Shown: positions 1 through 64,000 of the stretch, piece by piece
Numbering within the stretch: position 1 is the first letter of the stretch
Layout: each line of letters starts with the position of its first letter
Assembly (NCBI RefSeq): GCF_902713615.1
Contig: NC_052171.1
Span: forward strand, 1,426,001-1,490,000
DNA: 64,000 nt
Reading direction: 5' to 3'
Origin: Scyliorhinus canicula
Taxonomy: Eukaryota
The notes under the pieces: generated by a model
What the model was told of the DNA's origin: nothing
Seen by the model: only the letters and a program-made list of their open reading frames with translations
Database searches by the model: none
Position numbers and translations under genes: made by a program

Positions 1-217
1 GATGCCAGACATTTGCAGGTAATCAAATCTTTCCAGATCCAGAGATAGGGGTAATCCCAGGTTGAAGAGGTGTGAACCAAGAATTGAACCTACTTTTAAA
101 CATGGGCATGAAGCTGCTGGCTAAGGTCCTGGCGCTCCGTCTGGAGCCTTATCTCCAGTTACAATTTTGGAATTTTGGGCTTTGTGAAGGGCCAACAATT
201 GTCAGCCAATATCTGTC

Positions 218-532
218 AAGAACAAAGAACAATACGGCACAGGAAAAGGCCCTTTGGCCCTCCAAGCCTGGTACCTGCCTTAATGAAAACCCTATGCACT
301 TACAGAGTCCGTATCTTTCCATCCCCACCCTATTCATATATTTGTCTTGATGTCCCTTAAATGCTGCCATCGGACCTGCTCCCACCACCTCCCCAGGCAG
401 CGTGTTCCATATATTTACCACCCTCTGTGTGAAAAAACTTGCCTCGCACATCTGTTCTAAACTTTTCCCCATGCACTTCAAACCTATGTCCCCTTGTACT
501 CGAGTCTCCTACCCTAGGAAAGAGCATCTGAC
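218..532 (-). mobile_element. CR1-type LINE 3' end
   Basis: FFTQRVVNIWNTLPGEVV...FKGHQDKYM on minus strand plus the (TTCTTTG)-type tail; similar to 2950-3290. Confidence 0.8.
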
Positions 533-604
533 TTTTAAATGTTATTCTTTCCCCCTCCCCAGCACCTGAGGTTATAATATCTCTGGACGCTGAAAAAGCA
601 TATC

Positions 605-989
605 ATCAAATCATAGAATTTACAGTGCAGGAGGCCATTCAGCCCATCAAGTCTGCACTGGCTCTTGGAAAGAGCACCCTACCCAAGCCCACACCACCCT
701 ACCCCATAGCTGCTTGCAGAAAAATACTTTTCACTGTACCTCGGTACACGTGACAATAAACAAATCCAATCCAATACAATAACTCAGTAACCACACTCAA
801 CCAGGGCAATTTAGCATGGCCAATCAACTTCACCTGCACATCTTTGGACTGTGGGAGGAAACTGGAGCAGCCACGTGCACACGGGGAGAACATGCAGACT
901 CCGCACAGACAGTGACCGAGCCGGGAATCCAACCTGGGACACTGGAGCTGTGAAGCAATTGTGCAACCCACTATGCTACCGTGCTGCCC
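605..989 (-). mobile_element. HE1/V-SINE-type tRNA SINE with internal Rex-Babar tail insertion (about 709-775)
   Basis: Head GGGCAGCACGGTAGCATAGTGG with B-box-like GGTTGGATTCCC, central V-type domain, CR1-like tail. Confidence 0.8.
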
Positions 990-2261
990 TAACATAGTGG
1001 AATGGGAATCTCTGAGATTTTCAGGAGTTTTGGATTCAAATATAAATTTGTCTCCTGGATTTCTCTGTTGTATAATGCCCCGACTTCCAGTGTTTGCACG
1101 AACTCTCTACACTCACATTACTTTCATTGGGCAGGGCACTCGACAGGGCTTCCCCCTTTCCCCACTTCTGTTTGCCTTGGCAATAGAGCCTCTCTCTATA
1201 TCGTTGAGGGCCTCTAATCATTGGAGCGATACCTGTAGTGATGGGATGGAGCATTGGCTATCGCTTTATGCTGATGACCTACTTATATACATTATGGACC
1301 TGACTCCCTCCACAGAAAGTATACTTAAGACACAATACAATTGCCTCTTCTCTGGTTACAAATTGAATTAAGGCAAAAGTTGTGCGGTGTACCCCACAGT
1401 TTCGTCCAATTAACCGTTCCAAACCAGTTTTGGTTATTTGGTCAGCTGTCCCATAATTGTGCCTCACTTCATACTACTCAAGTCTAACTAATAGTGTCAG
1501 AGCGGATCTACAGAGGTGAAACAACTTCCCTGTCTGGCAGGTAAGGATCCAAACAATTAATTAAATGTACTTATAAGATTTTTATTCTTCGATGTATCCC
1601 ATTTTTATGCCAAAATCCTTTTTTGTTCACAAATTGATTTCTGCTTTCATTTGGGCCGGTAGGAGTCCCAGAATCCGCAGTGTTCAGCTCCGGAGACAGG
1701 CGGGCAGGACAATTCTTTTGTTTTATTACTCGGCTGCTAGCTGTGGATTAGTGACCCCAATTCTATTTGGGGCAAAATGGAGGCTCGCTCATGTGCACCA
1801 CCTCTACTCTTCATGTCATAGTTACTGCACCACTGCCCTTCTCTCCTGCTAGGTTTTCCTCAAATCCATCAGGATTTGTAAACATTTTGGCAGCACTTTA
1901 AGCTTTTCCCCCTATCCTCTTTAGCTTATATTTGTAACAATCACCTCTTCGTGCCCTCTGGTTTGGACCCTTCATTTAAATCTTGGAAGGCAAAAGGACT
2001 TGAGCATTTTGGTGACTTATTTGTAGAAGGGAGATTTGCCAGTTTCACGGAGCTGGCTGACAAACTTCAGTTGCCAAATTCTCACTTTTTCGCCATTTGC
2101 AGATTAGAAACCTTTCCCATATTTCCTTCCTATACTTTGGTCCCGTCCTCCTTCTTGCTGAACGAGGCTTTATCCTTGGCTCAACCTGGTGAGGGGTCTA
2201 TCTCAGAGCTGTATGGCTATATTCTTTTGTCGGATACTGGTCATGTCTCAACTAACCTTTC

Positions 2262-3291
2262 TAGCAAATTCTGGGCACCATGATTCAGGAAAGATGTCAA
2301 GGTCTTGGAGAGGATACAAAGATTTAACAGAATGTTAGCAGGGATGAGAAACTAAAGGTAACAATTCAAGTTTCTCCAGAGAATAGAAGTCAATGAGATA
2401 CTTATTAAAATGTTCAACATTATTCTGAAGTTTGATCGAGTAAATACGGGAAAACTGTTCCATGGACAATAATCAAGAGATAGATGTTGTGCTCAGGAAA
2501 TGTGAGGTAATGCATTTTGGAAGGTCTAATGCAAGTATGAATGTATAGTGAATGTATAGTGAATGGTAGAACCCTCAAGACTACTGACAGTCAGAGAGAT
2601 CTAGGTGTACAGGTGAAAGGGGCAACACAGTGGAGAAGGTAGTCAAGGCGGCAGACGGCATGCTTGCCTTCATTGGCAAGGGCATTGAGTATAAAAATTG
2701 GAAAATCATGTTGCAGCTGTACAGAACCTCAGTTATGCCACATTTGGAGTATAGTGTTCAATTCTGGTCGCCACACTACCAGAAGGATATGGAGGCTTCA
2801 GAGAGGGTGCAGAAGAGATTTACCAGGATGTTGCCTGGTATGGAGGGCATTACCTGTGAGGGGAGGTTGAATAAACTCTGTTTGTTCTCACTTGAACAAC
2901 GGAGTTGAGGGGCGGCCTGATAGAGGTTGACAAAATTATGAGGGGCAGAGACAGAGTGGACAGTCAGAGTCTTTTTCCCAGGGTAGAGGGGTCAATTACT
3001 AGGGGGCATAGGTTTAAGGTGCGAGGGGCAAGGTTTAGAGATGTACGAGACAAGTTTTTTTTTTTACACAGAGGGTAGTGGGTGCCTGGAACTCGCTGCC
3101 GGAGGAGGTGGTGGAAGCAGGGACGATAGTGACGTTTAAGGGGCATCTTGACAAATACATGAATAGAATGGGAATAGAGGGAAACGGACCCCGAAAGTGT
3201 AGAAGATTTTAGTTTAGGCGGTCAGCATGGTCGGCACTGGCTTGGAGGGCCGAAGGACCTGTTCCTGTGCTGTACTTTTCTTTGTTCTTTG
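2262..3291 (+). mobile_element. CR1 LINE 3' fragments (older 2262-2480, younger about 2488-3291)
   Basis: PHLEYSVQFWSPHYQKD...ERVQKRFTRMLPG; CR1 3' UTR and tail. Confidence 0.85.
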
Positions 3292-3309
3292 AAAAGAATT
3301 AAAGGGTAA

Positions 3310-3769
3310 TTTTTTTTAATTTAGAGGATCCAATTTAGGTTGTGGGCCTGAAACCCCAGCAGACACAAGGAGAACATGCAAGCTCCACAGACAGTGACCC
3401 AGGGTCAGGATTCAATCCCGGGTCCTCAGCGCCGTAGTCCCAGTGGATTGGATTGGATTTTGTTGTCACGTGTACCGAGGTACAGTGAAAAGTATTTTTC
3501 TGCGAGCAGCTAAACAGATCATGAAGTACATGAAAAGAAAAGGCAATAAAATAAAATACAGAATAGGGCAACACAAGGTACACAATGTAACTACATAAAC
3601 ATCGTCATTGGGTGAAGCACACAGGGGTGTAGTGTTAATGAAGTCAGTCCATAAGAAGGTCATTTAGGAGTCTGGTAAAAGCGGTTAAGAAGCTGTTTTT
3701 AGTCTGTTCGTGCGTGTTCTCAGACTTTTACTCACCACTCAGTGTTAACCACTGTGCCACATGCCACCC
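3310..3769 (-). mobile_element. Short HE1-type SINE interrupted by a Rex-Babar 3' fragment (about 3445-3730)
   Basis: SINE halves flank (GGATT)n plus TGTCACGTGTACCGAGGTACAGTGAAAAG. Confidence 0.7.
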
Positions 3770-4435
3770 TAATTAGAGGGTAAATTGGGTATTTTTTTAA
3801 TAAGCATAGCAACTTCTGATAAACTGGAAGGATGCGAGAAGCAAATTCAGCAATAACTTTCAAAAGGAAATTGGATATGTACTTGAAAAGGAAAGATTTG
3901 CATGCCTTCAGGAAAAAAATTAGGTAACTTGGGCTAAATTGTACACCAATTTACATTACTCCTTGTGAATGGCAGTCTAAACTAAGATTACTGGACTGTC
4001 ATTTACATTCTTGACCATTAAAAGTATGTTGCTTCTGAATCATCTGTCAAAAAATTACAAACCTTCCAAATGATGGCCTCGAGTCCAATGGAGAGGGAAA
4101 CTCATTATTGCCATTTTCAATCCAAGTTGAACCCCCATTGAGATCCATAACCACGCTCGCAGTCTTAAAAAGATGATAGCAAAGACAATGTTTTTTTCAA
4201 ACGTAAAAAGGGTGACAATTGCAGTTGGTGAGTTGTTAAAGCAGTTCGCGCATCGTCAAGAGAAGCTCGCAACTCAAATGTCGAGCAATTCCCACCCAGC
4301 CCCAACCAAAATATGTCCAAACTTCCTAAACCACTGCCATTTGCGGGTCAGTGGTAAAACGACCAACAAATTCATCGGGTCACGGGTGGGAGACTTCAAC
4401 GTGAAAAACATGAGCTGACCCAAGTGACTTTGAGA

Positions 4436-4670
4436 TTTTATTTATTTTTTTAAATAAATTTAGAGTGCCCAATTCATTTTTTCCAAATAAAGGGGCAATT
4501 TAGCATTGGCCAATCCATCTACCCTGCACAGCTTTGGGTTGTGTGGGGGGGGGATGTGACCCAGGCAGACACAGGGAGAATGTGCAAACTCCACACGGAC
4601 AGTGACCCGGGGCCGGGATCGAACCTCGGCCCCGAGACAGCGCTGCTAACCACTGCGCCACCGTGTTCCC
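4436..4670 (-). mobile_element. Short HE1-type SINE
   Basis: A/B-box head, GTGTGGAGTTTGCACATTCTCC core, AT-rich tail. Confidence 0.8.
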
Positions 4671-4939
4671 CCTCACTTGAGATTTTAAAGCAGGGGGTGG
4701 AAAGACAGGGAAGGGAAAAGGAAATGGTGAGGGAAGAAGGGACAACAACAAAGCCTGAGCTGATGGCGGCTCTGAATGATTGACTTGACAATCAAGACAA
4801 GATCGTGCAGCAGCAACGATAACCACGCACTCCACTCGGGGCAAAATGCTGCAAATCTGAGAGGAACACGAAAGTGCTGGAGGTTGGAGAGAAACGAAGC
4901 TGACGTTTCAGGTCCAACAGGGAAGCTTTACTCGGAGTT

Positions 4940-5435
4940 CATGCCGGGGCTACCTCCCTCGGCATTGACCGGGTGGGAGGGAGCAACTCCCGAGGAGAAA
5001 GCCCGACCAGAAAAGCCAGGTCTGGTGTTTTTTTTTAAATTCCCCACCCGCGCACAGATTTCCCACCTCCGCGGCGACTGCCTTTTATTTTCAGCTGAAG
5101 AAATGAAGCTGAGAGCAGAGGAGAGACGGAAAGCGGCCGTTTGCTTCGCGCACCCACGGTCCAGTCAGTCAGCTCGGCGCCGCACACTCGGCCGTCGAAG
5201 GAAAACGGAAAACCCTGAGGGCCGGGCGCTCGCGCCGGCGGCGGCTTTCGAAACGACCAATGGTGAGCGGGTCTCCCAGGCCACGTGGCCGGCGGCTCCG
5301 ACCAATGGGGAGGGCCGCTGGAAGGGACGGTTGGCCGGGGAGGCGTCAGGTGCTGCGATTTGAATTGCGAGCGACGCGCGCGCGCCATTCGGCCCGTCGC
5401 GCCTGCGCCATTCGGCCCGTCGCGCCTGCGCCAGC
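4940..5435 (-). promoter_or_regulatory. CpG-island promoter; probable non-coding first exon (about 5050-5210) of an unidentified gene
   Basis: Sharp CpG enrichment; CCAAT at 5257-5261 and 5302-5306; CACGTG at 5282-5287; GCGCCTGCGC (NRF1-like) at 5399 and 5422; strand is inferred, not shown. Confidence 0.6.
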
Positions 5436-5496
5436 GGAGATGGGGGGGATGATGGGGGAGATGGGGGGGATGGGGGATGGGGGGGGGGGGGGGGGA
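5436..5496 (+). repeat. G-rich (G5-7AT)n low-complexity tract, G-quadruplex potential
   Basis: Direct reading of the sequence. Confidence 0.8.
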
Positions 5497-6976
5497 GCGT
5501 CACGACTCCTGCTCCTCTTCCCCCACCATGAACACTTTCTATTCAAGTAATCATCTGATGCCCTCTTGCATGCCTCCATTGAAGCTGCAGGCTGCGCATT
5601 AATTCCAGAACCTGACCACCACCCCCCCTAAGTGAGAAAGCCATTCCTCCTCCCTCCATTACTGCACAGCAAGATCCCACACACACACAAATAAAAGTTC
5701 AAACACACAGCCTGACCCCATTTTCTGCCAACTGAGGTTGGGTCAGAGGTCAAACATCGGCCCAGAAAACTCAAGGGCACCGCACTTTTTTTGGTCTTTC
5801 TTCGAACATGCCCACGGTTCAGATAACCCAGCACCCTGCGCTTGGCGATACTGCCAAGAGGTGAGGGAGCATCCTGTGAAATGTGAGCAATGTTCATTCT
5901 CTCCAGCTATGCTGCACGACCAGCTGAGCATTGTTAGCTTTTTCCATTCACCAGCAGCTGCCATTGTGCCTGCTGCCAATTGCACCAGTGTGTTTTCTGT
6001 GAATAAATCAAATTCGGCGAATGGCAGTTGACACAAATTGTTGGGATTTGTTTCCATGGATGTGGCCAGAGCTGTCAAGGCGAGAGGCTTACACTTTTGA
6101 GTCCATTTCAGCAGACTGCAGTCTGGTGTCACAGCTCAGCCAAACCAGGACATCTTACAGGTTTTTACAACCATCAATGATAGTTCCAGATTTATGAACC
6201 AAATTCAGATTCCAGCGGCTGATGTGGTACAATTTGAAACCATGTCCCCAGAGCCTTAGCTAAGTCTTCTCCTCACTCTTCCAGCAACATTGCCACTGTC
6301 TCACCCCAGGACATGATAACAAGATTCTGCTAGCCAAATAAACTTCCATTGCATGAGTTAATTTCACAACCTTGTGATGTCCCAAAGTGCTTGATACTGA
6401 ATTAAATATCTTTTAATCATCACTGGAATCTACAAAGCACAGCAATTCACACAAGAAGCAATCTCTCCGCTTCAGGAATATTAATTGGGCGAGTGCTTCG
6501 CCAAAAACCCACGTTTCAAGTTGCACTTCCGGACTTGATGGCTTTGTCAGGTGGATCATAACGCGGCACGCCAGATTGATTATCAATCTGCAAATCCTTC
6601 CACTCCTTTTCTGGAAGCCAATAACAGCAGGAAAGGCTCCTGCTCAAGCACCTGCAGAAGCAAACAGCAAACCACTGCAGCACCTTCCACTGAATGACCA
6701 TTGTAATCGAAGGTCACAGTCATCAAAGTCTTTTCAAGCATAGCACCTATGGAGAGGGAGAATGTTGGTTCACAACTAAATATTGGCCATCATACAAGAA
6801 GTTCATTCCTCCTCCTTGCCTTGGGATTTTTTCATGTGCACCTGCAGGGTCCACAGTGCAATCCATTGACTGTTCAAGGTTTCAGTACTACCATCTTTGA
6901 ACAATAGAGGGAGATAATGCTTCACTGAAAACGGACTTTACACAGATCAACATCAGCAGCTGTGGGCTGACATGCA

Positions 6977-7286
6977 GTAATAATAATCTTTATTATTGTC
7001 ACAAGTAGGCTTACATTAACACTGCAATGAAGTTACTGTGAAAATCCCCTAGTCATCACACTCCGGTGCTTGTTCGGGTACACTGAGGGAGAATTCAGAA
7101 TGTCCAATTCATCTAACAGCACATCTTTCGGGGCTTGTGGGAGGAAACCGGAGCCCCCGGAGGAAACCCACGCAGACACGGGGAGAACCCGCAGACTCCG
7201 TACAGAGAATGACCCAAGCCGGGAATCGAACCTGGGACCGTGGCGCTGTGAAGCAACATGCTCACCGCTGTGCTACCATGCTGCCC
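6977..7286 (-). mobile_element. HE1-head SINE with L2-type tail and (ATT)n end
   Basis: Head as in other copies; tail ...AACTTCATTGCAGTGTTAATGTAAGCCTACTTGTGACAATAA. Confidence 0.75.
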
Positions 7287-7837
7287 TGCGATGCAAGATT
7301 TATGCACAAAGTACCAATAAAATGGTCAGAAAAATGTAGTTCTTAAAATACTGGAGATCATCTGCTGCCCTCCATCGGACTTCACCCAAGTTATGAAGGT
7401 TGCATCTCTCAGATGGAAGGATACCACCCACCTTTTGTTTTTGAAGATGTATTTTAATGGGAATTTTACTTTAGAGTTTGTAATTAACTCTTGACAGGCA
7501 AAACACAATTTCTTGCACCCCCATGTGCTTGAAAGGGCATTCAATTTAAATAATTTTGTTGCAAACCTTAAACAACACGATCATGCTGAAGAGCCCTCAG
7601 AGAGGGTACTTGTTCTTGGACTTTGCTCTTAAACTTGTTTCCAAAACTGTCATACATGTGCCTTGTGAAATTTGGGTAAGATGTTTTGTGCATGAAGTTA
7701 AAGAAAGAGCCCAACGTCAGTTTTTACAAGTTGAGAAAAGGGTACACAGCCATAAATGCTCAGCAATCTGCAAACAAAAAAGTAACCAAGTCTCACTAAT
7801 TAAAAGCAAAAAAAAGCAATTGCCTTTCTGTGTTGCA

Positions 7838-7843
7838 TTTATT
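7838..7843 (-). terminator. Candidate DDX56 poly(A) signal AATAAA
   Basis: TTTATT on the plus strand about 380 nt 3' of the DDX56 stop. Confidence 0.45.
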
Positions 7844-8219
7844 CGTAGAGAGGGGCAATTAAAAAAGTCGCAGGCCATTCACTTAGCCACCAAGGAAAAC
7901 AGTTTAAGGGAATAAAATGAATAAGGCTCAGGCCAACTGCAGCAATGGATACCTATTTTGAACTGCAAAATCTCAAGAATTTAGAACACAGACCAAGCTT
8001 CACAGAAGTGGACATACATTTCAATCAAGGCCACTGCCCAAGGTGACACGAAACTGAAGAAACACGAACTGTGGCCCTGCCGTTTGAAAGCAGCTTCTGT
8101 CAATTTCAGACTCCTCCGGGAATGCAAGGACCTCAGCTGGGCCTGAATGCAAGACACATCGACAGAGCAGTCTCTGGTTTTGGAAATTCAAATCCTCTTC
8201 ATACTGGTCTCAGGCTGCT

Positions 8220-8288
8220 TTAACTCGCACTTTTGGACTTCTTTCCTTTGTACGTGAAATGCTTGAGTGGATTCTGCCTCTTGTTTCG
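8220..8288 (-). CDS. DDX56: DDX56 exon 14 ([22 protein letters not shown])
   Basis: ttttttag acceptor; TAA at 8220-8222. Confidence 0.9.
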   Translation of the reverse strand, partial: RNKRQNPLKHFTYKGKKSKSAS

Positions 8289-11200
8289 CTAAAAAATAAA
8301 AATAAAACAATCATTTTTGTGCTGATCGTCCATAACGCCAACTTTACAATCCACCATATTTCACCGTTGTCCTCTGCACTGCGATAGCTAAACCTAGATT
8401 TTTCATCGACCAATAACATGCATCAACATCGTGATCAATTACGGCATTTGGTTCTGAGAGGCAACTCGGATAGTAATTGCTGGTCATTTGTGACGGTTAA
8501 TTAATTAAAAGATGGCTTCCCAAATGAATCAAGGACATTTAAAAAATAAAGCTAATTTTTGCAGGAAAGTGAAATTAATGTGGAAGTTCAACCATGATAT
8601 TCTTGAATGGCAGAGAAGGCTTGAAGGGCTTTCTGCTGTTTCTACTTACGTCTGCATCATCTGAAATGCTGATATGATGTAAATCAAGTGAAATCTCGTC
8701 ACATCGTAATACAATTGAATCTTACATTCAGTTTTGAGAGAGAAGTGTAGATCTAAGACTACCATTTTTAACAAAGGCAATTATGAGGGCATGAAAGCAG
8801 AGTGAACAAGCAAATTAAGTTAAGGAATAGGTCAATTCAGATGCACTGACAACATTTCAGAGGATATTTCAGAATATCAAAATGGAAACATTCCAACAAA
8901 AAGCAAAATTCCATGGTGAGGCCCCATCATCTGTGGTTAACTGAAAAACTTAAAGATAGTGTCAAACTTAAACAAATAATACACAATGACTGGTAGGAGG
9001 TCAGAAGATTGGAAATAATATTTAAAAAGAGGCAACAGATTAATAAGGAGGTAAAATTAAGAGTTCAAGAGCAAACTGGCTAAAAATGCAAAGACAGACA
9101 GTAAGAGTTTCTCCGGATATTTTAAAAAGAAAAAAGTTAACAAAGTGAGCGGTTCCCGTCTTGAGAGTGGGTGTGGGGAATTAATCATGTGAAAGGAGTT
9201 GGCAGCGGAATTGAACCTTGCATCATCTTCAGTGCAGAGGGTACAAGGAACAGCCCAGAAAAGGAACCACAAAACAAAATATCACCAGGGAAATGGTACT
9301 GAGCAAATTTGGAGCTGCAGACCGTCAAGTTCCCAGGTCCAGATGGACTTCATCCGAGTGGTCTTAAAGAAATAAGCTCATGAGATCTTCCCTCACCTTC
9401 ATTTTCTTCTGGGCATTTCTTTCCTGGATCTTTCTCCTCCACCTTTTTCTCTTACTGATGAGGGGGTTAGCAATTCCTCGTAGTGTTTGGGGAACTGGAA
9501 GGACGAAAAGAAAAGTCACTTTAACATTCTTACCACTAAAAGCAACTGATCTTAATTGAAATGTTACTTTTCCAGATTCATGAATGCAACAAGAGGCTCA
9601 AACAGCTGCAGGTATTCACTGATCTCCAATTGATATTAGTCGGCAGCATTCACCTTGCAACTGGCACTGTTGCCAGGTCTGAATGTCACGGTTTCAAGTT
9701 TCAGACCGAAGAGTTGAACATATAATCTATACGCAGTGGTGTTACATACTGTTTGTCGAGAAGTTAAACCAATGCCGTCAGAAATCAGGGAAATGCCCCG
9801 TGTCCCAGTCAATCTGAATTGCTCAACTGGTATCACAAAAACTAATTATCTGGTCATTGATCTTGTATCTGTTTGGGGAACCTGCAGCCACTCCTTCAGC
9901 AAGAATACATTCACCTTAAAAGAAGCTAACATTTAAAAGCTGACAGCCCAAGGTGGCGTGTGAACTCCAATTCTCAGAAAGAACAGGAGAAGTTGGTTTA
10001 AGTGTGACTGACACACTGAGGAGTTGGAACATTAGTCACTTAGGTGGTAGAGCCTTGCAGTCAGTCCTTCAGCAAGAACTCATTAAACTTAAAAGCAGAC
10101 ATGTGAAAGCCCAAAAAAGAGTCATGCAAAAAAAGGCCATGTCATGGAACTGCACCCAAAAAGCAGACAAGACCAGTGACTTCTCCAATATGCTGCTGAA
10201 CAGATAGCTGGGGCAATTAAGCCAATCAAATTAAGCGATCTACCCAAGATTTTAATGATTTGTCACAAGCAATGAATTTTGGTAAACTGCCTCCAAATCC
10301 AAGTTAAACTCAGAAACAAATGAACTGTGGAGCCACTGTATCTGAGTGTTCCCCACATCCCTCGGAAATGCTAACCTCAAAAACTGGTTCATTCGAATGA
10401 AATTCACTTCACCAACCAGATGATGCCAATTCACCAGAAACTTGCCCATCGAAACACCTTCAGACATTGACGGATTATTTATGACCCACGTTGCAAGATA
10501 CTTGCAGTATGTAAGAAGGTACAAGCAAACGTGGGAGGGGTTTGTGGCAATCATTCTGGCAAGAGTGGCAGGTGGCACAGTGGTTCACAGCGAGACCCGT
10601 GTTCAAATCCGAGCCTTGGGCAACGGTGTGGAGTTTGCACGGTCTCCCTGTGTGTGTGTGGGTTTCCTCTAAGTGCTCCAGATTCCTCCCACAGTCCCAA
10701 GATGTGCAGGTTAGGGGGTGGGTTGCTCTTTCACAGAGTCGGTTCAGATTCGATGGGCGTAATGGCCTCTTTCTGCACTGTGCAATTCTATGAAAAAGTG
10801 ATTTTCGAACTTGTTAAACAAACGCGCAGTTGACAGTAGTTGCAGGAGCAACTTTCCATGGTTTAACTGGGTGAATGCAGCTTTTAAGTTATGGGAACAA
10901 AGTTTGTAAGTATCAGACAGATTTAACCTAAGGGTCACAGGGTACTTATATTTCCAACTTTACCGATGCAACTACTTTCAACTGTCGAAAAGAGTTGTAC
11001 ATCTGGACCATTTTCTCCACTGGATGGGTTCAGGTAGCACAGTGGGTAGTACTGTGGCTTCACAGTGCCAGGGTCCCGGGTTCGATTCCCGCTTGGGTCA
11101 CTGTCTGTATGGAGCCTGCGCGTTCTCCCAGTGTCTGCTCCCCAACTCTTTATGCTTATATACACTGTGTGCAGAACTCCACGATTCAACCCAAGCCTGC

Positions 11201-14200
11201 TGTTCTCAACAGTAATATTTCTCTTTCCCCAAGAGCATAGAAACAACCTAGCCCAAATACTCCTCTTCGGCTGTCACTCGGCTTGACTACATTCTATACA
11301 GATATTCTAAATCTTCTTCTAACATCAAAATTGATTAGTGTGTCTACCCAATTAACTGGTCAAATTTCTCTCAATGCTCTTGACATTTTTTGTTCAATTT
11401 ATAGTACCCAATTATTTTTTTTCCAATTAAGGGGCAATTTTTAGTGTGGCCAATCCACCTATCCAGTACATCTTTGGGTTGTGGGAGTGAAACCCATGCA
11501 GACACGGGGTGAATGTGAAAACTCCTCATGGCCAGTGACCCAGGGCCGGGATTCGAACCCGGGTCCTCAGCGTTGTTGGCAGCAGTGCTAACCACTGTGC
11601 CACCATAATGCTCTTGACTTTATGTTGCTCATGGACACAATTCTATACGAATTGTACTTCCCTTCCAAGTCAAACAGCTAAACAGATATTTTCCACCATT
11701 CCACTATTTTCTGTTCTACTCCCAACCTTTATTTAACTAAAGATCTGCCAACCTAACTTATTACAAGGTAGGGTAGACAGAACATGTTCCACCAAGCACA
11801 TGCAGTGCACAAGTAACTGTAGAATGACATTGCAACTGTCTCAATTTTAGTAGATTCTGTCTGGTATTGGTAAAATACATAAGAAACAAAGATTAGCTCT
11901 TGTTTGATCTTTCTTTTCCCCTGCATCTTGTATCTTTCCAATTAAAATTCATCTTGACTTTATTTCTAAAGCGCTTACTGAACCTGTTTTCATTTATTTT
12001 CACTCTAAACTGTGCCTTTGCAGTTGCAATGTCCAGTCTTGTGCTATTGCACAAAACTGAAATTGGGTTGGTTCAGAATCAGCTGCAAAGGAGTTGACAG
12101 TCATGGCCTTGAAGACTGGGCTGGCTGTTGAACAGACTGTGGTAATTCCCCAGGCTACTGCAGTATGAGAATGGGCACTCTGGCCAGTTAACAAACTACC
12201 TCTGCACTCGTCAAGCAAAGTGGTTTCACGAAGCAGATTACCTCAGGCAGTTTTCCAGGATTCAGCAAGTTTTAAACTGCGTGGTGCTCGTGACTCCAGT
12301 TCTACACAAGAGAATCCTGCCCCCCGCCACCCAAAAGGCCAGGATTTAATAAATTAAAAATAAATCACAGACAGGGTTCTGGCAGCAGAGAAGTAGAATC
12401 ACTGAATCCCTATAGTGCCGAAGCAGGCCATTCAGCCCATTGAGTCTGCACCAACCCTCTGAAAGAGTACTTCATCCAAGCTTACTCCTGTGCCCGATCC
12501 CATTAATCCCTTAATGTAACCTAGACATATTTTTGGACACTAAGGGGTAATTTAGCATAGCCACTCCACCTAACTGCACATTTGGGCTGTGGGAGGAAAC
12601 CAGAGCACCCAGAGGAAACCCACGCAAACACGGGGAAAATGTGCAAACTCCACACGGACAGTGATCCAAGGTCGGAATTGAACCTCGGTCCCTGGTGCTG
12701 CGAGGAAGCAGTGCTAACCACTGTGCCACCCATGGAGGTGAAAAATCTATCCTTAAATATATTCTTTGCTGGTTGTCTGTACAGCTTCAGGACCTTCATT
12801 TCAGCCTACATCACATTACATTCCAGCACCAAATGCTTCCCTTTCAGCACATTGCACTCGAAACATTCCTATATGCTGCAGTCATCACATCTTTATTCCA
12901 GTGGAATCCACACACTGCGGGACTGAATGCCCTCACCCACACACTGCAGGACCCACACACTGCAGGACCCACACACTGGGGGACTGAATGCCCTCACCCA
13001 CACACTGGGGGACTGAATGCCCTCACCCACACACTGCAGGACTGAATGCCCTCACCCACACACTGGGGGACTGAATGCCCTCACCCACACACTGGGGGAC
13101 TGAATGCCCTCACCCACACACTGGGGGACTGAATGCCCTCACCCACACACTGCAGGACCCACACACTGCAGGACTGAATGCCCTCACCCACACACTGCAG
13201 GACTGAATGCCCTCACCCACACACTGGGGGACTGAATGCCCTCACCCACACACTGGGGGACTGAATGCCCTCACCCACACACTGGGGGACTGAATGCCCT
13301 CACCCACACACTGGGGGTCACTGCACAGGTTACTCACTCAGGTAATCCGGTACGTTCTTCATGTGCGGCTTCACAATAGCCGGGTGCAGAGGTTTATCGT
13401 GTCGCAACAAATCAAGGTCTCTCGGATTGTCCTCAAAATAGGTCTGCAAAAGCAAAGCAGCAAGTTCAGTGAAGAACGTGACATAAACACACTCACTTTT
13501 ATCAAACCAGCTTATCCCTCAAACTTCACTTTCTTTTGGAGCTTTGTCTCCATCTGGTGCAGACAACTACTTGAGTTAGCTCAGTACATTGGGAGGTTCA
13601 AGAGAGCACCACGCTTTCTCACCTTCAGTTTCTCTGAGTTGAGCAGTTCCTGTTTGATTTCTTTCAGCCGAGCCTCTTTAATGGATTGCTTTGTAACTGA
13701 ACGCATGGCATCCTGCAAAGAGATAATCTATATTATCACTAACAGCACAGGCAAAATCAATACCCCAAAATCACTAACAGCACAGGCAAAAGCAATACCC
13801 CGAAATCACTAACAGCACAGGCAAAAGCAATACCCCGAAATCACTAACAGCACAGGCAAAAGCAATACCCCGAAATCACTAACAGCACAGGCAAAAGCAA
13901 TACCCCGAAATCTAATCTCAACGACCAAGGCACAACCTTCTTTCAAAAAAGCCTTTGACAAAATAAATGACCCAATGCACTTCACAGCTTCAACTGTGAA
14001 GCAAAATTCAATACAAAGCACAGAATGGATATTCAGACATATCACCAAATGCTTTGCCGAAGAGCTTTAGGTTTTAAGAAGCATTACAGAATTGCTACGA
14101 TGCAGGAGGCTATTCAGCCCATCGCGCCCGATCTAAGCCCATGCCCCCGCTATAGCCCCGTAACCCAGTAACCCCACCTAACCTTTTGGACACTAAAGGC

Positions 14201-17200
14201 CAATTGAGAATGGCCAATCCACCTAACCTGCACATCTTTGGACTGTGGGAGGAACCCACGCAGACATGGGAAGAAAGTGCAAACTCTAGACAGATAGTTA
14301 CTGACGGTCGGACTCAAACCTGGGTAGCTGGCACTGTGAGGCAGCAGTGCTAACCACTGTGCCACCATGCCATCCATCTTAAAGGAGGAAAGAGAGAAAA
14401 AGAGGCGGTAAGTGCTCACTGCCTCTCAGAATACAAGGGAAGTACATCAATCCTTCAGAACAGTTTGTAACATCCGCTCCATTTTAATGTTCAGAAGATC
14501 TGAATTCAGAGGCTGGTTCAGGGGCTGGTTTAGCTCACTCAGCTAAATCGCTGGCTTTTAAAGCAGACCAAGCAGGCCAGCAGCACGGTTCGATTCCCGT
14601 ACCAGCCTCCCCGGACAGGCGCCGGAATGTGGCGACTAGGGGCTTTTCACAATAACTTCATTGAAGCCTACTCGTGACAATAAGCGATTTTCATTTCATT
14701 TTCATTTCATTTCATTTCATTTTCATTTCAGATGGTTGAAGTACATAAATAAGATATATTATGACACAACATTGGGCTGAATTAAGAAGGGTCGGTACCT
14801 CTCTGCACACTTCCTTTCAGCCAGGACTGCACAGGCCACATGCAGTGTATTTCCCAGAAAGCATCACACAGGAACAGGAAACGGGCAGGTATAAAAAAAG
14901 GGGACTCGAACAGAGCTTTAAGTGTGCATGAATTCCCTGTCTACAACGCAATACTCTTGCCACTGTTACAGTATGAAAATCTTAAATCTTGGAGAGACTG
15001 GATAAGGCAATGTAATGGAAACCAGCAAGTTCCAAGCCATCTGTTATCGTCATACCTTACAGCGATAGCGGAAGCCCTCAATCTCCTCAATGCGAAACTG
15101 GTAGGGTTTCAAAGCACAGTCCAAATTTTCTGTCAATATTGAACAAAGAACATAAAACAATTACAAAACAGTTGCTCAAAGATCATGTGCAGCCTGTTAC
15201 TGAAGAGTGAGAGAAGCTTTTCTGCATGATGGAGGAGAAAACACGGGTTTGGGGAGGGGGGGGGGGGGGGGGTGTCATGGCGGGAGAAGCAGTGGAGCAC
15301 TTAAGAAAGCACATTAGTGGGAGGATGTGTTGCAATGTTCTGCACCAAGTCTTACTTGTACCATCCAGGCACAGTTGTGGCAATTTTTCTTTTAACCCAG
15401 TAAGACAATTGGCGCCACATTCCAACCTTATATTTCCAGTAAATGGCATAGTGCTGGCCAGAGAGATACTGTACATATCTCAGGAACACGGTCAGACTTC
15501 TTACTATCAGGGATCTGCTCAACACTGAAAGCGGTACAAACATGACTTCTCACTGAACCACTTTCAAACATACATCACAGAAATGGCCCAAGTACTTTTC
15601 AGTTCCAATGTGATGCAAACATTGCATTTTCTACACCTCCATGGCATGCAAGCATTGTTGGCAAGGTCAATATTTGTTGCTGAGCTCCAAGTGCCCTGAG
15701 TCACCCTCTTAAACCGCTGCCATCCACGTGGTGTAGGTATTCCCACAGTGTTGTTCAAAAGGGAGCTCCAGGAGTTTGATCCAATAACAGTGAAGCAAAG
15801 GCGATACAGTTCCCAGTCAGGATGGTTTGTGCTTTGGAGGGGGTCCCTCTGCAGGTTGTGTTGTTCCTCTGCTTTTGTTGCCTTCGTCTTTCTAGGCGTT
15901 GAGGTCAAATGTTTTCAAAGTGCTGTCAAAGGAGACTAAGTGAGCTGCTGTTATCCATCTTGCAGATGGTCCACAGGCTGTGATTGTGCACGGATGGTGG
16001 AGGGTGTGAATATTTGAGGTGGCAGATGGACTGTTGATCAAGGAGGACGCTTGGTCCTGGATGTCAGTGAGGAGCACTTTGCAGGGTTGAGGTGAGAGAG
16101 CAATGACTGAACTGAATAATTATTCCCCATTGTAACTGCGATTTAGGTTCTAATAAACCCTTCATCAGGCTGTGCCTTTGTCGTTTCAACATCTGGGTCA
16201 ATAACTGATTAATCGCTTGTTTTTATTCGAACTCGACTTTTCTGTAGTTTGAAAAAATTGGCTTGTTGGGTCATTTCAACCCACATGACTGCAGGTCTGG
16301 AGTCACGAAGGGCAGACCGAGCCAAGACAGAAGACTTCCTTCCCTTCAGAACATCAGTGAATCAGCTGAATTTTATGACAGTCCAATCGTTTCATGGTCA
16401 CTGTTACGAAGGTTTGATTTCTATCCCAGCTGTTTCTTTTATTCATTAATTAAATTTCATGAGCTGCCTTGGTAAAATCTGACCTCATGTCACTGTTCTC
16501 GTGCAGAGGGAGTCAACACCTCTCCTCAGCCCTTTCACCTGGACATCACTGGCTTTGAGTGACAAACACAGATTCACATTATGCTTCTCTGCTTCACAAA
16601 CCACAACCAAACAGCGTTTCAGACATGGGGCAAAAAAGATAAACATGTCCTGAACAAACCTCCTGTTAGTCCTTCCTCTACAAGCTGGAGTAGCGTCAAC
16701 TCCGTATGAGACACGAACGTTAAAGCCGTACCCCGATTATCTGCACGAGCTGTCCTGTGAGAACAAATGGAAACAGAATTTTCATTATCCATCTAGGTCA
16801 GGTGACTGTTACATTACTTCACTGAAAGGGAAGGTAGCGGTACATGCGATAGTCATGAAGGACATTTGGCATGTCAACTACGACTCTCACCAACTTTCAC
16901 AGATGCACCATAGAAAGCATTCTTCCTGGTTGTATCACAGCTTGGTATGGAGCCTGCTCTGCCCAGTGAATGTAGCCCAGTTCATCACGCAAACCAGCCT
17001 CCCATCCATTGACTCGATCTATAATTCCCACTGCCTCGGAAATGCAGCCAGCATAATTAAGGACCCCACACACCCCGGACATACTCTCTTCCACCTTCTT
17101 CCCTCAGGAAAAAGATACAAACTTTTGAGGTCGCGTACCAACCGACTCAAGAACAGCTTCTTCCCTGCTGCCATCAGACTTTTGAATGGACCTATCTCAT

Positions 17201-20200
17201 ATTAAGTTGATCTTTTCTCTATACCCTTGCTATGACTGTAATATTATATTCTGCAGTCTCTCCTTCCTTCCCTAAGTAAGGTATGCACTGCCTGTATAGC
17301 GTGCAAGAAACAATACTTTTCACTGTATACTAATACATGTGACAATAATAAATCAAATCAAATTACAAGATGATCGAGGTCAAAAGGGGACCAAACATTA
17401 AAGTGACAGAAGATGGGAAAGATGCTTGGTGTACAAGTGCCCATTGTACCTCACCTGCCAACGCGATGTATGTATGAATCCACTGTCAGTGGGAAGTCAA
17501 AGTTAATGACATTCGACACATTCTGAAAATCTACACCCCGGGAGACCCCATATTCACGGTCCTTCACTCTGAAACAAAGGAGACAGACCTGTTGAGTACG
17601 AACATAGAACATAGAACAGTACAGCACAGCACAGAACAGGCCCTTCGGCCCTCAATGTTGTGCCGAGCCATGATCACCCTACTCAAACCCACGTATCCAC
17701 CCGATACCCGTAACCCAACAACCCCCCCTTAACCTTACTTTTATTAGGACACTACGGGCAATTTAGCATGGCCAATCCACCTAACCCGCACATCTTTGGA
17801 CTGTGGGAGGAAACCGGAGCACCCGGAGGAAACCCACGCACACAGGGGGAGGACGTGCAGACTCCACACAGACAGTGACCCAGCCGGGAATCAAACCTGG
17901 GACCCTGGAGCTGTGAAGCATTTATGCTAACCACCATGCTACCCTGCTGCCCCTAAGATGAGTAAAAGCTGCAATTGAGACCGACACACCCCCAGAAGGT
18001 GAATAAACTCGTGCAATCGGCAAACCCCAAACTCAGAGACAGGAAAATCCAGCTCACGGGCTTCCAAAGTTAGAATAACTAAACCAGGAATCCCGGGTTT
18101 ACAAAACAACTTCACGTCATTTGGAAGTTGTAATCCTCCATTTTAAAGTATCAGATCTCCAACTGTTAGAAAATTAATGATGCTTACTTTGCTCCTTTAG
18201 TGTGTTTCTTTTTGTTCTTTCCCCCCTCTGCACTGGTCACATCCGTCAGAACATGTTCATCTGTGGCAATGATGTAATCATAGAAACCCTGATTGAACTG
18301 ACCAATGATATGGCACCTGATGAAGAAACACAGCAGTCAGGCAAAGCACTCCCCTGGAATCACAGGTTCAAGCAGTCATCTCTCTCTTTAAGACCAGTTT
18401 CTCTTCTCACATTTCACAATTGTTGGTGCGCGCGAGTTCTTTTTAAAAACCGAGATTGACACTGTGTGTTCTGGTCGGGACACGTGAGCATGCAAGCTGG
18501 AGTGCAGAGAAAGCACACACACAAAGCAAGAAAACAGCAGTCCATTTATTCCAGAGGTGCCCTACCTGGAATACACTGGTAGTTCAGAGTTTAGGACACA
18601 TGCCAAAATGCTGAACTGCTCCAGGAATAGTTTCAGTCGGTAGCACCTATAGATGGAATTCACAAAAATGATGGTCTTGCCACGGACAAGGGAGAGTTTA
18701 AGTAATGTGTAAATCAGCAGGAACTTCTCGTCTTCCTCACATTTAATTTGGTACTGGGTCAGTTGGGAGCTGTCTGGAAGCTGAGATTCTTGCAACTTCA
18801 GAATCACCTGTAGAGGTAAAAAACAAAATCAGGTAACAAGATACAATCAAAGGCACACACATACACACACGATTTGCTTGTCTGTCAGTGCCGTGCACCA
18901 GAATGAAGCACTTTTATCCAGCTGCAGCTTGGTAATGTGCCTCTTGCTAAAAAGTTACAAACCAGCTGGATTCGGAACAAAGAGCTGACATGCGAGAGAC
19001 AATACTTCCAAAAGCTGAATCTGGTAACACATTGCACAATCCACCCAGCAGTGGAAAAACTTGTATTTATACAGCATCAAATGAATTACTCCCTGAAGCA
19101 CACTCACACTTTTGCAAGTGAATGTGACAGCCAAGTGCTGAGGGGAAAAATTAAGATGGAAGAAAAATTCAAAGAGAGTTGATGAAGAGCAAGCAAATGT
19201 GGTTATTATTTGCTGGAATTAGCTAATAAAGTTGTTGAGAATTGGATGTTGTTTGAGAAAAGGGAGTGTCTCAGAGTTTCACGTCAATGTAGTAGTTGGG
19301 GACCAAGGGGTAGTTTCATGTCAAATTGTGTGTGTTGAGTCACCAGCAGTAAACGCGAGTGCATTGTAGTCCTTTCTTGTTGTGTGTCTTTGTGTCGTTC
19401 TTTTAAGTTAATAGATATTCTTTATTAATTGTTCACACGACTGGACTGTTCCTCATTGGGTTGCACTTCGTTGCTCACATTGTCTGTGTGGGTTTTCTCC
19501 AGGGGCTCCGGTTCCCTCCCACAGGTCCTGAAAGACGTGTTTGTCGGGTGAATTAGATATTCTGAATTCTCCCTCGGTGTACCCCAACAGGCGCAGAGAG
19601 TGCGGCGACTCGGGGATTTTCTTGCAACACGAACAAAGATTATTGTGATACCAGAAAAAACACATACACAACTATGAACCTGTGTTCCAAGTTTGTTTTT
19701 TTTTATTTAGAGTACCCAATTCATTTTTTCCAATTAAGGGGCAATTTAGCATGGCCAATCCACCTATTCTGCACATCTTTTGGGTTGTGGGGGCGAAACC
19801 CACGCAAACACGGGGAGAATGTGCAAACTCCACACGGACAGTGACCCAGAGCCGGGATCGAACCTGGGACCTCAGCGCCGCGAGGCAGCAGTGCTAACCC
19901 ACTGTGCTGCCCTTGTGTTCCAAGTTATGGGTTTTGAGATACCCTCGCATTTAACATCATTGTGGTTCATAACGCAATAGTGTGAGACTAGAATTTGCTA
20001 ACTGGTTCAGGGTCATGCTGGTTGAGGGACGAATGTTGTCGAACTCCACCTTGATCGTCTTTGAAAAAGTGACATTTCCAAGCACATCTGAACAGATGGG
20101 CAACATGGTAGCACAGTGGTTAGCACTTTTGCTTCACAGCGCCTGGGTCCCAGGTGCGATTCCCGGCTCGGGTCACTGTCTGTAAGGAGTCTGCACGTTC

Positions 20201-23200
20201 TCCCCTGTCTGCGTGGGTTTACTCCGGGGGCTCCGGTTGATCCCACAAGTCCCGAAAGACGTGCTGTTGGGTAATTTGGACATTCTGTGTACCCCAACAG
20301 GCGCCGGAGTGTGGCGACTTGGGGCTTTTCACAGTAACTTCATTGCGGTGTTAATGTAAGTCTACTTGTGACAATAAAGACTGTTACATGGGGTCTCAGA
20401 TAGGGTAGCACGGTGGCACAGTGGGTTAGCCCTACTGCTTCACGGTATGTAGGTCCCAGTTTCGATCCCAGCTCTGGGTCAATGTCCGTGTGGAGTTTGC
20501 ACATTCTCCCCATGTCTGCGTGGGTTTCACCCCCACAACCGAAAGATGTGCACGGGAGGTGGATTGGCCACTTTAAATTGCCCCTTAATTGGAAAAAAAG
20601 AATTGGGTGCACTAAATTTATTTTTTTTAAATGCGGTCTCAGATTAACATCTCATCTCAAGATCTGAACACTTTGCTGGGTCCCACACTGAAACCTGTAA
20701 AACACACTCACGTTCCAGAATAGAACCAACAATTTCATGATTCAAAGGTGGCAGAACTATCTCTCAGCTGGGGCCGACAACGGGTTTCTCACATAGAATT
20801 CTTTCAAAGTTTCCTTACCGGATTGTGAAGAACCAGTTCCTTCAGTGCCTGAACATCCTCGTTAAACGTGGCGGACATCAAGAATGCTTGATAAATCTTC
20901 GGAAGATGCCTGTAAGCAGACAGAATAAGCCTGTTAGACAATGCTCTATCGGAGTGACCCCGAATGGCCTCAATGTTACCAAGACTACAACAGTCACAAT
21001 GATCAGCACAACACACAAAAAGAGTACAGGCAGTGAGCTGGTTTGACAATTTCACACATTTAGCAGACAAATCATACCGCCAGTGGACACTTACACAAGA
21101 TATTTCCTAGCAGTAGGTTGGCAGATAGAATCATTGAATTTACAGTGCAGAAGGAGGCCATTCGGCCTCTCAGGTCTGCATCGGCCCTTGGAAAGGGCAC
21201 CTTACTTAAGCCCATGCCTCTACCCTATCCCGGTCACCCAGTAAGCCCATCTCACCTTTTGGACACAAAGGTGCAATTTATCATGGCCAATCCAGCTAAC
21301 CTGCACATCTTTGGACTGTGGGAGGAAACCGGAGCACCCGGAGGAAACCCACGCAGACACAGGAAGTGCAAACTCCACACAGACAGTAACAGTGCTAACT
21401 GTACCACCGATTGGACCAATAGTTGGATATGATCACAGATAAACATGTCCAGACAGCTTGCCCAAGAGCGCTCATGGCAAAAGTGTTGTCACTGCGCACG
21501 TGGCACACCAGTGTTCAAAAACTGTCGGGAAAAGGTCTGCAAAGGCCTTCAACAGTGTGTGACATGCTTCTTGTGCACTGCCCCTATATCAGCACGTCCA
21601 ACTGCTTGCAATAGTAAGGCCACAACCAGCAGTTTCCTTCAGAAATGCCCTCTTTTGACAACACCCCATCCTCAGATGTGTCAAATGATACAACTGAGTG
21701 TTACTCAGCTGACTCCACTCACCCAGCTTTTCCTCGTACACTTCAAAATCATTTCTCTTCAGATACTTATCCAAGTTTCAAAGCCCCGAATTTGTGAAGC
21801 TCCCTCACACAGTCAGAGGGTGCATTCCAAATCCTCACCACAAATCGTTCGAAAAAAATATTTTTCTCATCTTCAGTTCTTTGGCAATTCACCTTAAATC
21901 GGGGTCAAGCCTCCCACCCAAGTGGACTGTTTCTTCCTCTCCACTCTGTCTACTTCTCTCATGATTTTGAACAGAGGTTGAAAAAAGCGACTTACTGGGC
22001 GGCATGGTGGTTAGCACTGCTGCCTCAGACCGATCCCGGCTCCGGGTCACTGTCTGTGTGGAGTTTGCACATTCTCCCCTTGTCTGCATGGGTCTTGCCC
22101 GTAAACCCAAAGATGTGTAGGGTAGGTAGATTGGCCACGCTATATTGCACCTTAATTGGGGAAAAAAGTGGAATAAAACGACTTACCCGAGCAAGTTCTT
22201 CAGGTCATTTTCAAACCCAAAAGAGAAGAGCAGGTCAGCCTCATCAATCACGAGCATTTCCAGTGATGTGCACAGATCCAGGGTGTGCTGTTCCAAATGC
22301 AGCAGAATACGGGAGGGTGTCCCGATTACAATGTCAGGCTTCTCCATCAGTATGGGCCTGAAACAGAGAGCCAAGACTCAGTAGGTGCACGCAGTGAGAT
22401 ATAAAAAACAGCGCCCAAACATCATGCCCTCTCATTTCATACCTCTGTGCAGACACATCCGCTTGTCCCGAGACATCAGCCACTCGAACATCCCGCACAC
22501 AACATGAGGTAAGCTGTCGGATCATGTGCTGTACTTGCTGGCCGAGCTCCTTGGTGGGAACCAGCACGAGGGCTCGCACTGCCTGCTCACAGACTGACTA
22601 GAGGAGCAACAAAATGTTTTTTGTTTAATCTAGCTGCGTCACTGGCATCACATGCACTTTCTGCTGCACTACTAATCAGCAGCAAAAATAGTCCAATTCC
22701 ACAGAACACTTGGTTCCGGCTCTTGGTTTGTTCTGCACTCATTTAAACCTCCCTGAACTCCACACCGCTGAGGGTGAGGAATGCATGCTGCAGAGGCTGA
22801 GTGGAGGGAGATACAAACTCCATCAATGGCTATACAATGGAAGCGTGAACAAGCTCTTTGGCAATCTCAAAGGGATTTTGATTTGCTGCTGATTTCGGTC
22901 AACTGCTAAAATGAGACACAATTTCCAATATCGGAAAGAGGAAATCAAGAAAATTTTGGTCACAAGTGCAGTCTGTAGTTACGTTCCCTCAACAACTTAT
23001 TCTGATTACAATGTCTGCAATTATATGGAACCTTCCCAATTCTGACCATTAAACCGGTAACCTTTAGCCATTAAAAAACAAGACAAATAAATTCTCTGCA
23101 GGAGCTTATTTACCTTTTTAGTATTAAGAAGACGCTCAATGATGGGGATAGCATATGCCGCAGTTTTTCCCGAGCCTGTACGTGCTCTGGCCAGGAGATC

Positions 23201-24780
23201 CTTTCCCTCCAACGCCAAAGGAATGGCTTTTTCCTGAATCAAGGTCGGTTCAGCCCAATTGAGATCCGCAATGGCCTAAAGAAGGTGGAACATAAAACTT
23301 CAACAACCTTCATGTCCTCAGCTGCCCGGCCCTACTCAGCCCCACACCATCGCACTCCCTCGCTCATCAAATGCCCCACCTGGATTGTGTTTGTACGCGA
23401 TTCTATGGGAGTCTGTCCCATTCACTCTTTTTTTTTTAAAAGGTTTACAGCATATTCCTGTTATTATGCCCACAGGCATGATTTGCAATGGTAATTGGGA
23501 TTCCTTCAGCTTTCATGACCCAGAATTATTGATCAGTCCACTTCTCCTCAACCCCTTCAGACGGCTGGCTGGCCCACTAATATCCTCCAATCATGTCCCT
23601 GGATTCACTCCTGTTTTTCCAACCAACCACGAGCCCCAGTATCCCGTACCCCAAATCTTCTGCTGCACGTCCCGCCCCTCCCACCACACCAGCCCCCCAC
23701 CACACCACCACCCCCATCTTCCAGCCCATTCTCACAATTATAGAGTACCCAATTATTTTTTCCAATGAAGGGATAATTCGATTGTGGCCAATCCACCTAC
23801 CCTGCGCATTTTTTGGATTTTTTGGATGTGCAAACTCCACACAGACAGTGAGCCGGGGCCTGGATCGAACCCGGGTCCTCGGTGCCTGTGAGGCATGAGG
23901 CAGCAGTGCTAAACACTGCGCCACCATTCCACCCACTTTGTAGACCTTTCATGCACTCCACCTACCGGCCCTCACCTTCCGGCCCCCTCCCATTAGTCCC
24001 CTGCCTTGCCACCCCTTCCTCCCACCAGCCCCCCTGCCTTGCCACCCCTTCCTCCCACCCCCGCCTTGCCACCCCTTCCTCCCACCAGCCCCCCTGCTTT
24101 GCCACCCCCTCCCACCAGCCCCCCACCTTGCCACCCCCTCCCACCAGCCCCCCACCTTGCCACCCCCTCCCACCAGCCCCCCTGCTTTGCCACCCCCTCC
24201 TACTAGACCCCCTGCCTTGCCACCCCCACCAGCCCCCCTGCCTTGCCACCCCCCCCCAACCAGCCCCCCTGCCTTGCCACCCCCCCCACCAGCCCCCCCT
24301 GCCTTGCCACCCCCCCCACCAGCCCCCCCTGCCTTGCCACCCCCCCCCCCACCAGCCCCCCTGCCTTGCCACCCCCCCCCCACCAGCCCCCCTGCCTTGC
24401 CACCCCTTCCAGCCATCAGCCCCCCAACCTTGCCACCCCTTCCTCCCACCAGCCCCCCACCTTGCCACCCCCTCCCACCAGCCCCCCACCTTGCCACCCC
24501 CTCCCACCAGCCCCCCACCTTGCCACCCCCTCCCACCAGCCCCCCACCTTGCCACCCCCAACCATGCCACCCCCCCCCACCAGCCCCCCAGCCTTGCCAC
24601 TCCTTCCTCCAGCCAGCCCCCCCCCCCATCTCTCTCTTTCACACTCTCTCCCGCTCACCAATTACACTCTGTCTCTCTATCCCTCCCGGACCTATCTTTT
24701 TCTCCCTCTTTCCCTCTCTCTACCTCCAAGAGTCTCTCCTCCAGTCCCATCTCGTGGAAGCCCAGCTTCTCCGCCGCCAT
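8220..24780 (-). CDS. DDX56: DEAD-box RNA helicase DDX56 (Dbp9 orthologue), 14 coding exons, 1,653 nt, 550 aa
   Basis: Joined exons give [38 protein letters not shown] and the DDX56-specific [22 protein letters not shown] and NPLKHF; all introns GT-AG and phase-consistent. Confidence 0.97.
8730..9385 (+). mobile_element. Old CR1 ORF2 fragment in DDX56 intron 13
   Basis: Degenerate CR1-like sequence ([21 protein letters not shown]). Confidence 0.65.
9397..9494 (-). CDS. DDX56: DDX56 exon 13 ([22 protein letters not shown]...KKMK)
   Basis: ttccag/gtgagg; phase 1 to 0; basic nucleolar-signal-like segment. Confidence 0.9.
9680..9890 (+). mobile_element. Ancient Deu-domain (AmnSINE/SacSINE-like) SINE relic
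   Basis: Recognised motif AACTAATTATCTGGTCATT; highly decayed. Confidence 0.4.
10573..10790 (+). mobile_element. Internally deleted HE1-type SINE
   Basis: GTGTGGAGTTTGCACGGTCTCC core; CR1-like tail. Confidence 0.7.
11395..11605 (-). mobile_element. Short HE1-type SINE
   Basis: Same head, core and AT tail as 4436-4670. Confidence 0.8.
12395..12730 (-). mobile_element. HE1-type SINE (CR1 tail)
   Basis: Full head, core and tail. Confidence 0.8.
12908..13317. repeat. 29-bp minisatellite CTGAATGCCCTCACCCACACACTGGGGGA (about 13 units with variants)
   Basis: Direct tandem repeats starting about 20 nt inside DDX56 intron 12. Confidence 0.95.
13338..13443 (-). CDS. DDX56: DDX56 exon 12
   Basis: [35 protein letters not shown]; ttgcag/gtgagt. 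Confidence 0.95.
13623..13712 (-). CDS. DDX56: DDX56 exon 11
   Basis: [30 protein letters not shown]; ttgcag/gtgaga. Confidence 0.95.
13735..13909. repeat. 35-bp tandem repeat, 5 copies (ATCACTAACAGCACAGGCAAAAGCAATACCCCGAA)
   Basis: Near-identical units ending about 20 nt from the exon 11 acceptor. Confidence 0.95.
14085..14370 (-). mobile_element. HE1-type SINE
   Basis: Head, core and CR1-like tail. Confidence 0.75.
14521..14730 (+). mobile_element. Second tRNA-derived SINE family (GGGGCTGGTTTAGCTCA head) with L2-type tail and (TTTCA)n
   Basis: A box and GGTTCGATTCCC B box; related copy at 53829-53996. Confidence 0.75.
15056..15129 (-). CDS. DDX56: DDX56 exon 10
   Basis: [25 protein letters not shown]; gacag/gtatga. 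Confidence 0.95.
15640..16070 (-). mobile_element. CR1/L2-superfamily LINE 3' relic
   Basis: Homologous by eye to 54255-54830 and 26090-26240. Confidence 0.55.
16660..16754 (-). CDS. DDX56: DDX56 exon 9
   Basis: [32 protein letters not shown]; cacag/gtttgt. Confidence 0.93.
16855..17362 (+). mobile_element. Rex1/Babar LINE 3' fragment
   Basis: [16 protein letters not shown]...[17 protein letters not shown]; tail CTTTTCACTGTA...GTGACAATAA plus (ATCAA)n. Confidence 0.8.
17455..17568 (-). CDS. DDX56: DDX56 exon 8
   Basis: [38 protein letters not shown]; tttcag/gtgagg. Confidence 0.96.
17601..17953 (-). mobile_element. Young full-length HE1-type SINE
   Basis: Near-identical to 58708-59050; (TTCTATG)n tail. 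Confidence 0.9.
18188..18316 (-). CDS. DDX56: DDX56 exon 7
   Basis: [20 protein letters not shown]...; catcag/gtaagc. Confidence 0.95.
18566..18807 (-). CDS. DDX56: DDX56 exon 6
   Basis: [11 protein letters not shown]...[13 protein letters not shown]...[11 protein letters not shown]; tacag/gtaggg. Confidence 0.96.
19470..20630. mobile_element. SINE cluster: fragment 19470-19625 (+), 19696-19912 (-), 20098-20380 (+, L2-type tail), 20403-20630 (+, short form)
   Basis: Repeated HE1-type heads and cores. Confidence 0.8.
20819..20909 (-). CDS. DDX56: DDX56 exon 5
   Basis: [30 protein letters not shown] (motif III SAT); tacag/gtaagg. Confidence 0.97.
21125..21405 (-). mobile_element. HE1-type SINE (5' deleted)
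   Basis: Core plus CR1-like tail. Confidence 0.75.
21997..22165 (+). mobile_element. Short HE1-type SINE next to the exon 4 donor
   Basis: Head and core recognisable. Confidence 0.7.
22187..22357 (-). CDS. DDX56: DDX56 exon 4
   Basis: [16 protein letters not shown]...[13 protein letters not shown]; tttcag/gtaagt. Confidence 0.97.
22443..22597 (-). CDS. DDX56: DDX56 exon 3
   Basis: [18 protein letters not shown]...SAQR; ctctag/gtatga. Confidence 0.96.
23114..23275 (-). CDS. DDX56: DDX56 exon 2
   Basis: [41 protein letters not shown]; tttag/gtaaat. Confidence 0.97.
23740..23925 (-). mobile_element. Short HE1-type SINE
   Basis: Head, core and AT tail. Confidence 0.7.
23998..24628. repeat. 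C-rich minisatellite (about 28-32 bp, CCTTGCCACCCCCTCCCACCAGCCCCC) in DDX56 intron 1
   Basis: About 20 variable units; explains the Pro- and Gly-rich spurious ORFs. Confidence 0.9.
24724..24780 (-). CDS. DDX56: DDX56 exon 1 coding part ([19 protein letters not shown])
   Basis: AAGATGG Kozak context; Q-motif F..MGL; donor gtagag. Confidence 0.92.
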
Positions 24781-24860
24781 CTTGTTCCCGGCTGATCACG
24801 TGGGTGGCCGCTGCTGCCGCCTTGTGGTGACGCCCTGTCACTGCAGCGGCAGCAGAGAGC
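24773..24860 (-). promoter_or_regulatory. DDX56 promoter/5' UTR with YY1 motif (CAAGATGGCGGC, 24773-24784) and E-box CACGTG (24797-24802)
   Basis: Motifs read directly; small CpG-rich patch. Confidence 0.55.
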
Positions 24861-25183
24861 TGGGAAGGTGGCAGCTGCTCCACTTCATGCACAGCTCCAG
24901 GCTCTGTGATCACTCAGCAAACAGAGACAGGCATTAGAAAACAAATGCTTCAAATTAACCCCCAACTTCAGAAAACAACAGGCAGTTTGACCTTTCAGCT
25001 GAACAGCCTTGAAGTTAGGACTGAGTTCCTGTGAGAAAAGACGGCTGAGAGGAGATTTGAGCAAGAGGGATTGAAAATCATGAGGGTTCCAGACAGATTG
25101 AACAGGGAGAAAATGTTCTCACTCCTGAACGGGTTGAGAACAAGAGCTTAGAATTCACTGTACCAATTCTGTGCTCAAAGCTG

Positions 25184-25512
25184 AATAATAATATAATAAT
25201 CTTTATTATTGTCACAAGTAGGCTTACTTTAACACTGCAATGAAGTTACTGTGAAAATTCCCTCATCGCCACACTCCAGCCCCTGTTCGGGTACACAGAC
25301 GGAGAATTCAGAATGTCCAATTCACCTAACAGCACGTCTTTCGGGGCTTGTGGGAGGAATCCGAACGCCCAGAGGAAACCCACACAGGTATGGGCAGAAG
25401 TCATCTGCAGATTCCGCACAGGCAGTGATCCAAGCAGGAATCGATTCCAATCGAACCCGGGTCTCTGGAGCTCGGAAGCAACAGTGCTAACCATTGTGCG
25501 ACCGTGCTGCCC
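25184..25512 (-). mobile_element. HE1-head SINE with L2-type tail
   Basis: Same layout as 6977-7286. Confidence 0.75.
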
Positions 25513-26779
25513 TCTTTGTTCCTATTTTTATTTCATTGTTACATCGTTGTGCTACAAAGCTATCTCATTGCCAATTCTGCAAAAGCAATTTGCAGTTTGA
25601 TTTAATCTGGAAATCCTCAAATGCAAAGAGCATTGTGCACTGCAAACTGGTCTCGGTGCAAAATACTTAAATTTACTGAAATGGCAAACAAGGAGGGACT
25701 GGGGAATCAGAAATTCCAAAGCGATTTGAATATGTGAGCAGATACGATTTAATGGCATCAAGTGTGAAGTCATGCATGTACAATGGAAAACTTAAGTGAT
25801 ATAGATCCTCTGTGAATGGTGTTCAAATAGAAAGGGATGAAGTGGGAATGGACTCAAGGAGCCTTCGCAGACTTGGTACTGAACATGTCAAACTGCTGCA
25901 AAACAATAATTTAAAAATCCAATAGTAGGTTCAATGACAGAAACAAAGATTGTGATGAATCTGAACAAGGCTCTGGTGAGGCAATACCACAGCCCCATGG
26001 GCAGTTTTGGTCAGTGAGACAAATCAGAGACAATTCAGTACTGGACACATGGCACAGAGGAATGAGTCTGATTCTTGCTACCTTCTTCTGAAGTACCTTT
26101 CAAACCAGAGACCTCGACCAGCCTGAAGAACAAGGGCAGTAGATGCTTGGGAACGTCACCATCTGAAAGTTTCCCTCCAAGTCACACTATCCTGACTTGG
26201 AAAAGGGTAGAGCAATAAATTTCTGCCTGGCCAGACACACCCTGTAAAAGAGAGGGAGGAGAAATCTGAGACTCTCAGCCTGAACGTTGGTTGGAGGACG
26301 AATACTTTAGACATAGTAAATGCAATGGAAAGTGTATATTTTAAATTGTGTGCTCAGGACAGAGGGACATGGGTTCAAACACAGAGACTTACAGCTGGAG
26401 GCTCCCAAACTCATAAACATCGACATTGATGGAAGGGATTGTGAAGGTGAAAGTCAGAAAGGTTGAACAATCGAACTATGTGCCTAACATCCACAATTAG
26501 CAACAACTTGTACCTGTGTCAAGGTTCTTGAGTATCGAACGAATAACAGTCACTAACAAAATTCAACACTGAGTTAGACATGGGGATGTTGGGACAGATG
26601 ACCAAAAAGTTTGGTTGAGGAAGCAGGTTTTAATGAACATTTTGACGGAGGAAAGACAGGTAGAGGGGCACAGCCGCCAATCATGAATTGATTACAGTCA
26701 GGGATTTGGTGCAATGCAGGATGGAGTGGTTTGAGATGGTGACAGGAGAGGCCAGCTGAATCCAATGAATGCTGACATT

Positions 26780-27360
26780 TAATTTCAATGCATCGCTTTT
26801 TCTTCAACCCCTGAGAAATGCTCCCCTGCATCGATTCTCAAACCTTTTTATCCTGCCGAGTTGTTGACGGGTCAGGGTATCTGGACCAGGTTGGACCTGG
26901 TGTTTCTAAATTTTGCAGGGCGAGTGGGGACAAAGCAGAGCGTGCAAAAGAAACAGTACAATTCTACAAAGCCTGAGTGATATTTCATACGCTAAAACAT
27001 TTTGGGACAGGTCAAAGTTGGGTCCCAGGTGTGTGAAGTCGAAGTTCAAGGTAAAAGACTGAAGAAGCATCTCGATCACTTGAGAAGAAGGCAGACACCT
27101 GGAGAACCCATGGAGCAGCCCACTCCAAGTATGCCCGCCCGTGATGTTGTTGTGGTCAACAGTACTGTGGGAGCAAGTCAGCTTGAGGAAGAGTGGCATA
27201 CTGTTCCTGTGGGAACTGGAGAACTAATCTGTGCTGATGTACCTTTGCAAGATAGCAGTGAAACCGATCTGCCCCTGCTGTTGAGGCACCTCCTGTTGAG
27301 CTACGTGGTTCCAAAGGGGAGAGGACAGACTGACTTTACAATGGACTGTGCTAAATAATT
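26780..27360 (+). mobile_element. Possible Gypsy LTR-retrotransposon integrase C-terminal relic
   Basis: SWVPG...EVEVQGKRLKKHLDHLRR resembles Gypsy integrase tails; degenerate. Confidence 0.45.
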
Positions 27361-27401
27361 CCTGTCTGGTGTCGAAATGTGAATTGTTCAATTTTTGTCG
27401 T

Positions 27402-27626
27402 GGGCAGCACGGTGGCACAGTGGTTAGCGCTGCTGCCTCACGGCGCCGAGGTCCCAGGTTCGATCCTGGCTGCGGGTCACTGTCCTTGTGGAGTTTGCAT
27501 GATCTCCCCGTGTTTGCGTGGGTTTCGTCCCCACAACCCAAAGATGTGCAGGCTAGGTGGATTGGCCATGCTAAATTGCCCCCTAATTGGAAAAAATGAA
27601 GTGGGTACTCTAAATTTTTTTTTTAA
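27402..27626 (+). mobile_element. Short HE1-type SINE
   Basis: Intact head GGGCAGCACGGTGGCACAGTGGTTAGC. Confidence 0.85.
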
Positions 27627-27929
27627 GAAACTGGAATCGAAGTCATCAGTCGTGCAATAACTTCAGGAGGTGCGGAGTGAAGGACCAAACTAGTTTATTT
27701 TAAACTGAAAATAAAGCCGCTATCACGGCACACAAAAGAAACATCGCAATCTAGGACTATCGGGAACTGGCGTTCTGGGATGGGAGCTACATTTAAAAGC
27801 CTCCGCAACGCTCACCGCAGGAACTCATATTCTACGAAGTCCATGGGGAGATCAATCAGCAATCCCCCCTGGTCCACATGAGAGTTACCTCAAGGAACAT
27901 CTTTACCATTCAAAGATACCAAAACAAAT

Positions 27930-29237
27930 ATTTTTGTCTGTCTTCACAGTGTGAGACTCAAGTTACATAGCAGAAATAAAGGGTAACTTTTTGAGACTAA
28001 TGAGAGTCAAGAAGTTACGGTCATTAATGTCAGCAGAGAAAAAATGATGGATAAATGTAAGGGACGAAATTCAACAAATCCCCAGATCTGATGGGGTTCA
28101 AAAAGAGACAATGGCAGAGATCATGGGTGCACTGGCTGTGATTTTACAAAAGTCCGCAGATTCTGGAACAGTTCCAGCAAATTGCAAGTTAGCAAATGCA
28201 ACGCCAACATTCGAGAAAGGAGGGAGAGAGAAAACACGGAACCACAGGTCAGTTAGCCTGACATCAGTCATCAGGAAAGTGCTGAAATTATTCAGGTTTT
28301 AATAATGCACTTTGAAAATCGTAGGATGATCAAACAAAATCAACATGGTTTTACAAAGGGGAAATAATGTTTAACAAGTTTATTGGCATTTTTGAGGATG
28401 TAACGAGGAGAGTAGACAAAGGGGAGCCAGTAGATGTGGCATACTTAAGATTTTCAAAAGGTATTCGATGGGTACCGCACAAATGATAAATATACAAGAT
28501 AAACGCTAATGGGGTTGCAGGTTATACATTCACATGGATAGAGGATTGGTGCATGGACTAGAAGCAGAGATGAGTGATAAATATAACATTTTCAATTAGC
28601 ATGCTCTAACTCAAAGGGTGTCGCAAGGATGAGTGATGGAGCCTCAGCTATTTATAATCTATATTAATGATTTATTCAAAGAGACAGAGAATAACTTACT
28701 CGAGTCTGCTTATGATACAAAGCTAGTTGAGAATGCAATCTGTGAGGAAGTCACAAAGAGGCTTAAAAAACATATAGAGGTTAAGGAGCGGGCAACAAAA
28801 TACCAGATTAAGTATAATGTGGTGAAGTGCAGAAAGACAGAGTCTTTTCAGAAGACATGAAACCTATAAATGTTCAGAGAGACTTGGGTGTACTTGGACA
28901 CAAAGTTGGCATGCAGGCGCAGCAAGTATGACAGGGTTGTGCTGTGATGAAAAACTGAATAAACTTTGTCGAAAATATCTTGCGTTTAGAAGAAATGGAG
29001 GTGACTTCCTTGTACCGTACAAGATTCTGAAGGAGCTTGACAGGGTAGATACTGAAAATGTATTTCCCCTGGCAGGGTTATCTAGAACAAAGGGGCATAG
29101 TCACAGGATAAGGGGCCAATCATTTAGGACTGAGATGAGGACAAATCTCACTCAAACGGATGCAAATCTTTGGAAATGTCTGTCCGGCAGGATTGTGGAT
29201 GCGCTACCATTGAATATACTTAAGACTGAGATAGACA
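27930..29237 (+). mobile_element. Old CR1 ORF2, 5' part (continues at 35329-35470 after the L1 insertion)
   Basis: ANATPTFEKGGREK.RNHRSVSLTSV, PQLFIIYINDL, SRTKGHSHRIRG, LKTEID. Confidence 0.8.
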
Positions 29238-30913
29238 AAAAGACTGAGAAGGCTTGGGCTGTAGCTGCGACAGAAAACTGCATGACGGAGGTTCAGACCT
29301 CTGGCTTGTTGACCCAGCAGTCTGTGGAGCAGCTGATGCAAGTCATTCAGGAAGGCTTTGCTACGCAGCAACGGGACTGCTTGGACCTAATAAATGAGTT
29401 GATTGAGCAGTTGGGAGTATAGATTGGAAGCCCAAGATTGGGCGATCCAGAAGGTGGAGAAGGTGCTGGCTGAGCAGGAGGAACATCAGACTACGGTGGA
29501 GCTGGAGGTGGGGATGCTGAACGACCAGCAGAAGAAGCTCCTGGAGAAGGTGGAGGACCTGGAGAATAGGTCCCGCCGGCAGAACCTGAATCGTTGGGCT
29601 CCCAGAGGGGCCCAAAGGAGCGGAAGCTGGGGCATACATTGCAGACATGTTTGTGAAGCTGCTGGGGGATGGGGCATTCTCCCGGCCCTTGGAGCTATGG
29701 TGATGAGATGCCACAGGTTTTCGGATAAGGAGTGTATTCTACAGTGGGCCAAGCAGGGACGGAGCTGTAAGTGGGACAACAGTATCCTGCGGGTTTACCA
29801 GGACCTGAGTGTAGAGGAGGCCAGGAGGAAAGCAGGCTGCAACCCGATTAGGTTGATCCTTTTTAAGAAAAGGTGAAGTTTGGACTGTTATACCCAGTGC
29901 ATCTCTGGGTCACGCATGAGGATCAGCAATACTACTTCTAGTCGCCTGAGGACATGTTGGACTTTGCGAAAAAGTAAGGGTTGGTGATGGATTGAGAACT
30001 TTTGAACTTGGTTGCAACGTTCATGTTTTTGGTTATTTTTCTTTACGTTTCTCTGTTTTTGTAAAAAGTTTCTCGTCTTGCGTTTTATGGAAGTTGTTTG
30101 TGATGCCATTTGCATTGATTTGGAACTAGCGGTAGAACTGAGTGAGTTAAGGTTTTCATTTGCACCATGGGGGATGGAGGTGTGCTTGTTTTCATCTTGG
30201 TGTTTTTTCTGTTGGGCAATTATGTGAGGATTGTTTGATGCTGGAGTTTGTTTGTATGAGCGGGGGTGGGGGGGAACAATAGGTGGGAGACTATCTGGCG
30301 CCAGTGATGGGGGCCACCAAGCTAGCTGGGCAAGCTAGGTCACGGAAGCGCAGTGGGGGGTGTACATATGTTTGGTTTGGTAAAGGGGTTGGGTTGCAGG
30401 GTGTTGTTACTGGGGGGGGGGGTGAATGTTCTGCTAACAAGGGAGAGACTTGAGCTGAGGGACGGAGAGGAGGTTGGGGCAGGGGCTGCCTGGGGTTGGA
30501 CCGGTGGAGGCGCGGAGCACGGGCTGGAGGTGGACCTAAAAAAGGGGATGGAGGGAGAGGACAATGAGCCCCCCAACTAGGCTGATCACCTGGAATGTTT
30601 GAGGCCTAAATGGGCCGGTCAAAAGGGCACGTGTGTTTGCGTATCTTAGGGGATTGAAGGCTGACGTGGTAATGTTGCAGGAGAGTAACGGACCAGATTA
30701 GATTGAGGAAAGGCTGGGTCAGTCAGGTCTTTTACTCGGGACTAGATTCAAAGACTAGAGGGGTTGTGATCCTGATCAATAAGCGGGTGGTATTTGAGGC
30801 AGGTAGAATAGACTCGGAAGTGGGAAGTCAGTGGGAAACTGGAGGGGGTGCAGGTGGCATTAGTAAATGGGATGATGTGGAGTTTATAAAGAGGATGCTG
30901 GGGAAGATACCAG

Positions 30914-31517
30914 GGGTGAAATTCTGGGGGCCGCCGAAAATCCGGCCCCCGCCGTGGCAGAGATTCTCCGCCACCCGGGAAGTGGCGGCGGCGGGAATCA
31001 TGCCACTCCGATCGGTGAGGCCCCTGCGGCGATTCTCCAGCCCACGATGGGCCGAAGTCCCGCCGCTGGGAGGCCTCTCCCGCCACCGAGGTTTGAACCA
31101 CCTCTGGTGGCGGCGGGATCGGCGGCGCGAGCGGGCCCCCGGGGTCCTGGGGGGGGCGGGGGGGGCGATCGGACTCCAGGGGGTGCCCCCACGGTGGCCA
31201 GGCCCGCGATCGGGACCCCCCGCTCAGACTCCGGGCCAGTGCCCTGGGTGCACTCTTTCTCCTCCGCGGCCATGGCGGAAGCGGAAGAGAAACCCACATC
31301 GCGCAAGCGCCGACCGGCGAAAGCCTTTCGGCCAGCCCTGCTGCCGGGGGCGCCGGTTTTTTGCGCCAGTCTTCTGGTGCCAACCGCTCCGGCGCGGGGC
31401 TAGCCCCCAGAGGTGCGGAGAATTCCCCACCTTTGGGGAGGCCCGACCCCGGAGTGGTTGGCGCCACTCCCCTACGCCGAGACCCCCCGTCACGCCGGGT
31501 AGGGGAGAATGCCGCCC
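30914..31517. mobile_element. GC-rich non-autonomous DNA element (MITE, possibly Harbinger-derived) in the L1 endonuclease
   Basis: Imperfect terminal inverted repeats GGGTGAAATTCT...AGAATGCCGCCC; removing it restores GKIP-DLYSHRLVMGGDIN; 2-3 bp (C)AG duplication. Confidence 0.75.
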
Positions 31518-33427
31518 AGATCTGTACTCGCACAGGTTGGTCATGGGAGGGGACATCAACACAGTTATGGACCCTGGCTTGGACCGGTCAAGCTCGAAAA
31601 CGGGTAGGGTGCCAACAATGGCAAAGGAACATGGAGCAGGTAGGGGGGGTTGGGATGGATCCATGGAAATCTGGGCAGCCGAGGGTGAAGGAGTTCTCCT
31701 TCTAATCACACGTGCATAAAGTGTACTGGATTGATTTCTTTATTTTGAGCAGGGCCTTACTGGCAGGGGTGATGGACACGAGTACCCGGCGATCACAATC
31801 TCAGACCATGCTCCGCACTGGGTTGACCTGCAGGTTAGTAAAGACAGTAACCAGTGCCCGCACTGGAGGTTGGATGTCGGTCTTTTGGCTGACGATGTGG
31901 TGTGCGAGTGGCTGAGGAGATGTATTTTGAGCTACCTGCAGGTCAGTGACACGGGGGAAATTTCAGCAGCGGTGGTCTGGGAAGCACTGACGGCTGTGGT
32001 CAGGGGGGAGCTGATTTCAATCCGGACCCATAGGGAGAAGGTGGACAGGGCAGAGACGGACCAACTGGTAAAGGAGATACTACAGATCGATAGGAGATAT
32101 GCGGAGAGACAAGGCTTTTAAGGGAATGGCGGAGGTTACAAGCGGAGTTTAGCTTGCTGACCACAGGGAGGGCGGTGGAGCAGCTGAGAAAGGCGAGGGG
32201 GCGATTTACGAACATGGAGAGAAGGCCAGCAGAATGCTTCCACAGCAGCTTATAAAGAGGCAGGCAGCCAAGGAGATAGGGAAAGTAAAGGACTGAGATG
32301 GGAACCTGGTTGGTGATTCAGTAGGGGTGGATAAGGCGTTTAGGGGTTTCTATAGCAGGCTGTCCATCCCCTCTGGGCTGGAGTGGATGAGGCACCTTGG
32401 AGGGGCTGAATTTCCCAAAGGTGGACGGGGAGCTGGTAGGAGGGTTGGAAGAGATAGTGGAGGGTCTGAAGGCCATGCCGGCGGGTAAAGCCCCGGGGCT
32501 GGACGGGTACCCGGTGAAGTTCTACAAAAAGTTCTCTCGAATATTGGGGCCGGTATTGATGAGGATGTTCGATGAGGCGGGGAAAGAGGGGTGCTGCCCC
32601 CGACTATGTCACAGGCCACGGTTTCACTGATTCTTAAGCGGGACAAGAACCCGGAGCTGTGTGGGTCCTACAGACCGATATCCCTGTTGAATGTGGATGC
32701 CAAATTGCTGGCCAAAATCTTGTCCGCCAGGATTGAGGATTGTGTTCCAGAGGATTGTGTTATTGGGGAGGACCAGACGGGGTTTGTTAAGGGTAGGCAG
32801 TTTGTGGCCAATGAAAGAAGGTTGTTAAACGTGATCATGATGCCCCCGGAAGGTAGGGAAGTGGAGGTAGTGATCACAATGGATGCAGAAAAGGTTTTTG
32901 ATTGGGTAGAATGGGATTATCTGTGGGAGGTACTGGGACTGTTGGATTTGGGAGGGGCTTTATTGACTGGGTCAGGTGGCTGTATCAGGCTCCTGTGGCA
33001 AGTGTACGGACGAATAGGACAACATCGGACTATTTTAGACTGCACCGGGGGACGAGAGAGGGATGCCCCCTCTCCCCACTGTTGTTTGCACTGGCTATAG
33101 AGCTGTTGGCAATTACTCTGAGTCTCGAGGGGCTGGAGAGGACTGGCTCGGGGAGGGGGGGGGGGGATGTAGCACAGGGTTTCGCTCTGTGCGGATGACC
33201 TGCTTCTGTACGTTTTGGATCCTATAGAGGGGATGGAAGAAATCATGAGGACTCTCGGGGATTTGGCCGATTTTCAGGGTGTTAGCTTAATATGGGAAAG
33301 AGTGAGATGTTTGTCCAGGCAAGGGGACAGGAGCAGCGACTGGGACAGCTGCCGTTTAGGTTAGTAAAGGGAAGCTTTAGGTACCCTTCAGGTGGCACAG
33401 GAATGGGACCAGCTTCATAAATTCATT

Positions 33428-33748
33428 GGGCAGCACGGTGGCAATCGGGCAGCACAGTGGATAGCACTGTGGCTTCACAGCACCAGGGTCCCAGGTTCAA
33501 TTCCCCGCTGGGTCACTTTCTGTGCGGAGTCTACACGTTCTCCCCATGTCTGCGTGGGTTTCCTCCGGGTGCTCCGGTTTCCTCTCAGTCGTGCAGGTTA
33601 GGTGGATTGGCCATGATAAATTGCCCTTAGTATCAAAAACGTTTAGGAGGGGCTATTGGGATAGGATAGAAGTGAGGGTTTGAGTGGGTCAGTGCACTCA
33701 ATGGGCCGAATGGCATCCTTCTGTACTGTATGTTCTATGTAATCTATG
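33428..33748 (+). mobile_element. HE1-type SINE inserted in L1 ORF2
   Basis: Removing it restores LHKLNLARL; AAATT duplicated. Confidence 0.8.
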
Positions 33749-35328
33749 TAAAATTGAATCTGGCCCGGCTCGTGGATCAAATCAAGGATGATTTTCGGAG
33801 ATGGGACGCGCTTCCGTTGTTTCTGGCTGGGAAAGTTCAAAGGGTGAAGATGATGGTCCTCCAGAGATTTCTATTTATATTTCAGTGTCTCCCCATTTTT
33901 ATTCCGGGGTCCTTTTTAAGCAGGTCAACAGAGTGATCACGGGCTTCGTCTGGGCGGGCAGGACCCTTCGAGTAAGGAAGGTAATGCTTGAGCGGAGTCG
34001 GGGAAAAGGCTGGCGCTGCCAAATTTTAGCAGCTCTTACTGGGCGGCAAATATAGCCATGATCAGGACGCGGGTGGTGGGGGAGGGGTCGGCATGGGAAC
34101 GTATGGAGGCGGCTTCATGTAAGGGCACCAGTCTGGGGGCATTGGTAACTGCGCCTGTGCCATTCCCGCCAGCACAGCACTCCACCAGCCCCATGGTGGT
34201 GGCGGCCTGGAGTTTGGGGCCAGTGGAGGCGGCAAGTGGGAGCAGAGGGAGCATCGGTTTGGGCCCCAATCTGTAATAATCGCCAGTTTGCCTCGGGGAG
34301 TATGGACGGGGGGTTCCAGTTATGGCGGAGAGCGGGGATTGAGAGGATGGGGGATATGTTTATAGAGGGAACTTTCCGAGTATGAGGGCGTTGGAGGAAA
34401 AGTTTGGGTTGGCGAGGGGAAACAAATTCAGGTATCTGCAGGGCGGGACTTCCTACGTAGGCAGGTGTCAACCTTCCTGCTCCTACTGCTAAAGGGGATT
34501 CAGGACAGGGTAGTTTCCAGAGGGTAGGTAGAAGGGAGCGTCTCGGACATTTATAAGGAGCTTATGGGGTCGGAGGAGACGCAGACTGAGGAGCTGAAGC
34601 ACAAGTGATGGAGGAGCTCGGAAATGAGGTAGAGGATGGTCTATGGGCGGACGCATTTAGTCGAGGCAACGCGTCTACAACATGTGCCAGGCTTGGCCTG
34701 ATACAATTTAAGGTTGTTCACCGGGCTCACACGACAGTGGCCCGGATGAGCAGATTCTTTGGGGTTGTGGACAGGTGCTCAAAATGTATGGGAGGTCCGG
34801 CGAACCATGCCCACATGTTTTGGACATGTCCAAAGCTTAGGGGGTTTTGACAGGGGTTTGCAGATGTCATGTCCACGGTGTTAAAGACAAGGGTGTCCAG
34901 AGATGGCGATTTTTGGGGTGTCGGAAGATCCGGGAATCCAGGAGGAGAAGGAGGCAGACCTGGCCTTTGCTTCCCTGGTAGCCCAGAGACGGCTACTATT
35001 AGCTTGGAGGGACTCAAAGCCCCCAAAGTTGGAGACCTGGCTATCGGACATGGCTAGTTTTCTCTGTTTGGAGAAAACAAAGTTCGCCTTGAGAGGGTCA
35101 CTGTTAGGGTTCACCCGGAGGTGGCAACCATTCATCGACTTCTTCGCGGCAAATGAATCATCAGCAGAGAGGGGGCAGGGAGTAGCTTAGATTAGAGTAG
35201 GGGGTCAATAAGCGTGGGACCTATATGAGGTAAATGGTTTTTGCACTATGTTTATGGTTTCATGTATATTGTTTATTTTGTTGTTGTTACTGTACCGAAA
35301 ATACCTCAATAAAACATTTGTTAAAAAA

Positions 35329-35470
35329 AGACACATTTCTGATCTCTCAGTGAATCGAGAGGTATGGGGAGTGGGCGGGAAAATGAAGTTGAAGCCAAAG
35401 ATCACCGTGATCATATTGAATGACTGGGAAGGTTAGACAGGCCATGGGTCTACTCTTGTCCATCCTTCTT
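35329..35470 (+). mobile_element. CR1 3' end (continuation of 27930-29237)
   Basis: ...FLIS...GYGEWAGK and CR1 3' UTR. Confidence 0.7.
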
Positions 35471-35569
35471 ATCTCCTTATGTACGGAAACTTTTGAGTTG
35501 CTGTGTGCCCACACAAAGCTCATGGAGGAAACACTAGTCCAGTTTTCCATCTTGTGGAAGAGATGACAA

Positions 35570-35853
35570 ATCGAGGGCCCCACTTGCCATCCCAAATGGA
35601 CAGAAAAATATTCCATGGCACTATTTGGAAGAAGAGCAATTTATGTCCTGGGAAATATTTATCCGCCAACATCACTGAAAAACAGATGATCTGATCATTA
35701 TCACATTGCTGTGTGTGGGAGCTTGCTGTGCACACATTCCCCACCACTTTTCGGACATTGCAACAATGACAGCCCTTCCAAGGTATTGTGGTTGCATCGC
35801 CCTTTGCGATGTGCCGTGGTTGAGGAAGGCGCGATATAAATCCAAGACTTTGC
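35570..35853 (+). mobile_element. Deu-domain (AmnSINE/SacSINE-like) SINE relic
   Basis: ATTATCACATTGCTGTGTGTGGGAGCTTGCTGTGC...GAAGGCGCGATATAAAT. Confidence 0.55.
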
Positions 35854-35961
35854 TGTCAAAATACACAGGGCAGCGAAGTTGAAGATGTTGGAATCCCAAC
35901 CCATGGACTGGTTGGGAGAAAATGGTAATTTTTACGAAAACAGTAAAACATATTCCAGGCA

Positions 35962-35967
35962 TTTATT
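35962..35967 (-). terminator. Candidate poly(A) signal of the astacin-MAM gene
   Basis: AATAAA on the minus strand about 270 nt after the stop. Confidence 0.5.
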
Positions 35968-36238
35968 GCATCTGACCCTGAATACATACAATCACAGGCT
36001 GGCTACTGGCATTGGGAAGTGAGCCAGATGTCAAAAAGAGCTTCAATCTCTCAGAAGGAGGCTGTGTGTGTTCAAATACTACATGATACTATCAGCACAA
36101 ACAGATGGCTCCTCTTCTGAATACAACACATCTCTTGTCCTTGTGAGGCAATCGCCAATCCATGAAGATTGACCTGACATTGGGGCATCAGCACGTCCTC
36201 GGCAAGACCATGTCAAAGACACTCGCCACCACAACCCT

Positions 36239-36394
36239 CTAACCCAAGTGAGATTTGTTCCTTTTCTTCCGACCCCAGTTGCAGGATGGGTTACGGCGCT
36301 CCCATCCTGAGGTACAGCTACTTCTGTGGATCTGCACGTCATCAATTGCAGCATCGCTCTGATAGTTTGGTCCCAGTACGCCCTCAATAATCAC
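36239..36394 (-). CDS. Astacin-MAM last exon (MAM end plus basic tail)
   Basis: [27 protein letters not shown]...[11 protein letters not shown]; ctccag acceptor, phase 0. Confidence 0.9.
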   Translation of the reverse strand: MIIEGVLGPNYQSDAAIDDVQIHRSSCTSGWERRNPSCNWGRKKRNKSHLG

Positions 36395-39300
36395 CTGGAG
36401 AGGCAAAGATTAGTCAGATCTGGAAAGAGAAACTGGGCTACAGTGAAATGTTAATCACTTGATAACAGAAGTTAAAGCTTTGTTCAAGCTGCCGCTCATG
36501 GATGAAGAATAAACCGAGAAACAGACGGACATCACAGGAGGGAATCAGACCATTCGGCCCTATCAAAGTCAGCATTTATCCTTCATCCCTTTTGCTTGAA
36601 GCATTTGTCCAATTCAGCATATTACTGTCTCAACTAACCCTGGCATTGAAGTTAACAGCCTCGTGACTCTGTGTCAAGCAGTTTCCCTGCCTTACTTAAT
36701 CTAGTCGTCCTTTGGTAGCTCAAAACTTGAATATTGCTGAAAAAGAGACACGCTGTCTCAGCCTTTCAGCTTGAACTCCTCGGGACTGATTCATCAGAAT
36801 TGGAAGGAGAAACTATTTATATTGCATGGGAAGAGACTGCTCGTTGGTTGACGTGGACTCTGGTCGAGGCGTTGCCATGGACCAAGCAGCAGGGGATACT
36901 TAACGACCAAGCCGATTTCCACATGCAATGCCAATGTCTGGTTGCATTGCGAGGCCTCAGGTTCGATCCAGACACATATACCTGTAAACCCGACAAAATC
37001 TGAACAAGTGCGACTATGTCACCAAAATGAAGGTCATTGGCGCATTGGGCCACCCACGAGGCCTAACTGGACAGACCTGCTCAAAAGCAAGTTCCAAAAA
37101 ATGTTTGTTGGGCTTGTGTAAGAGTAACGAGCTGCTGGGTGGTATTTAATGATAGGATCCATCCTCACTGTTCACTGAGACCGTGCATCTATGGGTTGTC
37201 CAAGACACACAAAAACGGGGACTTCCGGTGTGCAGCATGGAGTGAGTGATCACACAGAGGCAGCTCCTGCCTAAGGTTACAGAAAAGAGCTCTTTTTTGG
37301 GCGGCACGGGTTGGAATTTCGATGAAAAGGCGTTGGTGAATGTTCGAGGAGTACTTTCCCCCAGGAATAGGATGTTTCTTGGTTATCAGACCCTCAGAAA
37401 CAGTGCAAGATTGGGCTGAAGCTACAGCAAACAAAAGCCTCTGCAAGCATACAGGCGGGGGAAGGGCCAGCTTAGAGGCCTCAAGCTGACCTGAGGGCCT
37501 TTGTGAAAGCTGAATTCTAGCAGCAGAGGGAAGAACTGTGAAAAGATCTCACCAAGGCCATTGAAGGAGCGGAGACGGACTTCCGGTAGCGGTGATGCGG
37601 AGCTAAGCCGCACGTTCAGTGGCTCCCACTATTTTCGGGCTTTGGGGCTCTTTTAAGGGCTCGTAGTGATGCTGTTTGGGCTTTTCCCCGTATGGGAACA
37701 CTCCTTCTCAGATTCTCCACCGGTGGATGGCCTGGACTAGGAGTGGAGCGGTCAGAAAATCGGCTTTGTAGGTGCGGCACCGCAGCTCCCGCTACTTAAG
37801 GACTTTTGGGCCGATTTGAGGGCCCCAAACGGCGCTGTCTCGACGAATCCCGGTGGGGGAAGGTGTCTAGAGGCGCATTCCCCATAATTTATGGTGCTCA
37901 CCCGGAGTGGGGCAAAGGAAAAAGCTGCAGCAGCTCCCCAAGAAAAGCGGGGGAAGAAGGACAAAATGGCGGCCGGCGGAACATCCGAGGACTGGTGGGC
38001 GCAGGAGCAGCAAGCCTCTCTTCTGCGCTGTTTTGTGGAGCTGAAGGCTGAGTTGCTGGACTCCCTGAATGCGACTACCAACAAGCTGCTTGGGGCTCAG
38101 GCGGCCCAGGAGGTGTCGATTCGGGAGCAGCAGGCCACTGAGCAGGAGGAGGAGGCCGTGGTCCTCGTGGGGAAAGTGTTGCACGAGGCATTTCACAAAA
38201 AGTGGCAAGACCGCTTGGAGGAGCTGGACGTTCGCACGAGGCGAAAGAATTTGAGGATCCTGGGCCTGGATGGGTCGGATCTCCCGTCTTACGTGACCAC
38301 GATGTTGAGCTCGTTGATGGGAGCGGGGTCCTTCCATTTGCCCCTGGAGCTTGAGGGAGCCCACAGAGTGCTGGCCAGGAGGCCTAAGGCAAATGAGCCC
38401 CCGCGGGCGGTGCTGGTGCGGTTCCATCGATTTAGTGACCGGGAGTGTGTGCTGCGCTGGGCCAAGAAAGAGAGGAGCAGCAAGTGGGAGAATTCGGTAG
38501 TGAGAATCTACCAGGACTGGAGTGCGGAGGTGGCAAAGCGGCGGGCCGGGTTCAACCGGACGAAGGCGGTGCTACATGCCAAGCAGGTCAGGTTTGGAAT
38601 GCTGTAGCCTGCGCGTCTGTGGGTGACATACAAGGACCGGCACCATTACTTCGAGTCCCCGGAGGAGGCGTGGGGCTTTGTACAGGCGGAGAAGCTGGAC
38701 TCGAACTAGGGTCTGGGGACACACTATGGCCGTTGCTGTTTTCGCTGTTGCTGTTCTTCAATTTTGACACGTGTTTTTTTTATGCTGGTTTTCTTTTGCT
38801 CTGTTTTCGGGTGGGTTTGTCTGTTGGGTATGGGTGTGGGGTATGTGGGGAACGTTGGGGGCATGTGCTTTATATGTTCTCTTCTGTACGGGGCTGGAGG
38901 TTGGGGTGAAACTGGATTTTGAGGAGCTGCGTCAGAAGGGTGGGGTGTGGCAGTGTGAAAGCGCGGGCTTTCCTCTGGTTTCCCGCGCTGCGGGGCGGGG
39001 GGGGGGCGGAGCTGGCGGTGGGGGCGGGGCCTTCACTGGTTTTCTTTCCCGCGCTGAAGCGGGGCCAAGGAGGTGTGGCAAGAGGGGGATGACCCCATGC
39101 CGGGAGGAGATGGGTTTTGGCAGGAGCTGCCGGGTCAGCAGAAGTCAGCTGACTCACGGAAGTACCATGGAGGGTGCGTCGCGGCTAGGAAGGGTCCTAG
39201 CCTGGGGGGGTGGGGGGGGATACCGGGTTGCTGCTGGAATGGCCAGGAAGGAGCTGGTGTGGGCCGGGGGGGTAGAGGAGAGGCGTTATCGCCATGGGGA

Positions 39301-42300
39301 ACGGGTCAGGCGGGGCGAGCTGGCCTGGGGCGAGCAGTCGATAAGCTATGGCTAGCCGGCGGGGGAGAGGGGCAGGTTGCCCTCTGATCCGGCTGATTAC
39401 CTGGAACGTGAGGGGGCTGAATGGGCCGGTTAAGAGAACTAGGGTAATTTCTCATCTGAAGGGGCTGAAGGCGGACGTGGCTATGCTCCAGGAGACCCAC
39501 TTGAAGGCGGCGGACCAGGTTCGTCTGAGGAAGGGGTGGGTGGGGCAGGTTTTTCACTCAGGATTGGACGCGAAGAACCGGGGGTTGGCGATTCTGGTGG
39601 GGAAGAGGGTGGCGTTTGAGGCGGCTGAGGTGGTGTCGGACAAGGAGGGCAGATATATTATGGTGAAGGGTAGGCTGCAGGGAGAGAAGGTGGTGCTGGT
39701 TAATGTATATGCCCCGAATTGGGATGATGCCGGCTTCATGAGGCGCTTGTTGGGCCGCATTCCGGACCTGGAGGCAGGGGGCCTGATCATGGGGGGAGAC
39801 TTTAACACAGTGCTGGATCCCACACTGGACCGGTCCAGTTCAAGGACGGGTAGGAGACCGGCGGCGGCCAAAGTGCTGAGGGGGTTTATGGACCAGATGG
39901 GAGGGGTGGATCCCTGGAGGTTTGGGAGGCTGAGAGCGTGGGAGTATTCCTTTTTCTCTCATGTCCATAGGGTCTATTCCCGAATAGATTTTTTCGTCCT
40001 GAGCAGGGGATTGATCCCGAAGGTGCAGGATGCCGAGTATTCGGCCATAGCGATTTCAGACCATGCTCCGCACTGGGTTGATCTGGAGATGGGGGTGGCG
40101 CGGGACCAGCGCCCGCTCTGGCGCCTGGATGTGGGGATGCTGGCTGATGAGGAGGTATGTAGGAGGGTCTGGGGAAGTATTGAGGGGTATCTTGATACCA
40201 ACGACACGGGGGAGGTCTGGGTGGGGATGGTCTGGGAGGCTCTGAAAGCAGTGATCCGGGGGGAGCTGATCTCCATACGGACCCATAGGGAAAGGAGGGA
40301 GAGGAAGGAGAGGGAGAGACTGGTGGGGGAGCTCCTGGATGTGGACAGGAGATACGCGGAGGCACCAGAGGAGGGGTTGCTGGGGGAACGGCGTAGTTTG
40401 CAGGCCAAATTTGACTTGTTGACCACCAGAAAGGCGGAGACACAGTGGAGGAGGTCGCAGGGCACGGTATACGAGTATGGGGAGAAGGCGAGCAGGATGT
40501 TGGCGTATCAGCTCCGCAGGCGAGATGCGGCTAGGGAAATTGGTGGAGTGACGGATAGGGGTGGGAATGTAGTGCAGATGGGGACAGAAGTAAATGGGGT
40601 CTTTAGGGACTTCTACGAGGAACTGTACCGGTCAGAACCTCCGATGGGGAGAGGGGGGATGGAGAGCTTCATGAACAGGCTATGTTTCCCAAGGGTTCAA
40701 GAGAGGCTGGTAGAGGGGCTGGGGGCGCCGATAGAGTTGGAGGAGCTAGTCAGGGGGATTGGACAAATGCAGTCAGGTAAGGCGCCGGGGCCGGACGGGT
40801 TCCCAGTGGAATTTTATAAAAAGTATGCGGATCTGGTGGGCCCCCTGTTGGTGTGAGCCTTCAATGAGGCATGGGAGGGGGGCGCCTTTGCCCCCGACAA
40901 TGTCGCGGGCACTGATCTCTCTGATCCTGAAGCGGGATAAGGACCCCTTGCAGTGTGGATCATACAGGCCTATCTCTCTCCTCACTGTTGACGCTAAGTT
41001 TCTGGCGAAGATCCTGGCCACCAGGATAGAGGACTGTGTGCCAGGGGTGATACACGAGGATCAGATAGGATTTGTCAAAGGACGGCAGCTCAACACGAAT
41101 GTGCGGAGACTGCTAAATGTTATTATGATGCCGGCAGTGGAGGGGGAGGCGGAGATAGTGGTGGCGCTGGATGCGGAGAAAGCGTTTGATAGAGTTGAGT
41201 GGGGGTACCTGTGGGAGGTGCTGGAGCGGTTCGGATTCGGGGAGGGATTCATCAAATGGGTAAGGCTGCTCTACGCGACTCCGATGGCGAGTGTAGTTAC
41301 CAATGGAAGGAGATCGGAGTACTTTAGGCTCTACCGTGGGACCAGGCAGGGGTGCCCTTGTCCCCCTTGCTCTTTGCACTGGCGATTGAACCTTTGGCTA
41401 TGGCGTTGAGGGAGTCAGGGAGATGGAGGGGTCTGGTGCGGGGTGGGGAGGAACATCGTGTATCGCTGTATGCGGACGACCTGCTGTTGTATGTGGCGGA
41501 TCCAGAAGGGGGAATGCCGGGGGTGATGGAGCTGTTAGCGGAATTTGGGGGCTTCTCGGGCTATAAGTTAAATTTAGCCAAGAGCGAGGTATTTGTAGTA
41601 CACCCGGGAGATCAGGAGGAGGGAATTGGGAGACTCCCATTTAAGAGGGCAGTGAAGAGTTTCAGATACCTGGGGGTGCAGGTGGCCAGAAGTTGGGGGA
41701 CTCTCCATAAGCTTAATTTTACCAGGCTGGTGGAGCAGATGGAGGAGGAATTTAAAAGGTGGGACATGGTGCCTCTATCGTTGGCGGGTAGAGTGCAGTC
41801 CGTCAAAATGACGGTTCTCCCGAGGTTCTTGTTCCTTTTTCAGTGTTTGCCCATCTTTATCCCTAGTGCCTTTTTTAGAAGGGTGACTAGCAGCATCATG
41901 AGCTTTGTTTGGGCGCCTGGGACCCCGAGGGTGAAGAGGGTCTTCTTGGAGCGGGGTAGAGATGGGGGGGGCTGGCGTTACCCAATCTCTCGGGGTATTA
42001 CTGGGCGGCCAATGTGTCGATGGTGCGCAAGTGGGTAATGGAGGGGGAGGGGGCAGCATGGAAACGGATGGAGAGGGCGTCCTGTGGAGATACAAGCCTG
42101 GGGGCCCTGGTAACGGCGCCGTGGCCGCTCCCTCCTACGAGGTATACCACGAGTCCGGTGGTGGCGGCTACCCTCAAGATTTGGGGGCAGTGGAGGTGAC
42201 ATAGGGGAGAAGTGGGGGGCTCGATGGAGGCTCCGTTAAGGGGGAACCATACGTTCGTCCCGGGGAACATTGATGGGGGATTTCAGGGTTGGTACAGAGC

Positions 42301-45300
42301 GGGCATCAGACAGCTGAGGGACCTGTTTATTGATGGGAGGTTTGCGAGCCTGGGGGAGTTGGAGGAGAAATTTGGGCTCCCCCCGGGGAACATGTTCAGG
42401 TATCTGCAGGTAAAGGCATTTGCTAGGTGGCAGGTGGAGGGATTCCCTTCGCTCCCCGCGAGGGGGGTGAGCGACAGGGTGCTTTCGGGGGTCTGGGTCG
42501 GAGAGGGGAAGATATCTGATATCTACAAGGTTATGCAGGAGGCGGAGGAGGCGTCAGTAGAGGAGCTGAAAGCTAAGTGAGAGGGGGAACTGGGGGAACA
42601 GATCGAAGACGGGACATGGGCTGATGCCCTGGAGAGGGTTAATTCTTCCTCCTCGTGTGCGCGGCTTAGCCTCATCCAATTCAAGGTGCTGCATAGGGCC
42701 CACATGACTGGGACGAGGATGAGTAGGTTCTTTGGGGGTGAAGACAGGTGTGTCAGGTGCTCGGGGAGTCCAGCGAACCATGCCCATATGTTCTGGGCAT
42801 GTCCGGCACTGGAGGAGTTCTGGAAGGGGGTGGCGAGGACGGTGTCGAGGGTGGTGGAGTCCAGGGTCAAGCCAGGATGGGGACTCACGATTTTTGGGGT
42901 TGGGGTGGAGCCGGGAGTGCAGGAGGCGAAAGAGGCCGGTGCTGGCCTTTGCGTCCCTTGTAGCCCGGCGAAGGATCTTGCTACAATGGAAGGATGCGAG
43001 GCCCCCAAGCGTGGAGACCTGGATCAATGACATGGCGGGTTTCATTAAGCTAGAGAAGGTCAAATTCGCCCTGAGGGGGACGGTACAAGGGTTCTTTAGG
43101 CGGTGGCAACCTTTCCTCGACTTTCTGGCTCAACGATAGGGTACAGGGACAGTAGCAGCAGCAACCCGGGGGGGAGGGGGGGAAGGGGGAGGGAAAAGGG
43201 GGGGGGGATGACTATGTTTGTTTATTTAATTTTAATTTATTTTTAAGTTTTTCTGTTGTTCATTGGGGTTGGGGGGGTGGGGGATGTGATACATGCGTCA
43301 ATATGGTCTGGGGGTGTTACAGTTATTATGGGTTATTTTGTTGCATTTCATTGTTTGTCGTTATGTTTTATACTTTCTGTAAAAAATTCCAATAAAATTT
43401 TTTTTTTAAAAAGACACAAAAACGATGTCTGTTTATGGCCATTGTTATCGGTGACTGGTTGTGCATAACATGAATTGTGCCAAATGGTTGGGTCAGTTGC
43501 TGCAACCACTTCTGTGCAGATTGTTTAGTTACATAGATGGTCGAGGATTGCTTCACCTTTACGGGGACACAGGGCTTAGATACCAATGGTGTATGTATAT
43601 GCTTGTTCAACATTGCGAGATTATTCATCAATGTTCCGCTCGAGGAAGCTAGTGATATTTTCACTGCATCACTACATCACGGCGATCTGGACACCTTGGC
43701 ATGGTCGGAATCTACTTATGAACTTGTACAGTTTTGTCTGATTTTGACAATGCCCAAGTATTTCCAAATAAATGGTCCAGCATCATTGTTGGTTTCCATG
43801 AGAAACACGTCTTCCATGGAATGACACCTCACCTCCTTATCTCTTGCATATTTGCGATACGTCAGCAATACGTTTGCTCTATTTGAATCCACATCTGCAT
43901 GTGAGAATTTCCTGACACACCTAGATGGCCGCCTTCCTGTGCTCAAACTCACCTTTGAAATGGGGCAGTCAAATGAGCTCCTTTTCCTCAATGTGCTGAT
44001 TGAGAAATCTGCCAACAGGCTCTCTGCAGCTATCTACCACCAGCCTATCTTCGTTGGTCAATGGAAGCTTTCGAATCCCTACAATGCCACGTTCTATAAG
44101 ATTGTCCTGATTGCGAACCTTGCTCATACAGCCCGAGCCATTCGCACACCATTGGCGCATCAAAGCTATCCTGTGGATTCTAGCTACCCTGATCAGATCA
44201 CTGCCCACTGTATATCGCACAAACTCATCAATCAGCCTTCGGATGCCACTTTCATTCCTAGGAAGTGTCCAGTCACCCTCCGATTGCCCTGGGATAATGT
44301 ACCTCAAACTTTCGAGCACGAGGTGAAGCTATCACGCTGTCACTAAGCAGTAGCAAGACAAGTAGTGCTCTCCACGGACAGGATGCTGCTGTCAAACCAA
44401 AAACACCACAAATGAGTCACAGTTTTTTTTTTACTTTCGATGCCCTCTGTCCCAATAACTGGCAGATTGTATCAAACAGTATATCCCTTCGCTGCTCACA
44501 ACAGGAAAAGGACTGACTGTACCCAACAAGCGTTTTCTTGCAAAACTCAAAACGTAGGCCGGGATATTCAATCCCGTTTTCTGAAGAAAATCCAGCAGGA
44601 ATCCCAAAATGGCTTTTCCGCCGGGGGATTTCCTCGCTGGATTGCAATGATGGGAACCCCATTGAAATACACTTTGATATCATGAGCGGACTCTCCCTGC
44701 TCTGTTAATCCCCCCCCCCCCCCCCCAACATTGTGGTGGTGTGGGTGAAGCGATGCATTTAGCCCACATGCTCTGGGGTTAAGTGTGACAGAGAGGTAGT
44801 AATGGAGTCATCTGTACGTCTGGTTCCCAATTTATCGCAGACAAAAACACACACTGTCCATATCCTGTATCTAACTCCCAGCATTACAGGACATAAGTAT
44901 GAGACATAAATGTCTCATCTTCGCTTGCCAATTACTGATATGTAGATGATCAGTTCTGATGTTGCTGCGCCAACAGCAATCAGCATGATCATCCCCAAGA
45001 CCTACTCCGCTGGCCACTGCACAGCACATTTTGCGACGCATATGTTCACTTGAAGAAGCCACTCAACCATTCGAGAAAGTAACGAAAAGCTGCCTTAGCC
45101 TGCCCAAGACACTGGTCACCAATCTGTGAGGAATGTCGACTCCTCATGCAACAAGCAACCCCACCCCCGGGGACAGGGGGCAGGCTGGAGGCCTCGTGGT
45201 TTGCAACGGGCAGTGGACTTGAGCCGTCCCAGCAGAGAAGCTCCACCTTCAAATTGTGATCACGAAACGATTCGCATCGGACAGCAGTGAGGGGAAATAA

Positions 45301-48300
45301 ATCCCCAATGCCGCTAACATGCAACAACAACTATCCCAACCCCTGACAATAAATCGCTGCACCCACTGTGCGCAAAACAGTTTGTGACTCCCCAGACAGA
45401 GCAGTTCATCTACCACCCAAAATTCCAATCTCCACTGCTGGAGTCTAAATTTCCAGGCACCAAAAATAATTCAGGACTCAAGTGTGTGTGTGTGTGTGGG
45501 TGCCTCAGGATAGAATCCTGGATCAACCATTCACATCACTCAAGCCCCCCTCAGAGGTCACAATAACAACAGAACAGTGGGCTGTCTCAACGCACATTGA
45601 CTTCTGACAAGTTTCTTCCTCTCGCAGCCTGCACGCTGGTCCTTCCTGTTTAACTGAACAGATACCATAATTTGACTCACTTGGTAGGTCTCCCCATGAG
45701 GGAAGAGATCAATCTCAGCGTTTAGCCACTTCCGGCCTTTGTTTCCAGAGACAGACCACAGCTTGTGCCAGTGAGGAGCATTCTCGGATTTCTGGAATAC
45801 GTTTAAGGAACCTGCAAGGAAACAGATTTAGACCGATGCAGCTGGTTTGTATCCCAGAAATAATGGCCCTGCGCTTTCTTGATTAAAAGGTTTCCATTAA
45901 GATCGTGTCATTTGCAGTAGGGAGGGAGTACCAAAATCAAATCTAAGATTACACAGCAGCTTTCCTGTCAGTCAGCGACATGTTTATCTATCTGTCTGAA
46001 GTGACCTTTCCTTGTGTTCAATCCCATCCTGATTCACATTGAAGGAGCAATGTTAATCAAAACTAGGAGTTCCTGCTCTCCATGTGTCATCGTAACAACA
46101 CATCCCCAGCATCACACACACCCACACCAGTTTTCAACCTTCCTCCTCTTGCTTTATCTCACACCTGCCCATCACCAAAGTTGTCAGTTATTTAGGGACA
46201 TTTTAGTGTGGCCAATCCACCCAACTGCATATCTGCGGGTTGTAGGGGTGAGAGCCACACAGACATGGGGAGAATGTGCAAATTCCACATGGACATTGGG
46301 CTGGGGCCGGAATCGAACCTGGGTCCTCGGCACTGTGAGGCAGCAGTGCTAACCACGGCACCATCGTGCCGTCCGGAACATCACCGAAGTTCACAAAGTT
46401 ACAAACGGCAGTTATCTTCAGGTCACCTTTTGTTTGACAACGGTTTGAAGTCGGGTACCTACAGCGCATTATCACATGTAACTATCGGAGTCGGCTGCCT
46501 GGGGCCCTCACAACTCACCCATGTGGCTCCCAAACATGTTGAACCAGAATGTCAGGCACTTCTGTCCTCTCAATACAGGGCTGACGAGTGCTGCGTGCTC
46601 CCCACTCTGCCGAGGATACGAAGCTTCTAGATACAGGTAGTGACCTGTAATTTAAAATAAGTCAATCAAAAGATAATCAGAGATATCAGTATCTATGAAG
46701 GAAAACGCCTTTTTAAATAAGCTGTCTAATTTTTCATGTTCTCCCCCCCACTCCCCCACCCCAATTTTCAATCCTCCTGTCAGATTCCACTTTCCCTGTT
46801 CCAGCCAACACATCCCACATCTTTCATCATATGGAATAGTTTGATTCCTGGTGTCAGATCAGTGAGTCCACAATATAATCTTCCCAGTGGTTCCAATACA
46901 ATGCTCTGTGTAGGAATCCAAACTGGCCCCCACAGAACCATCAAACACACAAACAGAGCGTCTACTTTAGTGAATTCATAATCCAGGTCCGCAGAATTCC
47001 TGACTGCTCCTCACTGATTGGGAAATGCTCTACTGCGCCTTGGCCAGACACAGAACCTCATCAAGGTCAGTGTGGTCCTGGGTGACATCCTCCAGAGAGG
47101 CAGACATACTGCCGAGACACACAGCCAGGGCCATCACCGACTGCATGACGGCTTGGGCACCTTCACTAATGGTGCTGACATTGTGCACCAGGCTCTCCAC
47201 TGTTGGCCTCAGTGCCACGCATTGCCTGCGATATCACATGTGCCCATAGTCTCTGGGACTCCTCCAATCAGCTATGGACCTACTGGAGTGACACTGACAT
47301 CTCCCTCTGAAAGCCCTAACCGATCCCCATCATCTCCATCAGCTCCAGGGTTATCCTTTCTCTCGGCTCAGCATCAGGCTGGGACCCAGCTGGGTCCTGG
47401 AATCCAGCAGCCCTCTGCCTTCATTTGTGGCGAGAAGCCCGGAGGCCTCATTAAGTAGGCCGATTAATGTTGGATAGCGTTGTCGGCATCGCTGGGCCGA
47501 GCGCCGGGAAGTTTACGGCATGTTACTGTTCGCTTCCACACGTGGGAACCTTTCCGGAGAATTAGTTTTTTTCGTTCTCTCAGGACCAGTCCCTGTGTTA
47601 ACAGCAAAATAAAGACCTTCCCTGTTTTACAACTGCATAAAACCCATCACATATCTACTTTTCAGTTTAGAAGTCAGATTGGATTGGAAACATAACTTTG
47701 TTCCTCTCTCCCTATGTACTGCCAGAGCTGCTGAGTTTTACCAGCATTTTCTGCCTTTATATCTGTACAGTGAGGCTGACTTCTCTCTTCCCACATCTTA
47801 ATGAACCTTACTTCAGAACTTTTCTTGTCATCATTACCACCCGTTGCCTCTGCGCTACCAATTTTTAAATGCACGAGCAGTCCCTTCCTTACCACATTTC
47901 AATCCCCCAAATGCCTCAAACACATTTGTATTTCTCTCACCTCCTCGGCCTTTGCACTGGCCTCTCGTGTGGTCCCATTTTGGTCCAGTTCCCCTTGAGG
48001 AAGTTTGGCGGTGATGAAGCATCCAGTCAAAGTCATCTGTTGTGGATTGTCCCCAGTCACATAGACCGTGTTCAAAGTCACAGAGCTGTTCCACAGTAAG
48101 GTCAGCAGGCAACACTGAGCGACTGGGAGAAAGCAGCTTCGAATCATACAAGGTGTTGGTAACTACAGGACTGTACCATCTGGTCACAGTAAATGGTGAA
48201 ATAATAGACTGGGGGTCTCCAGCATTGATGATTGCAGAGGAGGAGGATGTCAACAGGGTGTCAGCAATGTGAGTCGACGATAGCAAGGCCTCCGCCGGCA

Positions 48301-51300
48301 GCAGCGTCTCTGCAGGGTGAGTCAAGGCCCGCAGGGGGGCCGCAGGGGGAGTGTCCGCAGGGGGAGTGGAGGCCCAGGGAGTGTCCGCAGGGGGAGTGTC
48401 CACAGGGGGAGTGGTGGCCCAGGGAGTGTCAGCAGGGGTAGTGGAGGCTTGGGGAGTGTCCGCAGGGGCAGCGGTGACCACCAGCGTGTCCGCAGGGGGA
48501 GTAGAGGCTTGGGGAGTGTCCGCAGGGGTAGTGGAGGCCCGGGGAGTGTCCACAGGGGGAGTAGAGGCCTGGGGAGTGTCCGCAGGGGGAGTGGGGGCCC
48601 AGGGAGTGTCCGCACGGGGAGTAGAGGCCTGGGGAATATCAGCAGGGGGAGTGGAGGCCCGGGGAGTGTCCGCACGGGGAGTAGAGGCCTGGGGAGTGTC
48701 CGCAGGGGGAGTGAAGGCCTGGGGAGTGTCCGCAGGGGGACTGAAGGCCCAGGGAGTGTCCGCAGGGGGAGTGTAGGCCCGGGGAGTGTCCGCAGGGGGA
48801 GTGTAGGCCCGGTGAGTGTCCGCAGGGGGAGAGGAGGCCCGGGGAGTGTCCGCAGGGGGAGTGTAGGCCCGGGGAGTGTCCGCAGGGGGAGTGTAGGCCC
48901 GGGGAGTGCCCGTAGGGAGAGTGGAGGCCCGGAGAGTGTCCGCAGGGGGACTGAAGGCCCGGGGAGTGTCCGCAGGGGGACTGAAGGCCCGGGGAGTGTC
49001 CGCAGGGGGAGTGGAGGCCTGGGTTGTGTCCGCAGGGGGAGTGTAGGCCCGGGGAGTGTCCGCAGGGGGAGTGTCCGCAGGGGGAGTGTAGGCCTGGGGA
49101 GTGTCCGCAGGGGGAGTGTAGGCCCGGGGAGTGTCCGCAGGGGGAGTGGAGGCCTGGGGAGTGTCCGCAGGGGGAGTGTAGGCCCGGGGAGTGTCCGCAG
49201 GGGGAGTGTAGGCCCGGGGAGTGTCCGCAGGGGGAGTGTAGGCCTGGGGAGTGTCCGCAGGGGGAGTGTAGGCCCGGGGAGTGTCAGCAGGGGGAGTGTA
49301 GGCCTGGGGAGTGTCCGCAGGGGGAGTGTAGGCCCGGGGAGTGTCCGCAGGGGGAGTGGAGGCCCAGGGAGTGTCCGCAGGGGGAGTGTCTGCAGGGGGA
49401 GTGTAGGCCTGGGGATTGTCCGCAGGGGGACTGAAGGCCCAGGGAGTGTCCGCAGGGGGAGTGGAGGCCCGGGGAGTGTCCGCAGGGGGAGTGTAGGCCT
49501 GGGGAGTATCCGCAGGGGGAGTGTCCGCAGGGGGAGTGGAGGCCTGGGGAGTGTCCGCAGGGGGAGAGGAGGCCCGGGGAGTGTCCGTAGGGGGAGTGTA
49601 GGCCCGATGAGTGTCCGCAGGGGGAGTGTAGGCCCGGGGAGTGTCCGCAGGGGGAGTGTAGGCCCGGGGAGTGTCCGCAGGGGGAGTGTAGGCCTGGGGA
49701 GTGTCCGCAGGGGGAGTAGAAGCCCAGGGAGGGTCCGCAGGGGGAGTGTAGGCCCGGGGAGTGTCCGCAGGGGGAGTGTAGGCTCGGGGAGTGTCCACAG
49801 GGGGAGTGTAGGCCCGGGGAGTGTCCGCAGGGGGAGTGTAGGCCTGGGAAGTGTCCGCAGGGGGACTGAAGGCCCGGGGAGTGTCCGCAGGGGGAGTGGA
49901 GGCCTGGGGAGTGTTCGCAGGGGGACTGAAGGCCCGGGGAGTGTCCGCAGGGGGAGTGGAGGCCTGGGGAGTGTCCGCAGGGGGAGTGTAGGCCCGAGGA
50001 GTGTCCGCAGGGGGTGTGGAGGCCTGGGGAGTATCCGCAGGGGGAGTGAAGGCCTGGGGAGTGTCCGCAGGGGGAGTGTAGGCCTGGGGAGTGTCCGCAG
50101 GGGGAGTGTAGGCCCGGGGAGTGTCCGCAGGGGGAGTGTAGGCCCAGGGAGTGTCCGCAGGGGGAGTGTCAGCAGGGGGAGTGGAGGCCCAGGGAGTGTC
50201 CGCAGGGGGAGTGTCAGCAGGGGGAGTGTAGGCCTGGGGAGTGTCCGCAGGGGGAGTGTAGGCCTGGGGAGTGTCCACAGGGGGAGTGTAGGCCCGGGGA
50301 GTGTCCGCAGGGGGAGTGTAGGCCCGGGGAGTGTCCGCAGGGGGAGTGTAGGCCCAGGGAGTGTCCGCAGGGGGAGTGTCAGCAGGGGGAGTGTAGGCCC
50401 GGGGAGTATCCGCAGGGGGAGTGGAGGCCCAGGGAGTGTCCGCAGGGGGAGTGTCAGCAGGGGGAGTGTAGGCCCGGGGAGTGTCCGCAGGGGGAGTGTA
50501 GGCCCGGGGAGTGTCCGCAGGGGGAGTGAAGGCCCAGGGAGTGTCCGCAGGGGGAGTGTAGGCCCGGGGAGTGTCAGCAGGGGGAGTGTAGGCCCGGGCA
50601 GTGTCCGCAGGGGGAGTGAAGGCCTGGGGAGTGTCCGCAGGGGGACTGAAGGCCCGGGGAGTGTCCGCAGGTGGAGTGAAGGCCTGGGGAGTGTCCGCAG
50701 GGGGAGTGGAGGCCTCGGGAGTATCCGCAGGGGGAGTGTAAGCCTGGGGAGTGTCCGCAGGGGGTGTGGAGGCCTGGGGAGTGTCCGCAGGGGGAGTGTC
50801 CGCAGGGGGAGTGTAGGCCCGAGGAGTGTCCGCAGGGGGTGTGGAGGCCTGGGGAGTGTCCGCAGGGGGAGTGAAGGCCTGGGGAGTGTCCGCAGGGGGA
50901 GTGGAGGCCTCGGGAGTATCCGCAGGGGGAGTGTAAGCCTGGGGAGTGTCCGCAGGGGGTGTGGAGGCCTGGGGAGTGTCCGCAGGGGGAGTGTCCGCAG
51001 GGGGAGTGTAGGCCCGAGGAGTGTCCGCAGGGGGTGTGGAGGCCTGGGGAGTGTCCGCAGGGGGAGTGAAGGCCTGGGGAGTGTCTGCAGGGGGAGTGGA
51101 GGCCCGGGGAGTGTCCGCAGGGGGAGTGAAGGCCTGGGGAGTGTCCGCAGGGGGAGTGTCCGCAGGGGGAGTGAAGGCCTGGGGAGTGTCAGCAGGGGGA
51201 GTGTAGGCCTGGGGAGTGTCAGCAGGGGGAGTGTAGGCCCGGGGAGTGTCCGCAGGGGGAGTGTAGGCCCAGGGAGTGTCCGCAGGGGGAGTGTAGGCCT

Positions 51301-54300
51301 GGGGAGTGTCCGCAGGGGGAGTGTCAGCAGGGGGAGTGTAGGCCCGGGGAGTGTCCTCAATGACAGTGGGTGCCAACAGCGACTCCACCGATGATAGCGG
51401 ACTGTCCGCATGGGCTGTGGAGGCCAGCAGGGAGTTCTCTGGGGGAGTGGAGGCTAGCAGAGTCTGCCCAGGGAGAGTGCTGTCCGGCAGCATCTGTGCT
51501 GGGGGAGTTGAAGCCAGCAGGTTGTCTGCATGGGGAGTAGAGGTGAGCAAGGTGTTGGCAGGACCAGTGGAGGCCAGTAGCATTTCTGCAGGGTCAGTGG
51601 GGGCAAGCAGGGTGTCCTCAGGGTGAGTGGGGGCAAGCAGGGTGCCCTCAGGGTGAGTGGGGGCAAGCAGGGTGCCCTCAGGGTGAGTGGGGGCAAGCAG
51701 GGTGCCCTCAGGGTCAGTGGGGGCAAGCAGGGTGCCCTCCGGGTCAGTGGGGGCAAGCAGGGTGCCCTCAGGGTGAGTGGGGGCAAGCAGGGTGCCCTCA
51801 GGGTCAGTGGGGGCAAGCAGAGTGCCCTCAGGGTCAGTGGGGACAAGCAGGGTGCCCACAAGGGGTATAGAGGACAGCTGGGTATCCGCAAGGGGAGTGG
51901 ATTTCAGCACGTTCTCCGTTGGGTGTACGGGCCCCAGCAGGATGTCCGTAGAGCGAAGGGGCTCTACTCGGGCATTTACAAGGGCAGCGGAGGCCAACAG
52001 CGACTTCACAAGGGACATGGACTGCAACAGCATCTCCGTAGGGGAAGTGGGCGTCAGGTGAGTATGTGTTGGGGCAGTCCTGGTTGTCACCAGAGGGTCA
52101 CACACTTTCAATGCCTTGTTCCATCTTGCTAAACAACCAATTTTCAGGTGAGAAGACAGTCTCTTTGTGTGCAAGGTCACGGTTGGTGCCTTCTTCTGTG
52201 AGGCCATATCGATCTGCACACGGGGACTTTCCCCAACATCTGTACGAAGAATTCCAGGTGTTATTGTGGTTCCAGTTCCTGGAATCGTCGACTGCACAGT
52301 TGGCACCTTCAATTGATTGGCTGGAGTCATTATTTCCAAGTGTCCAGTTAGTTGTGTCTTGAAGACTGGCCAAATGGGCAATCTTTCATGTCTCCGTTTA
52401 CAACTTTGGCAGAGAATGGCAAATCGTTTTGGATAAATAGCATTGATCAGAACGGGCGGAAACCCAGACGCTGACGAAGATTGTTGTACAATATTGGCTG
52501 CTTGTGTGTGCGTGTCTGCTTCATCGCTCCAAGTGATTGGCCGAGGCCCCTGGCGTCGAGTGGTCAATGAGTCAGCCGAAAACAGCACTGACCCGTGAGT
52601 CTGGTTGCCGGATTTAAGGAAATGGGGAGTTACAGGCAACAGTTCAATCTGCCCAAATAAATTTTGGCTTTGCTGGTGCAGAATTGGTTCCTTGCTCATG
52701 CGCCTGGTGCATCCCTTGGGGCAAGGTGCAGGTGGTTGAGTCAGAGTCCGCCTGGTCAGTGCAGGAGACATGATGTGCAGAAGGGGGTGAGTGGTTTTCA
52801 GGTTTGTGCTCACACTCTGAGCAAAAGGCAGCTCAGTGCGAGTGGGAAACAGTGTCTCAGCTTTTTGACTTTGGTCCTGTGCCACAACAGACAACTCCAC
52901 CTGGTCCCCAGAAGCTTCAGGAGCCTTCACCGCAGCTATGACCGAGGCATTGCGGATGAACGCAGCTCCCGACTTAGTTGGCCAAGAAGTGGGTGAGCAC
53001 GTACCTTGTCGAAAGCATTCACGATATCCATGGGTAGTGGTCGTGGTGTGGTTTCCTGTGGACCCATTCCCACTCAAACTCCAAATCAGCTGCGCTGATG
53101 TGTCAACTCTCACTTTCACTGTTTCAGGATAGATACCCAAGAGAAATTTTAATCTCCCTGCTTCTTTGGCTCTTCCAAGTTCGTGCAAGGAACCATCTTC
53201 ATTCAGCATTTGAAGACCTAGGGTATTTTGGGTGCAGTGGGAGGGGAGGAAATAGAATAATTTAAATAGGCTTTTGCAACTTTAATAGTTCAGCTCTTCA
53301 GGTTTAATCAATTATAGAACAATATAGAAGAAAGATATTCAGCCCACGGTGAGTGTGCAAGCTCTTTGTTAGAGCTATTCAATTAGTCCCTTTCCCCTCT
53401 TCAGTCTGATGCTATCTTCTCTTCACCATTCCAATATTTATTCATAAAGGACAGCATGCAGCGCAGTGGTTAGCACTGGGACTGCGGCGCTGAGGACCCG
53501 GGTTCGATCCCGGCTCTGGGTCACTGTCCGTGTGGAGTTTGCACATTCTCCCCATGTCTGCGTGGGTTTCACCCCCACAACCCAAAGATGTGCAGGGTAG
53601 GTGGATTGGCCAATGCTAAGTTGCCCCTTAATTGGGAAAAAAAAATTATTGGGTACACTAAATTTATATTAAAAAAAAGACACAAAATTTAAAAAAATAT
53701 ATCCATAAAACCATAAGGCATAGGAGCAGAATTGGGCCATTCGGCCCATCGAGTCTGCGCCGTCATTAAATCATGGTTGATATGTTTTTCATCCCGATTC
53801 TCCTGCCTTCTCCCCATAAAGCATCCCCAGGGGCTGCTTTCGCACAGTGGGCTTGTAATGCAGAACAAGGCCAGCAGCGGGGGTTCAATTCCCGTTCCAG
53901 TCACCCCGAACAGGCGCCGGAATGTGGCCACTAGGGGCTTTTCACAGTGGCTTCATTGAAGCCTACTTGTGACAATAAGCGATTATTGTTATTATTAACC
54001 CCTGAACCCCTCAATAAGACATAGGAGCAGAATCCAGTCACCATTCGAACTACTGCCAGGGTTTCAGACAGGGCATTTGAGATCGTAACTCACGGCACGT
54101 ACACTCTGGGCCTGTTACTCATCACATTAAACCTGTGTTTTCTGGCTAACTATCCTTCCGCCATTGGATAACAGTTTCTCTTATTTTACACCATCAAAAA
54201 AATATATATACATGTCGCCATACATATTATTTATACGAGCCATATAAATATAGTCGCTACATAAGCAGGTCAGAAGCTCAGAATCCTGCAGTGAGTAACT

Positions 54301-57300
54301 CACCTCCTGACTCCCAAAGTCTGCCACCATCTACAAGGCACAAGTTGCGCCTGTGATGGAATATTCCCCACTTGCATGGATAAGTGAAGCCCCAACAACA
54401 CTCAAGAAACCCAACACCTATGAGGCCAATATAAGGACAAACCTGATTGGCACCCAATCCACAAATATTCACTTCCACAGCCACTGACACACAGCGGCTG
54501 CCGTCTGCACCACCTGCAACATCACTGCAGGAACTCACCAAGGATCCTTCGGCAGCACCTTCCAAACCTACGGCCCCTACCTTCTCACAGAACAAGGGCA
54601 GCACCATCACCTGGAGGTTTCCCTCCAAGCTTCCGATCACCCTAACTTGGAAATATATCGCCGTTCCTTCAGTGTGGCTGGAACTCCATCCTTCGCAGCA
54701 CAATGGATGTACCTACACCACATGGACTGGAGCGGCTCAAGAGAGCAGCTCACCCCCCCCCCCCCACCTTCTCAAGGGTACTTCGGGAGAGGCAACAAAT
54801 GCTGGCCGAGCCAGTGATGCCATATCTCATGAATGATTTTGATCGCCACCATCAAGTCTCCTCCACTCGAAGAAGTAAAATCTGAGAGGCTTCACGTCGA
54901 GGCAGAATGCTGAGTGTACTGGGGAATCAGTATGATTTTGTAGTTGAGGCACTGATTGGATAGGCAGCCCCTCGCGATAGGAAAGAGGGAATAGCTGACC
55001 AGAACAATTCCATGTTGTTTCAACAGAACATCACCAGGTGTCGTGCTGCTGCTTGTGAAGGTGTCAGTGGGCCAGAAACCCCCCCCTCCCCGAAAAACAG
55101 GCAAACTGCACCAAGTTAATGACTGAAAATTATTGTCTACAGACACACAGAAAGAGGAAAAAAAGGCCTGTGAACAACACAAACAGGAAGACGTGACTCA
55201 AGGCTGTTCTGTGAAGGACATGCAGTGGAAAAGAAGGGAATGTGCTCAACCACAACTCCTGGTATGCCACTGATTTAAACCATGGAAACCAAATCAGCAG
55301 AATTCCTCTTCAAAGGGCATTTCAATCACAAGCAACAAAGCAAGGTTTCCACCGACTGTGCTTTTGAGGGTAGATGCTTGTTATGAGATCACGACCTTCC
55401 TTATGTCTCTGCAATACAAAAACATATACAAGCAGCGTTCTGTCCCAACACTTAGATATACTACATACCATTCTCCCTGTACAATGCCATTCTTTATCAC
55501 GGAGATAAAAGGGTTCACTGTTTATTAAAGATGGACACTCGTCTCCCCAGCTCAGGGAAGGCACATCTCCAAACTTCCCTGCCAAGAACCATGAGCTTTC
55601 CACACCTGATCATGCACGTGGCTGCTGTCATGAACTAGCTTGAGAGATTATGGAGGTGGCTCTTGACTGAAAGCTTCTTTTCTATGGGACGTTGCAAAAC
55701 AAAGCTGCAGCATTGAGTCTCTGCAAAAGATTGTATTCAGCTGCCCATAACTATTGTTTAAATCATCGCGCCGTGCGCAGTTCTCCAGAGCCTAGACAGT
55801 TTCTCAATCCAATTCAGAAACTCCCAAAGCAACTCATGGTTTGATTTTAAGAAGATAAATAACTATCGGCAATTTATTGTTAAAAATAATTCTTTTTTTT
55901 TTTCCTCCTTCCAAATTAGAGGATTCAGGGGGCAAGCAGACCAGTGCCAGGTGGAAATAAAACACTGGTGGGGTCCATGAAATTAAACTAACAGCAGCAC
56001 AGGGGGAATCCAAGGAAATGAACTCGAGTTCAAATTGACTACGCTCATAGACAAGAGACCAGCAAAAACTCGTGATTGATTTATTTTGTGCTTTCACACA
56101 CAGGTTGAACAGGATCGGGGCCTATTTGAATCAGCTGCGAGGAGTCAAACATTCTCTGAGAAGGACTTGTTCCTAACACCCTTACGTTTCACCACATTCG
56201 CCTTATCTTTGAGGTGGGTGGTGCAGTTGTAGAGCCGATTAACCTTCACCAAGTCCAGCTCACTCAGGCGAATGCGTTGGCCGAGCACAGTATCCGTATC
56301 CATCAGCGGTCTCAGGGTTGGCTCTCTGTTCTTGGAAAATGCAGTCCTACAATTGGGAAAGAGTTTTATTGCACATTAAGGCAGAAATCATGAAAAAAAA
56401 ACTGATGTTTACGGAGCACCTTTAACACAATGAAATGTTGTTTCATGGGAGCACCGTCAAAGAAACTTTGACACCGAGCCACATGAGAAGCAATGAGGAC
56501 AGAGGATAACAGGCTTGGTCAAAGAGGGAGATTGCTTCATAAAAAAGGACGGAGGTTCAGATTTAGGGAAGAAATTAAAGAGCGTGAGCCCAGGCCACCA
56601 ATCGTAGTGCTGTGATAAAAATCAGGGATGAACAGGAGGCGGGAACTGGGGCAGTGCGGGTATCATAGAGGGTTTCGGACTGGAGTAGGTTACAAACATA
56701 GGGAGGGGACATGGTCACATAGAAATTTGAAAACAACTATTACAAATTATTTTGGGAAAGAAAGGTGTTGCTGAATCGGGAACTAATGGTGTTCAGTCAA
56801 TAAAGGGATTATCGGTGATTGGGACTTGGTGCAATTTAGGATACGGGCAACATCAGCTTTGGATGAGTTCAGGTTTACAGTGGGGGCAAGATACTGGATG
56901 ACATGCGAAGTGAGACTTACTGGGCTGCGACTTAGCTCAGGGCTTCACAGCAGTTGTGAATATATTGCGTGCCCAGGGATGTTCCTCAGGCTTTGCTGTT
57001 ACCTCCAGCTAAGGCCATAAAGAGAGAGAGAGAGAGAAGTGGTTGCAATTCCAACTCCCCACCACACTCACCTACTGTAGTGCAAGATGGAGCCATAATC
57101 ATATTTGGTCTTGAGATTGTTGGTGTTTTGCTTCAAGAAATTATGTTCATAGCCTGAAAGAAAAGTCAGGTGTCTGTTGGCATGTGCGAGAGCAAAACAG
57201 AACTACATTTCGTGAAGGTATTTTTGTTCATCAGTATGTCTTGCTGATCTAATAAAATCATTCCATGACAAGCCATTGGACACCTTTATAACAGAAACAA

Positions 57301-60300
57301 ATCCACCCAACTGGCTTGAACTTTAAGCACTCTTCCCCTGCAACAGGACCCATTGATTGTGAGGGAGCAATTTTACAGCAGGTTCATTCTGTGTTTCAAG
57401 CCCATCTCAGTTTCACACATCTTGGTTGAATGCTCAGATTGTTAAGACTGGCATATTGCTGCTTGCCCCTCCTCTGGCTGCACTTCCAAACAGAGTCTTG
57501 GAAGGAAATCTCACAGTCCACGTAGGAGAAGGTCTTTAGTTCTGTGTGTGCCCCCAAGAGAAGACTGGAGGGACTGATCTGACAGGCGTCTTCAAGACTA
57601 TGAAAGGGCATCTGTGGAGAATACTTTTCTGTTGGCCAGTAAAAGCAAAACCAGGGGGCATCAATAAATCCAATGGAGAATTCAGGAGAAACGTCCTTCC
57701 CCAGGGAGTGGTTATTATGTGCAACTTGCAGATGAGTCAAGTATTGCAGCTGCGTTTAAGAGGAAACCAGATAAAGAAGGGAAAGGTAACAGAAGTGTAT
57801 GTTGATGGGGTTAGATGACAAAAGACGGGAGGAGGCATATGTCGAGCATGAACACTGGCACGGACCTGCTGGGCTGAATCGTCTGTTCAATATGTCTCAG
57901 GGCCCCCAAGGCACTGAGATAACCTGAGTTTGGCTAAAGGGCCAGTCTGCTAGCAGGGAATTCCCACGGCTTGCGTTTGGGGTGGGAGGGCGGGGAGTGT
58001 AAAGGAAAGAAACACTTTACCAGGCCACACGTTCTTCCACTCAATTTTGATGAATTTGTCTCGATCACTCCTTGCATGCTCGTGCCAGAAGCCAAGTGAG
58101 TGCATGATCTCATGTTCAACAACCCCCTTCCCCTTCTTCAGGCACTGGTGATTGAGTGAGATTAGCTGCATCCCTCCAATGCGGCCCACGGACGAGTAAC
58201 ACCTGAGAGAGACACAGAAACATGGCCATTCAAATCATTCACAAATTGTAACTTGCCGCAACGCTCCGTGAACAAACTGAAGGTTTACGGCCACGAGCAA
58301 ATGAGAAAGACCCGGAAACCGAATGGAGCAGTCACTCAGACATTCTCACTGAAAGATGAACACCACACAAAACAAATTCAAGTGCCGCTCCAGCAACGTG
58401 AACATGTAACCCAGGCTGACACCCCGATGCAGTGGTGAAGGGGTGCTGTACTGTTGAAGGTGCTATCTTTCAAATTAGACATTAAACTACTGGACGTAAA
58501 CAATCCCACGGCATCGTTTGGAGGAAAGCAGGAGAATTCCTCTCATGTCTCATGACACGAGGAAACAGAGTCTGGAAATGCCACATTCCTTGCTACCTTT
58601 GGCCAGTCACTTGTGTTCCTGGGGAACGTTACCAGTGTACTGGAAGCATCACCCAGCTCAACTGCAATCAGCAGGCAACCATGACACAGAGAGAACCATG
58701 ACACAGAGGGCAGCAGGGTAGCATGGTGGTTAGCATAAATGCTTCACAGCTCCAGGGTCCCAGGTTCGATTCCCGGCTGGGTCACTGTCTGTGTGGAGTC
58801 TGCACGTCCTCCCCCTGTGTGCGTGGGTTTCCTCCGGGTGCTCCGGTTTCCTCCCACAGTCCAAAGATGTGCGGGTTAGGTGGATTGGCCATGATAAATT
58901 GCCTGTAGTGTCCTAATAAAAGTAAGGTTAAGGGGGGGTTGTTGGGTTACGGGTATAGTGTGGATACGTGGGTTTGAGTAGGGTGATCATGGCTCGGCAC
59001 AACATTGAGGGCCGAAGGGCCTGTTCTGTGCTGTACTGTTCTATGTTCTAACACGGATCAGGGCCACTGCACCATGGCCTCCACAATTTGTACATACCCG
59101 TGGATGGGCTGAATGGAAATGAAGTCCTCCTCATCACTGTGAGGGGCAAACCGTACACAGGTGAACTTCTCAAAGTCCTTGAAACCTCGGCTGATGGAGC
59201 TCCTGGTCTCCTCATCTGGAGAAGAAGAATATTAGGTTTTGTTAATGAAGTAAAAACCTGAACTCAAAACAGAAAATGGAAATGCACTGCAGGACAGTCA
59301 ACATCTACAAAGTGTGAAAATGAAAAAGACAAGTTGCTACTTTTGTGTAGATTTCCTGCATGCTCCTCTCTCTGGCAAATGTTGATGAACCTTGCCTGTA
59401 TTCCTATTGTGCTTTGAATGCTTTTTCACATTTAGAATTACGGGATGTTAAAAACATAAGAAATAGGATCAGGAAAGACCATAGGACCTGCTGAACCTGC
59501 TTGAGTTTGTCTTTAACTCCACTTTGCTGCCCCCTCCCCATATCCCTTCATTCTCAAAGAATGACACAGAATTGTTATTGTGCAGAAGGAGGCCATTTGA
59601 TCCACAGAGTCTGCTCCGCCGTTCAATCATGACTGATATGTTCCTCAGATCCATTTTCCTGCCTTCTCCCCATAATCCCTGATCCCCTTATTAATCAAGA
59701 AATTCCCTCATGAATCTAGAACACCAGACTTGTGTTTGAGGGGCTGTTCCCTCCAGGGTCCCAGACCAAGAGCTGGAAGGTGGAATTAGACACAATAGTT
59801 CTTTCTAGGAACGTAAGAAGTAGGAGCAGGAGTGGGCCATATAGCCTCTCGAGCCTGCTCCACCATTCAATATGACCATGGCTGATCTCATCCTGGCCTC
59901 AATCCCACCGTCCTGCCCGTTCTCCGTAACCCTTTAACCCAGTACTAATTAAAAATCTGTCTAACTCCTCCTTCAATTTACTCACTGTCCCAGCATCCAC
60001 TGCACACTGGAGTAGTGTCCATTCCATGCCTGCTTTATCCACACCTTTTATCAGGTTATATACCTCAACTTGATCTCCCCTCATTATTCCAGCCAGTGCA
60101 TTCATTCCAGACCCCAACCACTCGTAGTGTGAAAAAGTTCCTTCTCACGTCACACTCATTTCTTTGCAAATTACTTTAAATCTGTGCGGCAAATGCTTCT
60201 CCCCAACTACTCTGTGCAGCCCCCTCATGATTTTGAACATCTCTATCAAATCTCCTGTTCCTCTCGCCAAGGCGAACAGTCCCAATATATGCAATCGATC

Positions 60301-63300
60301 CTAGTTTCTCAACCCTGGATCCGTTCTTGTAAACTACTTTTGCACTCTCTCCAATATGCTCCCATCCTTCCGAGTGTGGAACCAAGAACTGGACACAATA
60401 TTCCAGCTGAGGTCCAATTAGTGTCTTGTATAAATTCATCTCTTGCTCATGCCCCAATGAATTAAGCCCAGAGTACTCTCTGCTTTATTAACTGCTCTCT
60501 CCACCTGTCCTGCCATCTTCAATGATCTGTGCAGTTATACGTCCAGGCTCCAGCACCCTGACTAAAAATCCATCGCAGCCTTAAACAATCCAAATACCCT
60601 CAGGGTAGACAACTCAACCTCCTTAGGGGAGACAACTCCAAAGATGGACAACTCTTTGAATGAAGAGGTTTCCCCCAATCTCAGTCCCCTCTTTCCTGAG
60701 ATTATGCCCCGTGTCTAGATTCCCCAGATGGAAGAAACATCCTTCCAGTGTCTATCCTGTCAAGTTTCTATATATCACCTCTCATTCTTCTGAACTCCAG
60801 AGACTCAATTTACTCAACCTCTCATCAAAGGACAGCCTTCTCATCCCGGGAACCAATCTAGTGAACCTTAGTTACACTGGCTCCAATGCAAGTATATCCT
60901 TCAGAAAAACGGAGACCAAGATTCTGTGCATTAGCACAGCTTGGTCTCAGCAATACTTTTATCCTTCTTCTCCAATCCCCTTGCAATAAAGGCCCTCCCA
61001 ATTGCTTGCTATATTGCATGCCAACTTTGTGTTCCTTGTATGAACACACCCATATCCCTCTGAAAATCAACATTTGCAAGTTTCACAACTTTTAAAAAAT
61101 ACTGTAATTTCCTATTGTTCCAAACAAAGTGAACGATTATACTCCATCTGCCACCTTGTTGCCCAATCACTGAACCTGTCCAGAATATTTCCAACATCTT
61201 TGTGTCCTCCTCACAGGTTGCATTCCCACTTAGCTATGCATCATCAGCAGACTTAGGGGCATTATTCGGTCTCTTCGTCTCCAACATTCAGATAGATTGC
61301 AAGTAGCTGAGGCCCCAGCACTGATGCTTGTAGAACACCACTAGTTCTAGCCCGCCAAGTAGAAAATGTCCTTCTTCCTCTATGTCCAGTCCGTCAACCA
61401 ATCCTCTACCCCTGTCAAGAGATTCCCCCTAACTCCAGGAGTCCTTATCTTGTGTATCAACCTTTGGTGCGGCACCTTATCTAACACCTTCTAAACATTT
61501 AGTATACTACATCAGCTGGTTACCCTTCATTTGGTCCACACATTACTTGTTCAAAAAACCCAACTAAATTTGTCAAAGATTTTTAAAATTATGTTGACTT
61601 TGACAGTCCTTCACGTTTCTGAGTGCATTTTAAGTGAAGTCTTTCTTCATGGCAAATTCCAGTACTTAGCCAAGACCAGAGGTAGTTTGCTGTTTTCTCT
61701 CACTCCCTCCTGTATTAATCTAGCTGTTCCTTCGTAAACTAGCAGGTGCTATTTACAGAACACTGAAATACAAGCTTATGGTTGGGGTGAAGTACAAAGA
61801 CGGAACATCAGCATCTCACCACCCAGAAAGACAATTCACAATGTGACCCCGATGTGGAATCAGAGTCACAATCCCAAACAGTTTGTATGTGCCCTCGAAC
61901 ATGAAATCTGACTATTTCTAACCCCAGGTTCTCACTCAACACTTACCGTACTTCTGAGATATTTCGTATGGAATTCTCACCACCCCATCTGGCGATTTCT
62001 GCCATATCTTGGTTTCAGACACTACAGCATTCTTCCACAGCTGATTGGAAGGGCAAAAGAGAGAGCAAGTTGCAGTCACCCAGCATCCCGCCCAACATAC
62101 AACAAGCATTGACAATGAACCAGAGATTTCAGTTTTAAACCAATGTGTCTATCTCGGAGCTAGAAAAATATCGGATCACCAAGGAATCAACTCAAGTGCA
62201 GCTTTTAGGTCACCATCAATATGGAATGGAGCAATCAAACTAAAACATGCAAATTGAAGCATAAAATTCGACAATGAAAAGACAACTAATTCAACATGTT
62301 TGTGATCATTGTCTACAAGGCACTCTGTATGTTGCTGTGCCCAAGGGTCATGCAAGGCTGAATGCTCCCTTCCCAGCGTCACGGTGGCATGGACATGATC
62401 ACAAACGAAAGGCCAGGGAACTAGAGGTACCCCCTCCACCCCCATGGCATCCCCTCCATGCCCCATTTCTAACCACTCCCCCAATCTTGGGCATGACTAG
62501 TCCACACCTGTTCTGACCCAGTCCAGGAGCAGATCCATGAGAAGTCACGAGAAGATCCCCCAACCGACCCAACCCTCCACTTTCCATGCCTTAAGACCAC
62601 AAGATATAGGAGCAGAATTAGGCCATCACCCCACCTCCTCCCCCCGCCAATATCTAAGCGATGTGGGGCAGTGGAGCATCACACATACATCTGGAAAAAG
62701 GACAGGGTCACGCTGGAAAGGAACTTACAGGTTTGATAATGTCCCCTTCGATGAGGAAGCTCCTCCAGGGCTTTTCATATCGAAAGATACCTATAAACCA
62801 GGAGAGAAAATGGGAGCAGTTTTATCTGACAGCCCAGGATGATGTCGAGTATTCAGAAGATAAATAAATCAACACAAAGCAATTTACAACACAGTGACCA
62901 CTTAAACATTTGCAGCAAGGAGTTGATTTTAAATTGCTGCAACAAGTACTCACGGAGTGGGTAACTTTCTGAAGAACAGTTCCATTTTTGGTGGCTGGGC
63001 TAGGGTAGGGCTCCAGATTTCCAGTCAGGAAACTCAATTTCCAGATGCAGGCAAGTATTCACATTCAGTCCTTCAGCCATCAATAGCGGTGGCAAAAGAG
63101 TAGCTTACCCCCACTGACAGTGAAATAAACAGAGGTGTTAACTCAGAAACTTACGCTGGTTAATCCTGACAATTGCATCCTCTGCTGTAAGGGTAGTCTT
63201 GGTTTGAACAGTATCCAGACGAAGGCTGCTGACTTGTTTCTTAACCTCGGTCTGTCTGACTGCTGCAGTATTAACAGAGACAGTTGTTACAACGGAGCGA

Positions 63301-63313
63301 TTGGAATATCTTG
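36239..63313 (-). CDS. ASTL: Ovastacin-like astacin metalloprotease with giant mucin-like domain and C-terminal MAM domain (at least 11 exons, 6,548 nt reconstructed, 5' end incomplete)
   Basis: Propeptide FLIEGDI, zinc motif [25 protein letters not shown]...VN.LY.C, MAM motifs; all introns GT-AG and in phase. The symbol reflects recalled similarity to ovastacin; orthology unproven. Confidence 0.8.
36750..37216 (+). mobile_element. Penelope-like element, 5' part
   Basis: Ends in [12 protein letters not shown], matching the PLE RT motif YGLPKxHK; continues at 43414. Confidence 0.7.
37217..43413 (+). mobile_element. Near full-length young L1/Tx1-clade LINE, antisense in the last intron; ORF1 37891-38709 (premature TAG at 38605), ORF2 39348-43139 (few stops and frameshifts)
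   Basis: Endonuclease TWNVRGL, LQETH, GGDFN, SDH; RT YADD; CVRC..H..C; AATAAA at 43391; target-site duplication ACACAAAAAC at 37207-37216 and 43414-43423. Confidence 0.95.
43414..44555 (+). mobile_element. Penelope-like element, 3' part (decayed RT)
   Basis: [59 protein letters not shown]. Confidence 0.75.
44557..45330. mobile_element. Possible Harbinger-derived relic
   Basis: Begins GGCCGGGATATTC like the 30914 element end; faint transposase-like fragments. Confidence 0.3.
45681..45811 (-). CDS. Astacin-MAM gene, MAM exon
   Basis: [36 protein letters not shown]...YQ; ttgcag/gtgagt. Confidence 0.93.
46190..46372 (-). mobile_element. HE1-type SINE
   Basis: Head and core recognisable. Confidence 0.7.
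46519..46644 (-). CDS. Astacin-MAM gene, MAM exon
   Basis: [23 protein letters not shown]...[14 protein letters not shown]; ttacag/gtgagt. Confidence 0.94.
47941..53217 (-). CDS. Giant 5,277-nt exon: spacer, PTS/mucin repeats and MAM N-terminus
   Basis: Stop-free ORF; ccctag acceptor and G/gtgaga donor, phase 1-1, matching both neighbours; ends in [10 protein letters not shown]...DDFDW...GTGPKWDHT. Confidence 0.88.
48330..51355 (-). repeat. Coding tandem repeat, 30-bp unit with 15-bp half units, TPPADTP(R/Q/W)A(Y/S/F), about 100 copies
   Basis: Direct reading of sequence and translation. Confidence 0.97.
51590..51860 (-). repeat. Second coding 30-bp repeat PT(D/H)PEGTLLA, about 9 copies
   Basis: Direct reading of sequence and translation. 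Confidence 0.95.
53449..53996 (+). mobile_element. Short HE1-type SINE (53449-53680), CR1 tail fragment and second-family SINE (53829-53996)
   Basis: Match to copies elsewhere in the window. Confidence 0.75.
54255..54835 (+). mobile_element. CR1/L2-superfamily LINE 3' relic
   Basis: [23 protein letters not shown]. Confidence 0.65.
56186..56346 (-). CDS. Astacin domain C-terminal exon
   Basis: [13 protein letters not shown]...[20 protein letters not shown]; ttgtag/gtaagg. Confidence 0.94.
57072..57153 (-). CDS. Astacin Met-turn exon
   Basis: [28 protein letters not shown]; tttcag/gtgagt. Confidence 0.95.
58021..58202 (-). CDS. Astacin zinc-binding exon
   Basis: [16 protein letters not shown]...[19 protein letters not shown]; tctcag/gtaaag. 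Confidence 0.97.
58708..59050 (+). mobile_element. Young full-length HE1-type SINE
   Basis: Near-identical to 17601-17953. Confidence 0.9.
59098..59215 (-). CDS. Astacin domain exon
   Basis: [40 protein letters not shown]; ctccag/gtatgt. Confidence 0.95.
59450..61720 (-). mobile_element. Cluster of CR1 LINE fragments
   Basis: [43 protein letters not shown]1 tails. Confidence 0.75.
61947..62040 (-). CDS. Propeptide/mature junction exon
   Basis: LWK|[28 protein letters not shown]; aatcag/gtaagt. Confidence 0.93.
62729..62790 (-). CDS. Propeptide exon with aspartate switch
   Basis: [20 protein letters not shown]; ttatag/gtaagt. Confidence 0.92.
63155..63313 (-). CDS. Propeptide exon
   Basis: ...[11 protein letters not shown]; cttcag/gtaagt; phase 1-1 fits the next exon. 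Confidence 0.75.
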
Positions 63314-63561
63314 CTGAAGCAACAAAGTGAAAAACAGCCACTACCTCTCAGTGCAAGTGCCAAGGTGAGAAATAGGAATTGCCACACTCTTCCGCCCATG
63401 ACTGAGGAGAAATCTCAAAAGCTGCCAGAAATGGTTCCTGGAAACATCAGGAGGGAATAAAGAATGATTAACATGGGAACTAATCACTCATGTTGGCATT
63501 CGAAACATGTCTGAAAGGTCGGATCAAATGCAACTTGCAATTTGATCAAAGCCATTCTCAC

Positions 63562-63671
63562 CTGTTAACCACGAACTGAAGCAGTGTCTTTTTAACTCTT
63601 TCAGGGTTCGATTTGCTCCAGATGGCTGGCAACTCCTGCACTTTACTGGGCTACATGCAAAAAAAACCCAG
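63562..63671 (-). CDS. Candidate upstream exon (end of signal peptide?)
   Basis: ttatttcaaacag acceptor and CAG/gtgaga phase-1 donor; WVFFACSPVKC...; no recognised homology. Confidence 0.35.
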
Positions 63672-64000
63672 CTGTTTGAAATAAGACAACATAAATGACA
63701 CGCATCCACCCTTGCTCCTTACGGGCTCAGCGTGTGCCCACTTTGTGCAACTTTACTCCCTCAGTTCACGGGATGGTAAAACCCAATGGAGTCCGAGCAG
63801 AGGTGTGTGCAGAATGCGTGCACGCTAGCCTCCAGTGCTGAGTTGCAGTGAGTAAGATTGAATCTACTTTTGAGACGAGGCGGAGGCAGAAGAGCAAAGA
63901 GTCCTAATCTAAAATATGTGCTGAATGTGCTATGTTTTGTGAAATGATTGTACTGTATCTCTGTGTTGACCCAATTTATCGAAAGCATTTAAAAAATGAG

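Follow-up and report, generated by a model that had tools for sequence, protein, structure and literature searches.

The DNA analysed here, a window of 64,000 nucleotides from Scyliorhinus canicula, contains a gene that we consider likely to be the catshark orthologue of ASTL (ovastacin), which in mammals is an egg protease cutting the egg coat. It would encode a secreted astacin zymogen of seemingly ancestral architecture, in which the protease may work on a tether. In our gene model, a signal peptide is followed by an astacin propeptide, a catalytic domain with four Cys, a repeat stalk, a MAM domain, and a basic tail.

The model runs on the minus strand from 63399 to 36239 and comprises 12 coding exons joined by GT-AG introns of compatible phases throughout. 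The CDS of 6,552 nt (exon lengths 55/108/62/94/118/182/82/161/5277/126/131/156 nt) translates into 2,183 aa and has a stop only at its end. A previous sequence-only reading of this DNA had proposed 11 phase-consistent exons beginning at 63313; the phases were right, but the exons are 12, and the one for the signal peptide sits further upstream (63399-63345). The 62/94/118/182/82-nt series of that reading recurs exactly in the model, and the propeptide, 4-Cys astacin domain, giant Pro/Thr-rich region, MAM, and basic tail that it had listed are all present according to the gene model and Pfam. Exons 1-8 and 10-12 coincide with the RefSeq protein XP_038641587.1 of S. canicula, the sole discrepancy being an alternative splice.

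Exon 1 (63345-63399) carries the start codon and the signal peptide MGGRVWQFLFLTLALALR (18 aa plus 1 nt) and is identical to the N-terminus of XP_038641587.1 (P0154). Exon 2 (63155-63262), which could be aligned with mouse ovastacin, encodes the first portion of the propeptide and ends in EDAIVRINQ; this aligns, partly conserved, with the cortical-granule motif DKDIPAINQ of mouse ovastacin (PMC5293279), with an intron at the identical place. As D-I-x-x-I-N-like motifs occur in the propeptides of meprins and hatching enzymes too, we take the likeness as a hint only. The propeptide continues in exon 3 (62729-62790, 62 nt) with the aspartate-switch motif FLIEGD (FxxEGD; 62741-62758) and ends in exon 4 (61947-62040, 94 nt), where the mature N-terminus, NAVV, is predicted from 62031.

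The translations of the next four exons match the Pfam Astacin profile colinearly across its positions 18-189. Exon 5 (59098-59215, 118 nt; profile positions 18-51) provides the first conserved Cys, and exon 6 (58021-58202, 182 nt; positions 57-112, E 7e-24) the catalytic core with two more Cys and the zinc motif, which agrees with the consensus HExxHxxGFxHExxRxDR at 58058-58114. Exon 7 (57072-57153, 82 nt; positions 117-144) has the Met-turn region at 57077-57091, and exon 8 (56186-56346, 161 nt; positions 146-189) closes the domain with the fourth Cys (LYNC) and starts the linker. The four conserved Cys (aa 126, 147, 166, and 275) make two disulfide pairs and, together with the zinc motif, signal peptide, and aspartate switch, place the protein in the astacin family (MEROPS M12A / Pfam PF01400). 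The Met-turn is SILHY instead of the consensus SxMHY, such that the Ser, the His, and the Tyr zinc ligand are kept and the Met is replaced by Leu. Since, within the ASTL clade, the same Leu recurs in lamprey, in every chondrichthyan and most of the frogs examined, in a caecilian, a softshell turtle, and birds, and in one eutherian, it is a trait of the lineage and not damage.

Nearly all of the stalk is encoded by exon 9 (47941-53217, 5,277 nt). It comprises 1,714 residues, in line with the ~1,700-aa mucin stalk proposed before; it is acidic (164 acidic versus 96 basic residues) and rich in Pro, Thr, and Ala (21.6% Pro, 22.8% Ser+Thr), and is built mainly on a Pro/Thr-rich decapeptide present in about 100 copies. 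TRF detected a 30-nt unit (TPPADTPxAx) repeated ~98 times at 48342-51356 and another 30-nt unit repeated 9 times at 51589-51857. The 5' part of the exon is non-repetitive over 1.36 kb and has paired Cys; after the repeats, a short unique part ends in the start of the MAM. Long Pro/Thr/Ser-rich tandem repeats inside one large exon characterise mucin-type PTS regions, and from its composition only, the stalk is predicted to be heavily O-glycosylated.

One may ask whether the stalk belongs to the main product at all, as the giant frame could be mostly spliced out, or the astacin and the mucin/MAM parts could be separate transcription units. RefSeq isoform X3, the sole catshark RefSeq product seen, uses a strong internal donor in exon 9 (CAAG/GTACGT, 53005, minus strand) that joins aa 358 straight to exon 10 and omits 1,688 residues, comprising the stalk and ~45 aa from the start of the MAM. 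No long catshark isoform appeared in sequence searches expected to reach one, and in basking shark and Antechinus the locus is annotated automatically as two separate genes. However, X3 cuts the first two Cys off the MAM, so that its product looks non-functional, and the 5,277-nt frame is open, with 0 stops in the 1,360 non-repetitive nt of its 5' part, where the other two frames contain 31 and 15. This part is similar to the horn shark orthologue P0001 along its whole length (49% protein identity over the first 440 aa of exon 9), exon 9 is compatible in phase with exons 8 and 10, and in lamprey, frog, turtle, squamates, and a marsupial the locus is modelled in full length as a single gene whose ninth exon is large. 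We consider it unlikely that the stalk is outside the main product.

The first ~49 aa of the MAM domain are still encoded by the end of the giant exon (CDFEHGLC at 48059-48082; Pfam MAM 1-39), which corrects the earlier reading. The domain continues in exon 10 (46519-46644, 126 nt; Pfam MAM 44-85, E 1.9e-6) and exon 11 (45681-45811, 131 nt; Pfam MAM 89-125) and ends in exon 12 (36239-36394, 156 nt; Pfam MAM 132-158), where the segment with its last Cys (36314-36331) is followed by a short basic tail, with an extra Cys, and the stop. The domain is thus C-terminal, complete, and distributed over four exons, with four canonical Cys and two extra ones. In the MAM alignment, only chondrichthyans, lamprey, and bowfin show the basic tail and the extra pair of Cys, and the marsupial MAM no longer has two of the canonical Cys. 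The lack of a transmembrane segment, noticed before, was upheld, as, apart from the signal peptide, no Kyte-Doolittle window of 19 residues exceeds 1.57, and the window reaching this value includes Lys, Asn, and Arg. The Pfam scan of the exon translations found no MATH, EGF, or CUB domain.

For the phylogeny, IQ-TREE was run on 90 catalytic domains, leaving out vertebrate BMP1/tolloid sequences. The catshark domain fell inside the ASTL/ovastacin clade (42 of the 90 rows; UFBoot 96, SH-aLRT 80), whose order of lamprey, chondrichthyans (100/99), bowfin, amphibians, and sauropsids plus mammals follows the species tree. Its sister clade consists of the hatching enzymes/C6astacins (94/90). Meprins group by themselves (100/100), on a very long branch among invertebrate astacins and far from the ASTL plus hatching-enzyme supergroup. 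FastTree on 250 rows gave the same placement; thus, the catalytic domain is ovastacin-like, as had been supposed, and groups with neither meprins nor hatching enzymes. Alternative placements are rejected only weakly by AU tests on the catalytic domain: p was 0.046 for chondrichthyans with hatching enzymes, 0.068 for chondrichthyans outside the supergroup, and 0.17 for chondrichthyans with meprins (0.11 once the MAM columns were added).

The marginal value of 0.046 leaves some room for a member of the hatching-enzyme/C6astacin family instead of an ASTL orthologue, the name ASTL being loosely applied to both in non-mammals; turtle and bird proteins of the hatching-enzyme clade are likewise called ASTL, and ray orthologues have received automatic names such as low choriolytic enzyme-like. 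In addition, the catalytic core finds its best PDB matches in zebrafish and medaka hatching enzymes and in astacin, and NAVV at the mature N-terminus is similar to the RNA(I/M) of hatching enzymes. ASTL and its sister clade have the core exons (118/179-182/82) in common. However, hatching enzymes/C6astacins are defined by a catalytic domain with six conserved Cys, as the sequence-only reading also held, and the non-teleost members have CUB domains (PMC8812170). They end in CUB or in no C-terminal domain, without stalk or MAM, whereas the catshark protein has four Cys, a stalk, and a MAM, and Pfam finds no CUB in it. The tree also separates the two clades, and the exon pattern, like the stalk and MAM, matches ASTL of lamprey, bowfin, frog, and marsupial and not the turtle hatching enzyme, which reads 63/141/118/179/82 followed by CUB exons. 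A hatching enzyme is in our opinion improbable.

The RefSeq name of XP_038641587.1, "meprin A subunit beta-like", suggests yet another identity, an astacin with MAM related to meprin alpha/beta. Meprins do combine an astacin domain and a MAM in a single secreted or membrane protein, a grouping of chondrichthyans with them survives the AU test, and the first intron of the MAM appears to match that of lamprey meprin beta in position and phase, as judged from exon-length arithmetic and the alignment. In meprins, however, the MAM (266-432) abuts the catalytic domain (76-261) and is followed by MATH/TRAF (Pfam MATH_2/TRAF-mep_MATH), EGF, and a transmembrane segment, a layout that the earlier reading had given correctly; in the catshark protein, 1,714 residues lie between the two domains, with neither MATH nor EGF (Pfam), nor a transmembrane segment (hydropathy scan). 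The shark MAM is only distantly similar to meprin MAMs (1e-9, 5e-6), being nearer those of MDGA1, neuropilin, and enteropeptidase (E 1e-27 to 1e-15), and the exons of meprin (38/85/118/179) differ ahead of the 118-nt exon, with 38/85 against 62/94. With the catalytic domain in the ASTL clade and the meprins far away, the RefSeq name is unsupported, and we regard a meprin-like gene as highly improbable.

The ASTL reading agrees with the gene structure in other species. The 12-exon structure is common to lamprey, bowfin, Xenopus, Sminthopsis, and the catshark window, including a variable ninth exon that holds the stalk and the start of the MAM and then three MAM exons of ~126/131/140 nt. The match of the exon series to mammalian ASTL, claimed previously, was confirmed in the eutherian Suncus, with 62/91/118/182/82 versus 62/94/118/182/82 in catshark. 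With respect to the neighbourhood, 7TM orthologues (55-72% identical) follow ASTL on the same strand in Suncus, Sminthopsis, and Xenopus tropicalis, such that the 7TM gene beside the stalk-MAM gene of frog and marsupial is also the one beside eutherian ASTL. From their Pfam domains, we take the upstream genes in shrew, dunnart, and Xenopus to be DUSP2 / STARD7 and the downstream 7TM gene to be of the ADRA2B type. The 36 kb downstream of the catshark gene in the 64-kb window gave no match to this 7TM gene; in basking shark, the upstream neighbour is an EMP24 gene.

Within the ASTL clade, the proteins of lamprey, chimaera, sharks including sawshark, bowfin, frogs including Xenopus, turtles, squamates, and marsupials have a protease followed by a stalk and a C-terminal MAM, as does every non-eutherian full-length model of the clade examined. 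For example, the horn shark protein P0001 has the same architecture (Astacin 9e-58, MAM 4e-39), and the 1,915-aa protein of the marsupial Sminthopsis has its MAM at 1719-1877. The stalk itself varies: exon 9 has 270 nt in bowfin, a turtle protein reaches 2,786 aa, and the repeat units are unrelated from species to species. Since the layout extends from lamprey to marsupials, it is probably the ancestral architecture of vertebrate ASTL. All eutherian ASTLs tested are devoid of MAM; as the marsupial protein has one, the loss is eutherian and not mammal-wide. The sequence-only reading had suggested an ancestral MAM lost in mammals and an ovastacin with a short tail and no MAM; the ancestral MAM is thus sustained, but marsupials retain it, and the short tail holds for eutherians only.

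The catshark protein shares with eutherian ovastacin, known in mouse and human as the cortical-granule protease of ZP2, the signal peptide, propeptide, and 4-Cys catalytic domain (46-50% identical), the clade, the 62/9x/118/182/82 exons, and a non-globular region after the catalytic domain, and with the mouse protein a propeptide of the form I..INQ with an intron at the same place. It differs in the mature N-terminus (NAVV versus PFRL), the Leu of the Met-turn, and the 1,714 stalk residues plus MAM where eutherian ASTLs have a disordered C-terminal region of 120-170 residues, which showed no detectable sequence similarity to any stalk compared. Recent reviews describe ovastacin as S-PRO-CD plus a short disordered C-terminal region and call the origin of the latter unknown. 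Because the non-eutherian full-length models of the clade carry stalk and MAM, this domain composition is a eutherian trait and does not fit the orthogroup. Although there are many automatic database predictions of the protease-stalk-MAM layout, RefSeq and UniProt models among them, no paper describing it was found in the literature searched.

MAM domains act elsewhere as modules of adhesion and oligomerisation. We propose that cleavage immediately ahead of NAVV would free the catshark zymogen of its propeptide and thereby activate it, and that the stalk, if heavily O-glycosylated and stiff, could act as a spacer with a length of several hundred nm. The MAM may fix the C-terminal end to a matrix partner, a cell-surface partner, or another copy of the protein; with such a spacer and anchor, the protease would work on a leash or be released when the stalk is cut. 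The sequence-only reading had suggested egg coat, egg jelly, or mucus as possible sites of action. Given the probable orthology to mammalian ovastacin, we consider the oocyte and the egg envelope the most likely setting, where the protease would make limited cuts in ZP-type coat proteins. Elasmobranchs are physiologically polyspermic; therefore, a mammal-like block to polyspermy may not be the role of catshark ASTL. More broadly, we are inclined, with some reserve, to see in ovastacin no mammalian invention but the descendant of a single-copy gene present across vertebrates, which encodes a protease with mucin stalk and MAM and was kept from lamprey to marsupials. The eutherian C-terminal region would then be a remnant after shrinkage of the stalk and deletion of the MAM, and the non-mammalian orthologues, including the Xenopus gene beside the ADRA2B-type receptor gene, would be prime candidates for the zinc protease that cleaves ZP2/ZPA after fertilisation.

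Among invertebrate astacins, Limulus LAST_MAM and Hydra HMP2 also have Astacin and then MAM without MATH, EGF, or transmembrane segment; as described in a review, their MAM comes after the catalytic domain with no giant mucin-type spacer mentioned, a description by which we set them apart (PMC9848320). Finally, the 9.3-kb intron 11 of the catshark gene (36395-45680) is full of LINE remains antisense to the gene, among them an endonuclease ORF at 39345-40853 (plus strand; Pfam Exo_endo_phos 1.3e-17) and a reverse transcriptase fragment at 41328-42035 (plus strand; Pfam RVT_1 9e-12).

The catshark gene lies on the minus strand of the window and codes for an ovastacin-type protease with a MAM domain at the far end of a mucin-type stalk, a reading first made from the sequence alone, which stands. 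We built the model from open segments and splice junctions. It begins with a signal-peptide exon at 63399-63345, followed by exons 2 to 8 at 63262-63155, 62790-62729, 62040-61947, 59215-59098, 58202-58021 (182 nt), 57153-57072 and 56346-56186, a giant stalk exon of 5,277 nt (exon 9, 53217-47941), and exons 10 to 12 at 46644-46519, 45811-45681 and 36394-36239. As read from the splice junctions in the window, all introns are GT-AG and the phases are compatible throughout the 12 exons; the 6,552-nt coding sequence gives 2,183 aa with a single terminal stop. The exon series 62/94/118/182/82 of the sequence-only reading recurs exactly in this model, and the gene start needed correction: the signal-peptide exon had been overlooked and begins 86 nt upstream of the start proposed then. 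Residues 1-358 and exons 10-12 are identical to the Scyliorhinus canicula RefSeq protein XP_038641587.1 (P0154), named "meprin A subunit beta-like isoform X3". That isoform has a strong consensus donor, CAAG/GTACGT, at 53005 (minus strand) inside exon 9, and since its product lacks the stalk, the first ~45 MAM residues and the first two MAM cysteines, it could be a mistake of annotation, or else a non-functional or regulated isoform.

Comparison of the exon translations with Pfam gave a colinear Astacin match (profile 18-189; the 182-nt exon alone at E 7e-24) and a colinear MAM match (profile 1-158), with MAM positions 1-39 in the last part of the giant exon; on the orthologues, the Astacin and MAM calls had E-values of 1e-38 to 1e-58. 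The catalytic domain has a complete zinc motif, four cysteines and the tyrosine of the SxxHY turn, and the propeptide carries a FLIEGD aspartate switch. The Met-turn (57077-57091, minus strand) reads SILHY, with leucine in place of methionine. Within the ASTL clade, the same exchange occurs in lamprey, in 10/10 chondrichthyans and most frogs examined, and in a caecilian, a softshell turtle, two birds and an anteater, whereas the methionine is kept in bowfin, most reptiles and most mammals; it is a repeated exchange at a position that hardly varies among metzincins. We considered the mouse cortical-granule motif as a marker specific to ASTL but did not keep it, since similar D-I-x-x-I-N stretches are present in meprins and in hatching enzymes.

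Between the catalytic domain and the MAM domain lies a net acidic stalk of 1,714 residues (21.6% Pro, 16.7% Thr, 15.1% Ala, 7.6% Asp). TRF found in exon 9 about 98 copies of a 30-nt unit (48342-51356, 85-88% matches), as well as nine copies of another unit at 51589-51857; the protein repeat is TPPADTPxAx. The coding frame of exon 9 contains no stop over its full length. In the non-repetitive 5' part (1,360 nt), where the other two frames contain 31 and 15 stops, the open frame cannot be put down to the repeats. For the first 440 residues encoded by the stalk exon one relative was found, a 1,343-aa horn shark "uncharacterized protein" (P0001), 49% identical, in which the order of propeptide, Astacin, Pro/Ser/Thr/Leu-rich repeats, MAM and basic tail is the same as in the catshark. 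The catshark C-terminus is likewise basic, and no transmembrane-like segment was seen after the signal peptide of the model. The non-repetitive stalk part (51858-53217, minus strand; residues 288 to ~740) also holds four close cysteine pairs, at residues 355/361, 453/457, 557/560 and 649/660, at least two of the four with horn shark counterparts when compared by eye; this part may be something other than a plain spacer.

The layout extends far beyond sharks. Searches with the horn shark catalytic region for long proteins with an N-terminal Astacin and a C-terminal MAM domain recovered them in sawshark (1,462 aa), chimaera (1,162 aa), lamprey (733-737 aa), bowfin (480 aa), many frogs including Xenopus tropicalis (918-972 aa), turtles (up to 2,790 aa), lizards and snakes (1,536-1,854 aa) and the marsupial Sminthopsis (P0312; 1,915 aa, MAM at 1719-1877), and none of the eutherian ASTLs tested had a MAM match. 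Most of these long proteins are named astacin-like metalloendopeptidase; annotation pipelines often split or misname the gene, as in the basking shark, where it was called as two genes, in Antechinus, where the MAM part is "apical endosomal glycoprotein-like", in the sawshark ("proline-rich protein 36-like") and in an older Xenopus model ("mucin-5AC-like").

We then asked where the catalytic domain belongs. FastTree on 250 catalytic domains and IQ-TREE on 90 of them (LG+C20+F+G4, 204 columns) agree that the catshark belongs to a clade of chondrichthyans (100/99) nested in an ASTL clade of 42 rows (96/80), apart from meprins and hatching enzymes, as the sequence-only reading would have it. The branching order in the ASTL clade is lamprey, chondrichthyans, bowfin, amphibians, then sauropsids and mammals, with marsupials beside eutherians. 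Its sister is the hatching enzyme/C6astacin clade (94/90; both together 100/98), and meprins (100/100) fall outside the two, among invertebrate astacins. With MAM columns added, the ASTL-MAM proteins stay together (91/93), and the meprin branch measures 1.57 changes per site. AU tests gave p 0.046 with chondrichthyans constrained to hatching enzymes, p 0.068 with chondrichthyans outside the ASTL-hatching enzyme supergroup, and p 0.17 with chondrichthyans joined to meprins (p 0.11 with MAM columns added). The exclusion of a meprin or hatching enzyme affinity by these tests is weak and we do not count it as support, so the tree alone is not decisive. As the very long meprin branch joins the tree close to where the ASTL clade begins, the meprin result in our reading mostly reflects root uncertainty around that branch.

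Gene structure and neighbours bear on the same question. The catshark exon plan is common to lamprey (76/99/62/94/118/176/82/140/963/126/134/141), bowfin, Xenopus and Sminthopsis, and in catshark and lamprey, the latter by arithmetic, the last ~49 codons of the variable ninth exon already code for MAM. Shrew ASTL has exons of 62/91/118/182/82/140 and then three small C-terminal exons. A turtle hatching enzyme and lamprey meprin beta have only the 118/179(/82) core in common with this plan. In shrew, dunnart and Xenopus tropicalis, an intronless 7TM gene follows ASTL within ~1 kb on the same strand, and these 7TM genes are mutually orthologous (55-72% identity); upstream are a DSPc gene in the shrew and a START gene in the frog. 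We take these 7TM, DSPc and START neighbours to be ADRA2B, DUSP2 and STARD7, which flank human ASTL. Given this common neighbourhood, the MAM-bearing genes of frog and marsupial are, on the sequence comparison, positional orthologues of eutherian ovastacin. The tetrapod neighbourhood did not recur in lamprey and bowfin, where GATase and SMC genes are the neighbours. A tblastn search with the 7TM proteins of shrew, dunnart and Xenopus gave no match in the window, and the 36 kb downstream of the catshark gene within it hold only LINE remains.

Taken with the tree, these comparisons argue that protease, stalk and MAM together were ancestral for vertebrate ASTL. An ancestral MAM domain had already been proposed, with loss in mammals; the ancestry holds, but the loss of MAM and long stalk belongs to the eutherian stem lineage and not to mammals as a whole, as Sminthopsis keeps its MAM. 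That MAM has already lost two of the four canonical cysteines, and in marsupial ASTL MAMs (P0312 and P0167) tryptophan or other residues stand at the third and fourth canonical positions, which suggests decay ahead of the eutherian loss. A blastp comparison of nine eutherian ASTL C-terminal regions with the post-catalytic regions of 17 non-eutherian proteins gave nothing significant, with or without low-complexity filter, so the homology of the eutherian C-terminal region with the stalk is positional only. The shark MAM is closer to the MAMs of MDGA1, neuropilin and enteropeptidase than to those of meprins. Beyond the four canonical cysteines it has two more, Cys 2042 (47955-47957, minus strand) and Cys 2170 (36281-36283, minus strand), one in a DHT..GxC loop and one in the tail PSC; sharks, chimaera, lamprey and bowfin all keep the pair, which frogs lack and which might make a third disulfide or join two molecules.

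In current reviews, ovastacin is made up of signal, propeptide, catalytic domain and a disordered region, the only domain after the catalytic one (PMC9848320, PMC12281054); they consider ASTL "phylogenetically not orthologous" to non-mammalian astl proteins, and call the phylogenetic origin of its C-terminal region "still unknown" (PMC12281054). That denial may stem in part from the use of the name ASTL for hatching enzyme-clade proteins of turtles and birds as well. The catshark gene and its relatives offer a concrete alternative, a conserved orthologue with an extra stalk and MAM module, place the disappearance of this module on the stem of the eutherians, and correct the misleading automatic names, meprin A subunit beta-like included. 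In the openly readable literature on ovastacin or ASTL with MAM, on reptile, marsupial and Xenopus orthologues and on Scyliorhinus with astacin, no account of the architecture was found; as the protein models are public, it is "known" to databases. The whole case is built from gene predictions and sequence comparison, and its weight lies in the comparative evidence, not in anything that only the window has.

From domain properties and orthology, the stalk would be a stiff glycosylated spacer and the MAM domain an anchoring or oligomerising end, such that the protease might act at a distance from its anchor, or after shedding. Mucin domains usually extend ~0.25 nm per residue, which would give an extended stalk some hundreds of nm. 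The module suggests a way in which the enzyme may be kept at the surface of the egg or within its coat, an egg-coat role being proposed from what mouse ovastacin does (PMC3317803, PMC12281054). Which protease of the frog egg cleaves ZP2 is left open in the literature (PMC7155028), and the Xenopus tropicalis ASTL-MAM gene (972 aa; 10001-25683 of the frog locus L003), between the START-domain gene and the intronless 7TM gene orthologous to the one next to ASTL in shrew and dunnart, suggests itself as a candidate for this ZP2/ZPA protease. Elasmobranch eggs are physiologically polyspermic, so the enzyme may be used differently there.

Some other elements were observed in the window. LINE remains lie antisense to the catshark gene in intron 11 (36395-45680), with an endonuclease ORF at 39345-40853 and an RT fragment at 41328-42035, both on the plus strand, and a second RT fragment occurs downstream of the gene at 32576-33097 (plus strand; region 30600-33200). 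The stretch 23852-24934 is GC-rich, with several frames open on both strands and Pro-rich repeats (PCHPFLPP...); Pfam gave no match for it, and it is probably just a simple tandem repeat. Copies of a short interspersed element occur at many sites on both strands, for example at 4454-4780, 7031-7343, 10471-10830, 12561-12923 and 53441-53668, with translations containing ...CKLHTDSDP...LGP...EA..LTT.PP.
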